From NCBI GenBank assembly GCA_949289295.1, contig CASENM010000040.1, forward strand, positions 3,055 through 67,054: 64,000 bases of DNA. Direction: 5' to 3'. How positions within the stretch are numbered: position 1 is the first letter of the stretch; every line of letters begins with the position of its first letter. Below, piece after piece: positions 1 through 64,000 of this stretch. Origin of the DNA: an uncultured Bacteroides sp. GTDB lineage: Bacteria > Bacteroidota > Bacteroidia > Bacteroidales > Bacteroidaceae. The notes beneath the pieces were generated by a model. The model was given only the letters and a program-made list of their open reading frames with translations, was not told the DNA's origin and did not search any database. Made by a program: the position numbers and the translations under genes.

Positions 1-1291
1 GCGGAGTGGCATTGGGAACTTCGATACCGATAGTTCCCTTTCCTGGAATCGGTGCGATAATGCGGATACCCAATGCGGAAAGGCTTAAGGCTATGTCGTC
101 TTCCAGATTGCGGATTTTTGAGATTCTGACACCTTCGGCCGGAGTGATTTCATAAAGTGTGATGGTAGGGCCTACGCTGGCCTTGATGGAACTGATTTCA
201 ATCCCGAAACTTCTCAACACTTTAATGATTCGGTTCTTGTTGGCCGTCTGTTCTTCCATATCGATAGTCGGCTCATGGTCGTTGAAATCATTCAGTAAGT
301 CGAGTGTGGGAAAATGGTAGTGCTCCAGATCCAGCCGAGGGTTGTAGGGCTGGTCTATTCGACCTCTGTATTCCTCGTCTTCTTCTTTTGTGACATCATT
401 TATTTCAAATTCAGGTTCGTTTTCAGGCTCGTTTTCTTCTTGCATTTCTTCCTCCGCCGGCAGTCGGGTTTCCTTAGCCGGCGTCCCTACGAAAGGGTGC
501 TTGTCATCATCTTCTTCTTTATCTGTTTCTTCGGTTGCTATTGTTGTCGTCTCTTCTGTCTGTTTTTCTTCTGTCTTGTAGCTTGTTGGCTGTGGTGCCT
601 GTACAGTTCCTGTTGCCGTATCCTTTTCTCCGGCAAGATTATCTGTTATTTTTGAGCCCTTTTTCTTCAGCGTGGGATGCAAAGCCGTACGGACTACGAA
701 CATCGTTTTCCGGCTTAATGCCACGCTGAACAGGATGGCGGTTCCCAGAAGCAGGAGAATCAGTCCCGGAACGCCGATTTGTGACTGAAGCCACAGACTG
801 ATTCGGTAGCCATGAAGTCCTCCCGGATAGATGAATGAATCGGAAAACAAATTGCTGAAAATGAATCCCAATGCTACCGACATCCATATCATAGTGATTG
901 TACAGCCGATGAACCATCGGATAAGGTTGAAGTTATAAGCTTTCATCAGCTTCATTCCAGCTACAATGAGGAAGAGGATAATCAGAAAAGCCGGGAAGCC
1001 GAATCCGTCGTTGATGAGGAATTGCGCAAGCTGTGCTCCTCTGGCTCCTGCATAATTTTGTATTTGGTTATTCGTTTCCAGCAGTTCCTGCCCGTTGGCT
1101 TGGGACAATATGCTTTGGTCGTACCCTCCCGTGACGAAAAACGAAGCGAAGGCCAGTACCATGTAAACTCCGAAAATTACGCATAACAGTCCGATGATGA
1201 AATGAGCTGTTTCGCTTTTCATGGCGGTTACGGTTTTTTTCAGCATTTCTTTTTTCTTTCCGTCGGGTTTTGTATTTGTTTTTTTCATCAT
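1..1291 (-). CDS. ftsK: DNA translocase FtsK/SpoIIIE, N-terminal part (runs off window start)
   Basis: Manual translation, absent from the ORF track because truncated: MMKKTNTKPDG...MKSETAHFIIGLLCVIFGVYMVLAFASFF (membrane domain) ...IYPGGLHG... and IAPIPGKGTIGIEVPN at the window edge, typical of FtsK. Confidence 0.93.
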   Translation of the reverse strand, partial: MMKKTNTKPDGKKKEMLKKTVTAMKSETAHFIIGLLCVIFGVYMVLAFASFFVTGGYDQSILSQANGQELLETNNQIQNYAGARGAQLAQFLINDGFGFPAFLIILFLIVAGMKLMKAYNFNLIRWFIGCTITMIWMSVALGFIFSNLFSDSFIYPGGLHGYRISLWLQSQIGVPGLILLLLGTAILFSVALSRKTMFVVRTALHPTLKKKGSKITDNLAGEKDTATGTVQAPQPTSYKTEEKQTEETTTIATEETDKEEDDDKHPFVGTPAKETRLPAEEEMQEENEPENEPEFEINDVTKEEDEEYRGRIDQPYNPRLDLEHYHFPTLDLLNDFNDHEPTIDMEEQTANKNRIIKVLRSFGIEISSIKASVGPTITLYEITPAEGVRISKIRNLEDDIALSLSALGIRIIAPIPGKGTIGIEVPNATP

Positions 1292-1323
1292 TCTTGAGCC
1301 TTGTTTTTTACTTATTTGTGGTG

Positions 1324-1371
1324 CAAATGTACGAATAAAACTAGAACTGAGAAATTTTTTTGTTACCTTTG
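1324..1371. promoter_or_regulatory. Divergent pair of Bacteroidetes -7 promoter elements (ftsK / DUF5063 operon)
   Basis: TACATTTG on the - strand (1324-1331) and TACCTTTG on the + strand (1364-1371) match TAnnTTTG. Confidence 0.65.
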
Positions 1372-1395
1372 CGCTTCAATTAAGAGCAGAATAAA

Positions 1396-2013
1396 ATGAA
1401 AGAGAATTCCACTCAAGCGATTTTTAATAAGAATACGGTAGAGTTTGTAACTGTAGCTGCCGAGTTTTGCGGCTTTTTAGAACGGGCTGCAGAATCAAAA
1501 CGTAGTCATTTTGTCGACACTGCGCTTAAACTTCTTTCCTTGTTGTATCTCAAGGCTTCTTTGTTGCCGGAATGCGGCCGGATAGACGAGGCTGATCCCG
1601 AGACATTTGTTACGGAAAATGATTATGAGAGCATCCGTTCAGCTGTAGCAGTTCTGTTGGGCGAACATGATGATTATCTAGAGGTGTTTCTGGATGATAT
1701 GGCCTACAGTGATTCGCCGATTCATCAGACGATATCTGAAGGCCTGGCCGACATTTACCAGCCCTTGAAAGATTTTATTTGTGTATTCCAGTTGGGGCTG
1801 CAACAGACGATGAACGACTCGATGGTTATCTGCCGTGAATTGTTCGCCGAGTTCTGGGGCCAGCGTCTGGTCAATGTGATGCGGGCACTCCATGATGTGA
1901 AATATCGCCAGCTGGCTCGAGAAAATACAGAGGGGGAAGACTCGGACATGTTTGAGGATTCATGCACTGAAGATGAACTTTATGCCGGTCTTGATATGGG
2001 TGATGATGAATAA
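1396..2013 (+). CDS. DUF5063-like conserved Bacteroidetes protein
   Basis: 205 aa ORF; N-terminal IFNKNTVEFVTVAAEFCGFLE resembles the DUF5063 family (recalled); acidic tail. Confidence 0.7.
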   Translation: MKENSTQAIFNKNTVEFVTVAAEFCGFLERAAESKRSHFVDTALKLLSLLYLKASLLPECGRIDEADPETFVTENDYESIRSAVAVLLGEHDDYLEVFLDDMAYSDSPIHQTISEGLADIYQPLKDFICVFQLGLQQTMNDSMVICRELFAEFWGQRLVNVMRALHDVKYRQLARENTEGEDSDMFEDSCTEDELYAGLDMGDDE

Positions 2014-2032
2014 CTTTAAATTTCAGAACAGG

Positions 2033-2653
2033 ATGATAGCGTTTTCTCCAAAAATAGACAGGGAAAAATTGGCGGGACTTCCTAAGGTGGATTTCCCGGG
2101 AAGAATTGTGATTGTTAATACCTTGCAGGGGGCACGATTGGCTGTGAATTATCTGAACACTCAGGATGTGGTAGGTGTAGACACGGAGACACGTCCTTCG
2201 TTTCGTAAAGGGATGAAGAAACATAAGGTCGCGCTTCTGCAGATTGCATCGGCAGATGTATGTTTCCTTTTTCGGCTGACTCATTTTGATATCCCTGATT
2301 TTCTGGAAGATTTCTTGCAGAATCAGGTGCTGAAAGTAGGACTTTCCTTGAAGGATGATTTTGACTCAATCCGTCACCGTAACAGTGGTGATCTGGCGAA
2401 AGGTAATTGGTTGGATTTACAGGATTATGTACCTCATTTCGGAATAGAAGAAAAGAGTCTGCAGAAAATTTATGCAGTGATTTTCGGGAAGAAAATATCC
2501 AAAGCCCAACGTTTGACCAACTGGGAGGCTGAACCTCTGACTTTTTCCCAGCAGTGTTATGCGGCGACTGATGCATGGGCTTGTTTGCATATTTATCAGT
2601 ATCTTGAAGATTTGAAAAAGAAGAATGAAATAAAAATATGTGGAATACAATGA
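2033..2653 (+). CDS. 3'-5' exonuclease (DEDDy, RNase D/WRN-like)
   Basis: ExoI GVDTETRP, ExoII SLKDD, ExoIII YAATDAW; start trimmed to ATG 2033. Confidence 0.88.
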   Translation: MIAFSPKIDREKLAGLPKVDFPGRIVIVNTLQGARLAVNYLNTQDVVGVDTETRPSFRKGMKKHKVALLQIASADVCFLFRLTHFDIPDFLEDFLQNQVLKVGLSLKDDFDSIRHRNSGDLAKGNWLDLQDYVPHFGIEEKSLQKIYAVIFGKKISKAQRLTNWEAEPLTFSQQCYAATDAWACLHIYQYLEDLKKKNEIKICGIQ

Positions 2654-3831
2654 AATCCGTTTTTTTGAAATCCGGGAAGGAAGAGTCCCTCAAACGGTTC
2701 CATCCTTGGGTGTTTTCCGGGGCCATTGCCCGTGTGGAAGGTGATCCGGAGGAGGGCGAGGTGGTTGATGTATATACTTCCGGTAAAGAGTTTGTGGCAC
2801 GTGGCCATTATCAGGTAGGGAGTATTGCGGTGCGCGTCCTGACATTTGTTCAGGAGCCTGTAGACCGGTCGTTCTGGGTACGTCGGCTTACTGTAGCGCG
2901 TGATATGCGCCGGGCACTTGGGCTTGTCGGGAATCCGCAAAGCGATACTTATCGTCTGGTGCATGGTGAGGGAGACAATCTGCCGGGGCTGATTATTGAT
3001 ATATACGGCCACACTGCCGTGATGCAGGCACATTCAGCCGGTATGCATCTTGACCGTATGGAGGTGGCCGATGCTTTATGTGAGGTAATGGGCGATGATG
3101 TGGAGCATATTTATTATAAGTCGGAGACAACTCTTCCTTTTAAGGCTGACCTGATGAGTACGGAGAATGGTTTTCTGAAGGGAGGCAGTCCGGAAAATGT
3201 GGCTATGGAAAATGGCTTGAGGTTTCATGTGGACTGGTTGAAAGGACAGAAAACCGGTTTCTTTGTTGACCAGCGTGATAACCGGGCATTGCTGGAGAGA
3301 TACTCAGCAGGACGCCATGTGCTCAATATGTTCTGTTACACAGGAGGTTTTTCATTTTATGCCTTACGTGGAGGGGCTGCACTGGTCCATTCAGTGGACA
3401 GTTCGTCGAAGGCCATTGATTTGACCAGACAGAATGTGGCGCTGAATTTCCCCGGCGATACTCGTCATGAGGCTTTTGCGGAAGATGCATTCAAGTTTCT
3501 CGACCGTATGGATAACCAGTATGACTTGATTGTGCTGGATCCGCCTGCTTTTGCCAAACACAGGGATGCCTTGCGCAATGCCTTGCGCGGCTATACCAAG
3601 CTCAATGCGAAGGCTTTCGAAAAAATCCGTTCGGGAGGGATTCTGTTCACGTTCTCCTGTTCGCAGGTAGTGAGCAAGCAGGACTTCCGTAATGCGGTGT
3701 TTACGGCTGCCGCGCAGAGTCGCCGTAGTGTACGCATTCTACACCAGCTGACCCAACCGGCTGACCATCCGGTGAATATCTATCATCCGGAGGGTGAGTA
3801 TCTGAAAGGGCTTGTGCTTTATGTGGAATGA
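2650..3831 (+). CDS. rlmI: 23S rRNA m5C1962 methyltransferase RlmI-like (PUA + SAM MTase)
   Basis: HPWVFSGAI, GQKTGFFVDQRDNR, FCYTGGFS, LDPPAF, FSCS motifs; ATG 2650 overlaps the upstream stop. Confidence 0.9.
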   Translation: MKSVFLKSGKEESLKRFHPWVFSGAIARVEGDPEEGEVVDVYTSGKEFVARGHYQVGSIAVRVLTFVQEPVDRSFWVRRLTVARDMRRALGLVGNPQSDTYRLVHGEGDNLPGLIIDIYGHTAVMQAHSAGMHLDRMEVADALCEVMGDDVEHIYYKSETTLPFKADLMSTENGFLKGGSPENVAMENGLRFHVDWLKGQKTGFFVDQRDNRALLERYSAGRHVLNMFCYTGGFSFYALRGGAALVHSVDSSSKAIDLTRQNVALNFPGDTRHEAFAEDAFKFLDRMDNQYDLIVLDPPAFAKHRDALRNALRGYTKLNAKAFEKIRSGGILFTFSCSQVVSKQDFRNAVFTAAAQSRRSVRILHQLTQPADHPVNIYHPEGEYLKGLVLYVE

Positions 3832-3869
3832 TTCTTGTCGGGCTTGACATCCGGTGATTTTATATCAAC

Positions 3870-3916
3870 TAGGCCACAGTATGCAAATGTAAGAGATTTT
3901 TGCGTACTGTGGCCTA
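3870..3916. terminator. Bidirectional hairpin between convergent genes
   Basis: 18-bp inverted repeat TAGGCCACAGTATGCAAA / TTTGCGTACTGTGGCCTA (one G-U pair). Confidence 0.7.
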
Positions 3917-3939
3917 TGATATAGGGCATTTTCCCTTTT

Positions 3940-4998
3940 CTACCTCATCTGTATTCCCGTTATCTCTCCGATATACATCTTGTAGGATTTTGAAGGATCA
4001 ATGGCTTGATTGAGCGATTTCAGCTCTTCGGCCGTCATTTCGTTCGACATTGCTTTCTTGCAGGAAATCGTGATGCTTGCTTGGGCATTTCCGGGCATGT
4101 AGAATGATACGGTGTATAATTCGGCATGTTCCGCAAGGGCACTGATGGCTATTTTACTTTGGTCGACCAGAATGTAGGCCACGTCCTTATTGAAAAGTTT
4201 TCCGAAGCCTCCCCAGTTTTCAGCCTTGATTTCTACTTCTTCTTCATTGGCGGTAAGAGTGATTCTTCCTTTTTCTGCTATCTCGTTCAGGTTAGCCGGA
4301 AGTTGTTCTATCTTGGCGTCTTTCAGCTCGCCGGACGGGTTTGCAGAAGAGACGGAAACTCGTGCGGGAACTTGCATGGCATTGGCTTCTATCATATTTG
4401 CTGCATTCGTCAGGGTATGTTGTCTGATGATGTCGGAAGCCGACTTGAACAGTGCATCTTTCAGGTCGATTGTTTCTCTTCTGAATTTTCCGCAGATAGG
4501 GGCCAGCTTTGTCTTTTTCTTGTTGAGTGCCATATCATCGGTAATCCATTCTTCAGCTGTATATTTCTGGCCTCCGTCACGGTTTTCGTCATACCAGTAT
4601 CTGATACGTGTCATGGTCATGCGGCATACGCCGTCCCCTGTATGGATGAGATACTGGTAATAGATACGTGTGCGGTCGAGCGACAGGGCACTCGACGAGA
4701 ATACCACATATTCTTCGGCCGAGACGGCTATGTCGCCTTTCGCCTTATCGGTGTAGACTACCCGGCTCGTCAGTTCTCCTTCCGGTTTGAAGCGTTCGTT
4801 GGCCCATCCGAGCATAAGGTCGTATAGTTCCGGTTGGGAAATAGATTCCACTTTTATTTCTGTCCCGAAACTGATTTTTCCATCATCGTCCAAAGTGACG
4901 GCTCCGGCGAGATATTTAGGGTCGGAGTTGTTCTTCTTGTCATCGGCAAATCCCAGCAAGGGGCATAGTGCCAGCAGGATAGATAAAATTATTTTCAT
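3940..4998 (-). CDS. Secreted DUF4468-like domain protein
   Basis: Signal peptide MKIILSILLALCPLLGFA; KYLAGAV...FSSSALSLDRTRIYY...IRYWYDE resembles Bacteroides DUF4468 proteins. Confidence 0.65.
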   Translation of the reverse strand: MKIILSILLALCPLLGFADDKKNNSDPKYLAGAVTLDDDGKISFGTEIKVESISQPELYDLMLGWANERFKPEGELTSRVVYTDKAKGDIAVSAEEYVVFSSSALSLDRTRIYYQYLIHTGDGVCRMTMTRIRYWYDENRDGGQKYTAEEWITDDMALNKKKTKLAPICGKFRRETIDLKDALFKSASDIIRQHTLTNAANMIEANAMQVPARVSVSSANPSGELKDAKIEQLPANLNEIAEKGRITLTANEEEVEIKAENWGGFGKLFNKDVAYILVDQSKIAISALAEHAELYTVSFYMPGNAQASITISCKKAMSNEMTAEELKSLNQAIDPSKSYKMYIGEITGIQMR

Positions 4999-5030
4999 GT
5001 GTTTGGCATTTTTCGGTGTGTTTGAAAGAT

Positions 5031-5069
5031 AAAAAGAGGTGAAGAAGCGTTGGGGTACACTTCTTCACC
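5031..5069 (-). terminator. Rho-independent terminator after tkt-rpiB
   Basis: On the - strand GGTGAAGAAGTGT-loop-ACGCTTCTTCACC followed by TCTTTTT. Confidence 0.75.
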
Positions 5070-5099
5070 CTCCGGAGTATTTTTACGGTAAAGGTCTCG

Positions 5100-5537
5100 T
5101 CATTGCTTTACCGGTATTTTATCCACACGTCTCTGATGCCGTCCTCCTTCGAAAGAAGCGTTGAAGAATTCGGTCATGATTTCATCAGCCATGTCGGTAT
5201 GGATGAACCGTCCCGGCATGACCAATATGTTGGCATCGTTGTGCTGGCGTGCCAGACGTGCGATTTCCGGTTTCCAACACAAGGCGGCACGTATTCCCTG
5301 GTGCTTGTTCAGGGTCATGCTGATGCCTTCTCCGCTTCCGCAGACGGCGATTCCCGGGTAACATTCTCCTTTTTCAACGGCAACGGCCAGCGGATGTGCA
5401 TAGTCCGGATAGTCACAGCTTTCGGAGGAATAAGTGCCGAAATCTTTATATTCCCACCCTTTGTTCTCCAGCCATTGCTTGACGTGCTCTTTCAATTCAA
5501 ATCCGGCATGGTCAGAAGCTAGTCCAATTATTTTCAT
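5100..5537 (-). CDS. rpiB: Ribose-5-phosphate isomerase B
   Basis: SDHAG, CDYPD, CGSGEG, ARQHNDAN, GGRHQRR motifs; TGATG coupling with tkt. Confidence 0.96.
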   Translation of the reverse strand: MKIIGLASDHAGFELKEHVKQWLENKGWEYKDFGTYSSESCDYPDYAHPLAVAVEKGECYPGIAVCGSGEGISMTLNKHQGIRAALCWKPEIARLARQHNDANILVMPGRFIHTDMADEIMTEFFNASFEGGRHQRRVDKIPVKQ

Positions 5538-7552
5538 CAGAGCATTGCTTTTACTTGGTTATATACATTTTCTGCAGTAAATCCCAGTTTCTCATCCAAC
5601 ACTTTGTAGGGTGCCGAGAAGCCAAATGACTCCAGACCCCATATTTTCCCGTTGGCACCTACCAGTCCCTGCAGGTTGACAGGCAGTCCGGCTGTAAGGC
5701 CGAACACTTTTGCTCCCGACGGGATAATGCTTTCCTGATAGTCTTTGCTTTGCGTGCGGAACAATCCTTCAGACGGGACAGACACGATGCGTGTCTTGAT
5801 ACCGTCTTTATGCAGCAGTTCCGCTCCGGCTGCCAGCGTTGACACTTCCGAACCGGAAGCAACCATCACCACGTCCGGATTTTCATCCGAACCGGCCACA
5901 ATATAGGCTCCTTTGGCAGCTTGTGAATAGTCGTTTCCTTCCGGCAACATGTTGACGTTCTGGCGCGAGAGAATCAGTGCGGTCGGGGTATCCGTATTTT
6001 CCATGGCCATTCTCCAGCAGACCGTGGTCTCTTCTACATCGGCCGGACGAAGAACCAGCATGGAGTTCTTTCCGCTGTGGTTTTTCAGTTTTTCCATCAG
6101 TCGGACCTGGGCTTCCTGCTCCACCGGTTCATGTGTCGGTCCGTCTTCACCCACGCGGAAAGCGTCGTGCGTCCAGATGAACTTGACGGGCAGTTCCATC
6201 AGAGCCGCCATGCGGATGGCCGGTTTCATATAGTCGGAGAATACGAAGAACGTGCCGCAAGCGGCGATTATTCCTCCGTGGAGTACCATTCCGATGCAGC
6301 AGCAAGCCATGGTCAGTTCGGCTACGCCTGCTTGCAGGAAAGCGCCGCTGAAGTCTCCGTTGACAAAGGCATGGGTCTGCTTCAGGAAGCCGTCGGTCTT
6401 GTCGGAGTTCGACAAATCAGCCGAAGCACAAATCATGTTGGGCACGTGCTGTGCCAGTATGCCCAATACGTTGGCCGATGCGTTGCGGGTTGCGTCGTTC
6501 GCTTTCTGCTGGATGTGGTCCCAGTCGATTTTGGGAGTCACGCCGCTGAACCATTCGTTTTGTTGTGCCGCTTTTTCCGGATTGGCTGCTGCCCAGGCTT
6601 TTTCTTCCTCATGGCGTGCGGCTACAATCTGCAGCAGCTCGGCTTCGCGTTTGGTGTAGATTTCCTTCACATCATCAAAGATGACAAACGGGTCGTCCGG
6701 ATTTCCTCCCAGGTTGATGATGGTGTTGGTGTATGCTTCGCCTCCCAGAGGTGCTCCGTGGGTCTTGCAGCTATGTTCGTATGAAGTGTTGTCGGCCTTG
6801 CGTGCGCCTTTGCCCATTACACAATGTCCGATAATCAATGTAGGACGTTTGTCTTCAGCTTTGGCCGCGTCAAGTGCCTTGCGGATTTCTTCACAGTCGT
6901 TCCCGTTTATTTCGAGAACGTTCCATCCCCATGCACGGTATTTCATGGCAGTGTCTTCCGAAGTGACCTCGCCCGTTTCCGTAGACAATTGTATGTCGTT
7001 GGCGTCATAGAACATGATCAGGTTGTCCAGTCCCAGATAGCCGGCGATGCGTCCGCTTCCCTGGGAGATTTCTTCCTGCACTCCTCCGTCTGAAATATAT
7101 GCGTAGATAGTTTCTTTTTCGAACGTCGGGTTTCCGGTCCGTGCTGCCAGGAATTTGGCCGCGATGGCTGCACCTACAGCAAAGGTGTGTCCCTGTCCCA
7201 GCGGTCCGGATGTGTTCTCAATGCCACGCTCCACGTCAACTTCCGGATGTCCGGGTGTAGGAGATCCCCATTGGCGCAGTTGTTTCAGTTCCTCTATTGA
7301 AAATTTGCCGATGAGAGCCAGCTGTGCATACAGCATCGGTGCCATGTGTCCCGGATCAAGGAAAAAGCGGTCGCGCCCTTCCCATTTGGGGTTTTGTGGG
7401 TCATATTGCAGATATTCTGAGTAGAGGACATTGATGAAGTCGGCTCCGCCCATTGCGCCGCCCGGGTGTCCGGATTTCGCTTTTTCTACCATTGAAGCAG
7501 CCAGAATACGAATGTTGTCGGCCGCATGGTCCATTGTTTGTTTGCTGTTCAT
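5537..7552 (-). CDS. tkt: Transketolase
   Basis: SGHPGGAMG, TPGHPE, SGPLGQG, SDGGVQE (ThDP motif), GEDGPTHEPVEQ. Confidence 0.97.
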   Translation of the reverse strand: MNSKQTMDHAADNIRILAASMVEKAKSGHPGGAMGGADFINVLYSEYLQYDPQNPKWEGRDRFFLDPGHMAPMLYAQLALIGKFSIEELKQLRQWGSPTPGHPEVDVERGIENTSGPLGQGHTFAVGAAIAAKFLAARTGNPTFEKETIYAYISDGGVQEEISQGSGRIAGYLGLDNLIMFYDANDIQLSTETGEVTSEDTAMKYRAWGWNVLEINGNDCEEIRKALDAAKAEDKRPTLIIGHCVMGKGARKADNTSYEHSCKTHGAPLGGEAYTNTIINLGGNPDDPFVIFDDVKEIYTKREAELLQIVAARHEEEKAWAAANPEKAAQQNEWFSGVTPKIDWDHIQQKANDATRNASANVLGILAQHVPNMICASADLSNSDKTDGFLKQTHAFVNGDFSGAFLQAGVAELTMACCCIGMVLHGGIIAACGTFFVFSDYMKPAIRMAALMELPVKFIWTHDAFRVGEDGPTHEPVEQEAQVRLMEKLKNHSGKNSMLVLRPADVEETTVCWRMAMENTDTPTALILSRQNVNMLPEGNDYSQAAKGAYIVAGSDENPDVVMVASGSEVSTLAAGAELLHKDGIKTRIVSVPSEGLFRTQSKDYQESIIPSGAKVFGLTAGLPVNLQGLVGANGKIWGLESFGFSAPYKVLDEKLGFTAENVYNQVKAML

Positions 7553-7578
7553 GTCGATTAGAATTGATGTTTTGATGG

Positions 7579-7586
7579 CAAAGTTA
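7579..7586 (-). promoter_or_regulatory. -7 promoter element of tkt-rpiB
   Basis: TAACTTTG on the - strand, 27 bp upstream of the ATG. Confidence 0.65.
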
Positions 7587-7984
7587 ACCTTTTATGCGCA
7601 TATAACCGCATGAGTGGGGCGATTTTCTTGCCATCTTTCTTCATTGTTGTTATATTTTGTGTGTTGTGCGGCTATAATGATGCATGACTGCCCGTCGGCC
7701 ATATTGTCGTCTGTTCCGGCAATTTTTTGCGGGCGTGCGCTTTTCTGGCAGCTGGGAGTGAAATGCCATTTTGGTTGAAGTTTCCGGGATTCTGCTTTCA
7801 GAAAGCATGTATATGACGTTTTCCGCTAACTGCGTTCCTCGCTGTTTTTGGTGGAACAGAAGGAGATTCTTAAAAAAACAATTATCTTACCCCTTCCGGA
7901 AGCCTTCTGGAGGGGGTGTTCCGGAAGAGTTTGTCGGTAAAAAAACATGTGTTTTTTCCGGAAAAATGCCGGAAAAGTTCAATG

Positions 7985-8046
7985 AAAACGTCGGGGCGTT
8001 TCAGGAAAAACGTTTCGGGCCTTTCGGGAAAACTCCGGTGCGTTTT
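7985..8046. repeat. Degenerate copy of the triple-hairpin 22-bp-period intergenic element
   Basis: Units at 7985, 8007, 8029: AAAACGTCGGGGCGTTTC, AAAACGTTTCGGGCCTTT, AAAACTCCGGTGCGTTTT. Confidence 0.7.
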
Positions 8047-8383
8047 CATGGGAGGGGAAATTTTGTCTGGATGGTTTCTGCAAATGGAAATGTCTGGGGT
8101 GTGAAAATGGTTTCCTGATGAGGTGGGTAGTGTATGATTGTTTGGCAAATAGCGTTTTTGCTTTCGTATGTCCTGTATTCTGTTTGAAAATATATCTTTC
8201 TGACTTTTTGGAAACGGTTCTCCTTTTGATTTTCCAGGCCGGACTTTGCCGGTGAGCGAAACAGACGATTCTCATGGCTTCCGGTTGTCATTTTGTCAAA
8301 CTGACATTTGTCAGAATGTACGGATGTTTTCTTGCAAGTGCCGAATTATTTGCTTTATTTTGCGTGGAATTAAACAAGAACGG

Positions 8384-9889
8384 ATGGAAGATTTTTGGTC
8401 GACAACGGTCCAGGTGGCCGGAGGTAAAGAGAACAGTCTGATTAACAGACGGATGATTTTCCGTATTCTGGGTATCCTGCTTCTGATAGAGGCGATGCTG
8501 TTTCTGGTATGCATGGGCGTATCGTTGTTTTACGGAGAGGACGATTACATTTATTTCGTATATACGGCATTGATAAATGCTGGTGTGGGCAGTGTGCTGA
8601 TTTTTCTGGGGCGTCATGCCAAGAATCTGGTGACACGGAGAGACGGTTACTGCATAGTAGCGTTCACATGGCTGCTTTTTACGGCTTTCGGAATGTTGCC
8701 TTTTTATATCAGCGGAAGTATTCCGGGATTGGCCGACGCTTTTTTTGAGACAATGTCGGGGTTCACCACTACAGGTGCCACCGTACTCGACGACATCGAA
8801 TCGTTGACCCACGGAATGCTGTTCTGGCGGAGCTTTACGCATTGGATCGGAGGTTTGGGAATCATCTTCTTTACAATCGTAGTTTTGCCGATTTTCGGAG
8901 TGGGCAATCAGGTTCTGTTCAAGGCGGAGGCTACAGGAGTCACGCATGACAAAATCCATCCGAAAGTAAGCATAATGGCCAAGTGGCTCTGGACGGTATA
9001 TTCTATTCTGACTCTCGTGGAAACCGTGCTGCTTGTATTCGGAGGGATGGGGTGGTTCGATGCGGTATGCCATGCTTTCGGCACGACTGCCACAGGAGGT
9101 TTTTCTACCAAGCAGGCCAGCGTGGCCTATTGGAATTCTCCGTTTATCGAGTACGTGATTGCCATTTTCATGATTCTTTCGGCGATGAATTTTTCCCTTT
9201 ATTTCATGTGTATGAAAGGACGTTTCGGACAGCTTTTCCGTGATGACGAAACGAAATGGTTCCTGGGGTCTATCCTCGCAGCCACCTTGCTGATTGCCGC
9301 TTCACTGGTGGTCCGTAACGGATACGGGATGGAAGAAGCGTTCCGCAAATCACTTTTCCAGGTGGCTACCCTGCACACTTCAAGCGGATTTGCTACTGAC
9401 GACTATATGAATTGGGCGCCTTTCACGTGGGTAATCTTGATTTATACGATGCTTGCGGGAGGATGTACGGGTTCTACCAGCGGCGGTATCAAGATGATGC
9501 GTCTGCTCATTGTGGTCCGGAATGTGAAGAATGAGTTCCGGCGTATGATGCATCCGCGGGCTGTGTTGCCGATAAAGGTGAACCGGATGGCTGTATCCCA
9601 GTCTACTGTGTCGGGAGTGAGCACCTTTATCCTGCTTTATTTGGGCTGTATATTCGTGGGCTGGTTGGTTTATATGTTTATGGGATTGGGACTGACTGAA
9701 GCGCTGAGTGTCACCGTGTCGAGCGTAGGAAATGCCGGTCTGGCTTTGGGTGCATTCGGACCGGCTTATTCATGGAACGCACTTCCCGAGGCCGGGAAGT
9801 GGCTTTCTTCATTCTTGATGCTTTTGGGGCGTCTGGAACTTTTCGGGATTCTTCTGATGTTTTCGCCCAGTTTCTGGAAAAAACGGTGA
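8384..9889 (+). CDS. trkH: TrkH family potassium uptake membrane protein
   Basis: FETMSGFTTTGAT, WIGGLG, TATGGFS, GGCTGSTSGGIK, GRLE; start at ATG 8384 or slightly downstream. Confidence 0.93.
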   Translation: MEDFWSTTVQVAGGKENSLINRRMIFRILGILLLIEAMLFLVCMGVSLFYGEDDYIYFVYTALINAGVGSVLIFLGRHAKNLVTRRDGYCIVAFTWLLFTAFGMLPFYISGSIPGLADAFFETMSGFTTTGATVLDDIESLTHGMLFWRSFTHWIGGLGIIFFTIVVLPIFGVGNQVLFKAEATGVTHDKIHPKVSIMAKWLWTVYSILTLVETVLLVFGGMGWFDAVCHAFGTTATGGFSTKQASVAYWNSPFIEYVIAIFMILSAMNFSLYFMCMKGRFGQLFRDDETKWFLGSILAATLLIAASLVVRNGYGMEEAFRKSLFQVATLHTSSGFATDDYMNWAPFTWVILIYTMLAGGCTGSTSGGIKMMRLLIVVRNVKNEFRRMMHPRAVLPIKVNRMAVSQSTVSGVSTFILLYLGCIFVGWLVYMFMGLGLTEALSVTVSSVGNAGLALGAFGPAYSWNALPEAGKWLSSFLMLLGRLELFGILLMFSPSFWKKR

Positions 9890-9905
9890 GAGAAGCTTTT
9901 GGCTT

Positions 9906-10451
9906 TTATATCTCCGGTTTGTTGTCATGTGTGGCTTCATGGAGGATGAAGGTGGTGGCCCCCAGCGTAACTACCGCTCCGTCTTCAAGGCGGATGCGGT
10001 CTTTCGGTCCAAGCAGTTCATTCATGTAGAATGTGCCGGTGATGCTGTCGTTGTCGCGGAGAGTGTAGATCATTTTACCCTGCTTGTCACGCTTCACGTG
10101 GATATAACAGTGACGGCGGTCCAGACTCGGGTCGTTGCTTTCGATAGGAATGTCGATGTCGTTTCCTTTGTTGCGGCGTCCTATCAGATTGTCGCCTTCA
10201 TGGAGCGGAAGTACTTGTTTGTAGGCAAATCCGTTTTCGAGGACTATAATATTGCCGAACTCCTGCAAACCGTCGTCCTCGTTCGCACTTTCTTCACGGC
10301 GGTTGGCGGCATTCAGTTTCGATTTTCCGATTCGTATGCTGAACTGCTTCTTACAGTTGTCGCAGATGAAAACCAATGACTGTCCGGTTTTATATTTCGT
10401 CTCGTCAAATTGAATATAATTGTCACATTTCGGACATCTTACTCTTTTCAT
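9906..10451 (-). CDS. Zinc-ribbon + FHA domain protein
   Basis: N-terminal CPKC-x19-CDNC; FHA core IGRR...DRRHC...DNDSITGT. Confidence 0.85.
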   Translation of the reverse strand: MKRVRCPKCDNYIQFDETKYKTGQSLVFICDNCKKQFSIRIGKSKLNAANRREESANEDDGLQEFGNIIVLENGFAYKQVLPLHEGDNLIGRRNKGNDIDIPIESNDPSLDRRHCYIHVKRDKQGKMIYTLRDNDSITGTFYMNELLGPKDRIRLEDGAVVTLGATTFILHEATHDNKPEI

Positions 10452-10471
10452 AAGTCTAGAATTTTTTTATG

Positions 10472-11551
10472 CTAGTTGGAGGAAGTGAAAACCCATGCGC
10501 TCTTGAAGTCTTCTTTTCCCCGGAGCTCGCGTACCTTTTTATAGGCTTCTGTGGCATTGGCATAGCTATAAAGTGCAATGCGGTAGCGGCCCTCTGATTC
10601 TACAATTTCTGCTTCGTCATATCCGTTTTCCCGGTAGGCCTTCAGCGCATCGCGTGCGTCTGCGTCTGTAGTCAGGCTGGCCACTATGATATAAGAGCGG
10701 CGTCCGGTGTGGTTGGCTTGTGCATGAGATTTCTTTTTTTCCGTATCTGCTTTCTTTACGGCCTTGGCCGGCTCTTTTGGTGCAGCAGTCTTCGCTTCCA
10801 CCACTTCGGTCTTTACGGCAACAGGTTTGAGCGTATTGATATTGTTGCGTACTTTCTTTTCCCTGTGGGTGTCTTTCGTTTCTTCCGCCTGTATTTGTAG
10901 GGCAGTGGCGGCCGACTTGTCGCGTATGGCGTCAAACATGTCGAACGAACCCAATGAGGCGAAGTTCGCTTCGTCCATATAAGTATTCTCCACCGGTGTG
11001 GAAAGGATGAAAAACAACAGTATGGCTGCCGCCACAGCTACGGCATTCCGCAGCCAATGGTAAAGGGGAAGCATGGGCCGTTCTTTTCCTGACGGAACGG
11101 TAGCTGGAAGCATGGCCGTATCTTGCGGTTCACGGAGAGGCTTGAGCGAGAATTTGTTCAGGCCGTAGAGGCAAGGAGTGAAAAACGCCCGGTCGGCCGG
11201 TTCAAATTCATAAACTCCGCTCATGTTATAATATAAAGTACCTATCCTGCCCAATTCGAACTGACCTTGCTGGTAGAGCTGCTCTTTCAGTGTATGAACG
11301 GTTTTTTCTATCTTGCGTGTTGCATCAGGGAAGTCCGTATTGTAAGTCTGCATATAAGACTGTACAAGCAATCCGTCGTTGATGACCAGTCGGGGGTTGA
11401 ATCCGATTGTACGCATAGGTGGCTCGAATGTATGGTTGGCCGCGTTGTAGGCTGCCGGTTGGTTATGGGCGATGAACCCTCCCAGGCCAGGAACTATCAC
11501 GCAGTCGTTTTCGAGCAACAATACTTCTATATGTTTGGCTAATTCAATCAT
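10472..11551 (-). CDS. HU/CCDC81-like N-terminal domains + TM helix + C-terminal SPOR domain protein
   Basis: MIELAKHIEVLLLENDCVIVPGLGGF, FNPRLVINDGLL; TM AVAVAAAILLFFILS; SPOR-like YIIVASL...YRIALYSY...AWVF. Confidence 0.82.
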   Translation of the reverse strand: MIELAKHIEVLLLENDCVIVPGLGGFIAHNQPAAYNAANHTFEPPMRTIGFNPRLVINDGLLVQSYMQTYNTDFPDATRKIEKTVHTLKEQLYQQGQFELGRIGTLYYNMSGVYEFEPADRAFFTPCLYGLNKFSLKPLREPQDTAMLPATVPSGKERPMLPLYHWLRNAVAVAAAILLFFILSTPVENTYMDEANFASLGSFDMFDAIRDKSAATALQIQAEETKDTHREKKVRNNINTLKPVAVKTEVVEAKTAAPKEPAKAVKKADTEKKKSHAQANHTGRRSYIIVASLTTDADARDALKAYRENGYDEAEIVESEGRYRIALYSYANATEAYKKVRELRGKEDFKSAWVFTSSN

Positions 11552-11555
11552 ATTG

Positions 11556-11638
11556 CAAAATTAATATTTTTTTCTTTTGGAAAGGACATCTTTCCGGGGG
11601 CATTTTTTCCGCAGAAATCTAAAATTGTTATAAATTTG
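11556..11638. promoter_or_regulatory. Divergent -7 promoter elements (SPOR gene / ugd)
   Basis: TAATTTTG on - (11556-11563) and TAAATTTG on + (11631-11638). Confidence 0.6.
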
Positions 11639-11668
11639 CGGTCAAGTTAAAAAATAGATTCGATAACA

Positions 11669-12982
11669 ATGAATATAGCTATTGTCGGAACAGGATATGT
11701 AGGTCTGGTTTCAGGCACATGTTTTGCCGAAACGGGTGCGAATGTGGTTTGTGTGGATACAGACGATCGTAAGATTGACTCTTTGAAGAAAGGGGAGATA
11801 CCTATTTATGAACCGGGGCTGGAAGAAATGGTGTTGCGCAATGTCAAGGCCGGAAGACTTGGCTTTACCACTTCGCTTGAGAGTTGTCTGAATGATGTGT
11901 CGATAGTGTTTACCGCCGTAGGCACTCCTCCAAATGAAGATGGAAGTGCCGATTTGAGATATGTGCTTGACGTAGCGCGCACTATCGGGAAGCATATCAG
12001 CCGATATATACTTGTGGTGACCAAAAGCACAGTGCCTGTAGGGACAGCCAAGAAAGTGAAGGCAGTCATAGAGGAAGAGCTTCAAAAACGGGGAGTGGAA
12101 ATTGAATTTGATGTGGCTTCCAATCCCGAATTCTTGAAGGAGGGCAATGCTATCAAAGATTTCATGACTCCCGACCGTGTTGTGGTAGGCGTAGAGTCGG
12201 AACGGGCGAAAGAGCTGATGAGTAAATTGTACCGGCCTTTTCTGCTCAATAATTTCCGGGTAATCTTTATGGATATTCCTTCGGCGGAAATGACGAAATA
12301 TGCGGCCAATTCGATGCTGGCCACCCGTATCAGTTTCATGAATGATATTGCCAACTTGTGTGAACGGGTGGGTGCTGACGTGAATATGGTGCGCAGTGGT
12401 CTGGGTTCTGACACACGTATCGGACGGAAATTCTTGTATCCGGGTTGTGGTTATGGGGGGTCATGCTTCCCGAAAGATGTGAAAGCGCTCATCAAGACGG
12501 CTGAAGAGCACGGTTATGAAATGAGAGTGCTGAAAATGGTGGAAGCCGTGAACGAGAGCCAGAAAGATGTTCTTTTCCGTAAGCTTGAAAAATATTACGA
12601 CGGCAAGCTGGAGGGGAAAACCGTAGCCTTGTGGGGATTGGCTTTCAAACCGGAAACCGATGATATGCGTGAAGCTCCGGCTTTGGTATTGGTCGACAAA
12701 TTGCAGAAGGCGGGTTGCCGGATTCGCGTCTATGACCCGGCGGCTATGAAGGAGGCTCAACGCCGATTCGGAGATTCTGTATGTTATGCCCGTGACATGT
12801 ATGATGCTGTGCTGGATGCAGACGCGTTGCTGCTGGTGACTGAATGGAAAGAGTTTCGTCTGCCGGCATGGGGAGTCATCAAAAAAACGATGAACCGGGC
12901 TGTGATTTTTGACGGAAGGAATATTTATGACAGTCAGGAACTCGCTGAGTTGGGAATCGGTTATCATTGTATAGGTAAATGA
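11669..12982 (+). CDS. ugd: UDP-glucose 6-dehydrogenase
   Basis: GTGYVG Rossmann fold, KSTVPVG, NPEFLKEG, KYAAN, GYGGSCFPKD, FKPETDDMRE. Confidence 0.96.
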   Translation: MNIAIVGTGYVGLVSGTCFAETGANVVCVDTDDRKIDSLKKGEIPIYEPGLEEMVLRNVKAGRLGFTTSLESCLNDVSIVFTAVGTPPNEDGSADLRYVLDVARTIGKHISRYILVVTKSTVPVGTAKKVKAVIEEELQKRGVEIEFDVASNPEFLKEGNAIKDFMTPDRVVVGVESERAKELMSKLYRPFLLNNFRVIFMDIPSAEMTKYAANSMLATRISFMNDIANLCERVGADVNMVRSGLGSDTRIGRKFLYPGCGYGGSCFPKDVKALIKTAEEHGYEMRVLKMVEAVNESQKDVLFRKLEKYYDGKLEGKTVALWGLAFKPETDDMREAPALVLVDKLQKAGCRIRVYDPAAMKEAQRRFGDSVCYARDMYDAVLDADALLLVTEWKEFRLPAWGVIKKTMNRAVIFDGRNIYDSQELAELGIGYHCIGK

Positions 12983-12992
12983 CTGTTTTGCT

Positions 12993-13793
12993 ATGGCAAG
13001 TGTTATGAGTAAGAAGGGGTTGGCAGTGCTTTGCATATTGATGTGTACGGCTTGTTCTTTGCAGGAGAAGAAAGTTGCTGAGGAGAAAATGGAAGTTGAT
13101 ACGGCCGCAGTCAGGGAATTGCAGGGCTTATGGCTGGATGACAATACAGAATTGCCGCTTTTCAGAATCAAGGGGGACAGTATCTATTATGCCAGTCAGG
13201 TGAATGTGCCTATGCCGTTTACGGTGATGAACGACACGTTGATGGTGTTCAGTGTAGACACTCTTCTTTACCCCATAAAGGAAAGGGGGCTGTATTCGTT
13301 GGAATACAAATCGTTGACAGGTGATGTGATTGCCGTTCACAAGGCTGAAACGGATACGGTTTCTTTCGGGCTGCCTGTTGTGGAGGAGAAATCGGCCGAC
13401 GAAGTGATTGAGAAAGATTCCGTCATCATGTATAAGGGAGAACGTTTCAGGGGATATGCCTATATCAATCCCACCAGGAAGAAAGTGATTCGTCTGGGCA
13501 TGAGCGAAGAAGGACTTCCTATTGAGAATGTATATTATGACAACATCATTCATATTTGCATCTATAAGGGGAGGGAACGGCTTTTTGCACGTGATATCGA
13601 CAAGGAGATGTTTGCCCAGGTGGTCCCGGTGGATTTCCTGAAACTGTCTATCTTGTCGGATATGGATTTCCTTTCTGTCAACGAAGAAGGATATTGGTAT
13701 CTGGCTACCATTTGCGAACCTGAAGGTGCTTCATGCTATAATGTAAAGCTGAATGTGACTCGAGAAGGGGAAGTCAGGTATATGGTGCAATAG
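12993..13793 (+). CDS. DUF4738-like lipoprotein
   Basis: Lipoprotein signal ending CTAC; LQGLW, ENVYYDNIIHI, CEPEGASCY resemble the Bacteroides DUF4738 family (recalled). Confidence 0.6.
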   Translation: MASVMSKKGLAVLCILMCTACSLQEKKVAEEKMEVDTAAVRELQGLWLDDNTELPLFRIKGDSIYYASQVNVPMPFTVMNDTLMVFSVDTLLYPIKERGLYSLEYKSLTGDVIAVHKAETDTVSFGLPVVEEKSADEVIEKDSVIMYKGERFRGYAYINPTRKKVIRLGMSEEGLPIENVYYDNIIHICIYKGRERLFARDIDKEMFAQVVPVDFLKLSILSDMDFLSVNEEGYWYLATICEPEGASCYNVKLNVTREGEVRYMVQ

Positions 13794-13860
13794 TTTGATT
13801 GGTGTTGTACGGGGGTGCGGATAAATTTCCGGATTTCCCGGCATAATGAGTGGTGAATAT

Positions 13861-13918
13861 AGAAACTGTTTTGATTTTTATTGTCATCCTGTGAACTGAA
13901 AAAATCAAAACAGTTTCT
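13861..13918. terminator. Perfect 19-bp inverted repeat between convergent genes
   Basis: AGAAACTGTTTTGATTTTT (13861-13879) / AAAAATCAAAACAGTTTCT (13900-13918), 20-nt loop. Confidence 0.7.
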
Positions 13919-13922
13919 TTTT

Positions 13923-15197
13923 TTATCTTTTAGTCATGCGGCTCTTTCCGGATGAGGCATTGTTTTTCTTCTTCCATCCGTTTCCTTTGTTGCACGAGAC
14001 CGGTCTCTTCTTGTTGCTGTTCCGTCCTCCGCTTTTGGAGGTACGTGGAGCATAGTCTGGAGTTTCTCCCAGTTCATGAGGTACAGGTATCTTGTAAATG
14101 GTTTTTCCCAGGAAATCCTCTATCTGTTTGAAGCGGGTCTGTTCCGTTTCGCTGACAAAAGTGATGGCGCATCCGTCATTGTTGGCACGTGCCGTACGTC
14201 CGATGCGGTGTACATAGTCTTCACTGTCATGTGGTACGTCGTAGTTGATGACAAGCCGGATGTCATCAATGTCTATTCCACGTGCTACAATATCTGTAGC
14301 TACCAGCAGATTAATCCGTCCGTTGCGGAATTCGTGCATGATTTCTTCCCGTTGGCTTTGTTCAAGATCCGAGTGCATTTCTCCGACATTCAGGTTGAGG
14401 CGTTTCAATGCTTTGGCCACTTCCTTTACTTTCAGTTTTGAGGAAGCGAAAACGATGACCCTTTCAGGCTTCTGCTCCTTGAAGAGCGACTGGATTATAC
14501 CCAGCTTCTGCGCTTCGTAACAAATATATGCAGTCTGGATAATTTTTTCGGCAGGTTTGGATACTGCCAGTTTCACTTCTACCGGATTTTGCAGGATTGT
14601 GTTGGCCAGCTGTTGTATTTTTGTCGGCATGGTAGCCGAAAACATGATAGTCTGCCGTTCTTTTGGCAGATATTTTACAATCTGCATGATGTCTTCGTAA
14701 AATCCCATGTCGAGCATCCGGTCAGCTTCGTCGAGAACGAAGAATGATACCTTTGACAAGTCTACATACCCTAGGCTGAGATGGCTGATAAGGCGTCCCG
14801 GGGTGGCTATCACCACATCTGCCCCCAAAGTGAGTCCTTTTTTCTCTTGCTCGAAGCGGATACCGTCGTTTCCTCCATAGACGGCTACACTTGAAACCGG
14901 CATGAAGTAGGAGAATCCTTCCATCTGTTGGTCGATTTGCATGGCCAGTTCACGGGTTGGAGCCATAACGATACAGTTGATGGCATCTTCCGGATAGCCG
15001 CCTTTGCTGAGCTGGTTCAATACGGGCAGCAGATAAGCCGCTGTTTTTCCGGTTCCGGTTTGAGCTACTCCAATCAGGTCATGCCCTTCCAGAATGACTG
15101 GAATGGTCTGTTCCTGCACCGGAGTGCATTCCCGGAAATTCATTGCGTCGAGTGCATCCAGCACGCTGTCTTCTAAGTATAGGTCTGAAAACTTCAT
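13923..15197 (-). CDS. DEAD-box RNA helicase (RhlE-like)
   Basis: Q motif, AQTGTGKT, PTRELA, DEAD, SAT, ARGID, HRIGRTAR; basic tail; start trimmed to MKFSDL. Confidence 0.95.
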   Translation of the reverse strand: MKFSDLYLEDSVLDALDAMNFRECTPVQEQTIPVILEGHDLIGVAQTGTGKTAAYLLPVLNQLSKGGYPEDAINCIVMAPTRELAMQIDQQMEGFSYFMPVSSVAVYGGNDGIRFEQEKKGLTLGADVVIATPGRLISHLSLGYVDLSKVSFFVLDEADRMLDMGFYEDIMQIVKYLPKERQTIMFSATMPTKIQQLANTILQNPVEVKLAVSKPAEKIIQTAYICYEAQKLGIIQSLFKEQKPERVIVFASSKLKVKEVAKALKRLNLNVGEMHSDLEQSQREEIMHEFRNGRINLLVATDIVARGIDIDDIRLVINYDVPHDSEDYVHRIGRTARANNDGCAITFVSETEQTRFKQIEDFLGKTIYKIPVPHELGETPDYAPRTSKSGGRNSNKKRPVSCNKGNGWKKKNNASSGKSRMTKR

Positions 15198-15219
15198 ATT
15201 GTTTTTTATATTTTGGTCA

Positions 15220-16452
15220 TTACAGTTTTCCCCGTTCTTCAAGGTAAGAGTCTTTGAATCCCAAGAAATAAAGTACTCCGTCCAGTCCGATGGTATTGAT
15301 GGATTGGCGTGCGTTTTCCACTACCTTGGGCTTTGCGTGGAAAGCGATTCCCAATCCCGCTGCAGACAGCATGGGGAGGTCGTTGGCACCGTCGCCCACC
15401 GCGATAGTCTGCGCGATGTCCACTTTCTCCACTTGTGCGATGAGTTGCAGAAGTTCTGCCTTGCGTCTTCCGTCTACGATATCACCTACATATCGCCCTG
15501 TCAGTTTTCCGTCTACGATTTCCAGATTGTTGGCATATACATAGTCAATGCCGAACTTTTCTTTCAGATAATTGCCGAAGTAGGTGAATCCTCCCGACAA
15601 GATGGCGATTTTATATCCGTAACGTTTCAGCACGTACATCAGGCGTTCTACGCCCTCCGTGATGGGCAGGTGTTCGGCTATGTCTTTCATGACGCTTTCA
15701 TCGAGTCCTTTCAGCAAAGCGACCCTTTCGGTGAAGCTTTCCTTGAAGTCGATTTCTCCTCTCATGGCCCTTTCGGTGATGGCCTTGACCTGGTCGCCGA
15801 CACCGGCTCTTATGGCCAGCTCGTCGATGACTTCAGTCTGTATCAGAGTCGAATCCATATCAAAACAGATAAGTCGCCGCATACGGCGGTACATTGTGTC
15901 TTGCTGGAAAGAGAAGTCCATGGAAAGTGAAGAGCTGAGTTTCATGAGCTGATGTTGAAGTTCTTCGCGGTCTTTGGGAGTGCCTCTTACCGAGAATTCG
16001 ATACATGCCCGGACACTGGCCTTCTTTTCGTCCAGAGGGATACGTCCGGTCAGACGCCGGATTCCATCGATGTTGAGCTGCTGTGCCGCCAGAATTTTAG
16101 TGGCGCCCGAGATTTGTTCGGCCGTAAGCTTGCGTCCCAGCAGAGTCAGGATATACCGGTTTTTCCCCTGCATGTTTACCCATGATTCATATTCTTCGGG
16201 CGAAACCGGGTAAAAGCGGAGGTCGATGCCTAGTTCGGATGCTTTGAAGAGCAGGTCTTTCATCACGTTGCCCGAATCGCTTTCGGAGCATTTGAAAAGG
16301 ATGCCCAATGAAAGCGTGCTATGGATATCCGCTTGTCCGATATCCATGATGTCCACCTTATACCTTGACAAAATTTCAGTGATTGCCGCTGTCAGTCCGG
16401 GGCGGTCTATTCCGTTGATGCGGATTAATATCAATTCTGTTCTGTTTTCCAT
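15220..16452 (-). CDS. serB: Phosphoserine phosphatase with N-terminal ACT domains
   Basis: GIDRPG ACT start; HAD motifs DMDST, SGGF, K, GDGANDLPM. Confidence 0.95.
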   Translation of the reverse strand: MENRTELILIRINGIDRPGLTAAITEILSRYKVDIMDIGQADIHSTLSLGILFKCSESDSGNVMKDLLFKASELGIDLRFYPVSPEEYESWVNMQGKNRYILTLLGRKLTAEQISGATKILAAQQLNIDGIRRLTGRIPLDEKKASVRACIEFSVRGTPKDREELQHQLMKLSSSLSMDFSFQQDTMYRRMRRLICFDMDSTLIQTEVIDELAIRAGVGDQVKAITERAMRGEIDFKESFTERVALLKGLDESVMKDIAEHLPITEGVERLMYVLKRYGYKIAILSGGFTYFGNYLKEKFGIDYVYANNLEIVDGKLTGRYVGDIVDGRRKAELLQLIAQVEKVDIAQTIAVGDGANDLPMLSAAGLGIAFHAKPKVVENARQSINTIGLDGVLYFLGFKDSYLEERGKL

Positions 16453-16473
16453 GGGTCAATTGCGTTATATCGG

Positions 16474-16481
16474 CAAATTTA
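16474..16481 (-). promoter_or_regulatory. -7 promoter element of serB
   Basis: TAAATTTG on the - strand. Confidence 0.6.
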
Positions 16482-16516
16482 CGAAATATCTCGGTATTTT
16501 TGGATGTATGTCATAT

Positions 16517-16554
16517 AAAAAAGCCGTTCCTTTTCGGTAAGGAGCGGCTTTTTT
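16517..16554. terminator. Rho-independent terminator after htpG
   Basis: AAAAAAGCCGTTCCTT-TTCGGT-AAGGAGCGGCTTTTTT with A/T tracts on both sides. Confidence 0.85.
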
Positions 16555-16598
16555 AAACTTTTTGTCCGTATTAATGAGCACGTACGTGCAGATTACTG

Positions 16599-18650
16599 TC
16601 AGATCATTTCGATGCTGCGTTTTACGAAGTTGGTCAGGGCTTCGCCTTTGAGCATGTTGTTTTGCAGCAAGGCGAGGTCGATGAGCTGGTGCACCACTTT
16701 GTTGTCGGCGGCATACTCATTAATCACATTTTCCTTTTCTTTTTTCTGTTCGTCCAGCTTCTTTTCTACGTCGGCCAGCGCGTCTTTTTCTGCGGTCGGG
16801 ATTTCCTCGTCTTTCTTGCCTTCCTGAGCTTTCTGGAGTTCATTCTGGCGCAGTGTCAGTGCGGCAATCTCAGCTTCTACCGGAACCAGTTTTTCCGCAC
16901 ATGCACTTTCTGCGTCTTCAAGCACCTGTTTCACCAGCTTGTGGTCACTGTTGAGAACCAGGCTGTACATGTCGGGCATTTCACCGTAGAAGTTCATTCC
17001 CGGCTGGAAGTTGGCCATGTCTTTCATACGGCGCATATACTCCGACTGGGTGATGACAATCGGTGAAGCGTTCTCGCCCATAGCCTGAGCCTCGATGTGG
17101 AACTCCGTTTTGTTGAGTTTCGGCATCTGGCCGCGGAACAGGGTGGAAAGTACATCGCGTTTGTCTTGTGGCAGTTCTTCGCCTTTCTGGTCTTCTTTCA
17201 CTATCAGTCTGTCGATTACGTCGCTGTCGACACGTGTGAAGCGGCTCTTTTCCAGTTTCTGTTCCAGCATGTTGACCATCGGCACGTCCAGTTGGCCGTC
17301 CATAAGCAACACGTTGTAGCCTTTGTTCTTGGCGGCATCGATATAGGTGTATTGTTCGTCCGTATTGTTGGCATACAGATAAATCAGGTTGCCGTCCTTG
17401 TCTGTCTGGTTGTCCTTGATTAGCGTACGGTATTCTTCGAACGTATAATATTTCTTTTCAGTATCTTTGAACAACGCGAATTTGTCTGCTTTGGCATAGA
17501 AGTCGTCTTGGGTCAGCATGCCGTAGTTGATGAAGATTTTCAGGTCATCCCATTTCTCTTCAAACTCCTTGCGGTCGTTCTTGAAGATAGACTGCAGACG
17601 GTCGGCCACTTTCTTCGTGATGTATGTGGAAATCTTCTTCACATTCGAATCGCTCTGGAGGTATGAGCGCGATACGTTCAGCGGAATGTCCGGCGAGTCG
17701 ATGACACCATGAAGCAGAGTCAGGAAGTCAGGCACGATTCCTTCTACCGAATCAGTGACGAATACCTGGTTGCAATACAGCTGGATTTTGTTGCGCTGCA
17801 AGTCGATGTTGTTCTTGATTCTCGGGAAGTAGAGCACACCGGTAAGATTGAACGGATAGTCCACATTCAGATGAATCCAAAACAGCGGCTCGTCGGCCAT
17901 CGGATAGAGGTCGCGGTAGAATTTCTTGTAGTCTTCGTCTTTCAAGTCGCTTGGCTTCTTTGTCCAGATCGGGCAGGTGTCATTGATTACATTGTCGGTT
18001 TCTGTATCCACCTGTTTGCCGTCTTTCCATTCTTTCTTTTTCCCGAAAGCGACGGGTACCGGCAGGAAGCGGCAATATTTTGTCAGCAAGCTTTGTATGC
18101 GCGAGTCTTCAAGAAAGTCTTTGCAGTCATCGTCCATATACAGAATCACGTCTGTACCTCTTTCTGCACGTTCGGTTTCTTCCATCGTGAATTCAGGACT
18201 GCCGTCGCAGCTCCATTTCATGGCCGGAGCCTCTTCTTTGTAGGAGCGTGTCACGATTTCCACTTTCTTGGCCACCATAAAGGCAGAATAGAAGCCCAGA
18301 CCGAAATGGCCGATGATGGCGTTGGCATCGTCCTTATATTTTTCAAGGAAGTCGTTTGCGCCGGAAAAAGCTATCTGGTTGATGTATTTTTCTATTTCTT
18401 CGGCTGTCAGTCCCAGACCATGGTCGGTAATGGTGATTGTGCCGTTGTCTTTGTCTGCCTTGATGCGGACAGTTAAATCGCCCAGCTCACCCTTGAATTC
18501 GCCTGTTGAGGCCAATGTCTTCAGTTTCTGTGTTGCATCGACTGCATTTGATACCAGCTCACGGAGGAATATCTCGTGGTCGCTATACAAAAATTTCTTG
18601 ATAATGGGGAAGATGTTCTCTGTTGTAACCCCAATGTTACCTTTCTGCAT
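16599..18650 (-). CDS. htpG: Hsp90 chaperone HtpG
   Basis: IFLRELVSNAVDA, DHGLG, IGHFGLGFYSAF, RGT, DSPDIPLNVSRSYLQ. Confidence 0.97.
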   Translation of the reverse strand: MQKGNIGVTTENIFPIIKKFLYSDHEIFLRELVSNAVDATQKLKTLASTGEFKGELGDLTVRIKADKDNGTITITDHGLGLTAEEIEKYINQIAFSGANDFLEKYKDDANAIIGHFGLGFYSAFMVAKKVEIVTRSYKEEAPAMKWSCDGSPEFTMEETERAERGTDVILYMDDDCKDFLEDSRIQSLLTKYCRFLPVPVAFGKKKEWKDGKQVDTETDNVINDTCPIWTKKPSDLKDEDYKKFYRDLYPMADEPLFWIHLNVDYPFNLTGVLYFPRIKNNIDLQRNKIQLYCNQVFVTDSVEGIVPDFLTLLHGVIDSPDIPLNVSRSYLQSDSNVKKISTYITKKVADRLQSIFKNDRKEFEEKWDDLKIFINYGMLTQDDFYAKADKFALFKDTEKKYYTFEEYRTLIKDNQTDKDGNLIYLYANNTDEQYTYIDAAKNKGYNVLLMDGQLDVPMVNMLEQKLEKSRFTRVDSDVIDRLIVKEDQKGEELPQDKRDVLSTLFRGQMPKLNKTEFHIEAQAMGENASPIVITQSEYMRRMKDMANFQPGMNFYGEMPDMYSLVLNSDHKLVKQVLEDAESACAEKLVPVEAEIAALTLRQNELQKAQEGKKDEEIPTAEKDALADVEKKLDEQKKEKENVINEYAADNKVVHQLIDLALLQNNMLKGEALTNFVKRSIEMI

Positions 18651-18705
18651 ATCTTGTTTATATTTTTAGTGATTATACATGAAAAAAAATCACAGGCATT
18701 CACGC

Positions 18706-18741
18706 AAAAAAAATGCCAGACATATGGATGCCTGACATTTT
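18706..18741 (-). terminator. Probable Rho-independent terminator of clpC
   Basis: On - strand AAAATGTCAGGCAT-CCAT-ATGTCTGGCATTTT then TTTT (stem with G-U pairs). Confidence 0.6.
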
Positions 18742-18769
18742 GTCTGTATGTGGAATGACAGGCGGACAA

Positions 18770-21304
18770 TTAGTCTGTCTGTCCGACTGTCATCTTGAGT
18801 CCGTCCCCCTGTTCGTTGACACTTACGTGGATGGTGGTGTCCGTTGCAGGGCTTTCATTGATGAGGAGTTCAGCCAGTCCGTCTTCCAGATAGTTCTGGA
18901 TAGATCGTTTCAGCGGGCGTGCCCCGAACTGTACGTCATATCCTTTCTCGGCGATGAAACGTTTGGCCGCCTCTTCGATGGTCAGTGAATATCCCAGGTT
19001 TTCCATACGTTTGTACAGTCCTTCCAGCTCGATGTCGGTGATGCGCGACAATGCGTTGATGTCCAGCTGGTCGAACGTGATGATTTCATCGATACGGTTG
19101 ATGAATTCCGGGGCGAACGATTTGTTCAACGCTTTTGTGATGACTCCGCGAGAATATTCCTTGTCGTCCGTGCGGGTCTGTGCCGCAAACCCGATACCTT
19201 TCCCGAATTCTTTCAGCTGGCGTGTCCCGATGTTGGAGGTCATGATAATCACCGTATTCTTGAAGTCCACCGTTCGTCCCAGACTGTCGGTCAGGCGTCC
19301 TTCGTCCATCACCTGGAGCAGAAGGTTGAACACGTCGGAATGGGCTTTTTCGATTTCGTCGAGCAGTACGATAGAGTAAGGCTTCCGCCGCACTTTTTCG
19401 GTGAGCTGGCCGCCTTCTTCGTAACCTACATAGCCCGGAGGTGCCCCTACCAGGCGCGATACGGAGAATTTCTCCATATATTCACTCATGTCAATCCGGA
19501 CCAGTGCGTCGGCCGTGCCGAACATCTGTTTGGCCAGTTGTTTGGCCAGGTGAGTCTTTCCGACACCCGTAGGTCCGAGGAAAAGGAATGTGCCGATCGG
19601 TTTGTTCGGGTCCTTCAGTCCTACACGGTTGCGCTGGATGGCTCTGACCACGGTGTTTACCGCCTTGTCCTGAGCGATTACTTTCGACAGCAGTTCCGCC
19701 TTCATGCTTTTCAGCTTGTTCCCTTCCGCCTCTGCCATGCGCTGTACGGGTACGCCCGACATCATGGAGACCACGTCGGCCACTTTCTCTGCGTCGACGG
19801 TTTCCCGGTTTTCCTTCAGTTTCTCTTCCCATTCACGCTTCATGGCCTCCAGCCGGTCGATGCCCTGCTTTTCCTGATCGCGGAAGCTGGCGGCCAGTTC
19901 GAATTGCTGGTTTTTCACCGCCTCCACCTTGTGCTGGCGGGTCTCGTCAATCCATTTTTCCTGTTCCTCAATTTCTTTCGGTACACTGATGTTGGTGAGA
20001 TGCACACGCGAACCTGCCTCATCGAGCGCGTCAATCGCCTTGTCAGGAAAATTCCGGTCGGTGATGTAGCGGTCTGTCAATTTGACACACGCTTCCAGAG
20101 CTTCGTCCGTATAGTTCACGTTGTGGTGTTCCTCGTATCTGTCTTTGATGTTTCTCAAAATCTGCAAAGTCTCTTCAGGTGTGGTCGGTTCCACGATAAC
20201 CTTCTGGAAACGGCGTTCGAGTGCCCCGTCCTTTTCGATGTTCTGCCGGTATTCGTCGAGTGTGGTGGCACCGATGCACTGTATTTCTCCGCGTGCCAGT
20301 GCCGGCTTGAGCATGTTGGCGGCATCCATCGACCCTGCAGCCGAACCCGCCCCCACGATGTTGTGGATTTCATCGATGAAGAGGATGATGTTCGGATTCT
20401 TCTTCAGTTCGTCGAGGATACAGCGGATGCGTTCTTCAAATTGTCCGCGATACTTCGTGCCCGCCACGACCGACATCATGTCGAGTGCGATGACCCGTTT
20501 TCCGAACAGGATGCGCGACACCTTTTTCTCTACGATGCGCCGTGCCAGCCCTTCTACGATGGCAGACTTGCCGACTCCGGGCTCTCCGATGAGAATAGGG
20601 TTGTTTTTCTTTCTTCTGCTCAGTATTTGCGCGATGCGTTCTATTTCTTTCTCGCGGCCGATTACGGGGTCGAGCTTGTCCTCTTCGGCGGCTTTGGTCA
20701 TGTCGGTCCCGAATGTGTCAAGTACAGGCGTATCGTTGTTGGGCGTTTTCTGTCTCGTTTGGGTGGCGGCACCGCTGTCTGCCGAAGAGAAAGGCGTGTT
20801 GCGGTCATCGCGCCGGCGTATGCCTTCGTCTTCTTCGTCTTCCTCGCCGAAATCAAGTCCTCCTTGCGGTTCAGGCTTGTGCGCCACTTTGTCGATGATT
20901 TTCTCGTAAGTCACTTCGTTTTCTTCCAGAATGGAAGATGCTCTGTTCTTTTTGTTTCTCATGATGGCTAGTAGCATGTGTTGCGCGTCGGTTACCGGAC
21001 TTTTAAGCAGTCTGGCTTCCAACATACTTATTTTCAATATTCTTGAAGCTTCCTCGTTGAAATTGATTTCTTCCGAGTATTTCTCTTTCACCGATTCCTG
21101 GCGAAGAATATCCTCCAGTTCCTGCTTGATTCCGTCAAGGTTTACATGCAGGCTTCTCAGAATGTTGACAGCCTCTCCCTTTCCGTCACGGATGATTCCG
21201 AGCAGGAGATGCTCAGGTCCGATGTAGCTGTTGCGGAGACGGTTGGCCTCTTCTTTGCTGTAGAGGATGATGTCGGAAACTCTTCGTGTGAATGGATTGT
21301 TCAT
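18770..21304 (-). CDS. clpC: ATP-dependent Clp protease ATPase subunit ClpC
   Basis: Clp-N repeats, AAA1 GEPGVGKS/IDEIH, UVR-like M domain QQFELAASFRD, AAA2 GPTGVGKT/LDEIEKAH, GARPL. Confidence 0.93.
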   Translation of the reverse strand: MNNPFTRRVSDIILYSKEEANRLRNSYIGPEHLLLGIIRDGKGEAVNILRSLHVNLDGIKQELEDILRQESVKEKYSEEINFNEEASRILKISMLEARLLKSPVTDAQHMLLAIMRNKKNRASSILEENEVTYEKIIDKVAHKPEPQGGLDFGEEDEEDEGIRRRDDRNTPFSSADSGAATQTRQKTPNNDTPVLDTFGTDMTKAAEEDKLDPVIGREKEIERIAQILSRRKKNNPILIGEPGVGKSAIVEGLARRIVEKKVSRILFGKRVIALDMMSVVAGTKYRGQFEERIRCILDELKKNPNIILFIDEIHNIVGAGSAAGSMDAANMLKPALARGEIQCIGATTLDEYRQNIEKDGALERRFQKVIVEPTTPEETLQILRNIKDRYEEHHNVNYTDEALEACVKLTDRYITDRNFPDKAIDALDEAGSRVHLTNISVPKEIEEQEKWIDETRQHKVEAVKNQQFELAASFRDQEKQGIDRLEAMKREWEEKLKENRETVDAEKVADVVSMMSGVPVQRMAEAEGNKLKSMKAELLSKVIAQDKAVNTVVRAIQRNRVGLKDPNKPIGTFLFLGPTGVGKTHLAKQLAKQMFGTADALVRIDMSEYMEKFSVSRLVGAPPGYVGYEEGGQLTEKVRRKPYSIVLLDEIEKAHSDVFNLLLQVMDEGRLTDSLGRTVDFKNTVIIMTSNIGTRQLKEFGKGIGFAAQTRTDDKEYSRGVITKALNKSFAPEFINRIDEIITFDQLDINALSRITDIELEGLYKRMENLGYSLTIEEAAKRFIAEKGYDVQFGARPLKRSIQNYLEDGLAELLINESPATDTTIHVSVNEQGDGLKMTVGQTD

Positions 21305-21347
21305 CGATATTTATTACTCCTTTTTATTTATATAATTCCCAATTTTG

Positions 21348-21355
21348 CAAAAATA
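21348..21355 (-). promoter_or_regulatory. -7 promoter element of clpC
   Basis: TATTTTTG on the - strand. Confidence 0.55.
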
Positions 21356-21442
21356 CATTTTTTTGTCGAATCGTGCATATTTTCTTTTTAATTTATGAGA
21401 TTCGGTCCCGTTAAAAAACGGGCGGGCCAGGTGGCACTCGGG

Positions 21443-21504
21443 AAAACGCTTCGGCGTTTTGGATAAAACTCCTAGGCGTTTCGGGTAAAACGCCGAAGCG
21501 TTTT
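21443..21504. repeat. Triple-hairpin 22-bp-period intergenic element
   Basis: AAAACGCTTCGGCGTTTT ggat AAAACTCCTAGGCGTTTC gggt AAAACGCCGAAGCGTTTT; unit 3 is the reverse complement of unit 1. Confidence 0.9.
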
Positions 21505-21730
21505 TCCGAGAATCCCTTCCGGTTCTCTCCTGCGCGGATGCGACTGCTTGTCTGCACAGGCCGGCCTGAATGCTCCTGCAAAATGTGTGCCATAACAGGA
21601 AGCAGTTTTCCTCTGGAGGGTGCTCCGTGCATTTTTTGGCAGAAAAGTTTTTGTATATCGTGTAAAAGTCGTACTTTAGCATGATTTTTCACGAAGCTGA
21701 AAGAAAGTATAATTAATTACATTGTTTTAA

Positions 21731-24289
21731 ATGCAAGAACAAGACAGAATTATAAAAATCAACATCGAAGAGGAAATGAAGTCGTCGTACATCGACTACT
21801 CAATGTCAGTAATCGTTGCGCGCGCCCTCCCTGATGTGAGAGACGGTTTCAAGCCGGTTCACCGCCGTATCCTGTACGGTATGATGGAACTGGGGAACAC
21901 GTCGGACAAACCGTATAAGAAATCTGCGAGAATAGTAGGTGAGGTGCTCGGAAAATACCATCCTCACGGTGATTCGTCCGTTTACGGCGCCTTGGTGCGT
22001 ATGGCTCAGGATTGGGCGATGCGCTATCCGCTGGTGGACGGTCAGGGAAACTTCGGTTCGGTTGACGGCGACAGCCCGGCGGCCATGCGTTATACCGAAG
22101 CCCGTCTGAAAAGAATCGGTGAGGAAATGATGCAGGATCTCTATAAGGAAACGGTGGATTTCACCAACAACTTCGATGATACCCTGCAGGAACCTACGGT
22201 GATGCCGACACGGATTCCTAATCTGCTGGTCAACGGTGCGTCGGGCATCGCGGTAGGTATGGCCACGAACATGCCCACCCACAATCTGAGTGAGGTGATT
22301 GATGCGTGTGTGGCTTATCTGGATGACAGCAGCATCGATACGGACGGTCTGATGAAATACATTAAAGCTCCTGACTTTCCTACCGGCGGGTACATCTACG
22401 GTGTCAGCGGCGTGAAAGAAGCGTATGAAACGGGGCGCGGCCGTGTAGTGATGCGTGCCAAGACCGAGATTGAAACACATCCCACTCATGACAAGATTAT
22501 AGTCAACGAAATACCGTATAATGTCAACAAAAAGGAGCTGATTGAAAGTATCGCGGCTCTGGTCAACGAAAAGAAGATTGACGGCATATCGTATGTCAAC
22601 GATGAAAGTGACCGCGACGGTATGCGTATTGTCATCGACGTGAAGCGTGATGCCAATGCCAGTGTGGTGCTCAACAAGCTGTTCAAGATGACAGCCCTGC
22701 AAAGTTCGTTCAGCGTAAACAACATTGCATTGGTGCACGGACGGCCGAAGCTGTTGAGCCTGAAGGATCTTATCCGGCTGTTCCTGGAACATCGCCATGA
22801 GGTGGTGCTCCGCCGTACGCGTTATGATTTGCGCAAGGCGAGAGAACGTGCGCATATCCTGGAAGGCCTGATTGTCGCTTCAGACAATATTGACGAGGTG
22901 ATCCGTATCATCCGTGCGGCAAAGACTCCGAACGAGGCGGTCACGAATCTGATGGACCGTTTCCAGCTTACGGAAATCCAGGCGCGTGCCATCGTGGAAA
23001 TGCGTCTGCGCCAGCTTACCGGACTGATGCAGGAGCAGCTTCATGCCGAGTATGACGAACTGATGAAGCAGATAGCTTATTTTGAGGAAATTCTGAGCAA
23101 CGACGAGCTGTGCCGCAAGGTGGTGAAGGACGAGCTGCTGGAGGTGAAGGCAAAATATGGTGATTCCCGCCGTTCGGAAATCATTTATGCTTCAGAAGAA
23201 TTCAATCCCGAAGACTTCTATGCTGATGACCAGATGATCATCACCATCTCGCATTTGGGATACATCAAGCGTACGCCGCTCTCCGAGTTCCATGCACAGA
23301 ATCGGGGTGGGGTAGGCTCGAAAGGGAGCGATACCCGCGACACTGATTTTATCGAACACATCTATCCGGCTACGATGCACAACACATTGCTCTTCTTCAC
23401 TCAGAAAGGCAAATGTTATTGGCTGAAGGTGTATGAAATACCCGAAGGCAACAAGACATCGAAAGGGCGTGCTATCCAGAATCTGCTCAATATCGATCCG
23501 GACGATGCTGTGACGGCTTATTTGCGCGTGAAGAACCTGAACGACACGGCGTTCATCAACAGTCATTACGTGTTGTTCTGTACGAAGAACGGTGTCATCA
23601 AGAAGACGGTGCTCGAACAATATTCGCGTCCGCGACAGAACGGGGTGAACGCGATTACCATCCGTGAGGATGACCGTGTGATTGAAGTGCGCATGACAAA
23701 CGGGAACAATGAAATCATCATCGCTAACCGCAACGGCCGGGCTATCCGTTTCCATGAAAGTGCGGTGCGCGAAATGGGACGTACGGCTACCGGTGTGCGC
23801 GGCATTACATTGGATGATGACGGTCAGGATGAGGTAATCGGCATGATTTGTATCAAAGATCCGAAGGTTGAAACTGTGATGGTGGTTTCTGAAAACGGAT
23901 ACGGAAAACGTTCCGATTTGGAAGATTACCGTAAGACCAACCGTGGCGGAAAGGGCGTGAAGACGCTGAGCATTACGGAAAAGACAGGTTGTCTGGTGGC
24001 CATCAAGTCTGTAACCGATGAAAACGACCTGATGATTATCAACAAGTCGGGCATCACTATCCGTCTGAAAGTGGCTGATGTGCGCATTATGGGGCGCGCT
24101 ACCCAGGGTGTCCGTCTGATAGACCTTGAAAAGCGTAATGACCGTATCGGATCGGTATGTAAGGTGACTTCTGAGCCGGAAGAGACAAACGGGGAACAGT
24201 TGCCTGAAGGTGAGGAGGCAGTCCTGCCGGATGCGGAAGGCGGAGCGGCTGACATAGCCGGACAGGATGAAACAACTCCACAGGAATAA
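21731..24289 (+). CDS. gyrA: DNA gyrase subunit A
   Basis: [29 protein letters not shown] active-site Tyr, GyrA-box QNRGGVG, beta-pinwheel repeats. Confidence 0.98.
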
Positions 24290-24332
24290 TAAAATGAAAA
24301 GAAAGATTATTTACCATTAATATTTTAAAGTT

Positions 24333-25553
24333 ATGAGAAAAGTTTTATTTACCGCAGCAGCACTGATTTTTATGGCATCTGCTGCATCTGCACAGGAAAG
24401 TGTAGTGAAGGAAGCGAAAAAAGCCAAGGGTAATCCTGCAGAAGCTGCCAAGATTATCGAACCGGCTTTGACCGACCCGTCTACTGCCAACGATCCAGAA
24501 ACCTGGAAACTGGCCGGTGACTTCCAGAAGTCAATCTATGATGACGAAAACATGAAATTGTATCTGCCGGGAGAAACTGCTGACACTGCAAAACTTTACA
24601 GCAGTCTGGCCAAGATGTTTGAATATTATACGAAGTGTGACGAAGTGGAACAGGCTAAGGTGAAGAGCGGAGAGCTCAAGAAACCGAAACTGAGAAAGAA
24701 ACTGGCTCAGGAGTTGGCAAAGGTACGTCCGCAGCTTACTAACGCAGGTTCTGATGCCTATAACGTAGGCGACTATGCAGGTGCGCTGAAATATTTCGGA
24801 CTGTTTGTCGACACTCCGCAGTATCCGATGTTTGCTGATATGGACGCAGTGAAGAATGATACGCTGGTTCCGCTGATTGCGAACTATGCCGCTTTGGCTG
24901 CAAACTCTTTGAAAGACAATTCAGCTATCGTAAAATATGCCGCTATCGGAAAGAACCACAAGGAAGAGGGCTACCGTTCGTTGATGTGTCTGGCAGAAGT
25001 GTACGGAAAGGGCGAGACTCCCGATTCAACCCAGTGGCTGGCTACAATCAAGGAAGGTGTTGAAAAATTCCCGGGTCAGGAATATTTCGTAGGAAACTTG
25101 ATGGACTATTATATCGTGAAGGGTAAAGTAGCTGATGCGTTGGCTGAGATCAACCAGATTCTGGCCAATAATCCGACTCCTTACTTCATGTATGTGAAGG
25201 GTGTGCTTCAGTATGAAAGCAAGGATTATGACGGTGCTATCGCTACTTTCAATGATGTGATTGCCAAAGGTTCTGATTTCCAGGCTGAATCGTATTCGAA
25301 GATTGGCGACTGCTATTTCTTCCCCGCTCAGTCAATCGTAGAAGAGAACTCGAAGATTTCAATGGATGACCCGAAATATGCGGCCAACGAGAAGCAGATT
25401 GCCGAAATGTACGAGAAAGCAGCTCCTTTCTATGAAAAGGCAAAGGAATTGGCACCGGACAACCGTCAGTTGTGGGGCCAGTTCTTGCTGAACATTTATT
25501 GGAAGCTTGACAAAGAAAAATATAATGCTCTTGAAAAAGAACTCGGATATTGA
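24333..25553 (+). CDS. Secreted tetratricopeptide-repeat protein
   Basis: Signal peptide MRKVLFTAAALIFMASAASA; TPR-like helical repeats (YNVGDYAGALKYF, YESKDYDGAIATF); such a gene commonly follows gyrA in Bacteroidetes. Confidence 0.82.
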   Translation: MRKVLFTAAALIFMASAASAQESVVKEAKKAKGNPAEAAKIIEPALTDPSTANDPETWKLAGDFQKSIYDDENMKLYLPGETADTAKLYSSLAKMFEYYTKCDEVEQAKVKSGELKKPKLRKKLAQELAKVRPQLTNAGSDAYNVGDYAGALKYFGLFVDTPQYPMFADMDAVKNDTLVPLIANYAALAANSLKDNSAIVKYAAIGKNHKEEGYRSLMCLAEVYGKGETPDSTQWLATIKEGVEKFPGQEYFVGNLMDYYIVKGKVADALAEINQILANNPTPYFMYVKGVLQYESKDYDGAIATFNDVIAKGSDFQAESYSKIGDCYFFPAQSIVEENSKISMDDPKYAANEKQIAEMYEKAAPFYEKAKELAPDNRQLWGQFLLNIYWKLDKEKYNALEKELGY

Positions 25554-25584
25554 TTTTCCTGGGTGAAAGGAGTAGACAACGAAT

Positions 25585-25619
25585 GCGCCGGGGCACGGAA
25601 AATTCTCGTGTCCCGGCGC
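25585..25619. terminator. Hairpin between convergent TPR gene and trpA
   Basis: GCGCCGGGGCACG / CGTGTCCCGGCGC 13-bp stem. Confidence 0.65.
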
Positions 25620-25650
25620 TGTTGTATATTCCCGGTATTTTCTGGCGGCA

Positions 25651-26427
25651 TTATTGTTTTAAAGCCTCCACCAACCGTTCGGCTGCTTTTGCGGCATTTC
25701 CGTTCTCTTCTTCAAGCAAAGTGATGAATTTGCTTCCGATGATACATCCCGAAGCATGTGCGGCTGCAGTTTCAAAAGTCTGTTTGTTGGATATCCCGAA
25801 TCCTATCATCCGTGGATTTCTGAGTTGCATGCGGTCTATTCTCCGGAAGTAGTCTTGTTTTTGTTCGTTGAAGTCGTTTTGTGCTCCGGTCACGGCCGCC
25901 GATGACACCATATAGATGAATCCGTCGGTGTTCGCGTCAATTTGCCGGATTCGTTCCTCGCTGGTTTCAGGGGTGATGAGCATGATGACCTTAAGTCCGA
26001 AACGTTCGGCGGTAGCCCGGAACTCCTCTTGGTATTCCTTGAAAGGCAGATCGGGTATAATCATACCGTCGATACCACACTCCTGGCATTTCCTGCAGAA
26101 GTTTTCAAATCCGTATTGAAGGATGGGATTGAGATAACCCATCAGAATCAGGGGAATATGTACATCGGTCCGTATGTTTTCCAATAGGGTGAAAAGCTTT
26201 CGGAGTGTCATTCCGCCTTTCAATGCGCGTGTGGCGGCATTCTGGATAACCGGTCCGTCGGCCATCGGGTCACTGAACGGGATTCCGATTTCAATCATGT
26301 CGATACCTTTCTTTTCGAGTGTCCGGATAATGCCGGGCGTACTTTCCGGAGTGGGGTCTCCGGCACAGAAATATACAGAAAGAATGTGGTTTTTCTTTTC
26401 GTTGAATAATTGGTTGATACGGTTCAT
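25651..26427 (-). CDS. trpA: Tryptophan synthase alpha chain
   Basis: EIGIPFSDPMADGPVIQ, MGYLNP, IIPDLP, GVT-like AVTG, IIGS; start trimmed to MNRINQLF. Confidence 0.96.
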   Translation of the reverse strand: MNRINQLFNEKKNHILSVYFCAGDPTPESTPGIIRTLEKKGIDMIEIGIPFSDPMADGPVIQNAATRALKGGMTLRKLFTLLENIRTDVHIPLILMGYLNPILQYGFENFCRKCQECGIDGMIIPDLPFKEYQEEFRATAERFGLKVIMLITPETSEERIRQIDANTDGFIYMVSSAAVTGAQNDFNEQKQDYFRRIDRMQLRNPRMIGFGISNKQTFETAAAHASGCIIGSKFITLLEEENGNAAKAAERLVEALKQ

Positions 26428-26440
26428 AGGTCTTGACATT

Positions 26441-27076
26441 TTAAAGTTCGTGAATTTTGTTGTTGTACCGCTTTTGTACCAGGTGGATGAATTGTGCGAG
26501 AGTCTGAGGGTCTTTGATGCCCGGACGCACTTCAAACCCGCTGTTGAGGTCGATTCCCGCCCATAAGGGATGGGTGAACCGGGCTAGCGTTCCGAGGCTT
26601 TTCGGGTTCAGTCCTCCGCTCAGCAGAAAGGGGGTATGGCCTTGATAGGCTTTTAGAATGTTCCAGTTGAAAGAGCGTCCGGAACCGCCCCGGCCCGTGC
26701 ATGGAGTATCGAACAGAAAGTAGTCGCACGTGCCTTCATAGGCGAGCGAGCTTTCCAGCGTCTCGCTGTCTTTTACCGAGAACGCCTTGATGACTTCCAC
26801 ACCGTTCTCACGGAGTGTACGACATTGTGCAGGCTGTTCGTTTCCATGGAGTTGCACCAGATGCAGTCCCCATTGGCCGACAGTTTCCATGATTTTTTCT
26901 GTGGAGGCATCTACAAACACGCCTACACGCCGGGCACGTTCTGGAAGATAGTCCGGCACATATCCGGCATATCGTGGGGAGGGAGGATAGAAGATGAATC
27001 CCATCCATTCCGCCCCCGTTATTTCCACTTGCCGGATATTCTTGCTTTCGGTCATACCGCATACTTTTATAATCAT
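26441..27076 (-). CDS. trpF: Phosphoribosylanthranilate isomerase
   Basis: IKVCG, SPR, VQLHGNE, GGSGRSFNW, LSGGL, IDLNSGFE. Confidence 0.95.
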   Translation of the reverse strand: MIIKVCGMTESKNIRQVEITGAEWMGFIFYPPSPRYAGYVPDYLPERARRVGVFVDASTEKIMETVGQWGLHLVQLHGNEQPAQCRTLRENGVEVIKAFSVKDSETLESSLAYEGTCDYFLFDTPCTGRGGSGRSFNWNILKAYQGHTPFLLSGGLNPKSLGTLARFTHPLWAGIDLNSGFEVRPGIKDPQTLAQFIHLVQKRYNNKIHEL

Positions 27077-27088
27077 ATCTGTATGTTT

Positions 27089-27895
27089 TTAGTATGAAAG
27101 GAGGTATCGCCTTAATACTTGATGAAACTCGGACAACGCTTTTCCAGGGTCAGAAGTTCTCATGAAAGCTTCTCCCATCAGGAATCCCCGGTAGCCCGCT
27201 TTGCGCAGATTGCTTACTGTTTCGGGTGAGGATATTCCGCTTTCTGACACATGCAAGGTATTTCCGGGAAGTATTTCTGCCATCCGGAATGAGTTTTCGA
27301 TATCCGTGTGAAAGGTTCCCAGATTTCTGTTGTTTATACCTGTGAGGTCAACAAACTCATTGTAGGAATCCAATTCTTTTTCTGTGTGCAGTTCGAGCAG
27401 CACCTCCAGTTTGAGCTTATGAGCTTCTTCTGCCAGTTTGCGACATTCGGACGGTGTGAGGGCGGCGGCGATGAGCAGCACCGCGTCGGCTCGGGCCCAT
27501 TTTGCCTGGAGGAGCTGGTAGCGGCTGATGATGAAGTCCTTCCGGAGGATGGGTAGGTGTACGGCCTTGCGTATTTCGGTCAAGTCTTTCAGTGTCCCTC
27601 CGAAAAAGGGCTCATCTGTCAGAACCGACAGGGCAGCGGCCCCGGCATGTTGGTAGCCGGCAGCTACATCTGCCGGTTTCGCTTCCTTGTGAATCCATCC
27701 TTTGGAGGGGGAACGTCGTTTGAATTCGGCGATGATGCCTGTGGGCGATGCTGCAAGAGAAGCTTTCATACTGTATCCTTCTGCGAGATTTCCATCGAGC
27801 ATCTTCTCCAGTTCCGCTTCGGAAACCACTTCTTTCTGCCGGGCGATTTCCGTCCGTTTCTGGGCTATGATTTCATGTAGAATGTCTTTTTCCAT
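27089..27895 (-). CDS. trpC: Indole-3-glycerol phosphate synthase
   Basis: IIAEFKRRSPSKG, SVLTDEPFFGG, LRKDFI, GINNRNL, SESGI. Confidence 0.96.
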   Translation of the reverse strand: MEKDILHEIIAQKRTEIARQKEVVSEAELEKMLDGNLAEGYSMKASLAASPTGIIAEFKRRSPSKGWIHKEAKPADVAAGYQHAGAAALSVLTDEPFFGGTLKDLTEIRKAVHLPILRKDFIISRYQLLQAKWARADAVLLIAAALTPSECRKLAEEAHKLKLEVLLELHTEKELDSYNEFVDLTGINNRNLGTFHTDIENSFRMAEILPGNTLHVSESGISSPETVSNLRKAGYRGFLMGEAFMRTSDPGKALSEFHQVLRRYLLSY

Positions 27896-27899
27896 TTTT

Positions 27900-28898
27900 T
27901 CAGATTCCGTTTAGTTCAATGAATTTTTTGAAAGTATCGAATGCTCTGCCGCTATCGAGCGATTCGCGGGCGATAGCCACACACTCTTCGATGGATTTTT
28001 CCGGTTCCATTACCTGGATGGCAAACGAAGCATTGATGAGTACACAGTCGGTTTGGGCTTTTGTAGCTTCCCGTTGCAGTACGCGGTCGAAAATACGGGC
28101 GGCCTCTTGTGGCGTGTTTCCTCCATGCAGCTCTTCCTGGCGTACCCGGGAGAAACCCAGTTCAGAAGGACGATGGATGCTTTCGTAGAGGTTGGTCATG
28201 ATCTTGAATTCATCGGTAAGCGAGATTTCGTCGTATCCGTCCAGATTGTTCACTACAGCAAACCCGATGCCGAGCTTCTGCAGGGTATTGGTGTAAAGGC
28301 GCATCTGGCGCAGGTCGGCCACTCCCAGCAGCTGATAATCGGGCAGACAGGGGTTGACCAGCGGACCGAGCAGGTTGAAGAGGGTACGCACCTGCATCGC
28401 TTTCCGGACGGATGCCACGGCTTTCATGCCCGGATTGAAGAGAGGGGCATGCAGGTAAGCCATGCCGCAACCTTCCATCGAGCGTACAAGCAGGTCTTGC
28501 CGGTTGGTGAACTTCACTCCGTGAACCTCCATGACGTTGCTGGCCCCACTTACCGAAGTGGCACCGTAGTTGCCGTGTTTGGCCACATGATAGCCTGCTC
28601 CCGCCACGATGAAGCAAGCACAGGTAGAGATGTTGAATGTATTTTTTCCGTCGCCTCCTGTTCCTACGATGTCGATGGGGCGGTAAGCACTCAAGTCGAC
28701 GGGTATCCGGGTAGCGAGAAGTGCCTTGCGGAAACCGATGAGTTCGTCCACTTTTACGCCCCGCATCTGGAATACGGTGAGAAGGGCGGCCGTCTGCGTG
28801 TCGTTGTAGATGCCTTCCGTGATGTCTGTCATCAGCCTGCAGGCTTCTTCGCAGGTGAGTTCTTCGTGGTTGAAGAGTCGTTGCAATAGTTGTTTCAT
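27900..28898 (-). CDS. trpD: Anthranilate phosphoribosyltransferase
   Basis: DIVGTGGDGKNTFNIST, AKHGN, RTLFNLLGPL, DEIS; start MKQLLQ overlapping the trpG stop. Confidence 0.96.
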   Translation of the reverse strand: MKQLLQRLFNHEELTCEEACRLMTDITEGIYNDTQTAALLTVFQMRGVKVDELIGFRKALLATRIPVDLSAYRPIDIVGTGGDGKNTFNISTCACFIVAGAGYHVAKHGNYGATSVSGASNVMEVHGVKFTNRQDLLVRSMEGCGMAYLHAPLFNPGMKAVASVRKAMQVRTLFNLLGPLVNPCLPDYQLLGVADLRQMRLYTNTLQKLGIGFAVVNNLDGYDEISLTDEFKIMTNLYESIHRPSELGFSRVRQEELHGGNTPQEAARIFDRVLQREATKAQTDCVLINASFAIQVMEPEKSIEECVAIARESLDSGRAFDTFKKFIELNGI

Positions 28899-29539
28899 AA
28901 GTCGGTGTTTGGACAAGTGAATGACAATGGTTTATAAGAGATTGTCTGAGAATAGAAATTGGATTTCTCATTTTGAGGCAATCTCAGCCAGTTCCGGAGC
29001 ATTTGTTTTCCTTCGGGGGTAAGGATAGATTCAGGGTGGAACTGGATGCCCCTTATGTCGGTCGTTTTGTGGCGCAGGGCCATGATGTGTCCTTCCGGAC
29101 TTATGGCCGTGACTTCCAGACATTCGGGCAGACTTTCCATATCGACTACCCACGAGTGGTAGCGTCCTACCTCCAGTTCTTTGGAAAGGCCGTGGAAAAG
29201 TAAGTCGTCCGCCACCACGGAGATTCGGCTTTGCACACCGTGATACACTTGTGTCAGATTGACCAGTTTGCCTCCGAAGGCTTCGCCGATGGCTTGTTCT
29301 CCCAGGCAGACTCCCAGAATGGGCTTTTTCCCGGCATACGTATGGATAACTTCCAGGAGCATTCCTGCCTCTTCGGGTATTCCCGGACCGGGTGAAAGCA
29401 GAATCTTATCGTATGCGTCCAGTTCTTCCATCCGGAAGCTGTCGTTTCGCACGACGGTGACTGCAGCTCCCAGTTCTTTTATCAGATGACTCAGGTTATA
29501 GGTGAAAGAGTCATAATTGTCTATGATAACGATATTCAT
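28895..29539 (-). CDS. trpG: Anthranilate synthase component II (glutamine amidotransferase)
   Basis: IDNYDSFTYNL, SPGPG, GVCLGEQ, RYHS, QFHPES. Confidence 0.96.
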   Translation of the reverse strand: MNIVIIDNYDSFTYNLSHLIKELGAAVTVVRNDSFRMEELDAYDKILLSPGPGIPEEAGMLLEVIHTYAGKKPILGVCLGEQAIGEAFGGKLVNLTQVYHGVQSRISVVADDLLFHGLSKELEVGRYHSWVVDMESLPECLEVTAISPEGHIMALRHKTTDIRGIQFHPESILTPEGKQMLRNWLRLPQNEKSNFYSQTISYKPLSFTCPNTDL

Positions 29540-29551
29540 GGTGTGGTTCGG

Positions 29552-30952
29552 TTAAATTTTTTCAGCAAGGAAAATGGCTTTCCTCAATGCTTCCAGTTTG
29601 TTGTTGACTTCCTGCAATTCGTTTTCTTCATCGCTTCTGGCTACAATGCCTCCTCCTGCCTGAAACCACAGCTCGTTGTTCCGGCTTACGAAGGTGCGGA
29701 TGGTGATGGCCTGGTTGAGCGACCCGTTGAATCCGATGAATCCCACGCATCCTCCGTAGGCTCCCCGGTTGTGCGGCTCCATTTCGCTGATAAGCTGCAT
29801 GGCTTTCACCTTGGGGGCGCCGCTCAACGTACCGGCCGGGAACGTGTCGATGAACGTCTTTATCGGGTCGGCACTTTCTTCGAGTTCTCCGCTTACCCGG
29901 CTTACGAGGTGAATTACGTGGCTATAGTATTGCGGCTCTTTGTAGAATTCCAGGTGCACGCGGCGGCAGTTCCGGCTCAGGTCGTTCCGGGCCAGGTCGA
30001 CCAGCATCACGTGTTCGGCATTTTCTTTCGGGTCGGCCAGCAGTTGGCGGGTCAGTTGTGCATCGATTTCTTTGTTTCCGTTCCGGCCTGTCGTTCCCGC
30101 AATCGGGTCGATGGTAGCCTGGCGGTTCTCGATTTTGCAATGCGTTTCGGGTGAGGAGCCGAAGATGCGGAATCCCCCGAAATCGAAATAGAACAGGTAA
30201 GGTGAAGGGTTGATGCTTCTCAGTGCCCGGTAAAGCTGGAAATCGTCTCCTTCATACCGCTGGATGAAACGGCGTGAGAGAACAATCTGGAACACGTCTC
30301 CCCGGAGACAATGGGCAATGCCCTTGCGGATGTTCGCCTTGTGTTCTTCGTCGGTCAGTGTGCTTGTCACGGGTCCTGTGGCACGGAATCCGTAAGTGGT
30401 GTAGTTCCGGTTGGCCACCGCCTTCTCTACTTCACGGATATGGTCCGGCTCGTCAGAACTTTGCATCTCAATCAGCGTCAGTTCGCTGGTGAAATCATTG
30501 AACACAAGCAGGTATTTGTAGAGGATGTACAGCATTTCCGGCGCATCGTTTTTCGGGTCTGTGCTGTCTTTCACCGGGATGTGTTCGAAATAGCGCACGG
30601 CATTGAATGTCGTGTAGCCGTAGAGTCCGCAGTAATGTGAATATTCGCCTTCCACGTTGAACCGTGACAGGAATTCGCGGACAGCTTTCTCCGGCCGGTA
30701 CGTTTCGCTGAGCGTATGTTCTTCACGGGAATGGTCGGGAAAAGTCATGACGGCCTTTCCGTGATTGACAGACACACTTGCGATGGGGTTCAGTCCGATG
30801 AACGAACGGTTGTTTTCCGTGCCGTGATAGTCGGAGCTTTCCATCAGTACGCTTTGCGGAAACAGGTCGCGCAGTTTCAGATATGTGGTAACCGGTGTAT
30901 GCAGGTCGCCCGGCAGCAGTTTGTATCGGGTATGATAGTTGTAAGTTTTCAT
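29552..30952 (-). CDS. trpE: Anthranilate synthase component I
   Basis: LMESS, GDVFQIVLS, NPSPY, SSPE, KENAEHVMLVDLARND, FPAGTLSGAPK, RGAYGG. Confidence 0.96.
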   Translation of the reverse strand: MKTYNYHTRYKLLPGDLHTPVTTYLKLRDLFPQSVLMESSDYHGTENNRSFIGLNPIASVSVNHGKAVMTFPDHSREEHTLSETYRPEKAVREFLSRFNVEGEYSHYCGLYGYTTFNAVRYFEHIPVKDSTDPKNDAPEMLYILYKYLLVFNDFTSELTLIEMQSSDEPDHIREVEKAVANRNYTTYGFRATGPVTSTLTDEEHKANIRKGIAHCLRGDVFQIVLSRRFIQRYEGDDFQLYRALRSINPSPYLFYFDFGGFRIFGSSPETHCKIENRQATIDPIAGTTGRNGNKEIDAQLTRQLLADPKENAEHVMLVDLARNDLSRNCRRVHLEFYKEPQYYSHVIHLVSRVSGELEESADPIKTFIDTFPAGTLSGAPKVKAMQLISEMEPHNRGAYGGCVGFIGFNGSLNQAITIRTFVSRNNELWFQAGGGIVARSDEENELQEVNNKLEALRKAIFLAEKI

Positions 30953-30975
30953 GAGGTGAGTTTTTGTTCATTCAA

Positions 30976-32151
30976 TCAGAATTTCAGATAAGTATCCATG
31001 TCCTTGTCGCCCCGTCCCGAGACGGTAAGCACCACCAGGTCATCCCGGCGGAAACGCAGTTTCCCGAGTGCGCCGAGTGCATGGGCTGATTCCAGTGCCG
31101 GAATGATTCCTTCCAGGCGGGTCAGCTCGAAGGCCGCACGGACCGCTTCATCGTCATTCACCGCCAGTACGGCGGCACGATGCTGTTTCGCCAGATTCGC
31201 GTGCATGGGGCCGACTCCCGGATAGTCCAGACCCGCGGAGATGGAATATGGTTCTTGGATCTGTCCGTCTTCGTCCTGCATCACCAGCGTGCGTGAACCG
31301 TGGATGATACCCGGCAGTCCCAGATGGATGGTGGCCGCCGAGAGAGGGGTGTCAATCCCTTTCCCTCCGGCTTCAGCCAGCACGATTTTCACCCGTTCGT
31401 CGTCTATATAATGGTAGACGGTTCCGGCCGCGTTGCTTCCGCCGCCGATGCAGGCGATGAGATAGTCGGGATAGTCTCTCCCTTCATGCTCCATGAGTTG
31501 TTTCCGTATTTCTTCGCTGATGACAGACTGCAGGCGTGCCACCATGTCGGGATAGGGATGGGGCCCTACAGTGGAGCCGATGATGTAGTACGTGTCCGAA
31601 GGGTGGCAGCACCAGTCGCGGATAGCTTCGTTGGTGGCGTCCTTGAGTGTCATGTTGCCCGATGTCACCGGCACCACTTTGGCTCCCAGCATCTTCATCC
31701 GCTGTACGTTGGCGTATTGGCGTTCCACGTCGGTCTTTCCCATATACACCACACACTCCATGCCCATCAGGGCGCAGACAGTAGCTGCAGCTACCCCGTG
31801 CTGCCCCGCTCCCGTTTCGGCAATGATGCGTTTCTTTCCCATGCGCCGCGCGATGAGTGCCTGTCCGATGGCATTGTTGATTTTGTGCGCGCCCGTATGG
31901 TTCAGGTCTTCGCGTTTCAGATAGATGCGGCATCCGTATTTTTCCGACAGCCTTTTGGCCGGATAGAGCGGTGAGGGCCGGCCCACATAGTCGCGGAGCA
32001 GATTGTTGAACTCCTGTTTGAAATCATCGCTTTCCATGATGCGCAGATACGCGTTTCTGAGTTCTTCCACACAGCGGTGGAGTATCTCGGGCACAAATGC
32101 CCCGCCGAACTCTCCATAATAGCCTTCCTGGTCCACTTGGTAAGTTTTCAT
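30976..32151 (-). CDS. trpB: Tryptophan synthase beta chain
   Basis: [15 protein letters not shown] (PLP Lys), [35 protein letters not shown]; start MKTYQV. Confidence 0.97.
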
Positions 32152-32199
32152 AATGTATTTTGTATTTTCAATGAGTGAATATTCATTCGGTTTTGTACA

Positions 32200-32238
32200 C
32201 AAACAAAAAGGGCTGCCGTAAAGTACGACAGCCCTTTT
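32200..32238 (-). terminator. trp attenuator terminator
   Basis: - strand GGGCTGTCGTA-CTT-TACGGCAGCCC followed by TTTTTGTTTGT, between the leader ORF and trpB. Confidence 0.88.
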
Positions 32239-32275
32239 GCAATATCAGTTTTTATTTACATGAAAAATATGGTAT

Positions 32276-32362
32276 CTATATTATACACGGCTGGTTTCCT
32301 CTACGACTGTTGAAGTTGCAGAAGCGCCACCAGAAGTATGTATTTACCATTGAAAGTGTCAT
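32276..32362 (-). CDS. trpL: trp operon leader peptide (MTLSMVNTYFWWRFCNFNSRRGNQPCII)
   Basis: 28-codon ORF with tandem TGG TGG (32327-32332) immediately upstream of the terminator; alternative start ATG 32350. Confidence 0.85.
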   Translation of the reverse strand: MTLSMVNTYFWWRFCNFNSRRGNQPCII

Positions 32363-32393
32363 AAAAATGCGATTGTTCGTTTTGTTTTCTTGG

Positions 32394-32423
32394 CAAATGT
32401 AGTGATAAAAATGATAAATCAAA
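32394..32423 (-). promoter_or_regulatory. trp operon promoter
   Basis: - strand TTTG (32420-32423) N18 TACATTTG (32394-32401) matches the Bacteroidetes -33/-7 consensus. Confidence 0.72.
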
Positions 32424-32508
32424 ACTTTTTCCGGATTTTTTTTGTCATATATGAGAATTATGGTATTTTTCGCGTACAATTTTTGTCAGACCCTTAAATT
32501 TGAATTGT

Positions 32509-32979
32509 ATGAAAACAAATGTATGTACAGTTGTTATGTTTGTCTTGATATTCTTACTGCTTATAGCATTGTTATGTTGTGATAATAATTGGTCAGTAGA
32601 GCAATTTAAGAATCATGCTACTGATGTATTTATTATAATAGCATCTATAATAATAGTGCTTTTTGTGGTGTTTCTTGCTTGTTGCCATTGTCAGAATGGG
32701 ACAATGGAAATGTTTTTCTCAAATCTTAAAAAGAATTCTTCATCTTCAGAAAAAAGGGAAGTCCTTAAAGCATATGTTGAATCTCAGGGCAAGAATGAAT
32801 TTATAAAGTATGCTATAGAGCATGATAAGCTGGATGACTTTGTGTCTTTGAACAATGTTTCATCGGATGGACAGAGTGAGATGGAAAAGAGAATAAAAAG
32901 TCTGGAAGAGAAAATAGAAAGCCTGAATAAGAGAATAACAAGCCTAGAAAAAAATAATGAATACCCACATTTCTTTTAA
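32509..32979 (+). CDS. Hypothetical AT-rich protein with 2 TM helices and a C-terminal coiled coil
   Basis: Two hydrophobic stretches (VVMFVLIFLLLIALL; VFIIIASIIIVLFVVFLA); heptad tail EMEKRIKSLEEKIESLNKRITSLEK; visibly lower GC than its neighbours. Confidence 0.7.
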   Translation: MKTNVCTVVMFVLIFLLLIALLCCDNNWSVEQFKNHATDVFIIIASIIIVLFVVFLACCHCQNGTMEMFFSNLKKNSSSSEKREVLKAYVESQGKNEFIKYAIEHDKLDDFVSLNNVSSDGQSEMEKRIKSLEEKIESLNKRITSLEKNNEYPHFF

Positions 32980-33061
32980 TTATTAGACATATATCGAATA
33001 AAGTTTTAGAATGTTGACAGCCAACGTCCCGTTCCTTTAGATTTATAATTAATGAACATTT

Positions 33062-33976
33062 ATGGAAGAGATTATATCAATTGATAAAGCCGATGTTTAT
33101 AGAATTATGCTATTGGTTTTTGTCATTATAGGTTTTTTCTTTGCTTTCTTTCATGCGGCATCTATAGAAATGAGAAGAGTAAGCAGTCTCAATAAGTTGG
33201 AAAAAGATTTGTTTTGGATTATTGCTTTTGCTACTGTGATAGCAGTTGTCTTATTCTTGCTGACTTTCGGATTTGCTGATTTCCATAAAATAAATTTTCC
33301 TTTCGGCCGTTTCTCTACAGATATGGGCGATTGGGGTGATTTCGCCACTTGTGTGACGGGAATTTTTACTTTCATTTCCGTTCTCTTGGCATTCAATGCG
33401 TTTAAAAGCCAACAGCTTGCCTTAAGAAGAAATTCATTTGATTCTATTTTTGTCCAACTGTTTGCCCATCATATCAAATTGTATGAGAAAATCTCTAAAA
33501 AAGATGAGGGCAGAATTTTTTTAGATTACTATACAAAGCTTAAGGAGAGAATTCGTGACGGAAAGATGAATGATGAAAATGACATCCGTGAGGTATGGGG
33601 TTGTTTTAAAAATAATAGCGACAAACTTGTTGAATATGAGAATCTGAAGAATTATTTCAAATATATTTATCATGAAGTCAGCATTATCCGCGAAAATGAG
33701 GAGTCGGGGCTTCTGACAAGAGAAATTGCGAAGAAATATGTTCTTCTTATTCAGGCTCAAATGAACAATTATGAATTGCTTTGTTATTTGCTTAATCAGT
33801 ACGAATATTATTATTTCGGGCAAAAGGGATTGGTTAACAAGGAGCGTCAGAAAAATTATTATACATATCTCAGGAAGAATGATTTTTTCAAAGATTTGAA
33901 TCAAAGTTCGAGTTTTGAGAATGTAGTGCAACAATTGAAGAAGGCTTCTCGTTTGGGAGACAGCGGACCGCTGTAA
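33062..33976 (+). CDS. Membrane protein with a putative phage abortive-infection (putAbiC-like) domain
   Basis: 3 predicted TMs; GDWGDF...GIFTFIS..., FVQLFAHH, NYFKYIY, KKYVLLIQAQMNNYEL match my recollection of the G.FGD / F..L / YFR.LY / Y..ILRAQLS..EL pattern of that family; AT-rich. Confidence 0.62.
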   Translation: MEEIISIDKADVYRIMLLVFVIIGFFFAFFHAASIEMRRVSSLNKLEKDLFWIIAFATVIAVVLFLLTFGFADFHKINFPFGRFSTDMGDWGDFATCVTGIFTFISVLLAFNAFKSQQLALRRNSFDSIFVQLFAHHIKLYEKISKKDEGRIFLDYYTKLKERIRDGKMNDENDIREVWGCFKNNSDKLVEYENLKNYFKYIYHEVSIIRENEESGLLTREIAKKYVLLIQAQMNNYELLCYLLNQYEYYYFGQKGLVNKERQKNYYTYLRKNDFFKDLNQSSSFENVVQQLKKASRLGDSGPL

Positions 33977-33992
33977 TTTCATCGGAGAAGAT

Positions 33993-34000
33993 TATTTTTG
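33993..34000 (+). promoter_or_regulatory. -7 promoter element of the alkylation-repair gene
   Basis: TATTTTTG 20 bp upstream of ATG 34021. Confidence 0.5.
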
Positions 34001-34020
34001 TGTATTTTTATAGTATTCAA

Positions 34021-34734
34021 ATGGAAGAATTCAAGATTGACGGCCTGACCGTACGTGAGCATCTGTTGGAACTGGCCGAACGAGGAAACCGGAAATTCAC
34101 CGAAAGCCTGCATCCCGGAGTGGAGCATATCCTGGGTATCCGTTTGCCTGACCTGAGGCAATTGGCAAAGCGCATCGCCAAGGGAGACTGGGAGACCTAT
34201 CTGGAAAATGCTGGCGACGATTATCTGGAAGAGCGGATACTTCAGGGACTGGTGCTGGGCTATATCAAACCCGACGAGGACATAGAAACCTATCTGCACC
34301 GTGTCACGAAGTTCGTGTGGATTATCCGGAGCTGGTCGGAATGCGACACGTTCAAGTTTGCCGGGGGGAAGGCGTATTTCCGGAAGCATGAGACGCGTTT
34401 CTGGGAATATCTCAAAGAATGGCTGAAGTCATCGGGCGAGTATGAAGTGCGTTTCGGGGTGGTGCGCATGATGGAATGTTTCATTGACGAAGCTCATCTC
34501 GGCGAGATGTTCGTCTGCTTCGAGCGGATCCGCCACGAAGGATATTATGTAAAGATGGCGGTGGCTTGGGCACTTTCGGTCTGTTTCGTCAAGTTTCCGG
34601 AGCGGACGATGGACTACCTGAACCGTTCGGCACTCGACGATGACACCTATCACAAAACGTTGCGGAAGATACTGGAGTCGTATCGGGTTTCGGCGGAGGA
34701 CAAAGAACGAATCCGGCGGATGAGGAGGAAATGA
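34021..34734 (+). CDS. DNA alkylation repair protein (AlkD-like HEAT fold)
   Basis: LGIRLPDLRQLAK, EERILQG, SWSECD, YEVRFGVV, YYVKMAVAWALS. Confidence 0.85.
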   Translation: MEEFKIDGLTVREHLLELAERGNRKFTESLHPGVEHILGIRLPDLRQLAKRIAKGDWETYLENAGDDYLEERILQGLVLGYIKPDEDIETYLHRVTKFVWIIRSWSECDTFKFAGGKAYFRKHETRFWEYLKEWLKSSGEYEVRFGVVRMMECFIDEAHLGEMFVCFERIRHEGYYVKMAVAWALSVCFVKFPERTMDYLNRSALDDDTYHKTLRKILESYRVSAEDKERIRRMRRK

Positions 34735-34775
34735 AAAACCTCTTCCCGTCCGCATGACGGCAGACACTTTTCAAG

Positions 34776-34837
34776 AAAACGCTTCGGCGTTTCGGTTAAA
34801 ACGTCTAGGCGTTTTGATTGAAACGCCGAAGCGTTTT
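34776..34837. repeat. Triple-hairpin 22-bp-period intergenic element
   Basis: AAAACGCTTCGGCGTTTC ggtt AAAACGTCTAGGCGTTTT gatt GAAACGCCGAAGCGTTTT. Confidence 0.9.
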
Positions 34838-35020
34838 TTGGGAAGATGTCACCTTTCAGAATGTGTGTAATGTAGCTTGCATCAGTATAGGCATTTTGTT
34901 TCTTGGTGGCTACTTCCTTTCTTCGTGTTTTTTATTTTTTTTTTAGTACAATCTTGCTTTTTATATACTTTCTACTTACTTTTGTATGAACAAAAATGTT
35001 ATACTTTAAAATTTTATTTT

Positions 35021-35110
35021 ATGAGAAAAGTTTTATTTTTATCACTGGCATTTCTTGGTGCTTGCACAGAGACTCAGGATATTAGAAAAGATATTTCCGA
35101 TTCTAAATAA
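35021..35110 (+). CDS. Possible 29-aa small lipoprotein or lipoprotein remnant (MRKVLFLSLAFLGAC...)
   Basis: Basic N-terminus, hydrophobic core, lipobox-like LGAC; AT-rich initiation region; TACTTTTG promoter element at 34977-34984. Confidence 0.4.
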   Translation: MRKVLFLSLAFLGACTETQDIRKDISDSK

Positions 35111-35117
35111 ATATATT

Positions 35118-35657
35118 ATGAAAACATTCTTTATTTCCTTGCTCTTATTGAGCTCTTGCCTGTTGGCTTCTGCCCAAACCAAAGAACGTGGATTGTTCAT
35201 CGAACTGAATGGTGGATATGGGCAAATAGAAAGGTACGACAACACGCATGATGGATATGCTTTCCTGGCGCCCGCTGTCGGCTATCAGTTCAACAGCCGG
35301 TGGGCGGCCGGATTAAAGACACGTTTCGAGTTGGCTGCTGACAAGTTCAATACCTTCGGAGTTTACGGACAGTATGCCTTCTGGCAGATGAACAGTATAA
35401 AATTATTTGGAGAAGCTGCCGCTACAATATCAGCGTGCAGCGGTATGGACGGAGGAAATGACAATTACAGTGAAGTCGGATTGTCGGTAGGTGCGGCTTA
35501 TTCACTTGGCAGACACTGCAATATTCTTCTACGTTACCTCCATATAGGCTACAGTGATGCATATCACAGGAATGAAGGTTTCTGCCTTGGAGATGGAAAA
35601 TTCATTGTAGATGGTAATCTGAAACGTCTGCAAATAGGAGTCCAGTGGATTTTTTAG
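35118..35657 (+). CDS. Outer-membrane beta-barrel protein (OmpA/porin-like, about 8 strands)
   Basis: Signal peptide MKTFFISLLLLSSCLLASA; alternating beta strands; C-terminal beta-signal QIGVQWIF. Confidence 0.78.
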   Translation: MKTFFISLLLLSSCLLASAQTKERGLFIELNGGYGQIERYDNTHDGYAFLAPAVGYQFNSRWAAGLKTRFELAADKFNTFGVYGQYAFWQMNSIKLFGEAAATISACSGMDGGNDNYSEVGLSVGAAYSLGRHCNILLRYLHIGYSDAYHRNEGFCLGDGKFIVDGNLKRLQIGVQWIF

Positions 35658-35700
35658 ACCGTTCTGATGGCAGGGATGTTCTGTGAATGTCTCAAAAAAC

Positions 35701-35752
35701 AAGATGGCATATGGAGATGACAGGCCATAATCACTCCATATGCCATCTTTTT
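35701..35752 (+). terminator. Rho-independent terminator
   Basis: Perfect 16-bp IR AAGATGGCATATGGAG / CTCCATATGCCATCTT followed by T tract. Confidence 0.75.
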
Positions 35753-35834
35753 GTAATTTTTCAGTGTTTTCTCACATCTTTATTTTTGTGTATCTTTGCA
35801 GCGGAAATGTTTTATACGAAATCTTATCAGTTTT

Positions 35835-37154
35835 ATGGACATACAGACTATTCTTTCAAATCTGAAGATTGAGAGCCTGAACGCCATGCAGGAGGCTATG
35901 GCGGAGGCGTATGCGAAAAACAACGATGACCTGATTCTTCTTTCGCCTACGGGGACAGGAAAGACACTGGCCTATCTTATTCCATTGGTGTCGGCACTCC
36001 GTCCGGATGTCAGGGGTGTGCAGGCTGTGGTGATGGTGCCTTCGCGTGAGCTGGTTCTGCAGATTGAGCAAGTGTTCAAGTCGATGGGTACGGGATTCCG
36101 TGTGATGAGTTGTTACGGAGGGCGGCCGGCGATGGACGAACACCGCACGATGCAGAGTCTGGAACCGTCGGTCATCATCGGGACACCCGGACGCATGAAC
36201 GATCATCTGTCGAAACAGAACTTCGACGCTTCTTCTGTCGGCCTGCTGGTGATTGACGAGTTCGACAAGTGCCTTGAGTTCGGCTTTCAGGAAGAAATGG
36301 CTGAGGTAATCGGCAAGCTGCCGGCCTTGCGCCGCAGGGTGCTTCTCTCGGCTACCGATGCTGAAGAGATACCGAGGTTTACGGGCATGCGCCGTACGGT
36401 GAAACTGGATTTTCTGGAGGGCGACGGCAATATGGACGGCCGTCTGCATGTGTATAAGGTGATGTCGCCGGAAAAAGACAAGTTGGAGACCCTCTACAAC
36501 CTGCTCTGCTGTCTGGGACAGGAACCTACGCTGGTGTTCTGCAACTACCGCGAGAGTGTGGAACGGGTAGGGAAGTATCTCCATTCGATGAAAGTGTATT
36601 GCGAGACATTCCACGGCGGTATGGAACAGGACGTGCGCGAGCGTGCCCTCTACAAGTTCCGCAACGGGAGCTGCCATATATTCATTTCAACCGATCTGGC
36701 CGCGCGCGGACTTGACATCCCCACTATCCGGAACGTGGTGCACTATCATCTGCCCATTGATGAAGACGGCTATGTACATCGGAACGGGCGTACGGCACGG
36801 TGGGAGGCCGACGGGAATGCCTACATCATTCTGCATCCTGAAGAGACGCTCCCCAGCTATGTCACTCCGGAACCGGATACGTTTGCGTTTCCCGAAAGGA
36901 TACCTGCGCCTTCGCTCCCTGAATTTGTGACCCTCTATTTCGGGAAAGGGAAAAAAGACAAAATCAACAAGGTGGATATTGTGGGATTTCTCTCGAAGAA
37001 AGGCGGCCTCAAGAAAGACGAAATCGGACAGGTTGACGTGAAAGAGCATTACGCTTTTGCGGCCATTGCGCGGGAAAAGGCAAAACAAACGTTAAAACTC
37101 GTACAGAATGAAAAGATTAAGGGGGTGAAAACTTTGATAGAACTGGCAAAATGA
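35835..37154 (+). CDS. dbpA: DEAD/DEAH-box RNA helicase with DbpA-type RNA-binding domain
   Basis: SPTGTGKT, PSRELV, DEFD, SAT, ARGLD, HRNGRTAR; C-terminal LYFGKGKKDKINKVDIVGFL; promoter TATCTTTG at 35791-35798. Confidence 0.85.
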   Translation: MDIQTILSNLKIESLNAMQEAMAEAYAKNNDDLILLSPTGTGKTLAYLIPLVSALRPDVRGVQAVVMVPSRELVLQIEQVFKSMGTGFRVMSCYGGRPAMDEHRTMQSLEPSVIIGTPGRMNDHLSKQNFDASSVGLLVIDEFDKCLEFGFQEEMAEVIGKLPALRRRVLLSATDAEEIPRFTGMRRTVKLDFLEGDGNMDGRLHVYKVMSPEKDKLETLYNLLCCLGQEPTLVFCNYRESVERVGKYLHSMKVYCETFHGGMEQDVRERALYKFRNGSCHIFISTDLAARGLDIPTIRNVVHYHLPIDEDGYVHRNGRTARWEADGNAYIILHPEETLPSYVTPEPDTFAFPERIPAPSLPEFVTLYFGKGKKDKINKVDIVGFLSKKGGLKKDEIGQVDVKEHYAFAAIAREKAKQTLKLVQNEKIKGVKTLIELAK

Positions 37155-37413
37155 TAACTTTGTGTCAGAAGTGACGGGCGGAAGAGGAGTCTTCCGCTCA
37201 TTTTGCCATACATGTTCCGCAAGGCGGAGGGATGGACGGTGGTCCTGTGTGTCAATATGACAGGAAAAATGTACTTCAGTTGGTATTTTGAAAGAGTTTT
37301 TTCAATCTCCCTATAAAATTATCATCAAAACTTTTGGTTTTATAAAAATAATCGCTAAATTCGCCGATGTGAATTTGATGAATATAATTGTAGAACCAAT
37401 AAACAAACTACCA

Positions 37414-38490
37414 ATGAAGAAACACAATTTTAATGCGGGACCCTCTATCTTGCCTCGCGAAGTAATTGAAAAAACAGCTCAAGCCATACTTGATTTCAAT
37501 GGTTCAGGACTTTCGTTGATGGAAATCAGTCACCGCGCTAAAGACTTCCAGCCGGTGGTAGACGAAGCGGTTGCCTTGTTCAAAGAACTTCTGAATATTC
37601 CGGAGGGCTATTCGGTGTTGTTCCTTGGCGGAGGCGCAAGTCTGGAGTTCTGTATGGTTCCGTATAACTTCCTCGAAAAGAAAGCGGCTTATCTGAATAC
37701 GGGTGCATGGGCGAAAAAGGCGATGAAGGAAGCCAAGGCTTTCGGCGAAACGGTCGAGGTGGCTTCTTCTGAGAAAGATACTTATACATATATTCCGAAA
37801 GGTTTTGAAGCCAATGTGCCGGCTGATGCCGACTATTTCCATATCACGACCAACAATACGATTTACGGAACGGAGTTGCATGCGGATCCGGAAGTGTCTG
37901 TGCCGATGGTTGCCGACATGTCGTCCGACATTTTCTCCCGTCCGGTGGATGTGTCGAAGTATATCTGTATCTATGGCGGCGCGCAGAAGAATCTGGCCCC
38001 CTCGGGCGTGACTTTTGTCATTGTGAGAAACGATGCGTTGGGCAAGGTGTCACGGCATATCCCGACCATGCTGAACTATCAGACACATGTCGACAAAGGT
38101 TCCATGTTCAATACGCCTCCGGTGGTGCCCATTTATGCGGCTCTCCAGACTTTGCGCTGGATCAAGGCGCAGGGCGGCGTAGAAGAAATGCAGCGCCGTG
38201 CCAAAGTGCGTGCGGACATGCTGTATGCTGAAATCGACCGCAACAAGATGTTCCGCGGTACGGTGACGGCTCCGGAAGACCGTTCGTATATGAATATCTG
38301 TTTCGTGATGGCCGACGAGTATAAGGAACTGGAGGCTGACTTCCTGAAGTTCGCAACCGAAAAAGGTATGGTGGGCGTGAAGGGTCACCGTTCGGTGGGC
38401 GGTTTCCGTGCTTCCTGCTACAATGCCATGCCGGTTGAAAGTGTGCAGGCTCTGATTGACTGCATGCAGGAATTTGAGAAGATGCATTGA
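37414..38490 (+). CDS. serC: Phosphoserine aminotransferase
   Basis: [41 protein letters not shown]. Confidence 0.97.
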
Positions 38491-38539
38491 TTTTTATAAT
38501 ACTTGCGGAACTTTGCTCCGCTTTTAAAGTCATTTACTT

Positions 38540-39460
38540 ATGAAAATACTGGTTGCAACAGAGAAGCCGTTCGCCAAAGTGGCGGTCGACGGCATCCGTA
38601 AAGAAATTGTGGAGGCGGGCTACGAATTGGCTCTGCTTGAAAAATATACAGACAAACAGCAGTTGCTGGAGGCGGTGAAGGATGCCGATGCCGTTATTAT
38701 CCGCAGCGACGTGATTGACAAGGAAGTGTTCGATGCGGCCAAACAGTTGAAGATTGTGGTACGTGCGGGCGCCGGTTATGATAATGTGGACCTCAACGAG
38801 GCTACGGCCCATGGAGTATGCGTGATGAATACACCGGGGCAGAACTCGAATGCGGTGGCCGAGCTGGCCTTCGGCATGATGATTATGGCTGTGCGTAATT
38901 TTTATGACGGCAAGTCGGGCACGGAGCTGAAAGGGAAGAAGCTGGGTATTCATGCGTATGGAAACGTAGGACGTAACGTGGCACGTATTGCCAAGGGTGT
39001 AGGCATGGACATTTATGCGTACGATGCATATTGCCCGAAAGAAGCGATGGAGGCCGACGGCATCAAGCCGGTTGACAGTGCTGAAGAGCTATATGCCACC
39101 TGCAATGTGGTGTCTCTGCATATTCCGTCTACCGCCGAAACCAAAGGGTCTGTCAATTATGATCTGGTGAACCGTATGCCGAAAAACGGACTGCTGGTGA
39201 ACACGGCGCGTAAGGAGGTTATCAACGAAGCTGATTTGCTCCGTCTGATGGAAGACCGTCCGGACCTGAAATATGTGACAGATATTATGCCGGTGAACCA
39301 TACCGAGTTTGCATCGCAGTTCCCCGGCCGTTATTTCTCCACTCCGAAAAAGATGGGCGCACAGACCGCAGAGGCGAATATCAATGCCGGCATTGCGGCT
39401 GCCAAGCAGATTGTGGGCTTCCTGAAAGACGGATGCGAGAAGTTCCGGGTAAATAAATGA
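38540..39460 (+). CDS. serA: D-3-phosphoglycerate dehydrogenase (short form)
   Basis: RAGAGYDNVD, NTPGQNSNAVAE, YGNVG, SLHIP, NTARK, MGAQT; operonic with serC. Confidence 0.88.
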   Translation: MKILVATEKPFAKVAVDGIRKEIVEAGYELALLEKYTDKQQLLEAVKDADAVIIRSDVIDKEVFDAAKQLKIVVRAGAGYDNVDLNEATAHGVCVMNTPGQNSNAVAELAFGMMIMAVRNFYDGKSGTELKGKKLGIHAYGNVGRNVARIAKGVGMDIYAYDAYCPKEAMEADGIKPVDSAEELYATCNVVSLHIPSTAETKGSVNYDLVNRMPKNGLLVNTARKEVINEADLLRLMEDRPDLKYVTDIMPVNHTEFASQFPGRYFSTPKKMGAQTAEANINAGIAAAKQIVGFLKDGCEKFRVNK

Positions 39461-39467
39461 AAGAGTG

Positions 39468-39604
39468 GCGAAGCTTTGCTTCGCAGGAGTCAGGGAAGTT
39501 GTTTTTAAGAAGTTAGAGGAGTTAAGAAGTTGTCAGTCCGCTTCGCTTTGCCAGAAGTTAAAGACGATGCTTCTCAATGACTCCTCTAACTTCTTTAACT
39601 CCTT
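39468..39604. repeat. Intergenic composite inverted repeat built from 8-9 bp (G/A)GAGTTAA-like units
   Basis: Perfect 16-bp IR AAGAAGTTAGAGGAGT (39507-39522) / ACTCCTCTAACTTCTT (39580-39595), plus hairpin GCGAAGC-TTT-GCTTCGC (39468-39484). Confidence 0.75.
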
Positions 39605-39618
39605 TAATCATTGTATCT

Positions 39619-40866
39619 ATGGTAAAGATAAAACCTTTTAAAGGAATACGCCCTCCCAAGGAACTGGTGGAGGAAGTGGCTTCGCGTCCTTATGACGTGC
39701 TCAATTCTGAAGAGGCACGTGCAGAGGCGGAAGGGAACGAGAAATCATTGTATCATATTATCAAGCCGGAGATAGATTTTCCTGCCGGGACCGATGAACA
39801 TGACCCGAAGGTATATGACAGGGCGGTCGAGAATTTCCGTAAGTTTCAGGCTAACGGATGGCTGGTGCAGGACAAGAAAGAATGTTATTATATCTATGCC
39901 CAGACCATGAACGGGAAGACCCAATACGGTCTGGTGGTAGGCGCGTATGTGCCCGACTATATGAACGGTGCCATCAAGAAACACGAGCTGACACGGCGCG
40001 ATAAGGAAGAAGACCGCATGAAACATGTGCGTGTGAACAATGCGAATATCGAACCCGTATTCTTCGCTTATCCGGGCGACAAGGGGCTGGATGCAATTGT
40101 GGCACGGTATGCTGCCCGCACACCGGAGTATGATTTCATTGCGCCAGGAGACGGTTTCGGACATAAGTTCTGGGTGGTGGACTGTGACGAGGACATAAAG
40201 GCCATTACGGAAGCTTTTTCAGCGATGCCCGCGCTTTATATTGCCGACGGGCATCACCGCAGTGCGGCGGCGGCTCTGGTAGGTGCAGAAAAGGCAAGGC
40301 AGAATCCGGCCCATCGGGGAGATGAGGAATACAACTATTTCATGGCGGTGTGCTTCCCGGCAGAGCAGCTGACCATCATTGATTATAACCGGGTGGTGAA
40401 AGACCTTAACGGACTGACTTCCGGAGAGTTTCTGGAAGCGTTGGAAACGCATTTCACCGTCGAGGAAAAAGGTGCCGGAATCTACCGTCCGGCTGCCCTG
40501 CATAATTTTTCGCTCTATCTGGAAGGGAAGTGGTATAGTCTGACTGCCAAGCCCGGAACGTATGATGACAATGACCCGATTGGTGTGCTCGACGTCACTA
40601 TCTCGTCGAATCTGATTCTTGATGAGATTCTGGGCATCAAAGACTTGCGTACGGACAAACGTATTGACTTCGTGGGCGGAATCCGTGGGTTGGAAGAACT
40701 GGAACGGCGTGTGGACAGCGGTGAGATGAAGCTGGCACTGGCCCTTTATCCGGTGTCGATGAAGCAGCTCATGGACATTGCGGATTCGGGCAATATCATG
40801 CCCCCCAAAACCACGTGGTTCGAACCGAAGCTCCGTTCGGGACTGGTAATCCATAAATTGGAGTGA
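39619..40866 (+). CDS. DUF1015 family protein (ParB/Srx-like fold)
   Basis: KPFKGIRP, PYDV, IKKHELTR, YIADGHHR, YNRVVK, MPPKTTWFEPKLRSGL. Confidence 0.88.
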   Translation: MVKIKPFKGIRPPKELVEEVASRPYDVLNSEEARAEAEGNEKSLYHIIKPEIDFPAGTDEHDPKVYDRAVENFRKFQANGWLVQDKKECYYIYAQTMNGKTQYGLVVGAYVPDYMNGAIKKHELTRRDKEEDRMKHVRVNNANIEPVFFAYPGDKGLDAIVARYAARTPEYDFIAPGDGFGHKFWVVDCDEDIKAITEAFSAMPALYIADGHHRSAAAALVGAEKARQNPAHRGDEEYNYFMAVCFPAEQLTIIDYNRVVKDLNGLTSGEFLEALETHFTVEEKGAGIYRPAALHNFSLYLEGKWYSLTAKPGTYDDNDPIGVLDVTISSNLILDEILGIKDLRTDKRIDFVGGIRGLEELERRVDSGEMKLALALYPVSMKQLMDIADSGNIMPPKTTWFEPKLRSGLVIHKLE

Positions 40867-40871
40867 TTGAA

Positions 40872-40978
40872 AGAGGCTGTTTCAAAATAACGGGCGACTG
40901 TCATCCTGAACACGTAAACCTGATGTGCGGAATTGACATTGCTTCTTGACAGCAAAATCTTATTTTGAGGCAGCCTCT
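40872..40978. mobile_element. 107-bp MITE-like element with 19-bp terminal inverted repeats
   Basis: AGAGGCTGTTTCAAAATAA ... TTATTTTGAGGCAGCCTCT (17/19 match); ends resemble GAGGCTGTNTCAAAA-type IS termini (IS1182-like, recalled); no ORF. Confidence 0.5.
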
Positions 40979-41132
40979 GTTCAGATGTTCTCCGGTTTGT
41001 CTTGATGCTTTCCCGGTTTTGTGAGGAGGGGAGAGAGTGTCCGGCGGTGTAAAAAAGAAAAGTGTAGCCTGCTATAACATCCAACCGAAATATTCACTAC
41101 TTTTGCGGCGGATTTTTTAGACCACGCGCAAT

Positions 41133-42041
41133 ATGTCAAATACTACGTTCAAAGGATTCACTTATGGGGCGATAGCGGCCGCCAGCTACGGTTTGAACCC
41201 CCTGTTTACATTGCCGCTCTACAGTGCAGGCATGACGCCCGATTCGGTGTTGTTCTATCGTTACGGGATAGCTCTGGTGATGCTTTTTCTGCTGATGAGA
41301 GTGCAGCATCAGTCGTTTTCCCTGAACAGGTCGGAAATTCTTCCGCTCGTGCTGATGGGTATCATGTTCTCGTTTTCTTCTCTCACCCTGTTCATGAGTT
41401 ACAATTATATGGATGCAGGCATCGCTTCGACCATTCTGTTTGCCTATCCGTTGCTCGTGGCCATCATCATGGCAGTGTTCTTCAAGGAAAAGGTGTCGTT
41501 TGTCACTCTGTTCTCCATCGCTCTGGCCTTTGCGGGAATCATGTTGCTTTATCGGGGGGAAGGCGGGGAGACGCTGAGCCTTCTGGGCGTGTTTCTGGTG
41601 TTTTTGTCCTCGCTCACTTATGCCATCTATATTGTAGGTGTGAACCGTTCGTCGCTCCGTGACATGCCTACGGTGAAACTTACATTTTATGCCGTATTGT
41701 TCGGCATGAGTGTCTATCTGGTGCGGCTGAAATTCGGTCTTCTGCTCCAGCCGATTCCTGAAGCCGGGCTATGGCTGAATCCGGTCGGCATGGCTCTGTT
41801 CCCCACGTTGGTCTCGTTGATATTCATGACCAAATCCATTCATTACATCGGTTCCACTCCGGCTGCCATTTTAGGTGCACTGGAACCGCTTACGGCACTC
41901 GTGATCGGTGTGACAGTGTTCGGAGAAGCACTTACTCCGCGTATTGTGTGCGGCATTCTTCTGATTCTGACCGCTGTAATGCTGGTAATTATGGGAAAGC
42001 CGCTCGTGAGGACCATCCGTGTGCATCTGCTTCATAAATAG
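41133..42041 (+). CDS. DMT/EamA family transporter
   Basis: About 10 TM helices in two repeats; promoter TACTTTTG at 41098-41105. Confidence 0.88.
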   Translation: MSNTTFKGFTYGAIAAASYGLNPLFTLPLYSAGMTPDSVLFYRYGIALVMLFLLMRVQHQSFSLNRSEILPLVLMGIMFSFSSLTLFMSYNYMDAGIASTILFAYPLLVAIIMAVFFKEKVSFVTLFSIALAFAGIMLLYRGEGGETLSLLGVFLVFLSSLTYAIYIVGVNRSSLRDMPTVKLTFYAVLFGMSVYLVRLKFGLLLQPIPEAGLWLNPVGMALFPTLVSLIFMTKSIHYIGSTPAAILGALEPLTALVIGVTVFGEALTPRIVCGILLILTAVMLVIMGKPLVRTIRVHLLHK

Positions 42042-42047
42042 GAACCT

Positions 42048-42647
42048 ATGGAACAGGATGACGTTTACAAGACAATTGTCGGCAAGGCAGAAGCCGTGTT
42101 CACCGAGAAAAGAAGCAAGTTCATTGCGGCGGCTATACCGGTGCGTACCGTAGAGGAAGTGAAAACATACCTGGAAGTTTTCCAGAAAGAATACTATGAT
42201 GCCCGCCATGTCTGCTATGCCTATATGTTGGGGGCCGACCGGAAAGATTTCCGTGCGAACGATAACGGAGAGCCTTCGGGAACGGCGGGAAAACCTATCC
42301 TGGGACAGATCAATTCGCGTGGTCTGACTGATGTGCTGGTTGTCGTGGTGCGTTATTTCGGTGGAATCAAGTTGGGCACAAGCGGATTGATTGTAGCTTA
42401 CCGGACAGCGGCTTCGCTGGCCCTGGATGAAGCGGAGATTGTAGAGAAGACTGTCGACGAGACGGTGACCGTAGCGTTTGAATATCCGTTCATGAACGAT
42501 GTGATGCGCATTGTCAAGGAGGAATCGCCGGAGATTGTAGAACAGTCGTATGATATGGATTGTGTGATGAAGCTCCGTATACGCCGTTCGATGATGGGGA
42601 AGCTGCGCGCCCGCCTGGAAAAAGTGGAGACGGCAAGATTTGTTTGA
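42048..42647 (+). CDS. yigZ: YigZ/IMPACT family protein
   Basis: EKRSKF, ARHVCYAY, DNGEPSGTAGKPIL, VVRYFGGIKLGTSGL. Confidence 0.93.
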   Translation: MEQDDVYKTIVGKAEAVFTEKRSKFIAAAIPVRTVEEVKTYLEVFQKEYYDARHVCYAYMLGADRKDFRANDNGEPSGTAGKPILGQINSRGLTDVLVVVVRYFGGIKLGTSGLIVAYRTAASLALDEAEIVEKTVDETVTVAFEYPFMNDVMRIVKEESPEIVEQSYDMDCVMKLRIRRSMMGKLRARLEKVETARFV

Positions 42648-42836
42648 GCGGAATATGTAATGCCGGAATCCGGTCTTTAGGTATAAAGCGTCCGATGTTT
42701 TTGTTTTGAGGTCAGACTTGGTGAAAGTTTGGCGGAAACGTGTGCGGAATGTCTGAAAATATTCCTTTCGCAAAACGTTTGGCGTTTCGGAAAGAAACAC
42801 TATCTTTGTAAACAGACCTTAAATAACGTGAGTCTT

Positions 42837-43859
42837 ATGAGGCACTTTACGTGGCAGATAGTGGTGGCCTTGGCCCTTGTTCTCACCGCCTGTAATGGTA
42901 GGGAGGTGAAAATGGAATCTGCGGAGATTTATGTGCCTGTCCCCCCTGACACGACGGAGGCGGAACTTCCGTTCGAGCCTCGTCCGCTCACAGGCGCGGA
43001 CATTACGCTTGTCAAAGATTTTCTTTACGATCAATATACACTTGAAGACGTGTATCCGTATCGTGATACGGTGCGTTCTTTCAAGTGGGACATTGTCCGC
43101 CAGTGTCTGGCTTTTATCGAGAATATTCAGCGCGACTCCCCTCGTTGGGCCGTTATCCAGAACTATAAGAATGCGAACGGCGAGGCGCCCCTCGTGGCCC
43201 GATATGTGCGCAATGAGTTCAACCGTGTGGCCGATACGTTGGGCATTGAGCGATATCAGTCGGTGCCCCTTTATCTTTCTGCCGACACGGTGACTCCTGT
43301 GCGTTACGGGCGTGACGGCTCGTTGGCTTTTCTGCTTGACGAGAGAGGCGGCTTTTACCTGCTGCAACCTGTGACCTTGGAAAGCGAGTGGCTGGTTCCA
43401 CGAAGGTACGTGGAAGAACTTTCCGACACAACCACTTTCTATCATGTGGTATTTGTAGACCGGAGAGACCAGAACATCGCTTCGCTGGAGCGGAAATCGG
43501 AAGGAGAGTGGCTTATCCGGAGCATGAATCCGGCCACGACCGGTAAACACAGTCCCCCTTACGGCCACGACACACCGCTGGGCATGTTTGTCATCCAGCA
43601 GAAGAAGCCGAAAATGATTTTCTTGAAAGACGGTTCAAAAGCCACGGGAGGCTATGCGCCCTATGCAAGCCGTTTTACGAACGGTGCCTATATCCACGGT
43701 GTGCCGGTGAATGTGCCACGCACGGAAATGATAGAATACAGCTGGTCGTTGGGTACGACCCCCCGTTCGCACATGTGTGTGCGGAACGCTACATCGCATG
43801 CCAAATTCATCTATGATTGGGCTCCTGTGCTCAATTCGCTGGTGGTGGTGATTGAGTAA
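42837..43859 (+). CDS. L,D-transpeptidase (YkuD domain) lipoprotein
   Basis: Lipobox LTAC; catalytic IHGVP...SHMCVRN; promoter TATCTTTG at 42801-42808. Confidence 0.85.
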   Translation: MRHFTWQIVVALALVLTACNGREVKMESAEIYVPVPPDTTEAELPFEPRPLTGADITLVKDFLYDQYTLEDVYPYRDTVRSFKWDIVRQCLAFIENIQRDSPRWAVIQNYKNANGEAPLVARYVRNEFNRVADTLGIERYQSVPLYLSADTVTPVRYGRDGSLAFLLDERGGFYLLQPVTLESEWLVPRRYVEELSDTTTFYHVVFVDRRDQNIASLERKSEGEWLIRSMNPATTGKHSPPYGHDTPLGMFVIQQKKPKMIFLKDGSKATGGYAPYASRFTNGAYIHGVPVNVPRTEMIEYSWSLGTTPRSHMCVRNATSHAKFIYDWAPVLNSLVVVIE

Positions 43860-43979
43860 GGGTAATTTCAGAAAATTTCTTGAATCTGGATAGTGGCTGA
43901 AGTGAGATTTTTTGTATATTTCGATTTTCTGAGTTATGCATATGCTATGCTTTAATTCTTGATTAAAAATCGAAATATT

Positions 43980-44645
43980 ATGAGAATACATTTAAAAACG
44001 ACTTCTAATGAGTACGTAGTCCCCTTCAATTATCAGCCCAAATTAGTAGGTACTCTTCATAAATGGTTGGGGATAAATAATGAAGATCATGGGAATATCT
44101 CGTTATATTCTTTTTCATGGTTGCAGAAAGGAGAAATGGTAAGGACAGGCTTTAATTTTCCTGACGGTGCCTGTTGGTTTATAAGTTTCTATGATGAGGA
44201 CAAGATGAGGCAGGTAGTGAAACGGATCTTGGAGAATCCGGAAATTTTCTCCGGAATGGTTGTTTCTGATGTAGTTATAGAAGAAACTCCTGATTTGTCG
44301 GCCCGGAGACTATTTTATTTGGGGAGTCCGATATTCATCAAGCAATCTGACCCGGATACAGGAGTGCGGCAATACACTTTTGACGATAAAGAGGCGAATG
44401 GCCTGATGACCCAGACTTTACGTCATAAGATGAAAATGGCCGGATTGCCTTCTGACGAGACATTGAATGTATCTTTTGATTTGAGTTATACAAAGCGCAG
44501 GACCAAGTTTCTGATGTATAGAGGGGTAAGTAACCGGGCGAATATGTGTCCTGTGCTGATTGACGGGAAGCCGGAGACGAAAGCTTTTGCCTGGAATGTG
44601 GGCATCGGAAATTCTACAGGTATTGGATTTGGTTCAATTTATTGA
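43980..44645 (+). CDS. cas6: CRISPR endoribonuclease Cas6
   Basis: N-terminal VPFNYQ...LHKW, H...SLYSFS; C-terminal G-rich loop GIGNSTGIGFG. Confidence 0.93.
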   Translation: MRIHLKTTSNEYVVPFNYQPKLVGTLHKWLGINNEDHGNISLYSFSWLQKGEMVRTGFNFPDGACWFISFYDEDKMRQVVKRILENPEIFSGMVVSDVVIEETPDLSARRLFYLGSPIFIKQSDPDTGVRQYTFDDKEANGLMTQTLRHKMKMAGLPSDETLNVSFDLSYTKRRTKFLMYRGVSNRANMCPVLIDGKPETKAFAWNVGIGNSTGIGFGSIY

Positions 44646-45217
44646 TGGTTAATATGCTATACGTTGTAAAATATATTGGGAAGTTCGGTTTTATCAAACC
44701 ATGGACTGCCGTTCGTGACGGGAAAACCTATAGTCAGCAGTTTCTGACTCCTTCTGTGATTGAAGGAATCGAGAAAAAACTCTTTCCAGACATGCTGAAA
44801 TGTAATGGAGAAATAAAGAGAATAAAAAGATACAAGCTCCGTTATTCGGCTATAGACATGCAGCAGGAACAGATACACCCTCGCGGATGGACCTTCAATT
44901 CAAAATCGAAGACAATGTCACGTTTGCGGTCGGTTCTTTTAAGGGGAGTGATGCTGGATCCGGTGCTGTTGCTGGCATTTGACAATTTGTGTGATGCACA
45001 GACAGCAATGGCACAGCACATCTGTCTGTGCAGGAATGAGGACGTTTTATTGCCGGAAGAGGATGTGATTGTCATGAATGAACAGGAATTTCAAGAAGAA
45101 AAAGGTTTTGAACTTCGGTTTGGAAAGTCGGGAAATTCTTTTTTAGTCGGTTATAACCGTTTTAATGGCCAACCCATGTATGGCTGGTTGGAAATAGACG
45201 GCGTTTCAGTCTTATAG
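44645..45217 (+). CDS. cas5: Divergent Cas5-like RAMP
   Basis: N-terminal YIGKFGFIKPWTAV...TYS..FLTPSVIEGI resembles the Cas5 N-terminus; C-terminal CLCRNED at the G-loop position; located within the cas operon. Confidence 0.65.
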   Translation: MVNMLYVVKYIGKFGFIKPWTAVRDGKTYSQQFLTPSVIEGIEKKLFPDMLKCNGEIKRIKRYKLRYSAIDMQQEQIHPRGWTFNSKSKTMSRLRSVLLRGVMLDPVLLLAFDNLCDAQTAMAQHICLCRNEDVLLPEEDVIVMNEQEFQEEKGFELRFGKSGNSFLVGYNRFNGQPMYGWLEIDGVSVL

Positions 45218-45219
45218 TT

Positions 45220-47352
45220 ATGGATGATTATCGGAACATATTGGCCAAGCATGAGGACAGTGGCGGACTGCCATTGGTTACGCATCTGGAAAGTGTGGCG
45301 TGTGTTGCCGGACGGATAGCGGCCAAAAACGGAATGGATGTCCGTATTGCCCGCAGAGGGGCTGTCTTGCATGACATAGGCAAAGTGAGTCCTTTGTTCC
45401 AACAGACGTTGAAGCATGGATATGTGCGTATGCCTGGATTCATATTCCGTCATGAAATCGCTTCCTTGTTTTTCCTTTCTTTATTGGACGATTTGGAGAA
45501 AGATGTGGTTATCGATATGATTGCGGCTCATCATAAATCCATTTACGATGATGTGAGAAGTTTGGGACTGCTGGATTTGGATGGATATGAGGACAGTTTT
45601 GGAATCCATTCCGAACGATTTGAAGAATGGAGTCCGGTCGCGTTGGATATATTGGAACATTTTGACTTTCCGGTTCATCCTGTCGGTCTGGAAGAGGCAC
45701 GGTCGAATTATGAGTATGCGGTTTCGCATTGTGAAGGTCTGAAAGCTGGATATTCTTTATGGAAAGGATTGCTGATGGCTTCCGACCAGATGGCTTCCGC
45801 TTTGGAGACAGTTGACGGACAAATGGTGAAGAAGCTTTTTGTCTGTCCGGATTTGTCATTCTATGATCGGGAAAACAATCTTTATCCCTTGTCATTGACA
45901 AGTGTTGATGATTCAAGGGGACATACACTGGTGACAGCTCCTACAGGTGCCGGTAAAACAGATTTCCTGATGCGCCGTTGCAAGGGACGTGTATTTTATA
46001 CATTACCTTTTCAGGCCTCGATTAATGCGATGTATGATCGGTTTAAAGAAGATCTGAAAGACACGGATGCGCAAATTCATTTGTTGCATGCGGCTTCCAA
46101 TCTTAAAGTTCAGGACGGAAAAGTTGAAGAACGAATCATGCAGCGTCATGTGGGAGCTTCTATCAAGGTTCTTACACCGCATCAGATGGCTTCTATTGTT
46201 TTCGGAGTGAAGGGTTATGAAGCGATGATGCTTGATTTGAAAGGATGTGACGTGATTCTGGATGAGATACATACCTATTCCAGTACAATCCAGGCCATAG
46301 TACTTCGCATTATAGAGATCCTGAGAGTTATCGGATGCAGAATCCATGTCGGTACGGCAACCATGCCTCAGGTGCTTTATGACAAGATTTTGTCTTTGTT
46401 GGGAGGAGCCGAGAAAGTGTATGAGGTAAAACTGACTGATGATGTATTGCGTTCATTCAACCGCCATATTGTACATAAGTTGTCAAGTATGGATGATTCG
46501 TATCAGATACTTGGTTCGGATATAAATGACCGGAAGAAGATTTTAATTGTGTGCAATCAGGTCAGACGTGCGCAATCGGTTTATTTGTCTTTAAAAGAAC
46601 AATACCCGGATGTCCCGATGATGTTGATTCATAGTCATTACAGACGGATTGACAGACAAGGTTTGGAGGTAGACTTGAAAGAGGTTTACAATCAGCTTCA
46701 GGAAGCATGTATTGTGGTGTCTACGCAAGTGGTGGAAGTGAGTCTGGACATTAGCTTTGATGTGATGATTACCGAATGTGCTCCTATTGATGCTTTGATC
46801 CAGCGTTTCGGACGTATCAACAGAAAAAGGACTCTGGAAACGATAGGTAAAATGAAACCGGTATATGTCATTGCGCCTTATGCAGGAAAAGATGCTTTGC
46901 CTTACGATCCGGAAGTGCTTCAGAGAAGTTTTGACGTATTGCCGGATAATGGGATTATGGAAGAAACGGAAGTACAGTCGATGCTGAATAAAGTTTATCC
47001 GGATGAGAATTTTATGAATATCGACTATTCGGGGGCAATATTTGTGAACGGGAAGTGGATGATGAAAGAATTGAGACATAATTCAAAATCAGCTTTGTTG
47101 GAAACTCTTGACATCAATTCTGCCACATGTATCGTCCAGTCAGATGAGGAGCGGTATGTCAGGAATGAATCCGGAACACGGAGTGAACTGGAGATACCGG
47201 TAAGTTATCGTTCTGTCGCTTATTTGGGCTTGAGAATGAACAAACACGGGACTTGCCCTTATGTGATTCCTGATGAGGCTTACGATAGTGAGCTAGGGCT
47301 GTTGCCTGATAAATTGAGAGACGAATCAAATAAAACTTATGACTTCTTATAA
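45220..47352 (+). CDS. cas3: Cas3 HD nuclease-helicase
   Basis: HD domain (THL, LHDIGK, RHE, AHH, ASD) fused to an SF2 helicase (APTGAGKT, DEIH, TAT, STQVVEVSLDI, QRFGRINR). Confidence 0.96.
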   Translation: MDDYRNILAKHEDSGGLPLVTHLESVACVAGRIAAKNGMDVRIARRGAVLHDIGKVSPLFQQTLKHGYVRMPGFIFRHEIASLFFLSLLDDLEKDVVIDMIAAHHKSIYDDVRSLGLLDLDGYEDSFGIHSERFEEWSPVALDILEHFDFPVHPVGLEEARSNYEYAVSHCEGLKAGYSLWKGLLMASDQMASALETVDGQMVKKLFVCPDLSFYDRENNLYPLSLTSVDDSRGHTLVTAPTGAGKTDFLMRRCKGRVFYTLPFQASINAMYDRFKEDLKDTDAQIHLLHAASNLKVQDGKVEERIMQRHVGASIKVLTPHQMASIVFGVKGYEAMMLDLKGCDVILDEIHTYSSTIQAIVLRIIEILRVIGCRIHVGTATMPQVLYDKILSLLGGAEKVYEVKLTDDVLRSFNRHIVHKLSSMDDSYQILGSDINDRKKILIVCNQVRRAQSVYLSLKEQYPDVPMMLIHSHYRRIDRQGLEVDLKEVYNQLQEACIVVSTQVVEVSLDISFDVMITECAPIDALIQRFGRINRKRTLETIGKMKPVYVIAPYAGKDALPYDPEVLQRSFDVLPDNGIMEETEVQSMLNKVYPDENFMNIDYSGAIFVNGKWMMKELRHNSKSALLETLDINSATCIVQSDEERYVRNESGTRSELEIPVSYRSVAYLGLRMNKHGTCPYVIPDEAYDSELGLLPDKLRDESNKTYDFL

Positions 47353-47354
47353 TT

Positions 47355-48656
47355 ATGATAACATCAGTAATAGGTCGGATTTTCTTGGATGCGTACAATG
47401 AAAGGGAGCATACAGGTTATGATGCGAAAACCTTTTTCATTGAGAAATACTATCCGTTGTTTTTTGATGGTAATAAATATATGCAGTGGGTACAAAACTC
47501 CCCTTTTGTACAAATGAAAAGTGGACAAAAGGTTGAGACATTGTCATCGGATGAAAGACGCGAAAAACTGGAAGAACTGATTTGCAAGATTCAAAACGGT
47601 ACGAAAGATGCCAGTGTGGCTATCGGATATTCTGCCTCCGACGAAAAGGGATATGCTACAACATCGGGGCAGGTAACCAGTTTAGAAATCAAGGTGACCC
47701 ATGATGAAGTTTATCTGTCATGGATTGGAGCTTCTCTAGGTGTCGGCGTTAAAGGAGGACTCAGTATTTTGTTCAGTAATCCTTTGTTATTGCTGAGTAT
47801 ATATGATGGGTGGGCTTTCTATCGTGCTGCCTTAGATAACAATCAGAAACTGAAGGGGAATCAGATAGCATCATGGAATGGTCAATGGCTTGCGCACCGA
47901 TACGACAAGCGTGCGTTTGATGCGGAAAATCCGATGGCAGACTTCAACCCGTATGTCTCAGACAAGGATGCCTCAATGAGTGTGGCTGTGCAGTCGTGGA
48001 CAAAAATTCTGATTAATCTTTCACAGAACTTTTCAGGGCAGAACCTGTTGGGCTATGTTTATAGTCTGGGACAAACTAATATCACGGTTGGTTTTATCCC
48101 TTTTATACTTTTGCAGATAAGGCGTCCGATAGATTTGTATATACGTTTTTTCGGAATGAAAAATTGGAGACAGGCTGAAGAACTTTATGGTACAGCTTTC
48201 GGATTTGACAGGGCATGTCAAGCTGGGGCGATAGGCTTGAAGGCACTTGAACCAAAAGGACTGAAAGATTATATGGAAAAAGGGAAGTTACCTAAATATA
48301 CAGACAATGAAGAACAGACAATAAAATTTCATACTTATCAAACTTGGATTATGGCTATGTTGAACAACGAAGACTTATGGGTGCAATCGGAAAGTTTTGC
48401 ACATGTATTGAAAGAATATTCTGCCGGCAGCAAAAATGCCAAGACGGATAGAACCAATAAGGTGAAGGCTTTATTGGGAGCGCTGAATAAGAAAGAATTT
48501 ATCAGAAATTTAACTGAAATTATCTCAGAGGCTGGCGATGTCAGCAAACTTATGGAAACGGCAAAGCTAGTCAATGATATGCCAGCCGATAATGTTCCGT
48601 ATTTCCTGACATTGATCAGATTCCATTATGCCGCAATTATTAATCTTAACAAATAA
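47355..48656 (+). CDS. cas8: Putative Cas8 large subunit (divergent, 433 aa)
   Basis: Position between cas3 and cas7; the only candidate for the large subunit; helical C-terminal domain; family assignment by context. Confidence 0.65.
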   Translation: MITSVIGRIFLDAYNEREHTGYDAKTFFIEKYYPLFFDGNKYMQWVQNSPFVQMKSGQKVETLSSDERREKLEELICKIQNGTKDASVAIGYSASDEKGYATTSGQVTSLEIKVTHDEVYLSWIGASLGVGVKGGLSILFSNPLLLLSIYDGWAFYRAALDNNQKLKGNQIASWNGQWLAHRYDKRAFDAENPMADFNPYVSDKDASMSVAVQSWTKILINLSQNFSGQNLLGYVYSLGQTNITVGFIPFILLQIRRPIDLYIRFFGMKNWRQAEELYGTAFGFDRACQAGAIGLKALEPKGLKDYMEKGKLPKYTDNEEQTIKFHTYQTWIMAMLNNEDLWVQSESFAHVLKEYSAGSKNAKTDRTNKVKALLGALNKKEFIRNLTEIISEAGDVSKLMETAKLVNDMPADNVPYFLTLIRFHYAAIINLNK

Positions 48657-48661
48657 ATTCT

Positions 48662-49768
48662 ATGAATCCATTTATCTATTTGCGTGCGTTGAAACACGCT
48701 GAACATACTGTTTTCTGTGTAGAAGATGGTCAGAAAACTTATTATGATCCACAATTCAACAGGTACTCACCTTATTCCAGCGGGCAGCAGGTGAAACGTT
48801 CCATCTTACAGTCTGTAACTGACATCTTGAATGCTCCGATGGCACCAATTACATTTAATTATAGCATTACGAAAAACAACGAGTTGGAAAATAAAGAACC
48901 ATGGTCTCCTTGTGATCCGGCTTATGTGGATCAGTTGTTGGGCGGTTGGATGAGAGCAAAGACGGCTGCAGGTAAAACAAAAAATGATGGCGACAAGGAT
49001 AATTCTAAAGAAAATAATGTGATTAAACGCAGAAGCCCTCTGTCGATATCCGCAATGCGCCCAATTCATCCGTTGTTGGCTGGTGTGGACAGTGAGAATC
49101 TTACTTTTGACCGTAGTGACCGTCCGGACTATCATCCTGTAAATGTCAGGAGAGCCGGTAGCGATAAACTTTTGACGGAAGATGAGATAGAAGCTTTCTT
49201 GTCGGACAATGGGCGTACTCTTTCACGAAGGGTTTGGATTCCTGACAATAAAAGAGCTACGGGGCTTTTTGTTTATGACGTGGCCATTGATTTGCGTACG
49301 CTCTTCTGTGTCTCGACAAACCAGCATGAACCGGAAATCTCTAGAGATATGATTGATGAACTTAAATCCAAAGGATGGGTTGAAAGCGAGAATGTGTTTG
49401 GAAAATGCCTTGTATTGCCTGAGGCAGAGCGTAAGAAAGTAATCCCTGCATTGGCGGATGCGCTGATTGATTGGAGAATTACATCGAACCAGGCCCGTAC
49501 ATTTAGTTTGATGGAAACGTTGGCTATTGCAGTGAGTGACAATGCAAATGCTATAGCAGCAGCCATACGTGCGAAATTGATTGATGATAGCGAGAAGCCC
49601 AAGGCGAAACCTATTGTGGATGCAAATGCCGGAGCTGATTTGTTTGTGACTTTGCCATGTGCAAGTTATATTGTGACAGAATGTGAATCTCCGGATGCTA
49701 TTGAAAACGCGAAGCAGAATCTGATCAAGCGAATGTCGGATTTTGATTATGAGAATCAGAATTGTTGA
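48662..49768 (+). CDS. cas7: Cas7 backbone subunit
   Basis: PYSSGQQVKRSI, DQLLGGWM, RRSPLSISAMRP, GLFVYDVAIDL follow the Cas7 RRM pattern. Confidence 0.85.
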   Translation: MNPFIYLRALKHAEHTVFCVEDGQKTYYDPQFNRYSPYSSGQQVKRSILQSVTDILNAPMAPITFNYSITKNNELENKEPWSPCDPAYVDQLLGGWMRAKTAAGKTKNDGDKDNSKENNVIKRRSPLSISAMRPIHPLLAGVDSENLTFDRSDRPDYHPVNVRRAGSDKLLTEDEIEAFLSDNGRTLSRRVWIPDNKRATGLFVYDVAIDLRTLFCVSTNQHEPEISRDMIDELKSKGWVESENVFGKCLVLPEAERKKVIPALADALIDWRITSNQARTFSLMETLAIAVSDNANAIAAAIRAKLIDDSEKPKAKPIVDANAGADLFVTLPCASYIVTECESPDAIENAKQNLIKRMSDFDYENQNC

Positions 49769-49783
49769 TTGTTGGATTTAAAT

Positions 49784-49821
49784 AAGTCCTTCTGACCTTC
49801 TCTCTATGGAAAGAAGGACTT
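49784..49821 (+). terminator. Hairpin between cas7 and cas4
   Basis: AAGTCCTTCT / AGAAGGACTT perfect 10-bp IR followed by T-rich sequence. Confidence 0.45.
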
Positions 49822-49837
49822 GTCTTTCTAGTTTTAT

Positions 49838-50344
49838 ATGCTTACAGGAACTCATTTCAATTATTACCAAGTATGTAAACGTAAGCTTTGGTTGTTTGCC
49901 AATGGCATAAACATGGAGCACACTTCAGACTTGGTGCTTGAAGGCAGGCTTATTCATGAAGATTCCTATCCTCAACGCTCGGACAAATATGAGGAAATAG
50001 AACTGGACGGGATAAAGGTTGACTTTTATGATCCGAAGCGGAAGGTGATTCATGAAATCAAGAAATCGAACAAGGTGGAGGCGGCTCATGAATGGCAGCT
50101 GAAATATTACATCTATGTGTTTGAACGGAATGGGATAGAAGGTGTGACTGGGGTGCTGGAATACCCCACACTGCGGAAAACGCAAGAAGTGTTGTTGAGT
50201 GACGTGGATAGGGAGCGTATAAAGGAGATGGAGGCAGACATACAGCGGATTATTTCCGGTGACGATTGTCCGTCTTTACAGAAGAGAGGCATTTGCCGGA
50301 ATTGCAGTTATTTTGATTTTTGTTATAGCGGAGAGGAGGAGTAA
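49838..50344 (+). CDS. cas4: Cas4 exonuclease
   Basis: CKRKLW, RecB motifs VDFY..HEIKKS, QLKYY, C-terminal C...[10 protein letters not shown] Fe-S cluster. Confidence 0.96.
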
Positions 50345-51360
50345 TGAAAAAGACATTTTATTTGTTCAATCCCGGGATGCTGGAACGGAAGGATAATACC
50401 TTGAAGTTCACTCCGTGTGCAGATGACGGTGAACGGCCTGACGCGAATGCACAGTCGCGTTATTTGCCGGTAGAAGATATCAGCGAATTTTATGTGTTCG
50501 GTTCGTTGCGGGCAAACAGTGCCTTGTTCAACTTTCTGGGGCAGAAGGACATTGCCGTGCATTTCTTTGACTATTACGAAAACTATACAGGTTCGTTCAT
50601 GCCTCGCGACAGTCTGCTTTCTGGCAAGATGTTGCTGGCGCAGACTTCTCATTATCAGAATCAGAAAAAGCGTATGGCAATCGCCCGGAAGTTTATAGAA
50701 GGAGCCGCATACAATATGGTGAAGAATCTGCAGTATTACAACCGCCGGGGAAAAGACATGGAGGACATCATGGAACTGATGAACAAGCTGTCTGCCCAAA
50801 TACCTGATATGCAGACAACGGAAGAGCTTATGGGGATAGAAGGTCAGATCAGGCAGTATTATTATGAGGCGTTTGACTTGATAATCAATGATTTTGAGAT
50901 GGGCAACCGTACAAAACGGCCGCCTCAGAATGAGGTTAACGCCCTGATTTCGTTCGGCAATATGGTTTGCTATACGATTTGTCTGCGTGCCATTCATCAG
51001 ACTCAGTTGAATCCGACCATCAGCTATCTGCACAAACCGGGAGAACGCCGTTATTCGCTGGCGCTGGATATAGCGGAAATATTCAAGCCTATAATAGTGG
51101 ATAGGGTAATATTCAAAGTATTGAACAGGAAAGAGATTCAGGAAAAACATTTTGACAGAAAACTGAACAAATGTTTGCTGAATACAGCAGGAAAGAAGAT
51201 ATTTGTGAAAGCTATAGAGGACAGGCTGGGAGAGACCATCAAGCACCGCTCATTGCACCGTTCGGTGAGCTACCGCCATCTTGTAAAACTGGAGTGCTAT
51301 AAGCTGGCCAAGCATCTGCTGTCGATGGAAGAATATAAACCTTTTAAGATGTATTGGTGA
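50344..51360 (+). CDS. cas1: Cas1 integrase (I-B type)
   Basis: [43 protein letters not shown]. Confidence 0.97.
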
Positions 51361-51623
51361 TGTACGTGATTTTGGTTTATGATTTCGGTGAGAAGCGTGT
51401 CGGCAAGATGCTCAAGCTCTGCCGTAAGTATTTGAACTGGATACAGAATTCTGTCTTTGAGGGTGAGATTTCGGAAGCCCGTCTGAAAGAACTGTTGATG
51501 CAGAGTGACAAGTTTATGAACAAGAACGAGGACAGTATAATCATTTTCAGCGGTCCTTCCCAGTCGTCAATGGAGAAAAGGATTGTGGGTAAGGAACGTT
51601 CAACATTAGATATCTTTTTGTGA
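51360..51623 (+). CDS. cas2: Cas2
   Basis: [25 protein letters not shown]. Confidence 0.97.
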   Translation: MYVILVYDFGEKRVGKMLKLCRKYLNWIQNSVFEGEISEARLKELLMQSDKFMNKNEDSIIIFSGPSQSSMEKRIVGKERSTLDIFL

Positions 51624-51840
51624 ATGCAAACAGGTTGTCGGCCATACTATAGTTTCCCGTTTTACTAGGGGTTATTGTGGTTAGAGTTCTATGACTCGTT
51701 GTAACACAAATAGTTGGAGATATGTCGACTCTCAATATATTTTTTATCATTGAGGGTCGACATATTTCTCATTATTTTTTCGTACATTTGCATTCGCCAA
51801 ACCATTTAAAATCAGTGGAGATACTTTTTTAGAGTGGAGG
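51624..51840 (+). promoter_or_regulatory. CRISPR leader
   Basis: AT-rich, 217 bp; 17-bp IR ATATGTCGACTCTCAAT (51720-51736) / ATTGAGGGTCGACATAT (51749-51765); -7 element TACATTTG at 51783-51790. Confidence 0.85.
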
Positions 51841-54800
51841 CTTTTAATCGTACCATTTGGAATTGAAACTTTGGTTTCGTTTTGGTTTCCGTTTGGTTTC
51901 CGTTTCTTTTAATCGTACCATTTGGAATTGAAACACACTTCTCTTATGCGGTCGTCCGCCAGCTTGTGCAGCTTTTAATCGTACCATTTGGAATTGAAAC
52001 GTACTCATCCTTTGTTACGCCCGCAACCTCTTCGGGCTTTTAATCGTACCATTTGGAATTGAAACTTGCTATATCTGCAAGGGAGCGAATGCCAGCGCAA
52101 CTTTTAATCGTACCATTTGGAATTGAAACCGCATTTCGTTTGATTCGCTCAAAGGAACAGGTAACTTTTAATCGTACCATTTGGAATTGAAACGTCTGTA
52201 AAATAGAACTACTGACACTTTGATACACTTTTAATCGTACCATTTGGAATTGAAACCAATGATTAACAAGGGGACGGAAGAGATTAACAAACTTTTAATC
52301 GTACCATTTGGAATTGAAACGTCGTACGCACTTGATTGTTGTTATCTGGATGTCCTTCTTTTAATCGTACCATTTGGAATTGAAACATACTCTTTCTCGT
52401 TGGTTACTCTGTCGGCTGCGGCCTTTTAATCGTACCATTTGGAATTGAAACAAGCACCTGGCGGAACGCGGCCTCCATATTGGACGGACTTTTAATCGTA
52501 CCATTTGGAATTGAAACATGTATTCTCGGCGCTCAGGACGCTAAAGGAAGCCCCTTTTAATCGTACCATTTGGAATTGAAACGTTTGAGCTGGAACGATT
52601 TCCATTATTACAGCCACTTTTAATCGTACCATTTGGAATTGAAACACAGTTATTTCAAGATACTTGCGGACGGTTCCTTCGCTTTTAATCGTACCATTTG
52701 GAATTGAAACGCATTAAAATCATTTTTTTCATAATCTATTGTTTCTTTTAATCGTACCATTTGGAATTGAAACTTCTTCTGGAGCAAGGGAGTCAACGAC
52801 TACCTGAACCTTTTAATCGTACCATTTGGAATTGAAACAGGATAGGCAGCCAAGGGTGGACGTGCTGGACGGCTTTTAATCGTACCATTTGGAATTGAAA
52901 CGATTGCAAGTTCACTTAACTGCAATGCTCAGCAGGCTTTTAATCGTACCATTTGGAATTGAAACAATACTTCATTACTCATCTTTTCTATTCGAGAAAA
53001 AGACTTTTAATCGTACCATTTGGAATTGAAACAGATAACTTTGAATTTTTTAGGAGGCGGGCAAAGACTTTTAATCGTACCATTTGGAATTGAAACTGAT
53101 TTTCTTCATTTCTTCCTGCGGCGCATCCGTCTTTTAATCGTACCATTTGGAATTGAAACCGTCAAGCTTCTGATATACCGGGGTCACTGCCACTTTCTTT
53201 TAATCGTACCATTTGGAATTGAAACTAAGGTATACGTGGACGGATACGGATGGAAAGAACTTTTAATCGTACCATTTGGAATTGAAACTATTGTCTTTCC
53301 CCTTGTCGGGTGTCCGAACAGACTTTTAATCGTACCATTTGGAATTGAAACTACGCTTCAAGGTATTCCCTCATGCCCGATGGCAACCTTTTAATCGTAC
53401 CATTTGGAATTGAAACTTGTAACGGAACCATCGGCGTTAATAGTAATCAAATCACTTTTAATCGTACCATTTGGAATTGAAACATATATAAAGGACCTGC
53501 TGAACAAACGAAACGACACTTTTAATCGTACCATTTGGAATTGAAACTGGATACGCCTTGTGCTTGGGCGCTGCCGGTGCTCTTTTAATCGTACCATTTG
53601 GAATTGAAACTGGATACGCCTTGTGCTTGGGCGCTGCCGGTGCTGCATTTTAATCTTACAAAATGGAATTGAAACAACGAGGAAGGTGTAATTCCGGAGT
53701 ACGACATTCCTTTTAATCGTACCATTTGGAATTGAAACTGGATACGCCTTGTGCTTGGGCGCTGCCGGTGCTGCTTTTAATCGTACCATTTGGAATTGAA
53801 ACAGCAAGGCAGCAAGTTAACAGTAAGTACAAACAGCTTTTAATCGTACCATTTGGAATTGAAACTGCAGAAACGCCAATTTATGAAGGAGGGATGTCAT
53901 CTTTTAATCGTACCATTTGGAATTGAAACTGGAATGCGGCTTCAAAGTATCCGGTTACCACTTCTTCTTTTAATCGTACCATTTGGAATTGAAACAAGGG
54001 AAATGGCAAGGACACAAAACAACTACGAGCTTTTAATCGTACCATTTGGAATTGAAACGCCTTTCGACATTGTCCCGTGAAACCGGAACGGCTCTTTTAA
54101 TCGTACCATTTGGAATTGAAACACCGTCCGGGGCGAACTCTTTTTCCGCCTCCTCGCACTTTTAATCGTACCATTTGGAATTGAAACCAAGTTCCATTCT
54201 GTCACCGGCTTTGCGTGAGCGTGCTTTTAATCGTACCATTTGGAATTGAAACGATAGTGAGGAAGACAAGGGTAATGACCTACCTGCTTTTAATCGTACC
54301 ATTTGGAATTGAAACCAGTTAGCCCGTTATTGGGGTATCTAACCCCGACCTTTTAATCGTACCATTTGGAATTGAAACCGGCTATTGCGGCAATCGTAAT
54401 GTACTTGTTCATCTTTTAATCGTACCATTTGGAATTGAAACTAATTTCCTGATTGCCATTTGTCTTGATGACGTCCCTTTTAATCGTACCATTTGGAATT
54501 GAAACGAACAACCGTGAACATTTCCGAATACCACGCCTCCCTTTTAATCGTACCATTTGGAATTGAAACTGCGTAAGGCCCAGGTACAAGGCCAGGCAAT
54601 CCGGCTTTTAATCGTACCATTTGGAATTGAAACAACTGAAGAAAGAGGGGAATCAGGCTGCACACGGGCTTTTAATCGTACCATTTGGAATTGAAACCTC
54701 TTCCCCTGAGGACGTTGTATCAGCTTTCGTACCCTTTTAATCGTACCATTTGGAATTGAAACGTTCTTGAACTCTTGTTTTTTTAAGATTAATTCTCTTT

Positions 54801-56559
54801 TAATCGTACCATTTGGAATTGAAACGCGTATGAGTGATTACTATAAGAAGAAGTATGACCTTTTAATCGTACCATTTGGAATTGAAACTTACTCAGAAGA
54901 AACACCTGAGGCAGCAGGTGCAGGACTTTTAATCGTACCATTTGGAATTGAAACGCCTATAAAACGACTCGACATTACTGCGATCGCGAACTTTTAATCG
55001 TATCATTTGGAATTGAAACGGACATAGACCTGGATAAGCGGCCTTTTCCTTATCTTTTAATCGTACCATTTGGAATTGAAACGGGCTAGCTCTATCAGAT
55101 TGTATTCTTTCTCCAACTTTTAATCGTACCATTTGGAATTGAAACAATCAACGCCGTTGCGGATACCATATTTCCGATTTCTTTTAATCGTACCATTTGG
55201 AATTGAAACTTTCTCCGTATTCGTCACTGATTATACAGGTGACGGTCTTTTAATCGTACCATTTGGAATTGAAACTTGCTTCCGGAGAGTTCTCCTCCCC
55301 TTCCGTATCCTCTTTTAATCGTACCATTTGGAATTGAAACTCAGACTCATGCGGAGTATTACCTCGACATCCCAGCTTTTAATCGTACCATTTGGAATTG
55401 AAACACTTTAAATATTTCTATCGTTTTAATCCCTACCAATCTTTTAATCGTACCATTTGGAATTGAAACATTGTATTGCCTCGGCTTTGATGCTTTTCAG
55501 AGCCTTTTAATCGTACCATTTGGAATTGAAACCAGGACATAAGATGGGAGCCCGGCGTTGACATTGCTTTTAATCGTACCATTTGGAATTGAAACGGCGA
55601 TAAACGCCACGGTTACGGCGTTGGAACAGCACTTTTAATCGTACCATTTGGAATTGAAACGTCAATACAACGCCTACATTATCATCCTGCCCGGACCTTT
55701 TAATCGTACCATTTGGAATTGAAACCAATTAAATTATGGAATAAACGTTAATTATCAAAACTTTTAATCGTACCATTTGGAATTGAAACGATGGAGACGA
55801 TAGCGGAATTGCAGGGGACTGTAACTTTTAATCGTACCATTTGGAATTGAAACACAGTTCCCCGTATAAGAACGAGATGTTCAGGGATCTTTTAATCGTA
55901 CCATTTGGAATTGAAACTAGCCTCCTTGATCGCGTTGTCATTGCACTGCGGACTTTTAATCGTACCATTTGGAATTGAAACCACGTCACGGTAATAGATC
56001 CCCGTCTTTTCCGGCCTTTTAATCGTACCATTTGGAATTGAAACGAATGTGCTTCATCGCCTTCACGTAGAAGTCCTGCTTTTAATCGTACCATTTGGAA
56101 TTGAAACATATTCTTTCTCCCCTCTGTACTGGAATTGATGTACACTTTTAATCGTACCATTTGGAATTGAAACTCGGAAAGGAACGCACGCGGGCGCACG
56201 CATACGCGCCTTTTAATCGTACCATTTGGAATTGAAACTTACCTGCTCAGACCAGATCGGAACAGGCTGGAAGCTTTTAATCGTACCATTTGGAATTGAA
56301 ACGCAGGATAATTAGAAATGACTCTAAGGCTGTCATCTTTTAATCGTACCATTTGGAATTGAAACTGGCCAGAGCCGTCCTTCAGAAATTTCTCTATCGT
56401 TTCTTTTAATCGTACCATTTGGAATTGAAACCCAGCAGCTCGTTCTGCTTGCGTACGTCGGCAATCTTTTAATCGTACCATTTGGAATTGAAACTCGGAA
56501 ACAGACGGGTTACAGAATACGAGTTCGTGACTTTTAATCGTACCATTTGGAATTGAGGC
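51841..56559 (+). CRISPR. CRISPR array, 74 repeats / 73 spacers (34-38 nt)
   Basis: 29-nt repeat CTTTTAATCGTACCATTTGGAATTGAAAC, counted manually; variants R29 (53647-53675), R50 (54991-55019, one C>T) and terminal R74 ending GAGGC; the ATTGAAAC 3' end, leader position and degenerate end give + orientation. Confidence 0.99.
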
Positions 56560-56680
56560 AAAGAATTTCACGATATTTTCCGTAAATCTTTTGATTGAAG
56601 TCAGACCTTTTATTGCTCATTGCGACACTTTTAGTCATGCCGGATGGTATCGGAACAATGGCTGGTAAGGCGGAGTGTTT

Positions 56681-57070
56681 TTATTTGTTCGCTGGAAATA
56701 AGTTGCCCGTCCATCCGCCTGCCAATGCCGCTGCTACGCCTAAAATAATGCTCGCACTGATATATGCCAGAAATGTCCCGTAGTATCCTTGCCGGAGCAT
56801 GGAGATTCCTTCGTGACTGAATGTAGAGAAAGTGGTAAATCCTCCGCAGAGTCCAGTGGTCAAGAAAAGTCTTGTTTCGTCGGAAAGGTTAAAGCGTGAA
56901 GATAGGGCATAAAACAAGCCGATAAGGAAGCTGCCTGCTATGTTTACGCTGAGTGTGGCCCAGGGGAAGACAAAAGGGGAGATGCGGCCATGCATGAATA
57001 CTTGTACGCTGTAGCGCAACAAGCTGCCTAGGCCGCCTCCCAGAAAGACTGTGATTAATATTTTGGTCAT
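56681..57070 (-). CDS. crcB: Fluoride channel Fluc/CrcB
   Basis: GGGLGSLLRY, ATLSVNIAGSF, TTGLCGGFTTFSTF; promoter TAAATTTG at 57099-57106 (-). Confidence 0.96.
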   Translation of the reverse strand: MTKILITVFLGGGLGSLLRYSVQVFMHGRISPFVFPWATLSVNIAGSFLIGLFYALSSRFNLSDETRLFLTTGLCGGFTTFSTFSHEGISMLRQGYYGTFLAYISASIILGVAAALAGGWTGNLFPANK

Positions 57071-57161
57071 TCGGGTCTGATGATTAAAAAAAGCGTTGCA
57101 AATTTACGGAAAAATTGGATAAACGGCAATGTGCCATCAGCCGAATCCGTGCCGTCGGGGA

Positions 57162-57223
57162 AAAACACTTCGGTGTTTTGACCGGAACGCTTCGACGTTT
57201 CAGCCAAAACGCCGAAGCGTTTT
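57162..57223. repeat. Triple-hairpin 22-bp-period intergenic element
   Basis: AAAACACTTCGGTGTTTT gacc GGAACGCTTCGACGTTTC agcc AAAACGCCGAAGCGTTTT, then a partial 4th unit at 57228. Confidence 0.9.
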
Positions 57224-57414
57224 CATGAAAACGGCCTCTGGCGGAAAATGTTCAGTCCGTGTAGCAGAATGGAGGGGCCGTCGAGTGCGTTTTCAGGAAA
57301 ATGTGGGCGGATAAAAAAGTATTTCGGCAAAACAGAGCTGTAAAAATGTGCGTTTTTGTTGTTTTTTCTTTATTTTTGCGAACAAAATAATAAAAACCAT
57401 TTTTAATCATCAAT

Positions 57415-58764
57415 ATGGCAAATATCATTAAATTGCGTAAAGGTCTTGACATTAACCTGAAAGGCAAGGCCGCCCCTACGATGATGGATGTGAAAGAGCC
57501 GGGATTCTATGCGTTGTGTCCCGACGATTTTACCGGTGTCACTCCGAAGGTGGTGGTGAAGGAACAGGAGTATGTGCTGGCCGGAGGACCCTTGTTTGTA
57601 GACAAGAACCATCCTGAAGTGAAATTTGTGTCGCCCGTCAGCGGTGTGGTGACCAGCGTGGAACGCGGTGCCCGCCGTAAAGTGATGAGCATTACCGTGC
57701 AGGCTGCTTCCGAACAGGACTTGGAGGCGTTCGGACGGAAATCTGTCGCATCCATGGACGGACAGGCGGTGAAGGAACATCTGATGAAGGCGGGGCTGTT
57801 CGCGTTCATCCGCCAACGTCCGTATGACGTGGTGGCTGACCCGACTGTGAATCCGAGAGCCATTTTCGTCTCGGCGTTCGACAGCAGTCCGCTGGCTCCT
57901 GACTTTGAGTATGTGCTGAAAGGGCAGGAATCTGATTTCCAGACCGGATTGAGCGCGTTGGCCAAGATGGCGGAAACCTATCTGAGCATCAGCGCAAACC
58001 AGAGGATGCCCGAACTCACACAGGCTAAAGATGTGACGGTAACCGTATTCGACGGTCCGCATCCTGCCGGCAATGTGGGCGTGCAGATCAATCACATTGC
58101 TCCCGTAAACAAGGGTGAGACAGTGTGGACAGTTGATCCGCAGACTGTGATTGCTATCGGACGGCTGATGAACACGGGATATGTGGATTTGACCCGGGTG
58201 GTAGCTCTAACCGGCTCGGAAGTTCTGAAGCCGGCCTATTGCAAACTGAAGGTGGGAGCGATGCTGACCGGCGTGTTTGCAGGAAACGTTTCAAAGGGTA
58301 AGGAACTCCGTTACATCAGCGGCAACGTGCTGACGGGCAAGAAGATTCCGGCCAACGGCTTCTTGGGCGCTTTCCACAGCCAGCTGACTGTGATTCCGGA
58401 AGGGAATGACGTACACGAAATGCTGGGATGGATTATGCCGCGTACCAATGACTTCAGCGTGAGCCATTCTTATTTCAGCTGGCTGACGGGAAAGAAGGAG
58501 TATGTGCTCGACGCACGTGTGAAGGGCGGCGAACGGCACATGATTATGTCGGAAGAATACGACCGCGTGTTCCCGATGGATATTTTGCCTGAATACCTTA
58601 TCAAAGCAATCATCGCGGGCGACATCGACCGTATGGAAGCGTTGGGCATCTACGAGGTGGCACCGGAAGATTTCGCCTTGTGCGAGTTCGTCTGCTCGTC
58701 GAAGATGGAGCTGCAGCGCATTGTCCGTGAAGGACTCGACATGCTCCGTAAGGAAATGTGCTAA
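57415..58764 (+). CDS. nqrA: Na+-translocating NADH:quinone reductase subunit A
   Basis: IKLRKGLDINLKG, FVSPVSG, GPHPAGNVG, SGNVLTG, EVAPEDFALCEFVC; promoter TATTTTTG at 57371-57378. Confidence 0.96.
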   Translation: MANIIKLRKGLDINLKGKAAPTMMDVKEPGFYALCPDDFTGVTPKVVVKEQEYVLAGGPLFVDKNHPEVKFVSPVSGVVTSVERGARRKVMSITVQAASEQDLEAFGRKSVASMDGQAVKEHLMKAGLFAFIRQRPYDVVADPTVNPRAIFVSAFDSSPLAPDFEYVLKGQESDFQTGLSALAKMAETYLSISANQRMPELTQAKDVTVTVFDGPHPAGNVGVQINHIAPVNKGETVWTVDPQTVIAIGRLMNTGYVDLTRVVALTGSEVLKPAYCKLKVGAMLTGVFAGNVSKGKELRYISGNVLTGKKIPANGFLGAFHSQLTVIPEGNDVHEMLGWIMPRTNDFSVSHSYFSWLTGKKEYVLDARVKGGERHMIMSEEYDRVFPMDILPEYLIKAIIAGDIDRMEALGIYEVAPEDFALCEFVCSSKMELQRIVREGLDMLRKEMC

Positions 58765-58788
58765 TGTAAAATTAAAATTGATTATAGA

Positions 58789-59952
58789 ATGAATGCATTA
58801 AGAAATTATCTTGACAAGATAAAGCCGAACTTCGAGGAGGGAGGCAAATATCATGCTTTCCGTTCCGTATTCGACGGATTTGAGACGTTTCTGTTCGTGC
58901 CGAATACGACTTCGAAAACGGGTACGCATATCCACGATGCGATTGACAGCAAGCGTATCATGTCGTTCGTGGTGATTGCGCTTATGCCGGCCCTGCTGTT
59001 CGGTATGTATAATGTAGGCTATCAGCATTTCCATGCTACAGGCACTGAAGGCGGATTCTGGGAAATGTTTTTCTACGGTTTCCTGGCCGTATTGCCCAAA
59101 ATCATCGTTTCGTATGTGGTGGGTCTGGGCATCGAGTTCATTGTAGCCCAGTGGAAGAAAGAAGAAATCCAGGAAGGTTTCTTGGTTTCCGGTATGCTGA
59201 TTCCGATGATTGTGCCGGTTGACTGTCCGTTGTGGATGCTGGCCATTGCGGTGGCTTTTTCCGTGGTGTTCGCGAAGGAAGTGTTCGGCGGAACGGGTAT
59301 GAACATTTTTAACCCGGCACTGGTGACCCGTGCTTTCCTGTTCTTCGCCTATCCGGCCAGCATGTCGGGCGACCGGGTATGGGTGTCGGGCGACAGCATT
59401 TTCGGATTGGGTACGTCGGTCGACGGACTGACTGCTGCCACTCCGCTGGGTATCGCCAAGACCGTTGAATGTCCGCCGTTCTCATGGGATATGGTGACCG
59501 GACTTATTCCGGGTTCTATCGGCGAGACCAGTGTGATTGCCATCGCCATCGGTGCGGTGATTCTGCTTTGGAGCGGTGTGGCAAGCTGGAAGACCATGCT
59601 GTCGGTGTTCGTCGGCGGCGCGCTGATGGGAATGATTTTCAATGCGTGGGGACCGGATACGGGCATTGCCCGAATGCCTTGGTATGAACATCTGTGTCTG
59701 GGCGGATTCTGCTTCGGCGCCGTGTTTATGGCCACTGACCCTGTCACTTCCTCACGTACGGAGAACGGCAAGTTTGTCTACGGCTTCCTTATCGGTGCCA
59801 TGGCAATCATCATCCGTGTGCTCAACCCGGGTTATCCTGAAGGCATGATGATGGCTATCCTGCTGATGAACATTTTCGCTCCGCTCATCGACTATGTGAT
59901 TGTGGAACGCAATATCTCCCGTCGTGCCAAACGTGCTATGTCTAACAACTAA
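58789..59952 (+). CDS. nqrB: NQR subunit B
   Basis: HIHDAIDSKRIM, KEVFGGTG, ATPL (FMN Thr), GSIGETS, FMATDPVTS. Confidence 0.96.
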   Translation: MNALRNYLDKIKPNFEEGGKYHAFRSVFDGFETFLFVPNTTSKTGTHIHDAIDSKRIMSFVVIALMPALLFGMYNVGYQHFHATGTEGGFWEMFFYGFLAVLPKIIVSYVVGLGIEFIVAQWKKEEIQEGFLVSGMLIPMIVPVDCPLWMLAIAVAFSVVFAKEVFGGTGMNIFNPALVTRAFLFFAYPASMSGDRVWVSGDSIFGLGTSVDGLTAATPLGIAKTVECPPFSWDMVTGLIPGSIGETSVIAIAIGAVILLWSGVASWKTMLSVFVGGALMGMIFNAWGPDTGIARMPWYEHLCLGGFCFGAVFMATDPVTSSRTENGKFVYGFLIGAMAIIIRVLNPGYPEGMMMAILLMNIFAPLIDYVIVERNISRRAKRAMSNN

Positions 59953-59964
59953 AACCGAAATACG

Positions 59965-60645
59965 ATGAATACAAACAGTAATTCTTATACCATCATTTAT
60001 GCTTCGGTACTGGTGGTTATCGTAGCATTCCTGCTGGCTTTCGTCAACTCTTCGCTGCGCGATCTGCAGGGCAAGAATGTGGAGCTTGACACCAAGAACC
60101 AGATTCTTTCGGCACTGAATATCCGCACTGCGACCGATGTGGAGGCGGAATTTGCCAAAGTGGTGAAGGAAGACCGGATTGTAGCCGAAGACGGCACGCT
60201 GACTCCCTATGAGGGGAAATTCGTGACCGGCTATGAAAAGGAGTTCAAGGAAAACGGCCGCGCCCACGTGTTCGTATGTGAGGTGGACGGTCAGACCAAA
60301 TATGTGATTCCGGTGTACGGAGCCGGTCTGTGGGGAGCCATCTGGGGATATGTCGCTCTCAATGAGGACAAAAACACCGTGTATGGCACTTATTTCTCCC
60401 ACGCTTCGGAAACTCCGGGTCTGGGTGCGGAAATCGCGGGCGAACACTTCCAGAACGAATTCAAAGACAAACACGTGATGGACGGTGAAAACGTGGGCCT
60501 GAGCGTGGTAAAATTCGGGAAAGTGGAGAATCCTGATTGTCAGGTGGACGGAATTTCCGGTGGTACTATCACATCCAACGGTGTGGATGCCATGCTGAAG
60601 AGCTGCCTGGTGCATTACACAAAATTTCTAACTTCAAAAAACTAA
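59965..60645 (+). CDS. nqrC: NQR subunit C
   Basis: YTIIYA TM, GAGLWGAIWG, SETPGLG, VDGISGGTITS (FMN Thr). Confidence 0.96.
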   Translation: MNTNSNSYTIIYASVLVVIVAFLLAFVNSSLRDLQGKNVELDTKNQILSALNIRTATDVEAEFAKVVKEDRIVAEDGTLTPYEGKFVTGYEKEFKENGRAHVFVCEVDGQTKYVIPVYGAGLWGAIWGYVALNEDKNTVYGTYFSHASETPGLGAEIAGEHFQNEFKDKHVMDGENVGLSVVKFGKVENPDCQVDGISGGTITSNGVDAMLKSCLVHYTKFLTSKN

Positions 60646-60660
60646 GAGGAGGAGACGACA

Positions 60661-61299
60661 ATGGGAAATTTATTTTCAGCTAAGAACAAAGAAGTGTTTT
60701 CTGCTCCGATCAGCATGAACAATCCGGTGACGGTGCAGGTGCTGGGTATCTGTTCGGCACTGGCAGTAACGTCCAAACTGGAGCCGGCCATCGTGATGGG
60801 ACTGTCGGTGACCATCATTACGGCGTTTTCGAACGTGGTGATTTCGCTGATCCGCAAAACCATTCCGAACCGTATCCGTATCATCGTGCAGCTGGTGGTG
60901 GTGGCCGCTCTGGTGACCATTGTGAGCGAGCTGCTGAAAGCGTTCGCCTACGATGTGAGCGTGCAGCTTTCGGTGTACGTGGGTCTGATTATCACCAACT
61001 GTATCCTGATGGGGCGTCTTGAGGCGTTTGCGATGAGCAACGGACCGTGGGAATCTTGTCTGGACGGTATCGGAAACGGACTGGGTTATGCCAAGATTCT
61101 GGTGATAGTGGCATTCATCCGCGAGTTGTTGGGCTCCGGTACTCTGTTGGGCTTCAATATATTGAATTATGATGCAGTGAAGGAAGCGGGCTATGTGAAC
61201 AACGGCCTGATGCTGATGCCTCCGATGGCCTTGATTATCGTGGCATGTCTGATCTGGTATCAGCGTGCAAAGCACAAAGAACTGCAGGAAAATGATTAA
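60661..61299 (+). CDS. nqrD: NQR subunit D
   Basis: [33 protein letters not shown]. Confidence 0.96.
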
Positions 61300-61319
61300 C
61301 ATTTAATCAAGAAGGAATT

Positions 61320-61943
61320 ATGGAACATTTTTTTAGCTTATTGGTCCGTTCTATATTTGTGGACAACATGATCTTCGCTTTCTTCCTGGGTATGTGTTCG
61401 TATCTGGCCGTTTCGAAGAACGTGAAGACTGCCGTCGGTCTGGGTATCGCCGTCACTTTCGTGCTGGTGGTGACACTGCCGGTGAACTATCTGCTGCAGA
61501 CGAAAGTATTGTCTGCCGACGGTATTCTGGGCATTGACCTCAGCTTTCTGAGCTTCATTCTCTTTATTGCCGTTATCGCGGCCATCACCCAGCTGGTGGA
61601 AATGGTGGTGGAACGCTTCAGCCCGTCGCTCTATGCGTCGCTGGGTATCTTCCTGCCGCTGATTGCCGTGAACTGTGCCATCATGGGTGCCTCGCTGTTC
61701 ATGCAGCAGCGGATCAACCTGACCCCCTCAGACCCGAAATTCATCGGTGATGTGTGGGATTCCATTTCTTATGCGCTGGGTTCCGGTCTGGGCTGGATGC
61801 TTTCTATCGTGGGTCTGGCTGCCGTGCGTGAGAAGATGGCCTATTCCAACGTGCCCGCGCCGCTGAAAGGTCTGGGCATCACATTCATTACGGTAGGTCT
61901 GATGGCGATGGCTTTCATGTGTTTCTCAGGTTTGGACATTTAA
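61320..61943 (+). CDS. nqrE: NQR subunit E
   Basis: [37 protein letters not shown]. Confidence 0.96.
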
Positions 61944-61961
61944 CGGGAAAGGAGCAAGACT

Positions 61962-63230
61962 ATGGATATTAATTTTATATTGGCAAGCATCGGGGTGTTT
62001 CTGGTGACCATTCTGGTGCTGGTAGTGATTTTGTTGGTGGCCAAGAACTTTCTGGTGGCTTCCGGAAAGGTGAAACTGACCCTCAACGGTGACAAGGTGA
62101 TGGAAGTGGAGTCGGGCTCCACGCTGCTCAACACACTGGCGGTGAACAACGTGTTCTTGTCGTCAGCCTGCGGCGGAAAGGGCTCCTGCGGGCAGTGCAA
62201 GTGTCAGGTGCTCGAAGGGGGAGGTGAGATTCTTCCTTCCGAGGTAGGACACTTCAGCCGCAAGCAGCAGAAAGACCACTGGCGTCTGGGCTGCCAGGTG
62301 AAGGTGAAGGGCGACATGTCCATCAAGGTGGCAGAATCAGTGTTGGGTGTGAAGGAGTACGAATGTACTGTAATCTCCAACAAGAATGTGGCTACATTCA
62401 TCAAGGAATTCAAGGTGCAGCTCCCGGCCGGTGCCCACATGGACTTCATTCCGGGTTCGTATGCACAGATTAAGATTCCGACATTCACGATGGATTACGA
62501 CAAGGATATCGACAAGTCTCTTATCGGTGACGAATATCTGCCGGCTTGGAAGAAGTTCAACATGTTCTCGTTGAAGTGCGTGAATCCGGAACCGACCATC
62601 CGTGCCTATTCTATGGCCAACTATCCGGCCGAAGGCGACGTGTTCATGCTGACCGTGCGTATCGCCACTCCGCCGTTCAAGCCCGACCGCAGCGGATTCA
62701 TGGATGTCAATCCGGGTATCGCTTCTTCCTATATCTTTACCCTGAAACCGGGCGACAAGGTGCTGATGAGCGGTCCTTACGGCGACTTCCATCCGATATT
62801 CGACTCGAAGAAAGAGATGATTTGGGTAGGTGGCGGTGCCGGTATGGCTCCGTTGCGCGCGCAGATTATGCACATGACCCGTACGCTGAACACGCATGAC
62901 CGTGAGATGCATTATTTCTACGGCGCGCGTGCACTGAATGAGGTGTTCTATCTGCAGGATTTCCTGCAGCTGGAAAAGGATTTCTCGAATTTCCATTTCC
63001 ATCTGGCTCTTGACCGTCCGGATCCTGCGGCCGATGCGGCAGGCGTGAAATATACGCCGGGATTCGTGCATCAGGTAATGTACGAGACTTACCTGAAGAA
63101 TCATGAAGCTCCGGAGGACATTGAATATTATATGTGCGGACCGGGCCCGATGTCGAACGCCGTAGTCAAGATGCTCGACAGTCTGGGTGTGGAGAGCGAA
63201 TCAATCATGTATGATAACTTCGGGGGATAA
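61962..63230 (+). CDS. nqrF: NQR subunit F
   Basis: 2Fe-2S CGGKGSCGQC...C, RAYSMAN, GPYG, GGGAGMAP, YMCGP, DNFGG. Confidence 0.97.
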   Translation: MDINFILASIGVFLVTILVLVVILLVAKNFLVASGKVKLTLNGDKVMEVESGSTLLNTLAVNNVFLSSACGGKGSCGQCKCQVLEGGGEILPSEVGHFSRKQQKDHWRLGCQVKVKGDMSIKVAESVLGVKEYECTVISNKNVATFIKEFKVQLPAGAHMDFIPGSYAQIKIPTFTMDYDKDIDKSLIGDEYLPAWKKFNMFSLKCVNPEPTIRAYSMANYPAEGDVFMLTVRIATPPFKPDRSGFMDVNPGIASSYIFTLKPGDKVLMSGPYGDFHPIFDSKKEMIWVGGGAGMAPLRAQIMHMTRTLNTHDREMHYFYGARALNEVFYLQDFLQLEKDFSNFHFHLALDRPDPAADAAGVKYTPGFVHQVMYETYLKNHEAPEDIEYYMCGPGPMSNAVVKMLDSLGVESESIMYDNFGG

Positions 63231-63263
63231 ACCTGTCAGGAACTGACAATTGTTTTTTTGGAA

Positions 63264-63341
63264 AGGCGAGGTTGTGTCTGAATCGGATCGGCTTATCATT
63301 TCTTTTTGGTAGTTGGTTTTCATTTCGGCGCAGCCTCGTCT
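63264..63341. repeat. 15-bp imperfect inverted repeat after nqrF (terminator or MITE relic)
   Basis: AGGCGAGGTTGTGTC (63264-63278) / GGCGCAGCCTCGTCT (63327-63341); all mismatches are G-U compatible. Confidence 0.5.
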
Positions 63342-63472
63342 TGTGTTTGTTCCTTTCCCTTCTCTATGCGGCTGATTTTTCTTTTTGTTTATAATTTTTT
63401 TGCAGGGAAATCCTGTCTGTTTTCATGAAATACCTTTAATTTCGCATGGTTTACTAACTAACTTTTGTGGAT

Positions 63473-64000
63473 ATGTTACTGAAAAAACTCAGGCAAATAT
63501 TGGCCGCCGTCTGTTTCGTTTCTGTCACGCTCTTGTTTCTGGACTTTACAGGTACGATTCATCACTGGCTGGGCTGGTTGGCCAAAACCCAGTTCTTGCC
63601 GGCTTTGCTGGCCTTGAATGCCGGAATCATTGTTTTTCTTGTGTTGCTCACACTGGTGTCCGGGCGTCTCTATTGTTCGGTCATCTGTCCGTTGGGCGTA
63701 TTCCAGGACGTGGCGGCACGTTTCGGACGGCGCAAGAAGAAACTTCCCTATACACCTTCGAAACCGATGGACTGGCTTCGCTACGGCGTGCTGGCAGTGT
63801 TTGTGGTGCTTGCGCTTTTCTTTCATGCGGCGGCCTGGCTTGATCCGTATGCAATATACGGGCGTGCGGCTCACGGTCTGCTTCAGCCTGTATGGATGTG
63901 GGGAAACAATGTGCTTGCTTATTTTTCGGAGAGAATGGACAGCTATGCATTCTATTCCGTGGATGTATGGATGAAGAGTGCGGCGGTGTTCGGCGTGTCG
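63473..64000 (+). CDS. Membrane 4Fe-4S binding protein (NapH/ferredoxin-like), runs off window end
   Basis: Manual translation MLLKKLRQILAAV...LFLDFTG...GRLYCSVICPLGVFQD...LDPY; absent from the ORF track because truncated. Confidence 0.85.
   Translation, partial: MLLKKLRQILAAVCFVSVTLLFLDFTGTIHHWLGWLAKTQFLPALLALNAGIIVFLVLLTLVSGRLYCSVICPLGVFQDVAARFGRRKKKLPYTPSKPMDWLRYGVLAVFVVLALFFHAAAWLDPYAIYGRAAHGLLQPVWMWGNNVLAYFSERMDSYAFYSVDVWMKSAAVFGVS

Follow-up and report, generated by a model that had tools for sequence, protein, structure and literature searches.

A dispersed family of 22-bp palindromic modules in Phocaeicola that resembles REP/BIME DNA and is found without a RAYT transposase

The window analyzed here, a 64,000-nucleotide stretch of a Phocaeicola genome (2.85 Mb, 99.6% complete), carries four short arrays that are members of a genome-wide family of small palindromic DNA repeats, with some 380 units in about 125 arrays counted across the genome. 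We favor, with moderate confidence and from sequence comparison, the view that this is a RAYT-independent repeat of the REP/BIME kind whose copies mostly serve as, or are tolerated as, bidirectional terminators. The family is apparently new to the literature, since no description of it was found in Rfam or in the publications searched. The window has no match in Rfam 15 at or above the gathering score, copy 3 (34776-34837) drew only sub-threshold matches to generic hairpins (miRNA precursors), and current annotation pipelines leave the array loci blank.

Each module consists of an 18-bp unit, AAAACG-N6-CGTTTT, and a 4-bp linker, for a total of 22 bp. The unit logo is symmetric, the linker consensus is R/Y-symmetric, and the sequence flanking the arrays is without conservation. 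Genome-wide, arrays contain 2 to 5 modules, with three the commonest number. Exact AAACG-N6-CGTTT units occur 242 times in the genome and 3 times after shuffling, which rules out chance, and the reversed pattern, used as a control, had 0 matches in each genome searched. The strict spacing that had been predicted from the window holds well beyond it: start-to-start distances between 254 pairs of adjacent units were 22 bp in 245 cases, 21 bp in 8 and 23 bp in 1, so indels in unit spacing are very rare. The repeats are intergenic apart from overlaps with crude ORFs close to the ORF 5' ends, which we take to be over-extended ORF starts. Within the window, the four copies were located exactly where the original prediction had placed them, each with three units, and the gene pairs named as flanking three of them were confirmed (Table 1).

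Table 1. Arrays of the family in the 64,000-nucleotide window
Copy	Coordinates	Strand	Unit 1	Unit 2	Unit 3	Neighboring genes and position	Remarks
1	7985..8046	.	7985-8002	8007-8024	8029-8046	tkt (-) on one side, trkH (+) on the other	degenerate
2	21443..21504	.	21443-21460 (center CTTCGG)	21465-21482	21487-21504 (center CCGAAG)	clpC-like (-), gyrA (+)	upstream of both proximal promoters
3	34776..34837	.	34776-34793	34798-34815	34820-34837	begins 42 bp past the stop of a DNA-alkylation-repair gene (+), which is followed by an OMP gene	TTTTTT after the array
4	57162..57223	.	57162-57179 (ACAC...GTGT variant)	57184-57201	57206-57223	crcB (-), nqrA (+)	

The 62-bp cassette is better read as a single dyad than as three hairpins. 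Its predicted symmetry was borne out genome-wide: in 50 of 89 arrays unit 1 and the reverse complement of unit 3 differ at no more than 1 position. Where an array has four units, the first and second make up one reverse-complement pair and the third and fourth another. A single long hairpin is the minimum-energy fold of 66 of the 89 arrays, at a mean of −30 kcal/mol. Two-sided changes in this long pairing number 83 against 54 ± 6 in shuffles, a value reached by 0 of 500 shuffles, and its covariation score is 0.168 against 0.133; covariation thus supports the long pairing and not three small hairpins. In the window, copy 2 folds as a single long hairpin of −45 kcal/mol and copy 3 reaches −48.9 kcal/mol (z −10.5), while copy 1 folds weakly, at z −1.8 against −7 to −10 in the other three copies. 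As RNA or as single-stranded DNA, a 3-module cassette would form one hairpin of about 25-30 bp with an A-run and a T-run on either side, and a 4-module array would form two long hairpins, one from modules 1 and 2 and the other from modules 3 and 4.

The family is present in 42 of 108 Phocaeicola species, with 1 to 145 two-unit matches per carrier; among 400 genomes of other Bacteroidota it was found in none, and a few stray genomes outside Phocaeicola, including scattered other Bacteroidota, carry arrays. P. plebeius, in its type strain DSM 17135, and B. mediterraneensis are among the carriers. Across the 42 species the arms and the 22-bp period are constant, the 6-bp centers are species-specific, and the linkers vary too. 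The cUUCGg tetraloop, which had been put forward from the window copies, is accordingly not a trait of the family: it is peculiar to the host species, and different centers are found elsewhere. A phage or plasmid origin was rejected, as the repeat had no match in phage and plasmid collections and, out of 2.9 million viral contigs, matched just 10. A metagenome scan around the window returned other species only (at most 82% identity), with 952 kb free of arrays.

Filled and empty orthologous sites, a comparison that had been suggested for these copies, can both be found among relatives. In the sister species G015, arrays occupy the orthologs of host loci C24:78694, C15:33707, and C4:92441, with different centers and unit numbers, and these same sites are empty in G053, G044, and G018; at the C41:84508 site G015 retains a degenerate remnant. 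The intergenic region corresponding to copy 2 has no array in 17 other Phocaeicola species. Within the host species no presence/absence polymorphism was seen, the three sites examined being occupied in all samples, and variation at these sites took the form of unit-number change only, with one strain lacking exactly the middle 22-bp unit. Four metagenome contigs from the host species retain copy 4, with just a few SNPs.

The distance from an array to the 3' end of its neighboring gene peaks at 15-50 bp, and the array is extended by at least 2 more T's on 27 of 90 transcript-exit sides, compared with 13 of the 94 remaining sides (p = 0.012). On the + strand, copy 3 itself scored as terminator-like. 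At several array sites relatives have canonical A-tract/stem/T-tract hairpins instead (−16 to −38 kcal/mol), and since the arrays lie exactly at these canonical terminator sites, the sites would seem still to need a terminator. In tandem contexts there is a bias toward the stop-codon side that is no more than suggestive (28 of 43, p = 0.066). In 48 of 92 cases, the stretch from the array to the downstream start codon contains a Bacteroides −7 box (TAnnTTTG). Behind genes, each array most likely works as an intrinsic terminator, compact and active in both directions, or as a 3'-end hairpin; between divergent promoters it would probably be neutral or insulating. Several observations count against a terminator role. 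The placement between divergent gene pairs, noted for three of the four copies, holds in the window but not genome-wide, where 25 arrays are in divergent, 23 in convergent, and 44 in tandem contexts. Divergent contexts, in which no terminator is required, thus hold 27% of the arrays; the arrays are distributed over intergenic classes roughly as the numbers of such regions predict; and at least one array, that at C41:84508, lies in a short, operon-like spacer.

These counterarguments bear directly on the alternative that the family is a purely selfish or neutral repeat, without function and tolerated where it does no harm, behind genes and upstream of promoters. We regard this as possible but on the whole unlikely. 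It would fit a near-background distribution over intergenic classes, copy numbers that are patchy and burst-like in the genus (0 to 145), and the presence of degenerate remnants such as the copy at 7985 and the one in G015 at the C41:84508 site. It would also fit the lack, on the sense strand, of any excess of G.U over A.C mismatches (36 versus 51), a result that, like the SNP densities, weighs against the terminator reading too. SNP density is 24 per kb in arrays (only 3 SNPs), 11 in intergenic and 7 in coding DNA, and the SNPs are mostly CpG transitions; as array density is not below that of neighboring DNA, purifying selection on the sequence is not visible. A repeat of no consequence, however, would not be expected to sit exactly at the positions of relatives' canonical terminators, to have its T-run extended preferentially on transcript-exit sides, or to keep its arms unchanged through 42 species and scattered further Bacteroidota despite turnover of its centers.

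In its evolution the family behaves like REP/BIME DNA, although it lacks a RAYT. Its copies are gained and lost between species and change in length within them in increments of exactly 22 bp; they also homogenize within each genome and so arrive at species-specific centers even at shared sites. We infer that this homogenization proceeds through slippage and gene conversion or through re-copying between copies. More speculatively, and in our estimation rather improbably, a hypothetical non-HUH enzyme or DNA-binding protein could recognize the AAAACG/CGTTTT arms and copy, flip, and overwrite single 22-bp modules. Such a protein would explain the 22-bp steps, the occurrence of modules in either orientation, and the species-specific centers at orthologous sites, and if it exists it would represent a new mechanism of mobilization or concerted evolution for REP-like DNA.

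A related proposal, that the arrays are binding sites for a protein, is improbable in our judgment. The 18-bp palindrome (6-6-6) would be a putative site for a dimeric nucleoid protein, gyrase-like factor, or recombinase, with the 22-bp phasing placing successive sites on nearly one face of the helix. Invariant arms and period combined with centers and linkers that differ by species, the great rarity of indels, and the R/Y-symmetric linker are all what such an array might show; a bidirectional terminator, however, would equally need its A-run, CG clamp, and T-run to be invariant. No candidate protein was found, nor any recurrent neighbor gene in the host or in low-copy genomes, the arrays vary in their placement relative to promoters, and in B. 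mediterraneensis, among the positions listed, they are spread over about 3 Mb of a 4-Mb scaffold. The only recurrent neighbors in the host were SusC-like paralogs, with an upstream array in 7 of 29 against 4.3 expected from intergenic length, a difference that is not meaningful. An array in Kaistella, located between convergent genes, adjoins an HU-HIG gene, whose single homolog in the host genome has no array nearby and is thus unlinked to the arrays there. As for a possible "home locus", array neighbors in low-copy genomes are unrelated housekeeping genes.

The original prediction had pointed to hairpins under structural selection; read as three independent cUUCGg-tetraloop RNA hairpins, they would amount to a cis-regulatory RNA or a small RNA. 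A stem of 7 bp capped by a UUCG loop is indeed possible for each unit, and the ACAC...GTGT double change in the copy at 57162 is present and keeps the stem, but such double changes are no commoner than in shuffles. Covariation is absent for the small hairpins (0.115 against 0.118 in shuffles), their fraction of paired cells (87.7%) equals the shuffle mean, and the predicted selection on three separate stems is therefore not seen. With the long hairpin as the prevailing minimum-energy fold, centers in other species that fail to close the 7th pair, arrays without strand bias, and no matching Rfam family, we consider three separate hairpins very improbable.

Least credible of all is mobilization by a RAYT (Y1 HUH transposase) as in classical REP/BIME systems, which had also been proposed: the units are intergenic, palindromic, clustered, in alternating orientation, and without target duplications, and a Bacteroidetes-specific subclass of TnpA-REP exists (PMC6006769), but the genome has no match to PF01797 (Y1 HUH transposase, RAYT/IS200) although positive controls matched, the presence of a Y1 gene in relatives does not track the arrays (1 of 12 array-rich versus 2 of 12 array-free), those genes are packed among other genes with no units within 1.5 kb, and the unit has no GTAG or CGTC head. 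Other vehicles fared no better. Direct repeats flanking the arrays are not above chance, the array flanks do not continue the palindrome, and the assembly contains no multi-copy IS; a MITE was rejected for want of IS-matching terminal inverted repeats and of a target-site duplication. Mini-cassettes of a four-helix-bundle gene (PF05635) and a GxxExxY gene (PF13366) are present in the genome and have arrays of their own, of 7-8-nt words, that do not adjoin the 22-bp arrays; the frequencies of these domains in array-rich versus array-free genomes (7/13 versus 5/12 for PF05635, 7/13 versus 2/12 for PF13366) are not convincing.

Phocaeicola is a dominant gut genus, and carriage by P. plebeius DSM 17135 and B. 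mediterraneensis means that the family can be studied in culture. It adds an example of RAYT-less REP-like DNA in Bacteroidota and offers a clean case of concerted evolution, with shared sites and species-specific centers. Strain typing could draw on the exact 22-bp steps in which unit number varies, and if the terminator role holds, the 62-bp cassette would be a compact bidirectional terminator part for Bacteroides engineering.

Among known systems, the REP/BIME elements of Enterobacteria and Pseudomonads, including the REPINs that occur with RAYT, are the natural comparison. They share with the family described here high-copy, short, imperfect intergenic palindromes, often just behind genes, clustering in alternating orientation with short linkers (4 bp here) into mosaic arrays, the absence of target duplication, lineage-specific subfamilies, and proposed roles in termination and in protection of mRNA 3' ends. 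The family differs in lacking a RAYT in the genome and any RAYT correlated with it across the genus, in units that are fully symmetric and without the asymmetric GTAG/CGTC head (as defined in PMC3733652), and in a strict 22-bp module with invariant 6-bp arms and a free 6-bp center in a Bacteroidota host. CGTC-tagged REPs, which were reported from five phyla including Bacteroidetes, often as dimers, "apparently lack a dedicated transposase" (Di Nocera et al. 2013, PMC3733652). Their stems measure 8-9 bp and their loops 4-5 nt, and the stem-loop is accompanied by an asymmetric CGTC head and by a CCA tail (PMC3733652). The palindromic form, the lack of a dedicated transposase, and Bacteroidetes among the hosts are shared with our arrays, whose units, however, are symmetric and have CGTC only in some center variants.

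Within Bacteroidales, the BrickBuilt minisatellite-MITE of Porphyromonas gingivalis has a 23-nt direct repeat, AGAYCATARTATCCTCTCRTRTG, and a leader and tail with IS5-type terminal inverted repeats (PMC4596501). It too is intergenic and tandemly arrayed, with a period of 22-23 bp and tens of copies, but its unit is unrelated, non-palindromic, and all-direct, whereas the arrays described here have no leader or tail. In Neisseria, inverted pairs of DNA-uptake sequences and Correia elements offer a parallel, being repeat families whose copies also serve as terminators behind genes; their sequence and organization differ from those of our arrays, for which an uptake function is not suggested, and Correia elements have terminal inverted repeats and a TA duplication, both absent here. 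Bidirectional intrinsic (Rho-independent) terminators share the A-run, the stem with G-C pairs at its base, and the T-run, as well as the placement 15-50 bp past stops and between convergent genes, and the arrays occupy the same spots as relatives' canonical terminators. Ordinary terminators, however, are unique to each site, whereas the predicted terminators described here are one modular family, a quarter of whose arrays sit where no terminator is needed.

The 22-bp arrays are one genome-wide family, and the typical copy is better taken as a single dyad than as three hairpins. All four window copies lie at exactly the coordinates predicted for them, each with three 18-bp AAAACG-N6-CGTTTT units starting 22 bp apart, and the claim that three of them separate divergent genes was borne out, with the array upstream of both proximal promoters in each case. 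Across the genome (2.85 Mb, 52 contigs, 47.9% GC), in which the window spans C40:3055-67054, exact AAACG-N6-CGTTT units are far above background (242 versus 3 in a shuffled genome), and the fixed spacing of the original prediction holds: 22 bp in 245 neighbouring pairs, 21 bp in 8 and 23 bp in 1. Chaining the units gives about 125 arrays, with three (n = 89), four (n = 20), two (n = 15) or five units (n = 1). Their flanks are unconserved in this genome, and neither target duplication at the array borders nor extension of the palindrome into the flanks was found. The clpC/gyrA copy sits between a sigma-54-like motif, which is conserved at the orthologous clpC/gyrA spacer in nearly all of the 17 other Phocaeicola species compared, and a proximal TAnnTTTG promoter. 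The window's large CRISPR array bears no relation to the 22-bp arrays.

Coordinates of the arrays and of features noted beside them (window positions unless a contig C or locus L is given; contigs of this genome unless marked G015)
Feature	Position	Strand	Context
Array copy, degenerate	7985-8046		between tkt(-) and trkH(+)
Array copy	21443-21504		between clpC-like gene(-) and gyrA(+)
Array copy 3	34776-34837		after DNA-alkylation-repair gene(+), then OMP gene(+)
Array copy	57162-57223		between crcB(-) and nqrA(+)
Sigma-54-like motif	21578-21592	-	TGGCACACATTTTGC, TGGCAC-N5-TTGC, 5' of clpC-like gene
CRISPR array	51841-56559		29-nt repeat CTTTTAATCGTACCATTTGGAATTGAAAC, ~73 repeats, period ~64 bp; stops just short of crcB
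PF05635 four-helix-bundle genes	C51:92044-92355; C42:5952-6248		outside window; small, wedged between genes
PF13366 GxxExxY mini-genes	C12:19448-19795; C30:52645-52992		outside window; orthologues in G015
Near-identical 744-bp stretch	C6:65680-66423; G015:C39:25548-26289 (L160)		4-unit array, G015-type centres
Array with second repeat	L161 (G015:C45:79082-79867)		orthologous to C18:141831
Vsr gene	L261:16145-16654		near arrays of L261-L269
Kaistella chaponensis arrays	L079:749-830; L285:1501-1582		direct AAAACGTCCTTACGTTTT units

The proposed symmetry, with unit 3 the reverse complement of unit 1, is usual in arrays of three: CTTCGG is the first centre in 51 of 89 and its reverse complement, CCGAAG, the third in 49 of 89, around a variable middle unit. 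In four-unit arrays, the reverse-complement pairs are units 1/2 and 3/4. The typical cassette, whether RNA or DNA, makes a single long hairpin in which units 1 and 3 pair and unit 2 forms the tip, a fold that reaches −35 to −49 kcal/mol (z-scores −7 to −10) in the window copies other than the degenerate one and is found in 66 of the 89 arrays genome-wide (mean −30 kcal/mol). When both structures were tested against shuffles on one alignment of the 89 arrays, the three small hairpins gave no signal (87.7% paired cells, equal to the shuffle mean; covariation 0.115 versus 0.118), whereas the long pairing lay above every shuffle (paired cells 88.0% versus 85.8%), with 83 versus 54 cells changed on both sides and covariation of 0.168 versus 0.133. 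This signal could come from selection, or from palindromic master copies of which the arrays are descendants; in either case, the compensatory change in the 57162 copy, once read as pointing to selection on structure, does not support selection for three small hairpins.

At least one two-unit match occurs in 42 of 108 Phocaeicola species genomes (range 1 to 145), the pattern read backwards gave none in all 108, and no two-unit match was found in 400 high-quality genomes of other Bacteroidota (179 genera). Carriers named in the species-genome scan are Phocaeicola plebeius, Bacteroides (Phocaeicola) mediterraneensis, P. fibrisolvens, Ca. P. excrementigallinarum and related MAGs; pair matches number 23 in P. 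plebeius DSM 17135 and 106 in B. mediterraneensis, where those listed span about 0.3-3.0 Mb of a 4-Mb scaffold. Counts are low elsewhere (a Prevotellaceae MAG, a Porphyromonadaceae MAG with ten direct units, and Kaistella chaponensis), phage and plasmid collections gave no array match, and only 10 of 2.9 million viral contigs have one. All carriers share the same arms and 22-bp period, while the 6-bp centres vary by species: CTTCGG/CCGAAG here, TCAAGG/CCTTGA in the sister species G015, CACTTG/CAAGTG in G014 and TCCGTT/AACGGA in G074, both other Phocaeicola species. The cUUCGg tetraloop, originally noted in unit 1, is therefore local to this species and does not define the family. The unit of K. 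chaponensis, a Flavobacteriales isolate, is identical to a variant common in Phocaeicola, and its two arrays lie one upstream of an HU-HIG gene and the other between convergent genes. Phocaeicola-type units with CACTTG/TCCTTG centres on a 540-bp contig (L078, NZ_BMMX01000192.1) assigned to the actinobacterium Mangrovihabitans are probably contamination of that assembly.

The suggested comparison of orthologous sites, made at twelve convergent-gene sites against four relatives (G015, G053, G044 and G018), revealed both filled and empty ones. Several sites are also filled in G015 (C24:78694, C15:33707 and C4:92441 in this genome), with its own centres and at times another unit number, and these are empty in G053, G044 and G018. 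An ordinary A-tract/stem/T-tract hairpin occupies the same spot in G015 at C30:56258 and C16:79836, and in G044 and G018 at the C24 site; such hairpins in relatives reach −16 to −38 kcal/mol. The clpC/gyrA element is absent from that intergenic region in 17 of 17 other species. Within the species, the crcB/nqrA copy recurs in four metagenome contigs, the arrays at C27:100678 and C27:111024 are occupied wherever ten contigs reach them, and in one strain an array is shorter by precisely its middle 22-bp unit. Array SNPs are mostly CpG transitions, and their density (24 per kb, from 3 SNPs only) is not lower than the 11 per kb of neighbouring intergenic DNA or the 7 per kb of coding DNA.

Several further observations concern these loci. 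Most within-species SNPs in the L261-L269 arrays are CpG to TpG/CpA, which, with a Vsr (very-short-patch repair) gene nearby, is a hint that cytosines are methylated at sites containing CG. In L261-L267 (locus coordinates ~1480-1570), strains of this species carry one or two copies of a tRNA gene in a single intergenic region, a spacer being present in some and missing in others. The 744-bp stretch shared with G015 is 99% identical between the two species, against 75-89% in their other flanking sequences, which suggests recent exchange or mis-binning. In G015, another palindromic repeat, TATAGTCCACGGGCTGGACCGTATAG-like, appears inserted between array units (L161).

Mobilisation by a RAYT/HUH transposase, as had been proposed, is not supported: no Y1/RAYT gene was found in this genome, among relatives such genes occur in 1 of 12 genomes rich in arrays and in 2 of 12 that lack arrays, and no units lie near them. 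Nor does any gene recur next to arrays, here or in low-copy genomes. Copies may spread by slippage together with gene conversion or re-copying between copies. Elsewhere in this genome, the PF05635 genes each lie between inverted tandem heptamers of AATTAAC-like and GAATGAA-like sequence, and the PF13366 mini-genes between inverted arrays of CACAGAT-like and GCAGAGA-like words; these mini-cassettes have their own heptamer/octamer words and no connection to the 22-bp arrays.

A putative terminator role is favoured by several features of array placement. Where a gene ends towards an array, the array lies 15-50 bp past the stop codon in about half of cases, and convergent intergenic regions often hold little beyond the array itself. 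In tandem contexts, the array is nearer the upstream stop codon in 28 of 43 (p = 0.066), and in 48 of 92 cases a Bacteroides −7 box stands between the array and the start codon that follows. At 27 of the 90 transcript-exit sides there are at least two extra T's beyond the array, compared with 13 of the other 94 sides (p = 0.012), copy 3 scored as a terminator-like site, and arrays stand in for relatives' canonical terminators at the same sites. Weighing against termination, divergent gene pairs flank a quarter of the arrays, among them three of the four window copies, at least one lies in an operon-like spacer, and the sense strand has no G.U-over-A.C bias. It is less likely that the AAAACG/CGTTTT arms are the target of some enzyme or binding protein.

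BrickBuilt of P. gingivalis is unrelated, and the arrays have no Rfam match. We file them as REP-like, a family for which no earlier description was found in the literature searched. REP/BIME DNA is the closest known kind and, within it, the transposase-less 'CGTC' REPs (PMC3733652). Like REP/BIME DNA, the family is intergenic and abundant, forms mosaics of units in alternating orientation and shows no target duplication. It lacks both a RAYT gene and an asymmetric head, which are defining for REPs, and it differs further in its strict 22-bp module, whose arms are invariant while the centres vary freely.

Follow-up and report, generated by a model that had tools for sequence, protein, structure and literature searches.

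A mobile two-gene membrane cassette with a peripheral putAbiC superfamily member beside the trp genes of a gut Phocaeicola: a candidate anti-phage module

In a gut Phocaeicola genome an AT-rich insert of about 1.56 kb lies between trpB and an AlkD-like gene and carries two genes for membrane proteins, ORF1 and ORF2. The question raised by this locus is whether the two genes belong together and what they may do for the cell. An earlier note on the window (the whole analyzed stretch of 64,000 nt) had proposed a two-component anti-phage module, in which ORF2 resembles an abortive-infection protein and ORF1 is its uncharacterised partner. We observed that the cassette is a real, mobile two-gene module. 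Our preferred explanation, with a probability of roughly 0.55, is that the cell acquired by horizontal transfer a membrane module of the AbiC/AbiP kind which moves by recombination and is most likely directed against phages or other invading DNA. The coordinates of all features are collected in Table 1.

Table 1. Features of the insert and its surroundings (positions in the window)
Feature	Position	Strand	Description or basis
AT-rich insert	32458..34020		no homology to the empty-site genome G015; GC 0.326
Bacteroides-type -7 promoter-like box (TAAATTTG)	32495..32502	+	6 nt 5' of the ORF1 start; TAnnTTTG motif scan
ORF1, 156-aa orphan membrane protein	32509..32979	+	2-TM hairpin, CCHC cluster, linker, C-terminal leucine zipper
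ORF1 transmembrane hairpin	32518..32679	+	TM1 ~4-24, short acidic loop, TM2 ~40-57; hydropathy
Recently exchanged block (ORF1 3' part, spacer, ORF2)	32792..34085	+	sliding identity, dS
ORF1 C-terminal coiled coil, residues 122-149	32872..32955	+	predicted cytoplasmic; helix 119-148 in the model
ORF1-ORF2 spacer, 82 nt	32980..33061	+	no Bacteroides-type promoter box, no terminator
ORF2, 304-aa membrane protein	33062..33976	+	peripheral putAbiC (AbiC/P) superfamily member, by profile searches
ORF2 membrane module, three TM helices	33101..33403	+	~14-33, 50-71, 93-114; hydropathy and model
ORF2 cytoplasmic all-helical domain	33404..33973	+	invariant S125, F126, D127, F130, H137
Second TAnnTTTG box (TATTTTTG)	33993..34000	+	20 nt 5' of the AlkD-like start codon
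AlkD-like DNA-alkylation repair gene	34021..34734	+	conserved flank; Pfam DNA_alkylation recorded for an orthologue
Strong intrinsic-terminator-like hairpin	34784..34829	+	stem of 20 pairs, then a run of T; ends the ORF1-ORF2-AlkD unit

The insert, its site and its exchange between species

We compared the locus with G015, the nearest genome with an empty site, and found that homology ends at about position 32457-32476 and restarts at 34021. The insertion point thus has trpB-side intergenic DNA on one side and the AlkD-like start codon on the other. The empty site is present in six congeneric species, where trpB and the AlkD-like gene are 308-368 nt apart, compared to 1863 nt with the insert, and the cassette was missing in all 60 other genomes searched (36 of the same genus and 24 of the same order). 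The cassette is accessory, and the comparison across genomes that the earlier note had called for showed that it is not universally conserved at this locus. The AlkD-like gene itself occurs in 39 of 61 congeners. The GC content is 0.312 in ORF1 and 0.344 in ORF2, compared to 0.50-0.62 in the adjoining trp and AlkD genes and 0.474 in the window overall; the two co-oriented, AT-rich ORFs were exactly as described before. We looked for an integrase, inverted repeats and a clear target-site duplication in the flanks of the insert and found none of them. An AT-rich, ATTTTTGT-like similarity is present at both junctions; it overlaps promoter-like boxes, and for this reason we claim no target-site duplication.

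The sliding comparison with a different species revealed a block, reaching from the 3' part of ORF1 through ORF2, with 95-99% nucleotide identity, compared to about 90% in the flanks of that species. Within this block dS ranges from 0.065 to 0.099, while it is 0.505 in the 5' part of ORF1 and 0.55-0.63 in trpB and AlkD. Judging from these values, the 3' end of ORF1 and the whole of ORF2 were recently swapped between species. Both ORFs are under purifying selection: compared to the orthologues in another species, dN/dS is 0.28 for ORF1 (at a dS of 0.5) and 0.23 for ORF2, from which it follows that both are real genes.

Regarding transcription, the motif match at TAAATTTG marks a putative promoter before ORF1, for which an alternative TTG start is found at position 32500. 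As the spacer contains neither a promoter box nor a terminator, co-transcription of ORF1 and ORF2 seems likely. The AlkD-like gene may retain its own promoter, given the box TATTTTTG close to its start codon, and a comparable box (TAATTTTG) was found in the empty site of G015. No terminator was found in the gap between ORF2 and the AlkD-like gene; transcription from the cassette may also extend into the latter.

ORF2 and the putAbiC superfamily

The earlier note had seen three TM helices and four motifs in ORF2, and hydropathy, an AlphaFold2 model and a family alignment confirmed all of them. The model has a pLDDT of 81, with values of 83-94 over most of residues 150-300, and the charge pattern fits a topology with the N-terminus outside and the C-terminus inside. 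The motifs GDWGDF (residues 89-94), FVQLFAHH (130-137), NYFKYIY (197-203) and YVLLIQAQMNNYEL (226-239) coincide with invariant or nearly invariant columns of the alignment of 87 sequences. The conserved DWGDF lies at the outer end of TM3, where W91, G92 and F94 are nearly invariant. H204 and E205 also count among the invariant residues.

The proposed resemblance to putAbiC holds by way of homologues rather than by the score of ORF2 itself. Against the Pfam model putAbiC (PF16872) ORF2 reached 16.6 bits (E 0.012, profile positions 4-53 of 80), which is under the gathering cut-off of 22 bits, and it is the best match to this model in the whole genome; the matching stretch comprises residues 193-245 (nt 33638-33796). 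Four other members of the close subfamily that we scanned scored 16.8-21.8 bits, and 75 of the 87 homologues match at E<=0.01. The proteins P0021, P0024, P0031 and P0046 exceed the cut-off with 27-33 bits in the equivalent region. Searching with phmmer, ORF2 finds P0021 at E 1.5e-57 (29.6 bits to putAbiC) as well as P0024 and P0031 at E 9e-34 to 3e-29 (26.9 and 32.9 bits). By transitivity, since these homologues score above the cut-off in the corresponding region, the profile searches identify ORF2 as a peripheral member of the putAbiC superfamily.

The PADLOC AbiC model (PDLC02343) gave no match to ORF2 at E<=1 and none in the whole genome at E<=10. Only 6 of the 87 relatives match it, all weakly (best E 2.8e-4), and the weak matches of phage-borne relatives fall in the same domain. 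We found no structural neighbour of ORF2 below E 0.29 in PDB or BFVD and no match in a PDB sequence profile search, so that of the HMM and structure searches suggested for both ORFs the sub-threshold putAbiC match of ORF2 is what stands, with no family for ORF1 and no structural match for ORF2. A tblastn search of phage GenBank records returned one hit, which is unannotated, the plasmid collection gave none, and a literature search for putAbiC or PF16872 found no paper.

Members of the AbiC/P group combine TM anchors with a shared extramembrane domain, in which AbiC and AbiP superimpose, and AbiP binds RNA and ssDNA (PMC13064643). By description, AbiC (Prf) of Lactococcus lactis agrees in architecture with the ORF2 model, with N-terminal TM helices followed by an all-helical extramembrane domain, and in the ORF2 family the putAbiC signature falls in the helical domain as well, below the threshold in ORF2 and above the cut-off in homologues. 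Both are carried on mobile DNA and have no recognisable enzymatic domain (PMC13064643). They differ in the number of TM helices (three in ORF2, two in AbiC), in the host phylum (Bacteroidota and Firmicutes, respectively) and in the PADLOC AbiC match, which ORF2 lacks. A further difference is that the ORF2 subfamily always stands behind a second membrane-protein gene, whereas AbiC acts alone.

ORF1 and the genes upstream of other ORF2 relatives

The two TM helices and the coiled coil claimed for ORF1 are borne out by hydropathy and by the AlphaFold2 model in agreement. The charge distribution suggests that the N-terminus is inside and the loop outside, and the C-terminal helix shows a perfect a/d heptad pattern (I129, L132, I136, L139, I143, L146). 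The model is all-helical, and at a pLDDT of 61 it is too poor for a fold search. Among 5.8e9 proteins searched with a word index and 1.84e9 representatives scanned in full with phmmer, the relatives of ORF1 are orthologues at the same locus only. One further match, the 3365-aa repeat protein P0133, was spurious. Family matches in Pfam, NCBIfam, PHROGs and PADLOC (e.g. LeoC at E 8e-4, or DUF3810) were compositional noise from coiled-coil and TM segments. We also asked whether ORF1 could be a diverged protein of the MG[RK]xxKL family, whose 2-TM proteins are encoded upstream of other ORF2-like genes, and rejected this at an hhalign probability of 1% and a phmmer E above 3 against the genome background. 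A short similarity of the tails (SEMEKRIKSLEEKIE compared to NEMDAKVRSLQDKID) is not significant at a pairwise E of 0.015. ORF1 thus appears as a fast-evolving partner without sequence relatives beyond its locus.

For a sample of about 90 loci we inspected the neighbourhood of the ORF2 relatives. All intact relatives with at least 50% identity, in at least seven contexts, have, directly upstream, a gene of ORF1-like architecture but of different sequence. Nine distinct types of such genes were found upstream of close relatives, separated from them by gaps of 4-100 nt, and the sole close relative without a partner is a truncated copy with a premature stop codon. A strict architectural definition, with criteria set post hoc, applies to 6 of the 9 partner types compared to 1.2% of the ORFs of the own genome. 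Six of the nine types form one MG[RK]xxKL family and are therefore not independent observations. Neither hhalign nor phmmer detected homology between ORF1 and the other partners, and for this reason the term 'conserved partner' rests on architecture. The expected co-occurrence of ORF1 homologs with putAbiC genes is therefore found in part: the combination of TM helices and coiled coil is constant upstream within the close subfamily, whereas the sequence family of ORF1 occurs at its own locus only.

These observations have to be weighed against the explanation that ORF2 is self-sufficient in the manner of AbiC, with small, unrelated and rapidly evolving membrane ORFs upstream that share its transcription unit and have no role. 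AbiC and AbiP each consist of one gene (PMC13064643), ORF1 is an orphan and the partners cannot be aligned across types. Such a partner is missing from the more distant relatives of ORF2, among them every phage-borne one; those of phages and of other Bacteroides are solitary or have non-membrane neighbours, and from the solitary phage proteins it follows that a partner is not generally (intrinsically) needed. In two loci, L013 and L016, near-identical ORF2 genes follow very different upstream genes, which speaks against the idea that the entire partner is closely co-adapted to ORF2. However, we consider this explanation unlikely in view of the architecture repeated in every intact close relative, the truncation of the single partnerless copy, the purifying selection on ORF1 and the finding that ORF2 and the 3' end of the gene before it travel together in two independent comparisons.

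Genomic settings of the relatives and possible function

The proposed linkage to defence islands holds for some pairs of close relatives but not for the locus in the window. The close relative at L085 has AbiH and a PD-T4-4_A-like ATPase nearby, at L016 we found PDC-S31, a CorA-like protein and a nucleotidyltransferase, and at L013 and L079 TraG marks ICE DNA. The window locus is no defence island; it lies between the housekeeping genes trp and AlkD, and a CRISPR-Cas locus is found about 10 kb off. In phages, the distant relatives are accessory genes located after a tail-fibre or an amidase/endolysin gene, where the tail-fibre or lysis region ends (the 'moron' position), and the contigs carrying them include 93-96% complete phage genomes.

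Such positions are typical of prophage exclusion genes, which raises the possibility that the module acts in entry or superinfection exclusion rather than in abortive infection. In this case a membrane complex would block injected, conjugated or transforming DNA and the cell would survive. Lactococcal Sie2009, Imm and Sp of T4 and SieA of P22 are small or mid-size inner-membrane superinfection-exclusion proteins encoded at accessory-gene positions of prophages. They share the accessory phage position with the distant ORF2 relatives, but we found no sequence relationship to ORF2, the most conserved mass of which is cytoplasmic. Both cassette proteins are integral to the membrane, and some relatives stand beside TraG at the end of an ICE transfer region. 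Moreover, in the only recent test of an AbiC-annotated gene, the gene gave no protection against the tested phages and reduced natural transformation of V. cholerae more than 1000-fold (bioRxiv 10.64898/2026.10.16.759536). Against this, ORF2 is predicted to have its invariant residues and its largest domain in the cytoplasm, and its external loops are short. In lactococci, moreover, the point of action of AbiC is capsid protein production, later than DNA replication (PMC13064643). Taken together, exclusion seems to us somewhat less probable than a self-sufficient ORF2.

For some distant relatives, the immediately preceding genes encode an amidase and a lipoprotein of a lysis cassette, and L034 and L095, which represent one distant type, adjoin an amidase as the only distant type to do so. 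One could thus regard the pair as cargo without a defence role, left over from a phage or an ICE and carried by recombination, either with a function in lysis timing or the envelope similar to holin and antiholin, or as a membrane toxin paired with an immunity protein. That both are membrane proteins without an enzymatic signature, and that ORF2 has no structural match in PDB and BFVD, would agree with this. However, a holin as defined here has about 70-150 aa, 1-4 TM helices, a short charged tail and an endolysin neighbour, while ORF2 is a protein of 304 aa with a conserved cytoplasmic domain of 190 aa and no endolysin gene lies near the window cassette. Furthermore, no prophage surrounds the cassette in the window genome, and the close relatives adjoin AbiH, PDC-S31, CorA-like and PD-T4-4-like genes instead of lysis genes, so that we regard a role outside defence as very improbable.

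We therefore return to the AbiC/AbiP-like module. The recurrent pair architecture and the defence context of relatives favor the proposed two-component anti-phage module, while the orphan status of ORF1 and the solitary distant relatives count against it; judged from sequence, the pair is a credible candidate for such a module. It would be a previously undescribed two-component form of the AbiC/P kind, for which we infer function and mechanism as follows. ORF2 would be an inner-membrane protein in N-out, C-in orientation, which leaves the conserved helical domain in the cytoplasm. At the membrane, this domain may act on the nucleic acid of the phage or on a step of late expression, and productive infection would be stopped. 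This proposal follows the analogy to lactococcal AbiP, in which resistance requires both the membrane anchor and the RNA/ssDNA-binding domain, and to lactococcal AbiC, which lowers the production of the major capsid protein (PMC13064643). AbiP, by description, likewise combines a membrane anchor with an extramembrane domain; it has one TM helix compared to three in ORF2, and it binds nucleic acid, which ORF2 would do by analogy. The presumably co-transcribed ORF1 would pair with ORF2 through its cytoplasmic leucine zipper and serve as a subunit for regulation or specificity that can be exchanged, which would explain both its faster turnover compared to ORF2 and the joint travel of its 3' end with ORF2. 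Going further, the Bacteroidaceae may possess an unnamed two-component immune family of the AbiC/P type. Its moderately conserved 3-TM effector would be gated by a hypervariable, modular 2-TM zipper subunit, of which the C-terminal helix alone would be matched to the effector while the membrane and linker part, swapped by recombination, would set the specificity for phage or DNA. The partner would then evolve fast as the part that decides specificity. We put this forward tentatively, as a possible rather than a probable extension.

Knowledge of AbiC goes back to 1992, and every defence-system finder includes it (PMC13064643). The ORF2 branch occurs in abundant gut Bacteroidaceae, and because it is invisible to PADLOC and stays below the Pfam threshold, censuses of the defensome of gut bacteria miss the family. 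The locus provides a clean natural case in which homologous recombination through conserved housekeeping flanks carries a small defence-like cassette between species, with no integrase. If the two-gene reading is true, the separable, fast-diversifying partner would offer a genetic handle on how AbiC/P systems sense infection.

Composition, insertion and exchange of the cassette

The ORF1–ORF2 cassette is flanked by the trpB-trpE-trpG-trpD operon, which is transcribed divergently from it, and by a gene for an AlkD-like DNA-alkylation repair protein. Both reading frames, which are on the + strand, were found at the place given in the earlier note. The AT-richness claimed for them was borne out as well, with a GC content across the cassette of 0.27–0.36 versus 0.50–0.62 in the flanking genes (ORF1 0.312, ORF2 0.344, entire window 0.474). 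ORF2-like genes are AT-rich at all their loci (29–37% GC), and the phages that host some of them are higher (41–45%). Neither ORF1 nor ORF2 was found in any of the 60 other genomes searched, of which 36 represent other species of the genus and 24 belong to other families of its order. In six congeners the divergent trpB and AlkD-like genes directly adjoin each other, with 308–368 nt between them, compared to 1863 nt in the window. Aligned with G015, the closest genome with an empty site, homology stops at about 32457–32476 and restarts precisely where AlkD begins with its start codon (34021), which gives an insert of about 1.56 kb. At its borders we found no integrase, as previously claimed, and neither inverted repeats nor a convincing target-site duplication. 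An ORF2 copy with 94% identity was observed in a MAG of an uncultured Phocaeicola sp.

Bacteroides-type −7 boxes (TAnnTTTG) were matched just upstream of ORF1 and of AlkD and none was found in the 82-nt spacer between ORF1 and ORF2. The first terminator detected is the strong hairpin behind AlkD. The simplest reading of these motifs is that ORF1 and ORF2 would form one transcript, which may read on into AlkD, with AlkD keeping a promoter-like box of its own. On the trp-operon strand, the trpB leader contains a GC-rich hairpin that is kept in empty-site congeners (83–87% identity in G015 and G021) and probably acts as an attenuator or terminator in the trp leader.

Coordinates of the cassette, its surroundings and selected loci of ORF2 relatives
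Feature	Sequence	Position	Strand	Remark
Hairpin, 15 pairs, with T run	window	32206–32238	−	trpB leader
−7 box	window	32495		just 5′ of ORF1; motif match
ORF1	window	32509–32979	+	156 aa
Exchanged block	window	~32792–34085		
Segment replaced in L021	window	32889–33085		equivalent to L021 4800–5000
ORF2	window	33062–33976	+	304 aa
−7 box	window	33993		just 5′ of AlkD; motif match
AlkD-like gene	window	34021–34734		flank of cassette
Strong terminator-like hairpin	window	34784–34829		3′ of AlkD
ORF2-like copy with stop codon	L076/L077	4001–4930		
Defence-island-like block	L016	572–4737		
End of ICE-like region	L013	1–3737		
Gene for 105-aa protein	L023	~4295–4612		
tatC and ORF2-like gene	L127, L128, L135	~1941–3537		

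The order trp-ORF1-ORF2-AlkD recurs in metagenomic contigs of another species (L009–L012, L021), whose proteins are 95% (trpB), 87% (trpE) and 87% (AlkD) identical to those of the window. Comparing the window with L009, we obtained dS values of 0.55 for trpB and 0.63 for AlkD (dN/dS 0.04 and 0.12), 0.505 for the 5′ part of ORF1 (dN/dS 0.29), 0.099 for its 3′ part (dN/dS 0.20) and 0.065 for ORF2 (dN/dS 0.23). Both ORFs are thus under purifying selection and are therefore real genes. Divergence over the first 95 codons of ORF1 is about that of the flanks, but the 3′ part of ORF1 and ORF2 show 95–99% nucleotide identity between the two species. We conclude that a block within this locus was exchanged between them long after their split. 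In L021, a contig of the L009 species (flanks ~99% identical), the ORF1 3′ end and the spacer are replaced by non-homologous sequence; the two alleles of this segment within one species are unalignable (35% identity) in a locus that is otherwise ~99% identical. ORF1 is therefore a mosaic, polymorphic gene, whose 3′ end tends to travel together with ORF2.

ORF2 and the putAbiC superfamily

Against the Pfam putAbiC model (PF16872) ORF2 scored 16.6 bits (E 0.012, residues 193–245), below the cut-off of 22 bits, although it is the top putAbiC match across its own 2.85-Mb genome. Among 5.8e9 proteins searched, 86 relatives were identified, and 75 of the 87 aligned sequences match putAbiC at E ≤ 0.01. 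The subfamily of ORF2 reaches 16.8–21.8 bits, and four relatives with 40–50% identity to ORF2 (P0021, P0024, P0031 and P0046) pass the cut-off with 27–33 bits at the equivalent region, so that ORF2 is, on this sequence evidence, a peripheral but genuine member of the superfamily. The putAbiC-like character proposed in the earlier note therefore stands by way of the relatives, but not by ORF2's own Pfam score, nor by the curated PADLOC AbiC model, which had no match in ORF2 or its genome. This model gave weak matches in 6 of the 87 relatives, and phage-borne relatives scored 10–11 bits in the domain behind the transmembrane (TM) helices.

An AlphaFold2 model from the family alignment is confident and all-helical (mean pLDDT 81; 83–94 over most of the C-terminal 150 residues) and contains the three TM helices claimed before, a long helix (88–148) running from TM3 into the cytoplasm and then a helical bundle. 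No ORF2-like fold was found in the PDB and BFVD (best E 0.29–0.33), and a sequence profile search of the PDB was empty. All four motifs quoted in the earlier note were recovered as invariant or nearly invariant columns of the 87-member alignment, in which S125-F126-D127, F130 and H137 are invariant. The pattern of charges agrees with an N-out, C-in topology, which predicts these residues and the KNYFKYIYHE and QAQMNxxEL blocks to be cytoplasmic and the DWGDF motif to be at the outer end of TM3.

ORF1 and the upstream partners of ORF2 relatives

ORF1 shows the expected two TM helices and coiled coil: a 2-TM hairpin, a CCHC cluster where TM2 ends on the inner side, a linker of ~55 residues and, at the C terminus, a helix carrying a perfect a/d heptad (I129 L132 I136 L139 I143 L146). 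By sequence it is an orphan. A word-indexed search returned three clusters only (99%, 98% and 79% identity), and those with a checkable locus (the 79% form, L009–L012) are all at the trp-AlkD locus. A full phmmer scan of 1.84e9 representatives yielded only the orthologue and one repeat-protein match, which we rejected as spurious; matches in family libraries were discarded as coiled-coil noise.

We inspected the gene immediately upstream of the ORF2-type gene at ~90 loci, taken from genome, viral and metagenome collections and exact-protein look-ups, and observed a clean split by identity to ORF2. Every intact relative with ≥50% identity has a co-oriented gene 4–100 nt upstream, encoding a protein of 140–330 aa with 1–2 N-terminal TM helices and then a charged helical or coiled-coil region, while relatives below 45% have no such partner. 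In one of the main rival readings ORF2 would work by itself, with ORF1 as a bystander. The only partnerless copy above 50% (L076/L077, 68% identity) has an in-frame stop codon at the position of ORF2 residue ~263. This copy, the closest relative outside the trp-AlkD locus, is carried by a mobile element with PRTRC/YpsA and probably undergoes decay.

Nine distinct upstream types precede the intact relatives: the ORF1 type, a 166-aa 1-TM coiled-coil protein, a 2-TM MG[RK]xxKL family in six variants (220, 229, 247, 278, 287 and 329 aa), one of which usually sits ahead of the 166-aa gene, and 2-TM, Cys-cluster, coiled-coil proteins of 164 aa (L085) and 142 aa (L089), whose layout is closest to that of ORF1. 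N-terminal TM helices occur in all nine; a strict architecture definition, with criteria chosen post hoc, takes in 6 of the 9 types versus 1.2% of the ORFs of the own genome. Since six of the nine types are one family, part of this signal is common descent of the two-gene unit and not independent recurrence. The suggested linkage of ORF1 to putAbiC genes thus holds as to layout, a similar gene preceding every intact relative of ≥50%, but not as to sequence, as no homology of ORF1 to the other partners was detected (hhalign probability 1%; phmmer E >3 in a database of ~4,500 sequences).

At L013 and L016 the ORF2 genes barely differ (dN 0.034), whereas the upstream genes are very different and have only their last ~23 residues in common. 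Together with the co-travelling 3′ end of ORF1 in the window and L009, this fits a model in which the partner's C-terminal helix alone is matched to ORF2; it would agree equally well with promoter or translation signals fixing the point at which recombination breaks.

Genomic contexts and proposed function

Some close relatives with partners lie inside defence islands, but the window locus itself does not, with housekeeping genes on both sides. The island at L085 contains AbiH (E 1.8e-9) and a PD-T4-4_A-like ATPase (E 5e-33). At L016, a compact block upstream of the ORF2-like pair carries a PDC-S31/DUF2971 protein (E 1e-34), an LRR protein, a 499-aa CorA-like gene (PADLOC CorA, E 2e-82) overlapping a convergent 181-aa nucleotidyltransferase gene, and an AAA_14/DUF4143 ATPase. 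Partnered relatives at L013 and L079 lie at the edge of ICE-like DNA with a TraG coupling protein. At L013 the end of this region, which adjoins a conserved Fasciclin gene, encodes a 1589-aa protein with a weak DO-GTPase2 match directly upstream of the TraG/T4SS coupling protein; because several ORF2-like alleles with different upstream genes occur at this one chromosomal spot, it looks like a cargo hotspot.

The phage-borne relatives (<45%), found on contigs that include 93–96% complete phage genomes, lie behind a gene for a tail fibre or for an amidase/endolysin; another main rival gives the pair a lysis-related or toxin/immunity role apart from defence. In the Bacteroides ndongoniae/ilei type (32–35% identity, 362–365 aa; L023–L025, L102–L108, L110) a conserved soluble helical protein of 105 aa, with no match in Pfam, is always encoded 73 nt upstream and may be a different partner for this branch. 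On three metagenome contigs an ORF2-like gene (253–257 aa, ~29% identity) lies 29–31 nt downstream of tatC (Pfam TatC, E 2e-60), a housekeeping-looking context for a putAbiC-like protein.

A 2026 review joins lactococcal AbiC (Prf; two TM helices) and AbiP (one TM) as 'AbiC/P' because of their superimposable extramembrane domains; AbiC leaves phage DNA replication intact and lowers major capsid protein production, AbiP depends both on its membrane anchor and on a domain that binds RNA/ssDNA independently of sequence, and it disturbs the switch from early to late transcripts; the biochemical mechanism is known for neither (PMC13064643). ORF2 appears distantly related to this group by sequence and may be likened to it in its working, although it scores below the cut-off in Pfam, has no match to the AbiC model of PADLOC and differs in its three TM helices, its host phylum and its coupling to a second membrane protein. 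By analogy, ORF2 would be anchored in the inner membrane, where its conserved cytoplasmic domain would act on phage nucleic acid or on a step in late expression; we propose that ORF1 would be a subunit for regulation or specificity, bound to ORF2 via its cytoplasmic zipper. In the third main rival, the pair would keep incoming DNA out instead of aborting infection; this fits the accessory-gene positions of relatives in prophages and ICEs, and a preprint on a V. cholerae gene annotated AbiC, which blocked natural transformation and left the tested phages unaffected (bioRxiv 10.64898/2026.10.16.759536).

Among PADLOC models, including the candidate PDC and HEC families, none matched ORF1, ORF2 or the 278-aa partner (L083), and our literature search found no mention of putAbiC. 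Taken together, ORF1–ORF2 is a solid, testable candidate anti-phage pair, which would be no surprise to specialists.

Follow-up and report, generated by a model that had tools for sequence, protein, structure and literature searches.

A five-substitution singleton repeat within an otherwise uniform type I-B CRISPR array of an uncultured Bacteroides species

Background

CRISPR arrays are in use as chronological records and as strain markers, and recombination within or between arrays was reportedly described by Kupczok et al. in 2015. Repeats themselves also vary: the patterns of repeat mutation surveyed to date concern one- or two-base changes, which were tracked if they persisted over at least two repeats (bioRxiv 10.1101/2022.05.19.492656). 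A self-targeting spacer can also be rendered non-effective by mutation of the repeat next to it, a route acknowledged in a review (PMC6990116) that cites Stern et al. 2010. Among type I-B systems, the related 30-nt repeats of Clostridium thermocellum yield an 8-nt AUUGAAAC 5' tag and are served by a dedicated Cas6, the Cas6 enzymes being repeat-specific (PMC3479195).

Here we describe a repeat that sits awkwardly among these precedents. It lies in a window of 64,000 nt (the whole stretch of DNA that was analysed) from a draft assembly of an uncultured Bacteroides sp., comprising 52 contigs and possibly representing a metagenome bin. An earlier note on the same DNA had singled the repeat out as foreign-looking and had judged recombination with a second or horizontally acquired array the easier explanation; the analysis below follows up that proposal.

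The locus and its array

The window contains a type I-B CRISPR-Cas locus made up of a cas operon, a leader and an array, the features of which are collected in Table 1. Between cas6 and cas3 there is in addition a 191-aa gene without a family match. Three features fix the plus orientation of the array: its position downstream of cas2 and the leader, the ATTGAAAC ending of the repeats, and the 3' degeneracy of the final repeat. The newest spacer (51870-51905) is of low complexity and consists of approximately three copies of an 11-nt unit (TTTGGTTTCCG-like).

Table 1. Features of the CRISPR-Cas locus, in coordinates of the window
Feature	Position	Strand	Basis or remark
cas6 endoribonuclease, predicted to cut the repeat 8 nt from its 3' end	43959..44645	+	TIGR01877, 80 bits against a cut-off of 58.65
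cas3, HD nuclease and helicase	45220..47352	+	family match
Two genes between cas3 and cas4	47355-48656 and 48662-49768		weak or no family assignment
Adaptation module cas4-cas1-cas2	49838..51623	+	type I-B Cas1 model, 469 bits; Cas1 95% identical (aa) to that of G115 and G122
Leader, 217 nt, from cas2 to repeat 1	51624..51840	+	about 81% nt homology to the array leaders of G115 and G122
Type I-B array, 74 repeats of 29 nt and 73 spacers of 34-38 nt	51841..56559	+	repeat parsing; sub-threshold matches to Rfam CRISPR-DR2
Spacer 27, 34-nt copy of re-acquired spacer A	53548..53581	+	array parsing
Spacer 28, 36-nt copy of spacer A, directly upstream of the variant	53611..53646	+	same as the other copies over the shared 34 nt
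Repeat 29, variant (C1A, G10T, C14A, T16A, T17A)	53647..53675	+	8-nt 3' tag ATTGAAAC intact
Spacer 29 (spacer B), 34 nt	53676..53709	+	its crRNA 5' tag would come from the variant repeat
Spacer 30, 35-nt copy of spacer A	53739..53773	+	array parsing
Repeat 50, C13T (transition)	54991..55019	+	13-20 pair still formable as a U.G wobble, mini-hairpin pairable
Terminal repeat 74, degenerate 3' end, two changes (AAC to GGC)	56531..56559	+	degenerate trailer-end repeat

Compared with sister species of the genus, the locus (43959-51623) is a mosaic, with an adaptation part like that of G115 and G122 and an effector part unrelated to that of G115 (G115:C12). For cas4-cas1-cas2 and the leader the closest relatives are these two species (87-95% aa identity, Cas1 standing at 95%, and approximately 81% nt identity over 49844-51868). 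The effector genes of G115 are by contrast unrelated to those of the locus, its cas3 sharing 26% aa identity and no match being obtained for cas6, cas5, cas8 or cas7. A third species, G063, has a Cas6 that is 60% identical to that of the locus and a Cas1 that is only 84% identical. The mismatch between adaptation and effector parts relative to G115 points to old module shuffling rather than to a recent exchange.

A genuine and isolated aberrant repeat

Repeat 29 had been read in the earlier note as carrying five substitutions with its 3' handle intact, and comparison with the 29-nt consensus bears this reading out exactly. The 12 nt at its 3' end (positions 18-29) are the same as in the consensus and include the whole of the 8-nt tag (positions 22-29). 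The repeat lies in register between spacer 28 and spacer 29, the 63-67 nt period being kept, with type I-B cas genes upstream, and so belongs to the array. Its sequence has one exact match in the window, where zero would be expected by chance. The earlier description of the remaining internal repeats as identical except for one single-base variant also stands (71 repeats match the consensus and repeat 50 carries the single change), but the full census has one further exception, the terminal repeat 74, with two changes. Repeat 29 is therefore a genuine, isolated aberrant repeat in an otherwise uniform type I-B array.

That its five changes arose together can be argued from three observations. 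Firstly, the other internal repeats contain 1 substitution in 2088 nt, which gives 0.014 expected changes per repeat and, over 73 repeats, a probability of about 3e-10 (Poisson) that any one of them would carry at least five. Secondly, spacer 28, immediately next to the variant, shows 0/34 changes relative to its two other copies, compared with 5/29 in the repeat (Fisher p = 0.017). Thirdly, all five changes are transversions; among the distinct single-base repeat variants found in 873 repeats from 13 arrays of the genus (this array and 12 sister arrays), 9 of 11 are transitions. Taken together, these odds, the uniform class of substitution and the unchanged adjoining spacer indicate one multi-base event. 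That one repeat should have been struck five times independently is not credible, and the changes look unlike those that ordinarily arise in situ.

The sister arrays contain nothing of the same kind. In none of the 12 (approximately 800 repeats) was there a mid-array repeat with at least four true substitutions, and those of their repeats that differ at several positions are indels, one deletion scar beside a truncated spacer, or decay at the trailer end. The scar belongs to G072, in which a truncated 19-nt spacer is followed by a repeat with its first three bases different. The array of G115 provides a case of internal loss: between its repeats 121 and 122, with normal spacers on either side, lies a repeat reduced to 26 nt because 3 nt of the central block are deleted.

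The variant within its repeat family

Related arrays occur in 13 of the 107 other species of the genus. The consensus repeats of the genus are invariant at positions 3-8, 10-13 and 20-28 and variable at ten positions (1, 2, 9, 14-19 and 29). Four of the five changes of the variant, at positions 1, 14, 16 and 17, fall on family-variable positions (hypergeometric p = 0.036, calculated post hoc), and the fifth falls on G10, which is invariant throughout the genus. The bases introduced tell a mixed story: two of the five are states known in the genus, A16 and A17 being those of the G115 and G122 repeats, and A1, T10 and A14 are found in no genus consensus repeat. The repeats of G115 and G122 are the closest natural repeats to the variant, with 3-4 differences in 29 positions; the consensus of its own array is further away, with 5. 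No spacers are shared between this array and those of G115 or G122.

Spacers on either side

The variant was said to lie inside a block in which one spacer occurs three times, and this is so: around it, spacers 27, 28 and 30 are all copies of spacer A. Duplicate spacers are frequent in the sister arrays, where the 5' end is fixed and the 3' end sometimes ragged (36/34 nt in G061; 34/36 nt in G011). The arrays of G122, G061, G072, G011 and G106 together contain seven duplicate pairs, the 3' ends being ragged in two of these, as well as several overlapping spacers. Such repeated capture suggests that the type I-B arrays of this genus undergo strong primed or hot-spot acquisition. The triplication of spacer A is, judging by these relatives, ordinary repeated capture of one protospacer. 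The triplicated spacer was accordingly rejected as a mark of recombination, since sister arrays often re-acquire a spacer in this way, its 5' end fixed and its 3' end ragged.

Nor does the variant travel in foreign company. Both flanking spacers are native, the upstream one being one of the three native copies of spacer A. The protospacer of spacer A was not found in IMG/VR, in metagenomes, in 40 genomes of the genus or in the organism's own genome, and in the INPHARED collection the sole match was a partial one of 30 nt, attributable to chance, in a Rhodococcus phage. Spacer 29 had no match in IMG/VR. Neither spacer 29 nor spacer 28 had a self-target in the draft assembly, from which plasmids or unassembled elements could be missing; their best ungapped alignments (24/34 and 24/36, respectively) are at chance level.

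The search for a source

Recombination with a second or horizontally acquired array was the explanation originally proposed, with a search for arrays having the variant as their consensus as its check. Part of the reasoning survives, in that clustered changes at the odds given above are not independent point mutations, but no such source array was found. No array using it as consensus repeat was found in the organism's own genome, in 185,579 species genomes, or in JGI metagenomes, IMG/VR and plasmids, and a foreign array with the variant as its consensus was consequently set aside as a candidate across the genome, metagenome, viral and plasmid collections.

Within its own genome the variant occurs once only. 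A periodicity scan found one other array there, with an unrelated 35-nt repeat, and its rejection as a donor follows from that difference. This second CRISPR locus lies outside the window, on contig C27 (approximately 74239-80073), and has 39 repeats of 35 nt, which recur with a period of about 69 nt and end in ATTAAGAC. The neighbouring open frame, of 759 aa, contains a Cas1 domain and may encode a fusion protein; similarly long Cas1 frames are present in G063 and G122.

Partial and tolerant searches were no more productive. An exact scan with positions 7-29 of the variant gave 0 matches in the 185,579 species genomes and the JGI metagenomes, and three degenerate patterns of the variant found no match in IMG/VR. 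Scanning with positions 2-20 returned 16 single matches in genomes and 4 in viral contigs, all outside arrays and with unrelated 3' continuations, as is typical of chance. A BLAST search with spacer 28, the variant and spacer 29 gave no match among plasmids. When mismatches were allowed, in 61 relatives and about 400 family genomes, only G115 and G122 came within three mismatches, neither of them exact.

A local template for the new sequence was also looked for. No template for the variant-specific block was present in the window or the genome, and local templated mutagenesis was rejected on those grounds. The changes do create a perfect CATTTT/AAAATG stem, of which 2/6 pairs were present beforehand; a quasi-palindrome template switch fails as an explanation because only these two had pre-existed. 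Inversion of the loop of a CCA-TT-TGG quasi-palindrome accounts for positions 16-17 only.

Predicted processing of the variant

The Cas6 of the locus is expected to cut between positions 21 and 22 of the repeat, one base past a putative two-pair hairpin (13-20 and 14-19). Every one of the ten genus consensus repeats can form the 14-19 pair, as C-G, U.G or U-A; the variant alone leaves it open, A14 standing opposite G19, so that the mini-hairpin is broken there. Covariation for this pair is weak, amounting to one compensatory change and not exceeding that in shuffles. Scored against the Rfam model CRISPR-DR2 (RF01315), which contains the hairpin, the consensus reaches 31.7 bits and the variant 20.9 bits, a fall of 11, although both lie below the gathering threshold of 37 bits and neither repeat can be assigned to DR2.

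With G10 changed and the 14-19 pair broken, weaker cleavage is predicted at this repeat, and we infer that the variant probably weakens Cas6 processing there. The further idea that a crRNA derived from the variant might be loaded by another complex has no support. In the event of failed cleavage, the chief loss would be the crRNA of spacer 29, for want of a 5' tag, and that of spacer 28 would keep a long 3' tail, a cost that would be nearly neutral in an array of 73 spacers.

Competing explanations

Several simple accounts can be put aside. A relic of an older repeat type was rejected, as consensus repeats lie on both the older and the newer side of the variant. Fusion of two arrays, leaving a terminal repeat stranded in the interior, was rejected given the intact 3' end, the normal spacing and the absence of a leader after the repeat. 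A degenerate terminal repeat in its own right was likewise rejected, the variant being repeat 29 of 74 with its 3' 12 nt intact.

The reading we prefer, tentatively, is that a short patch was copied into repeat 29 from an unsampled related repeat. Under this proposal the first 17 nt would have been replaced by a patch from a diverged repeat of the same repeat family, through gene conversion or short-patch recombination with an array in a co-resident strain, species or mobile element outside the collections searched; both the donor and the mechanism are what we infer from the single-event statistics and the family comparison. The patch would have left the 8-nt tag and the conserved outer blocks in place. 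The repeat would have been internal already, or would have become so later, and the change would never have passed to newer repeats, because those are duplicated from the leader-proximal repeat. Several observations count against copying from a related repeat. No donor is present in any collection searched, the spacers on both sides are native to the array, and three of the new base states (A1, T10 and A14) are unseen in the consensus repeats of the genus. At 8 nt and 12 nt, the identical flanks within the repeat would offer homologous recombination very little to work with, and the variant appears to resemble a damaged repeat more than a working foreign one because the conserved 14-19 pair is broken. 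A complex mutation in situ is nearly as likely, if itself doubtful: one error-prone repair or gap-filling event that altered several bases at once without a foreign template, possibly while spacer 28 or 29 was being integrated, a step at which the repeat would have been single-stranded and then refilled. Besides the missing donor, the look of damage (three of five new states unseen in the genus, a conserved pair broken) fits such an event, as does the start of the changes at the spacer-repeat junction, where the integrase acts. Parts of it can even be pictured. T16A and T17A could be an inversion of the TT loop of the CCA-TT-TGG quasi-palindrome, given that the central CCATTTGG and its reverse complement agree everywhere except at positions 16-17, where each T becomes exactly the A of the variant. 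As for A1, a 37-nt spacer could have been joined so as to reach one base into the repeat, its final base now standing at position 1; spacers of up to 38 nt are present in the array. No protospacer of spacer A was found in IMG/VR, INPHARED, metagenomes or 40 genus genomes to bear out the 37-nt spacer, however, and no prior quasi-palindrome was available to template positions 1, 10 and 14, only 2/6 of the CATTTT/AAAATG bases having been present and no other template lying nearby. Five misincorporations in 17 nt would moreover be far above any known polymerase error rate, and the roughly 800 sister-array repeats contain no comparable mid-array substitution cluster.

Three other possibilities each appear improbable. 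Two co-resident strains or species, each having caught the same hot protospacer on its own, might have exchanged material between their arrays, the shared 34-36 nt of spacer A acting as the homology anchor and a 36-nt copy of A with a foreign-type repeat replacing the native unit. Such an exchange would explain why the odd repeat directly follows the copy of spacer A of unique length, and why its first base is changed; we give it little weight. If true, convergently acquired spacers would be recombination bridges between otherwise incompatible CRISPR arrays. Selected silencing, in which the repeat before spacer 29 was mutated, or kept mutated, as spacer 29 or 28 hit host DNA or a useful mobile element, would follow the recognised association of mutated repeats with adjacent self-targeting spacers (PMC6990116). 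The variant is the very repeat that would supply the 5' tag of spacer 29, precisely the place for preventing that tag from being made, and the pair beside the cut site is broken. It is nonetheless an unlikely account: neither spacer has a target in the assembly above chance level (24/34 and 24/36), a single substitution would have been enough, which leaves five unexplained, and two further copies of spacer A are still flanked by normal repeats. An assembly or consensus artefact, with the triplicated spacer mis-threaded so as to join sequence of another strain, might be expected of a 52-contig genome with three near-identical spacer-repeat units within 230 nt and a variant seen once in all the data searched. 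This, too, we regard as having only a slim chance of being correct, as five clustered substitutions are not a sequencing-error pattern and the spacers on both sides belong to the array. The junctions between spacer A-GC and the variant, and between the variant and spacer 29, each require reads that contain them, so a unit of spacer A, variant and spacer B must exist in some sampled cell, even if it was misplaced.

Returning to the preferred reading of a patch copied from a related repeat, discovery of a donor would make the variant a clear-cut instance of arrays exchanging very short patches. Failing that, it is an isolated curiosity in one draft genome, an unexplained local scar of small wider significance. 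The variant is not evidence of a borrowed array. A five-base singleton means that repeats can change by single multi-base events, which point-mutation models of repeat evolution omit, and a repeat that cannot be processed silently drops a spacer from the working repertoire while that spacer is still counted in catalogues.

Comparison with known systems

Each of the precedents shares something with repeat 29 and departs from it elsewhere. Mutated repeats next to self-targeting spacers resemble it in that a damaged repeat would stop the neighbouring crRNA from maturing; here, in contrast, no self-target was found for either neighbouring spacer in this draft genome. Degenerate terminal repeats similarly carry several substitutions relative to the consensus, but such decay occurs at the trailer end of the array and erodes the 3' side of the repeat there (repeat 74 is one example, and the final repeats in G115 and G033 are others), whereas the variant lies mid-array with its 3' end intact. 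With the 30-nt type I-B repeats of Clostridium thermocellum and RF01315 the repeats of this array share the 8-nt AUUGAAAC tag, a similar length, a small hairpin before the cut and an operon-encoded Cas6; they differ in being 29 nt long and in scoring 31.7 bits against a threshold of 37, and the variant, at 20.9 bits, has in addition lost one of the two hairpin pairs.

Chimeric or recombinant arrays likewise contain foreign-looking sequence, and the repeat family of this genus has a history of old cas module shuffling, but recombinant arrays carry spacer-repeat blocks of their donor. Here the change is confined to 17 nt of one repeat between native flanking spacers, with no donor array found in the collections searched. 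There is likeness also to single-repeat polymorphism, including that of the type I-E arrays of E. coli and Salmonella, in which a non-consensus repeat similarly stands in a uniform array and, like the variant, lies away from the leader-proximal position, so that newer repeats do not inherit it. What sets this case apart is that the singleton has five changes, all transversions, which are not the sum of independent hits. Repeat 29, for which no donor was found, is thus an unusual member of known repeat variation: a five-base singleton.
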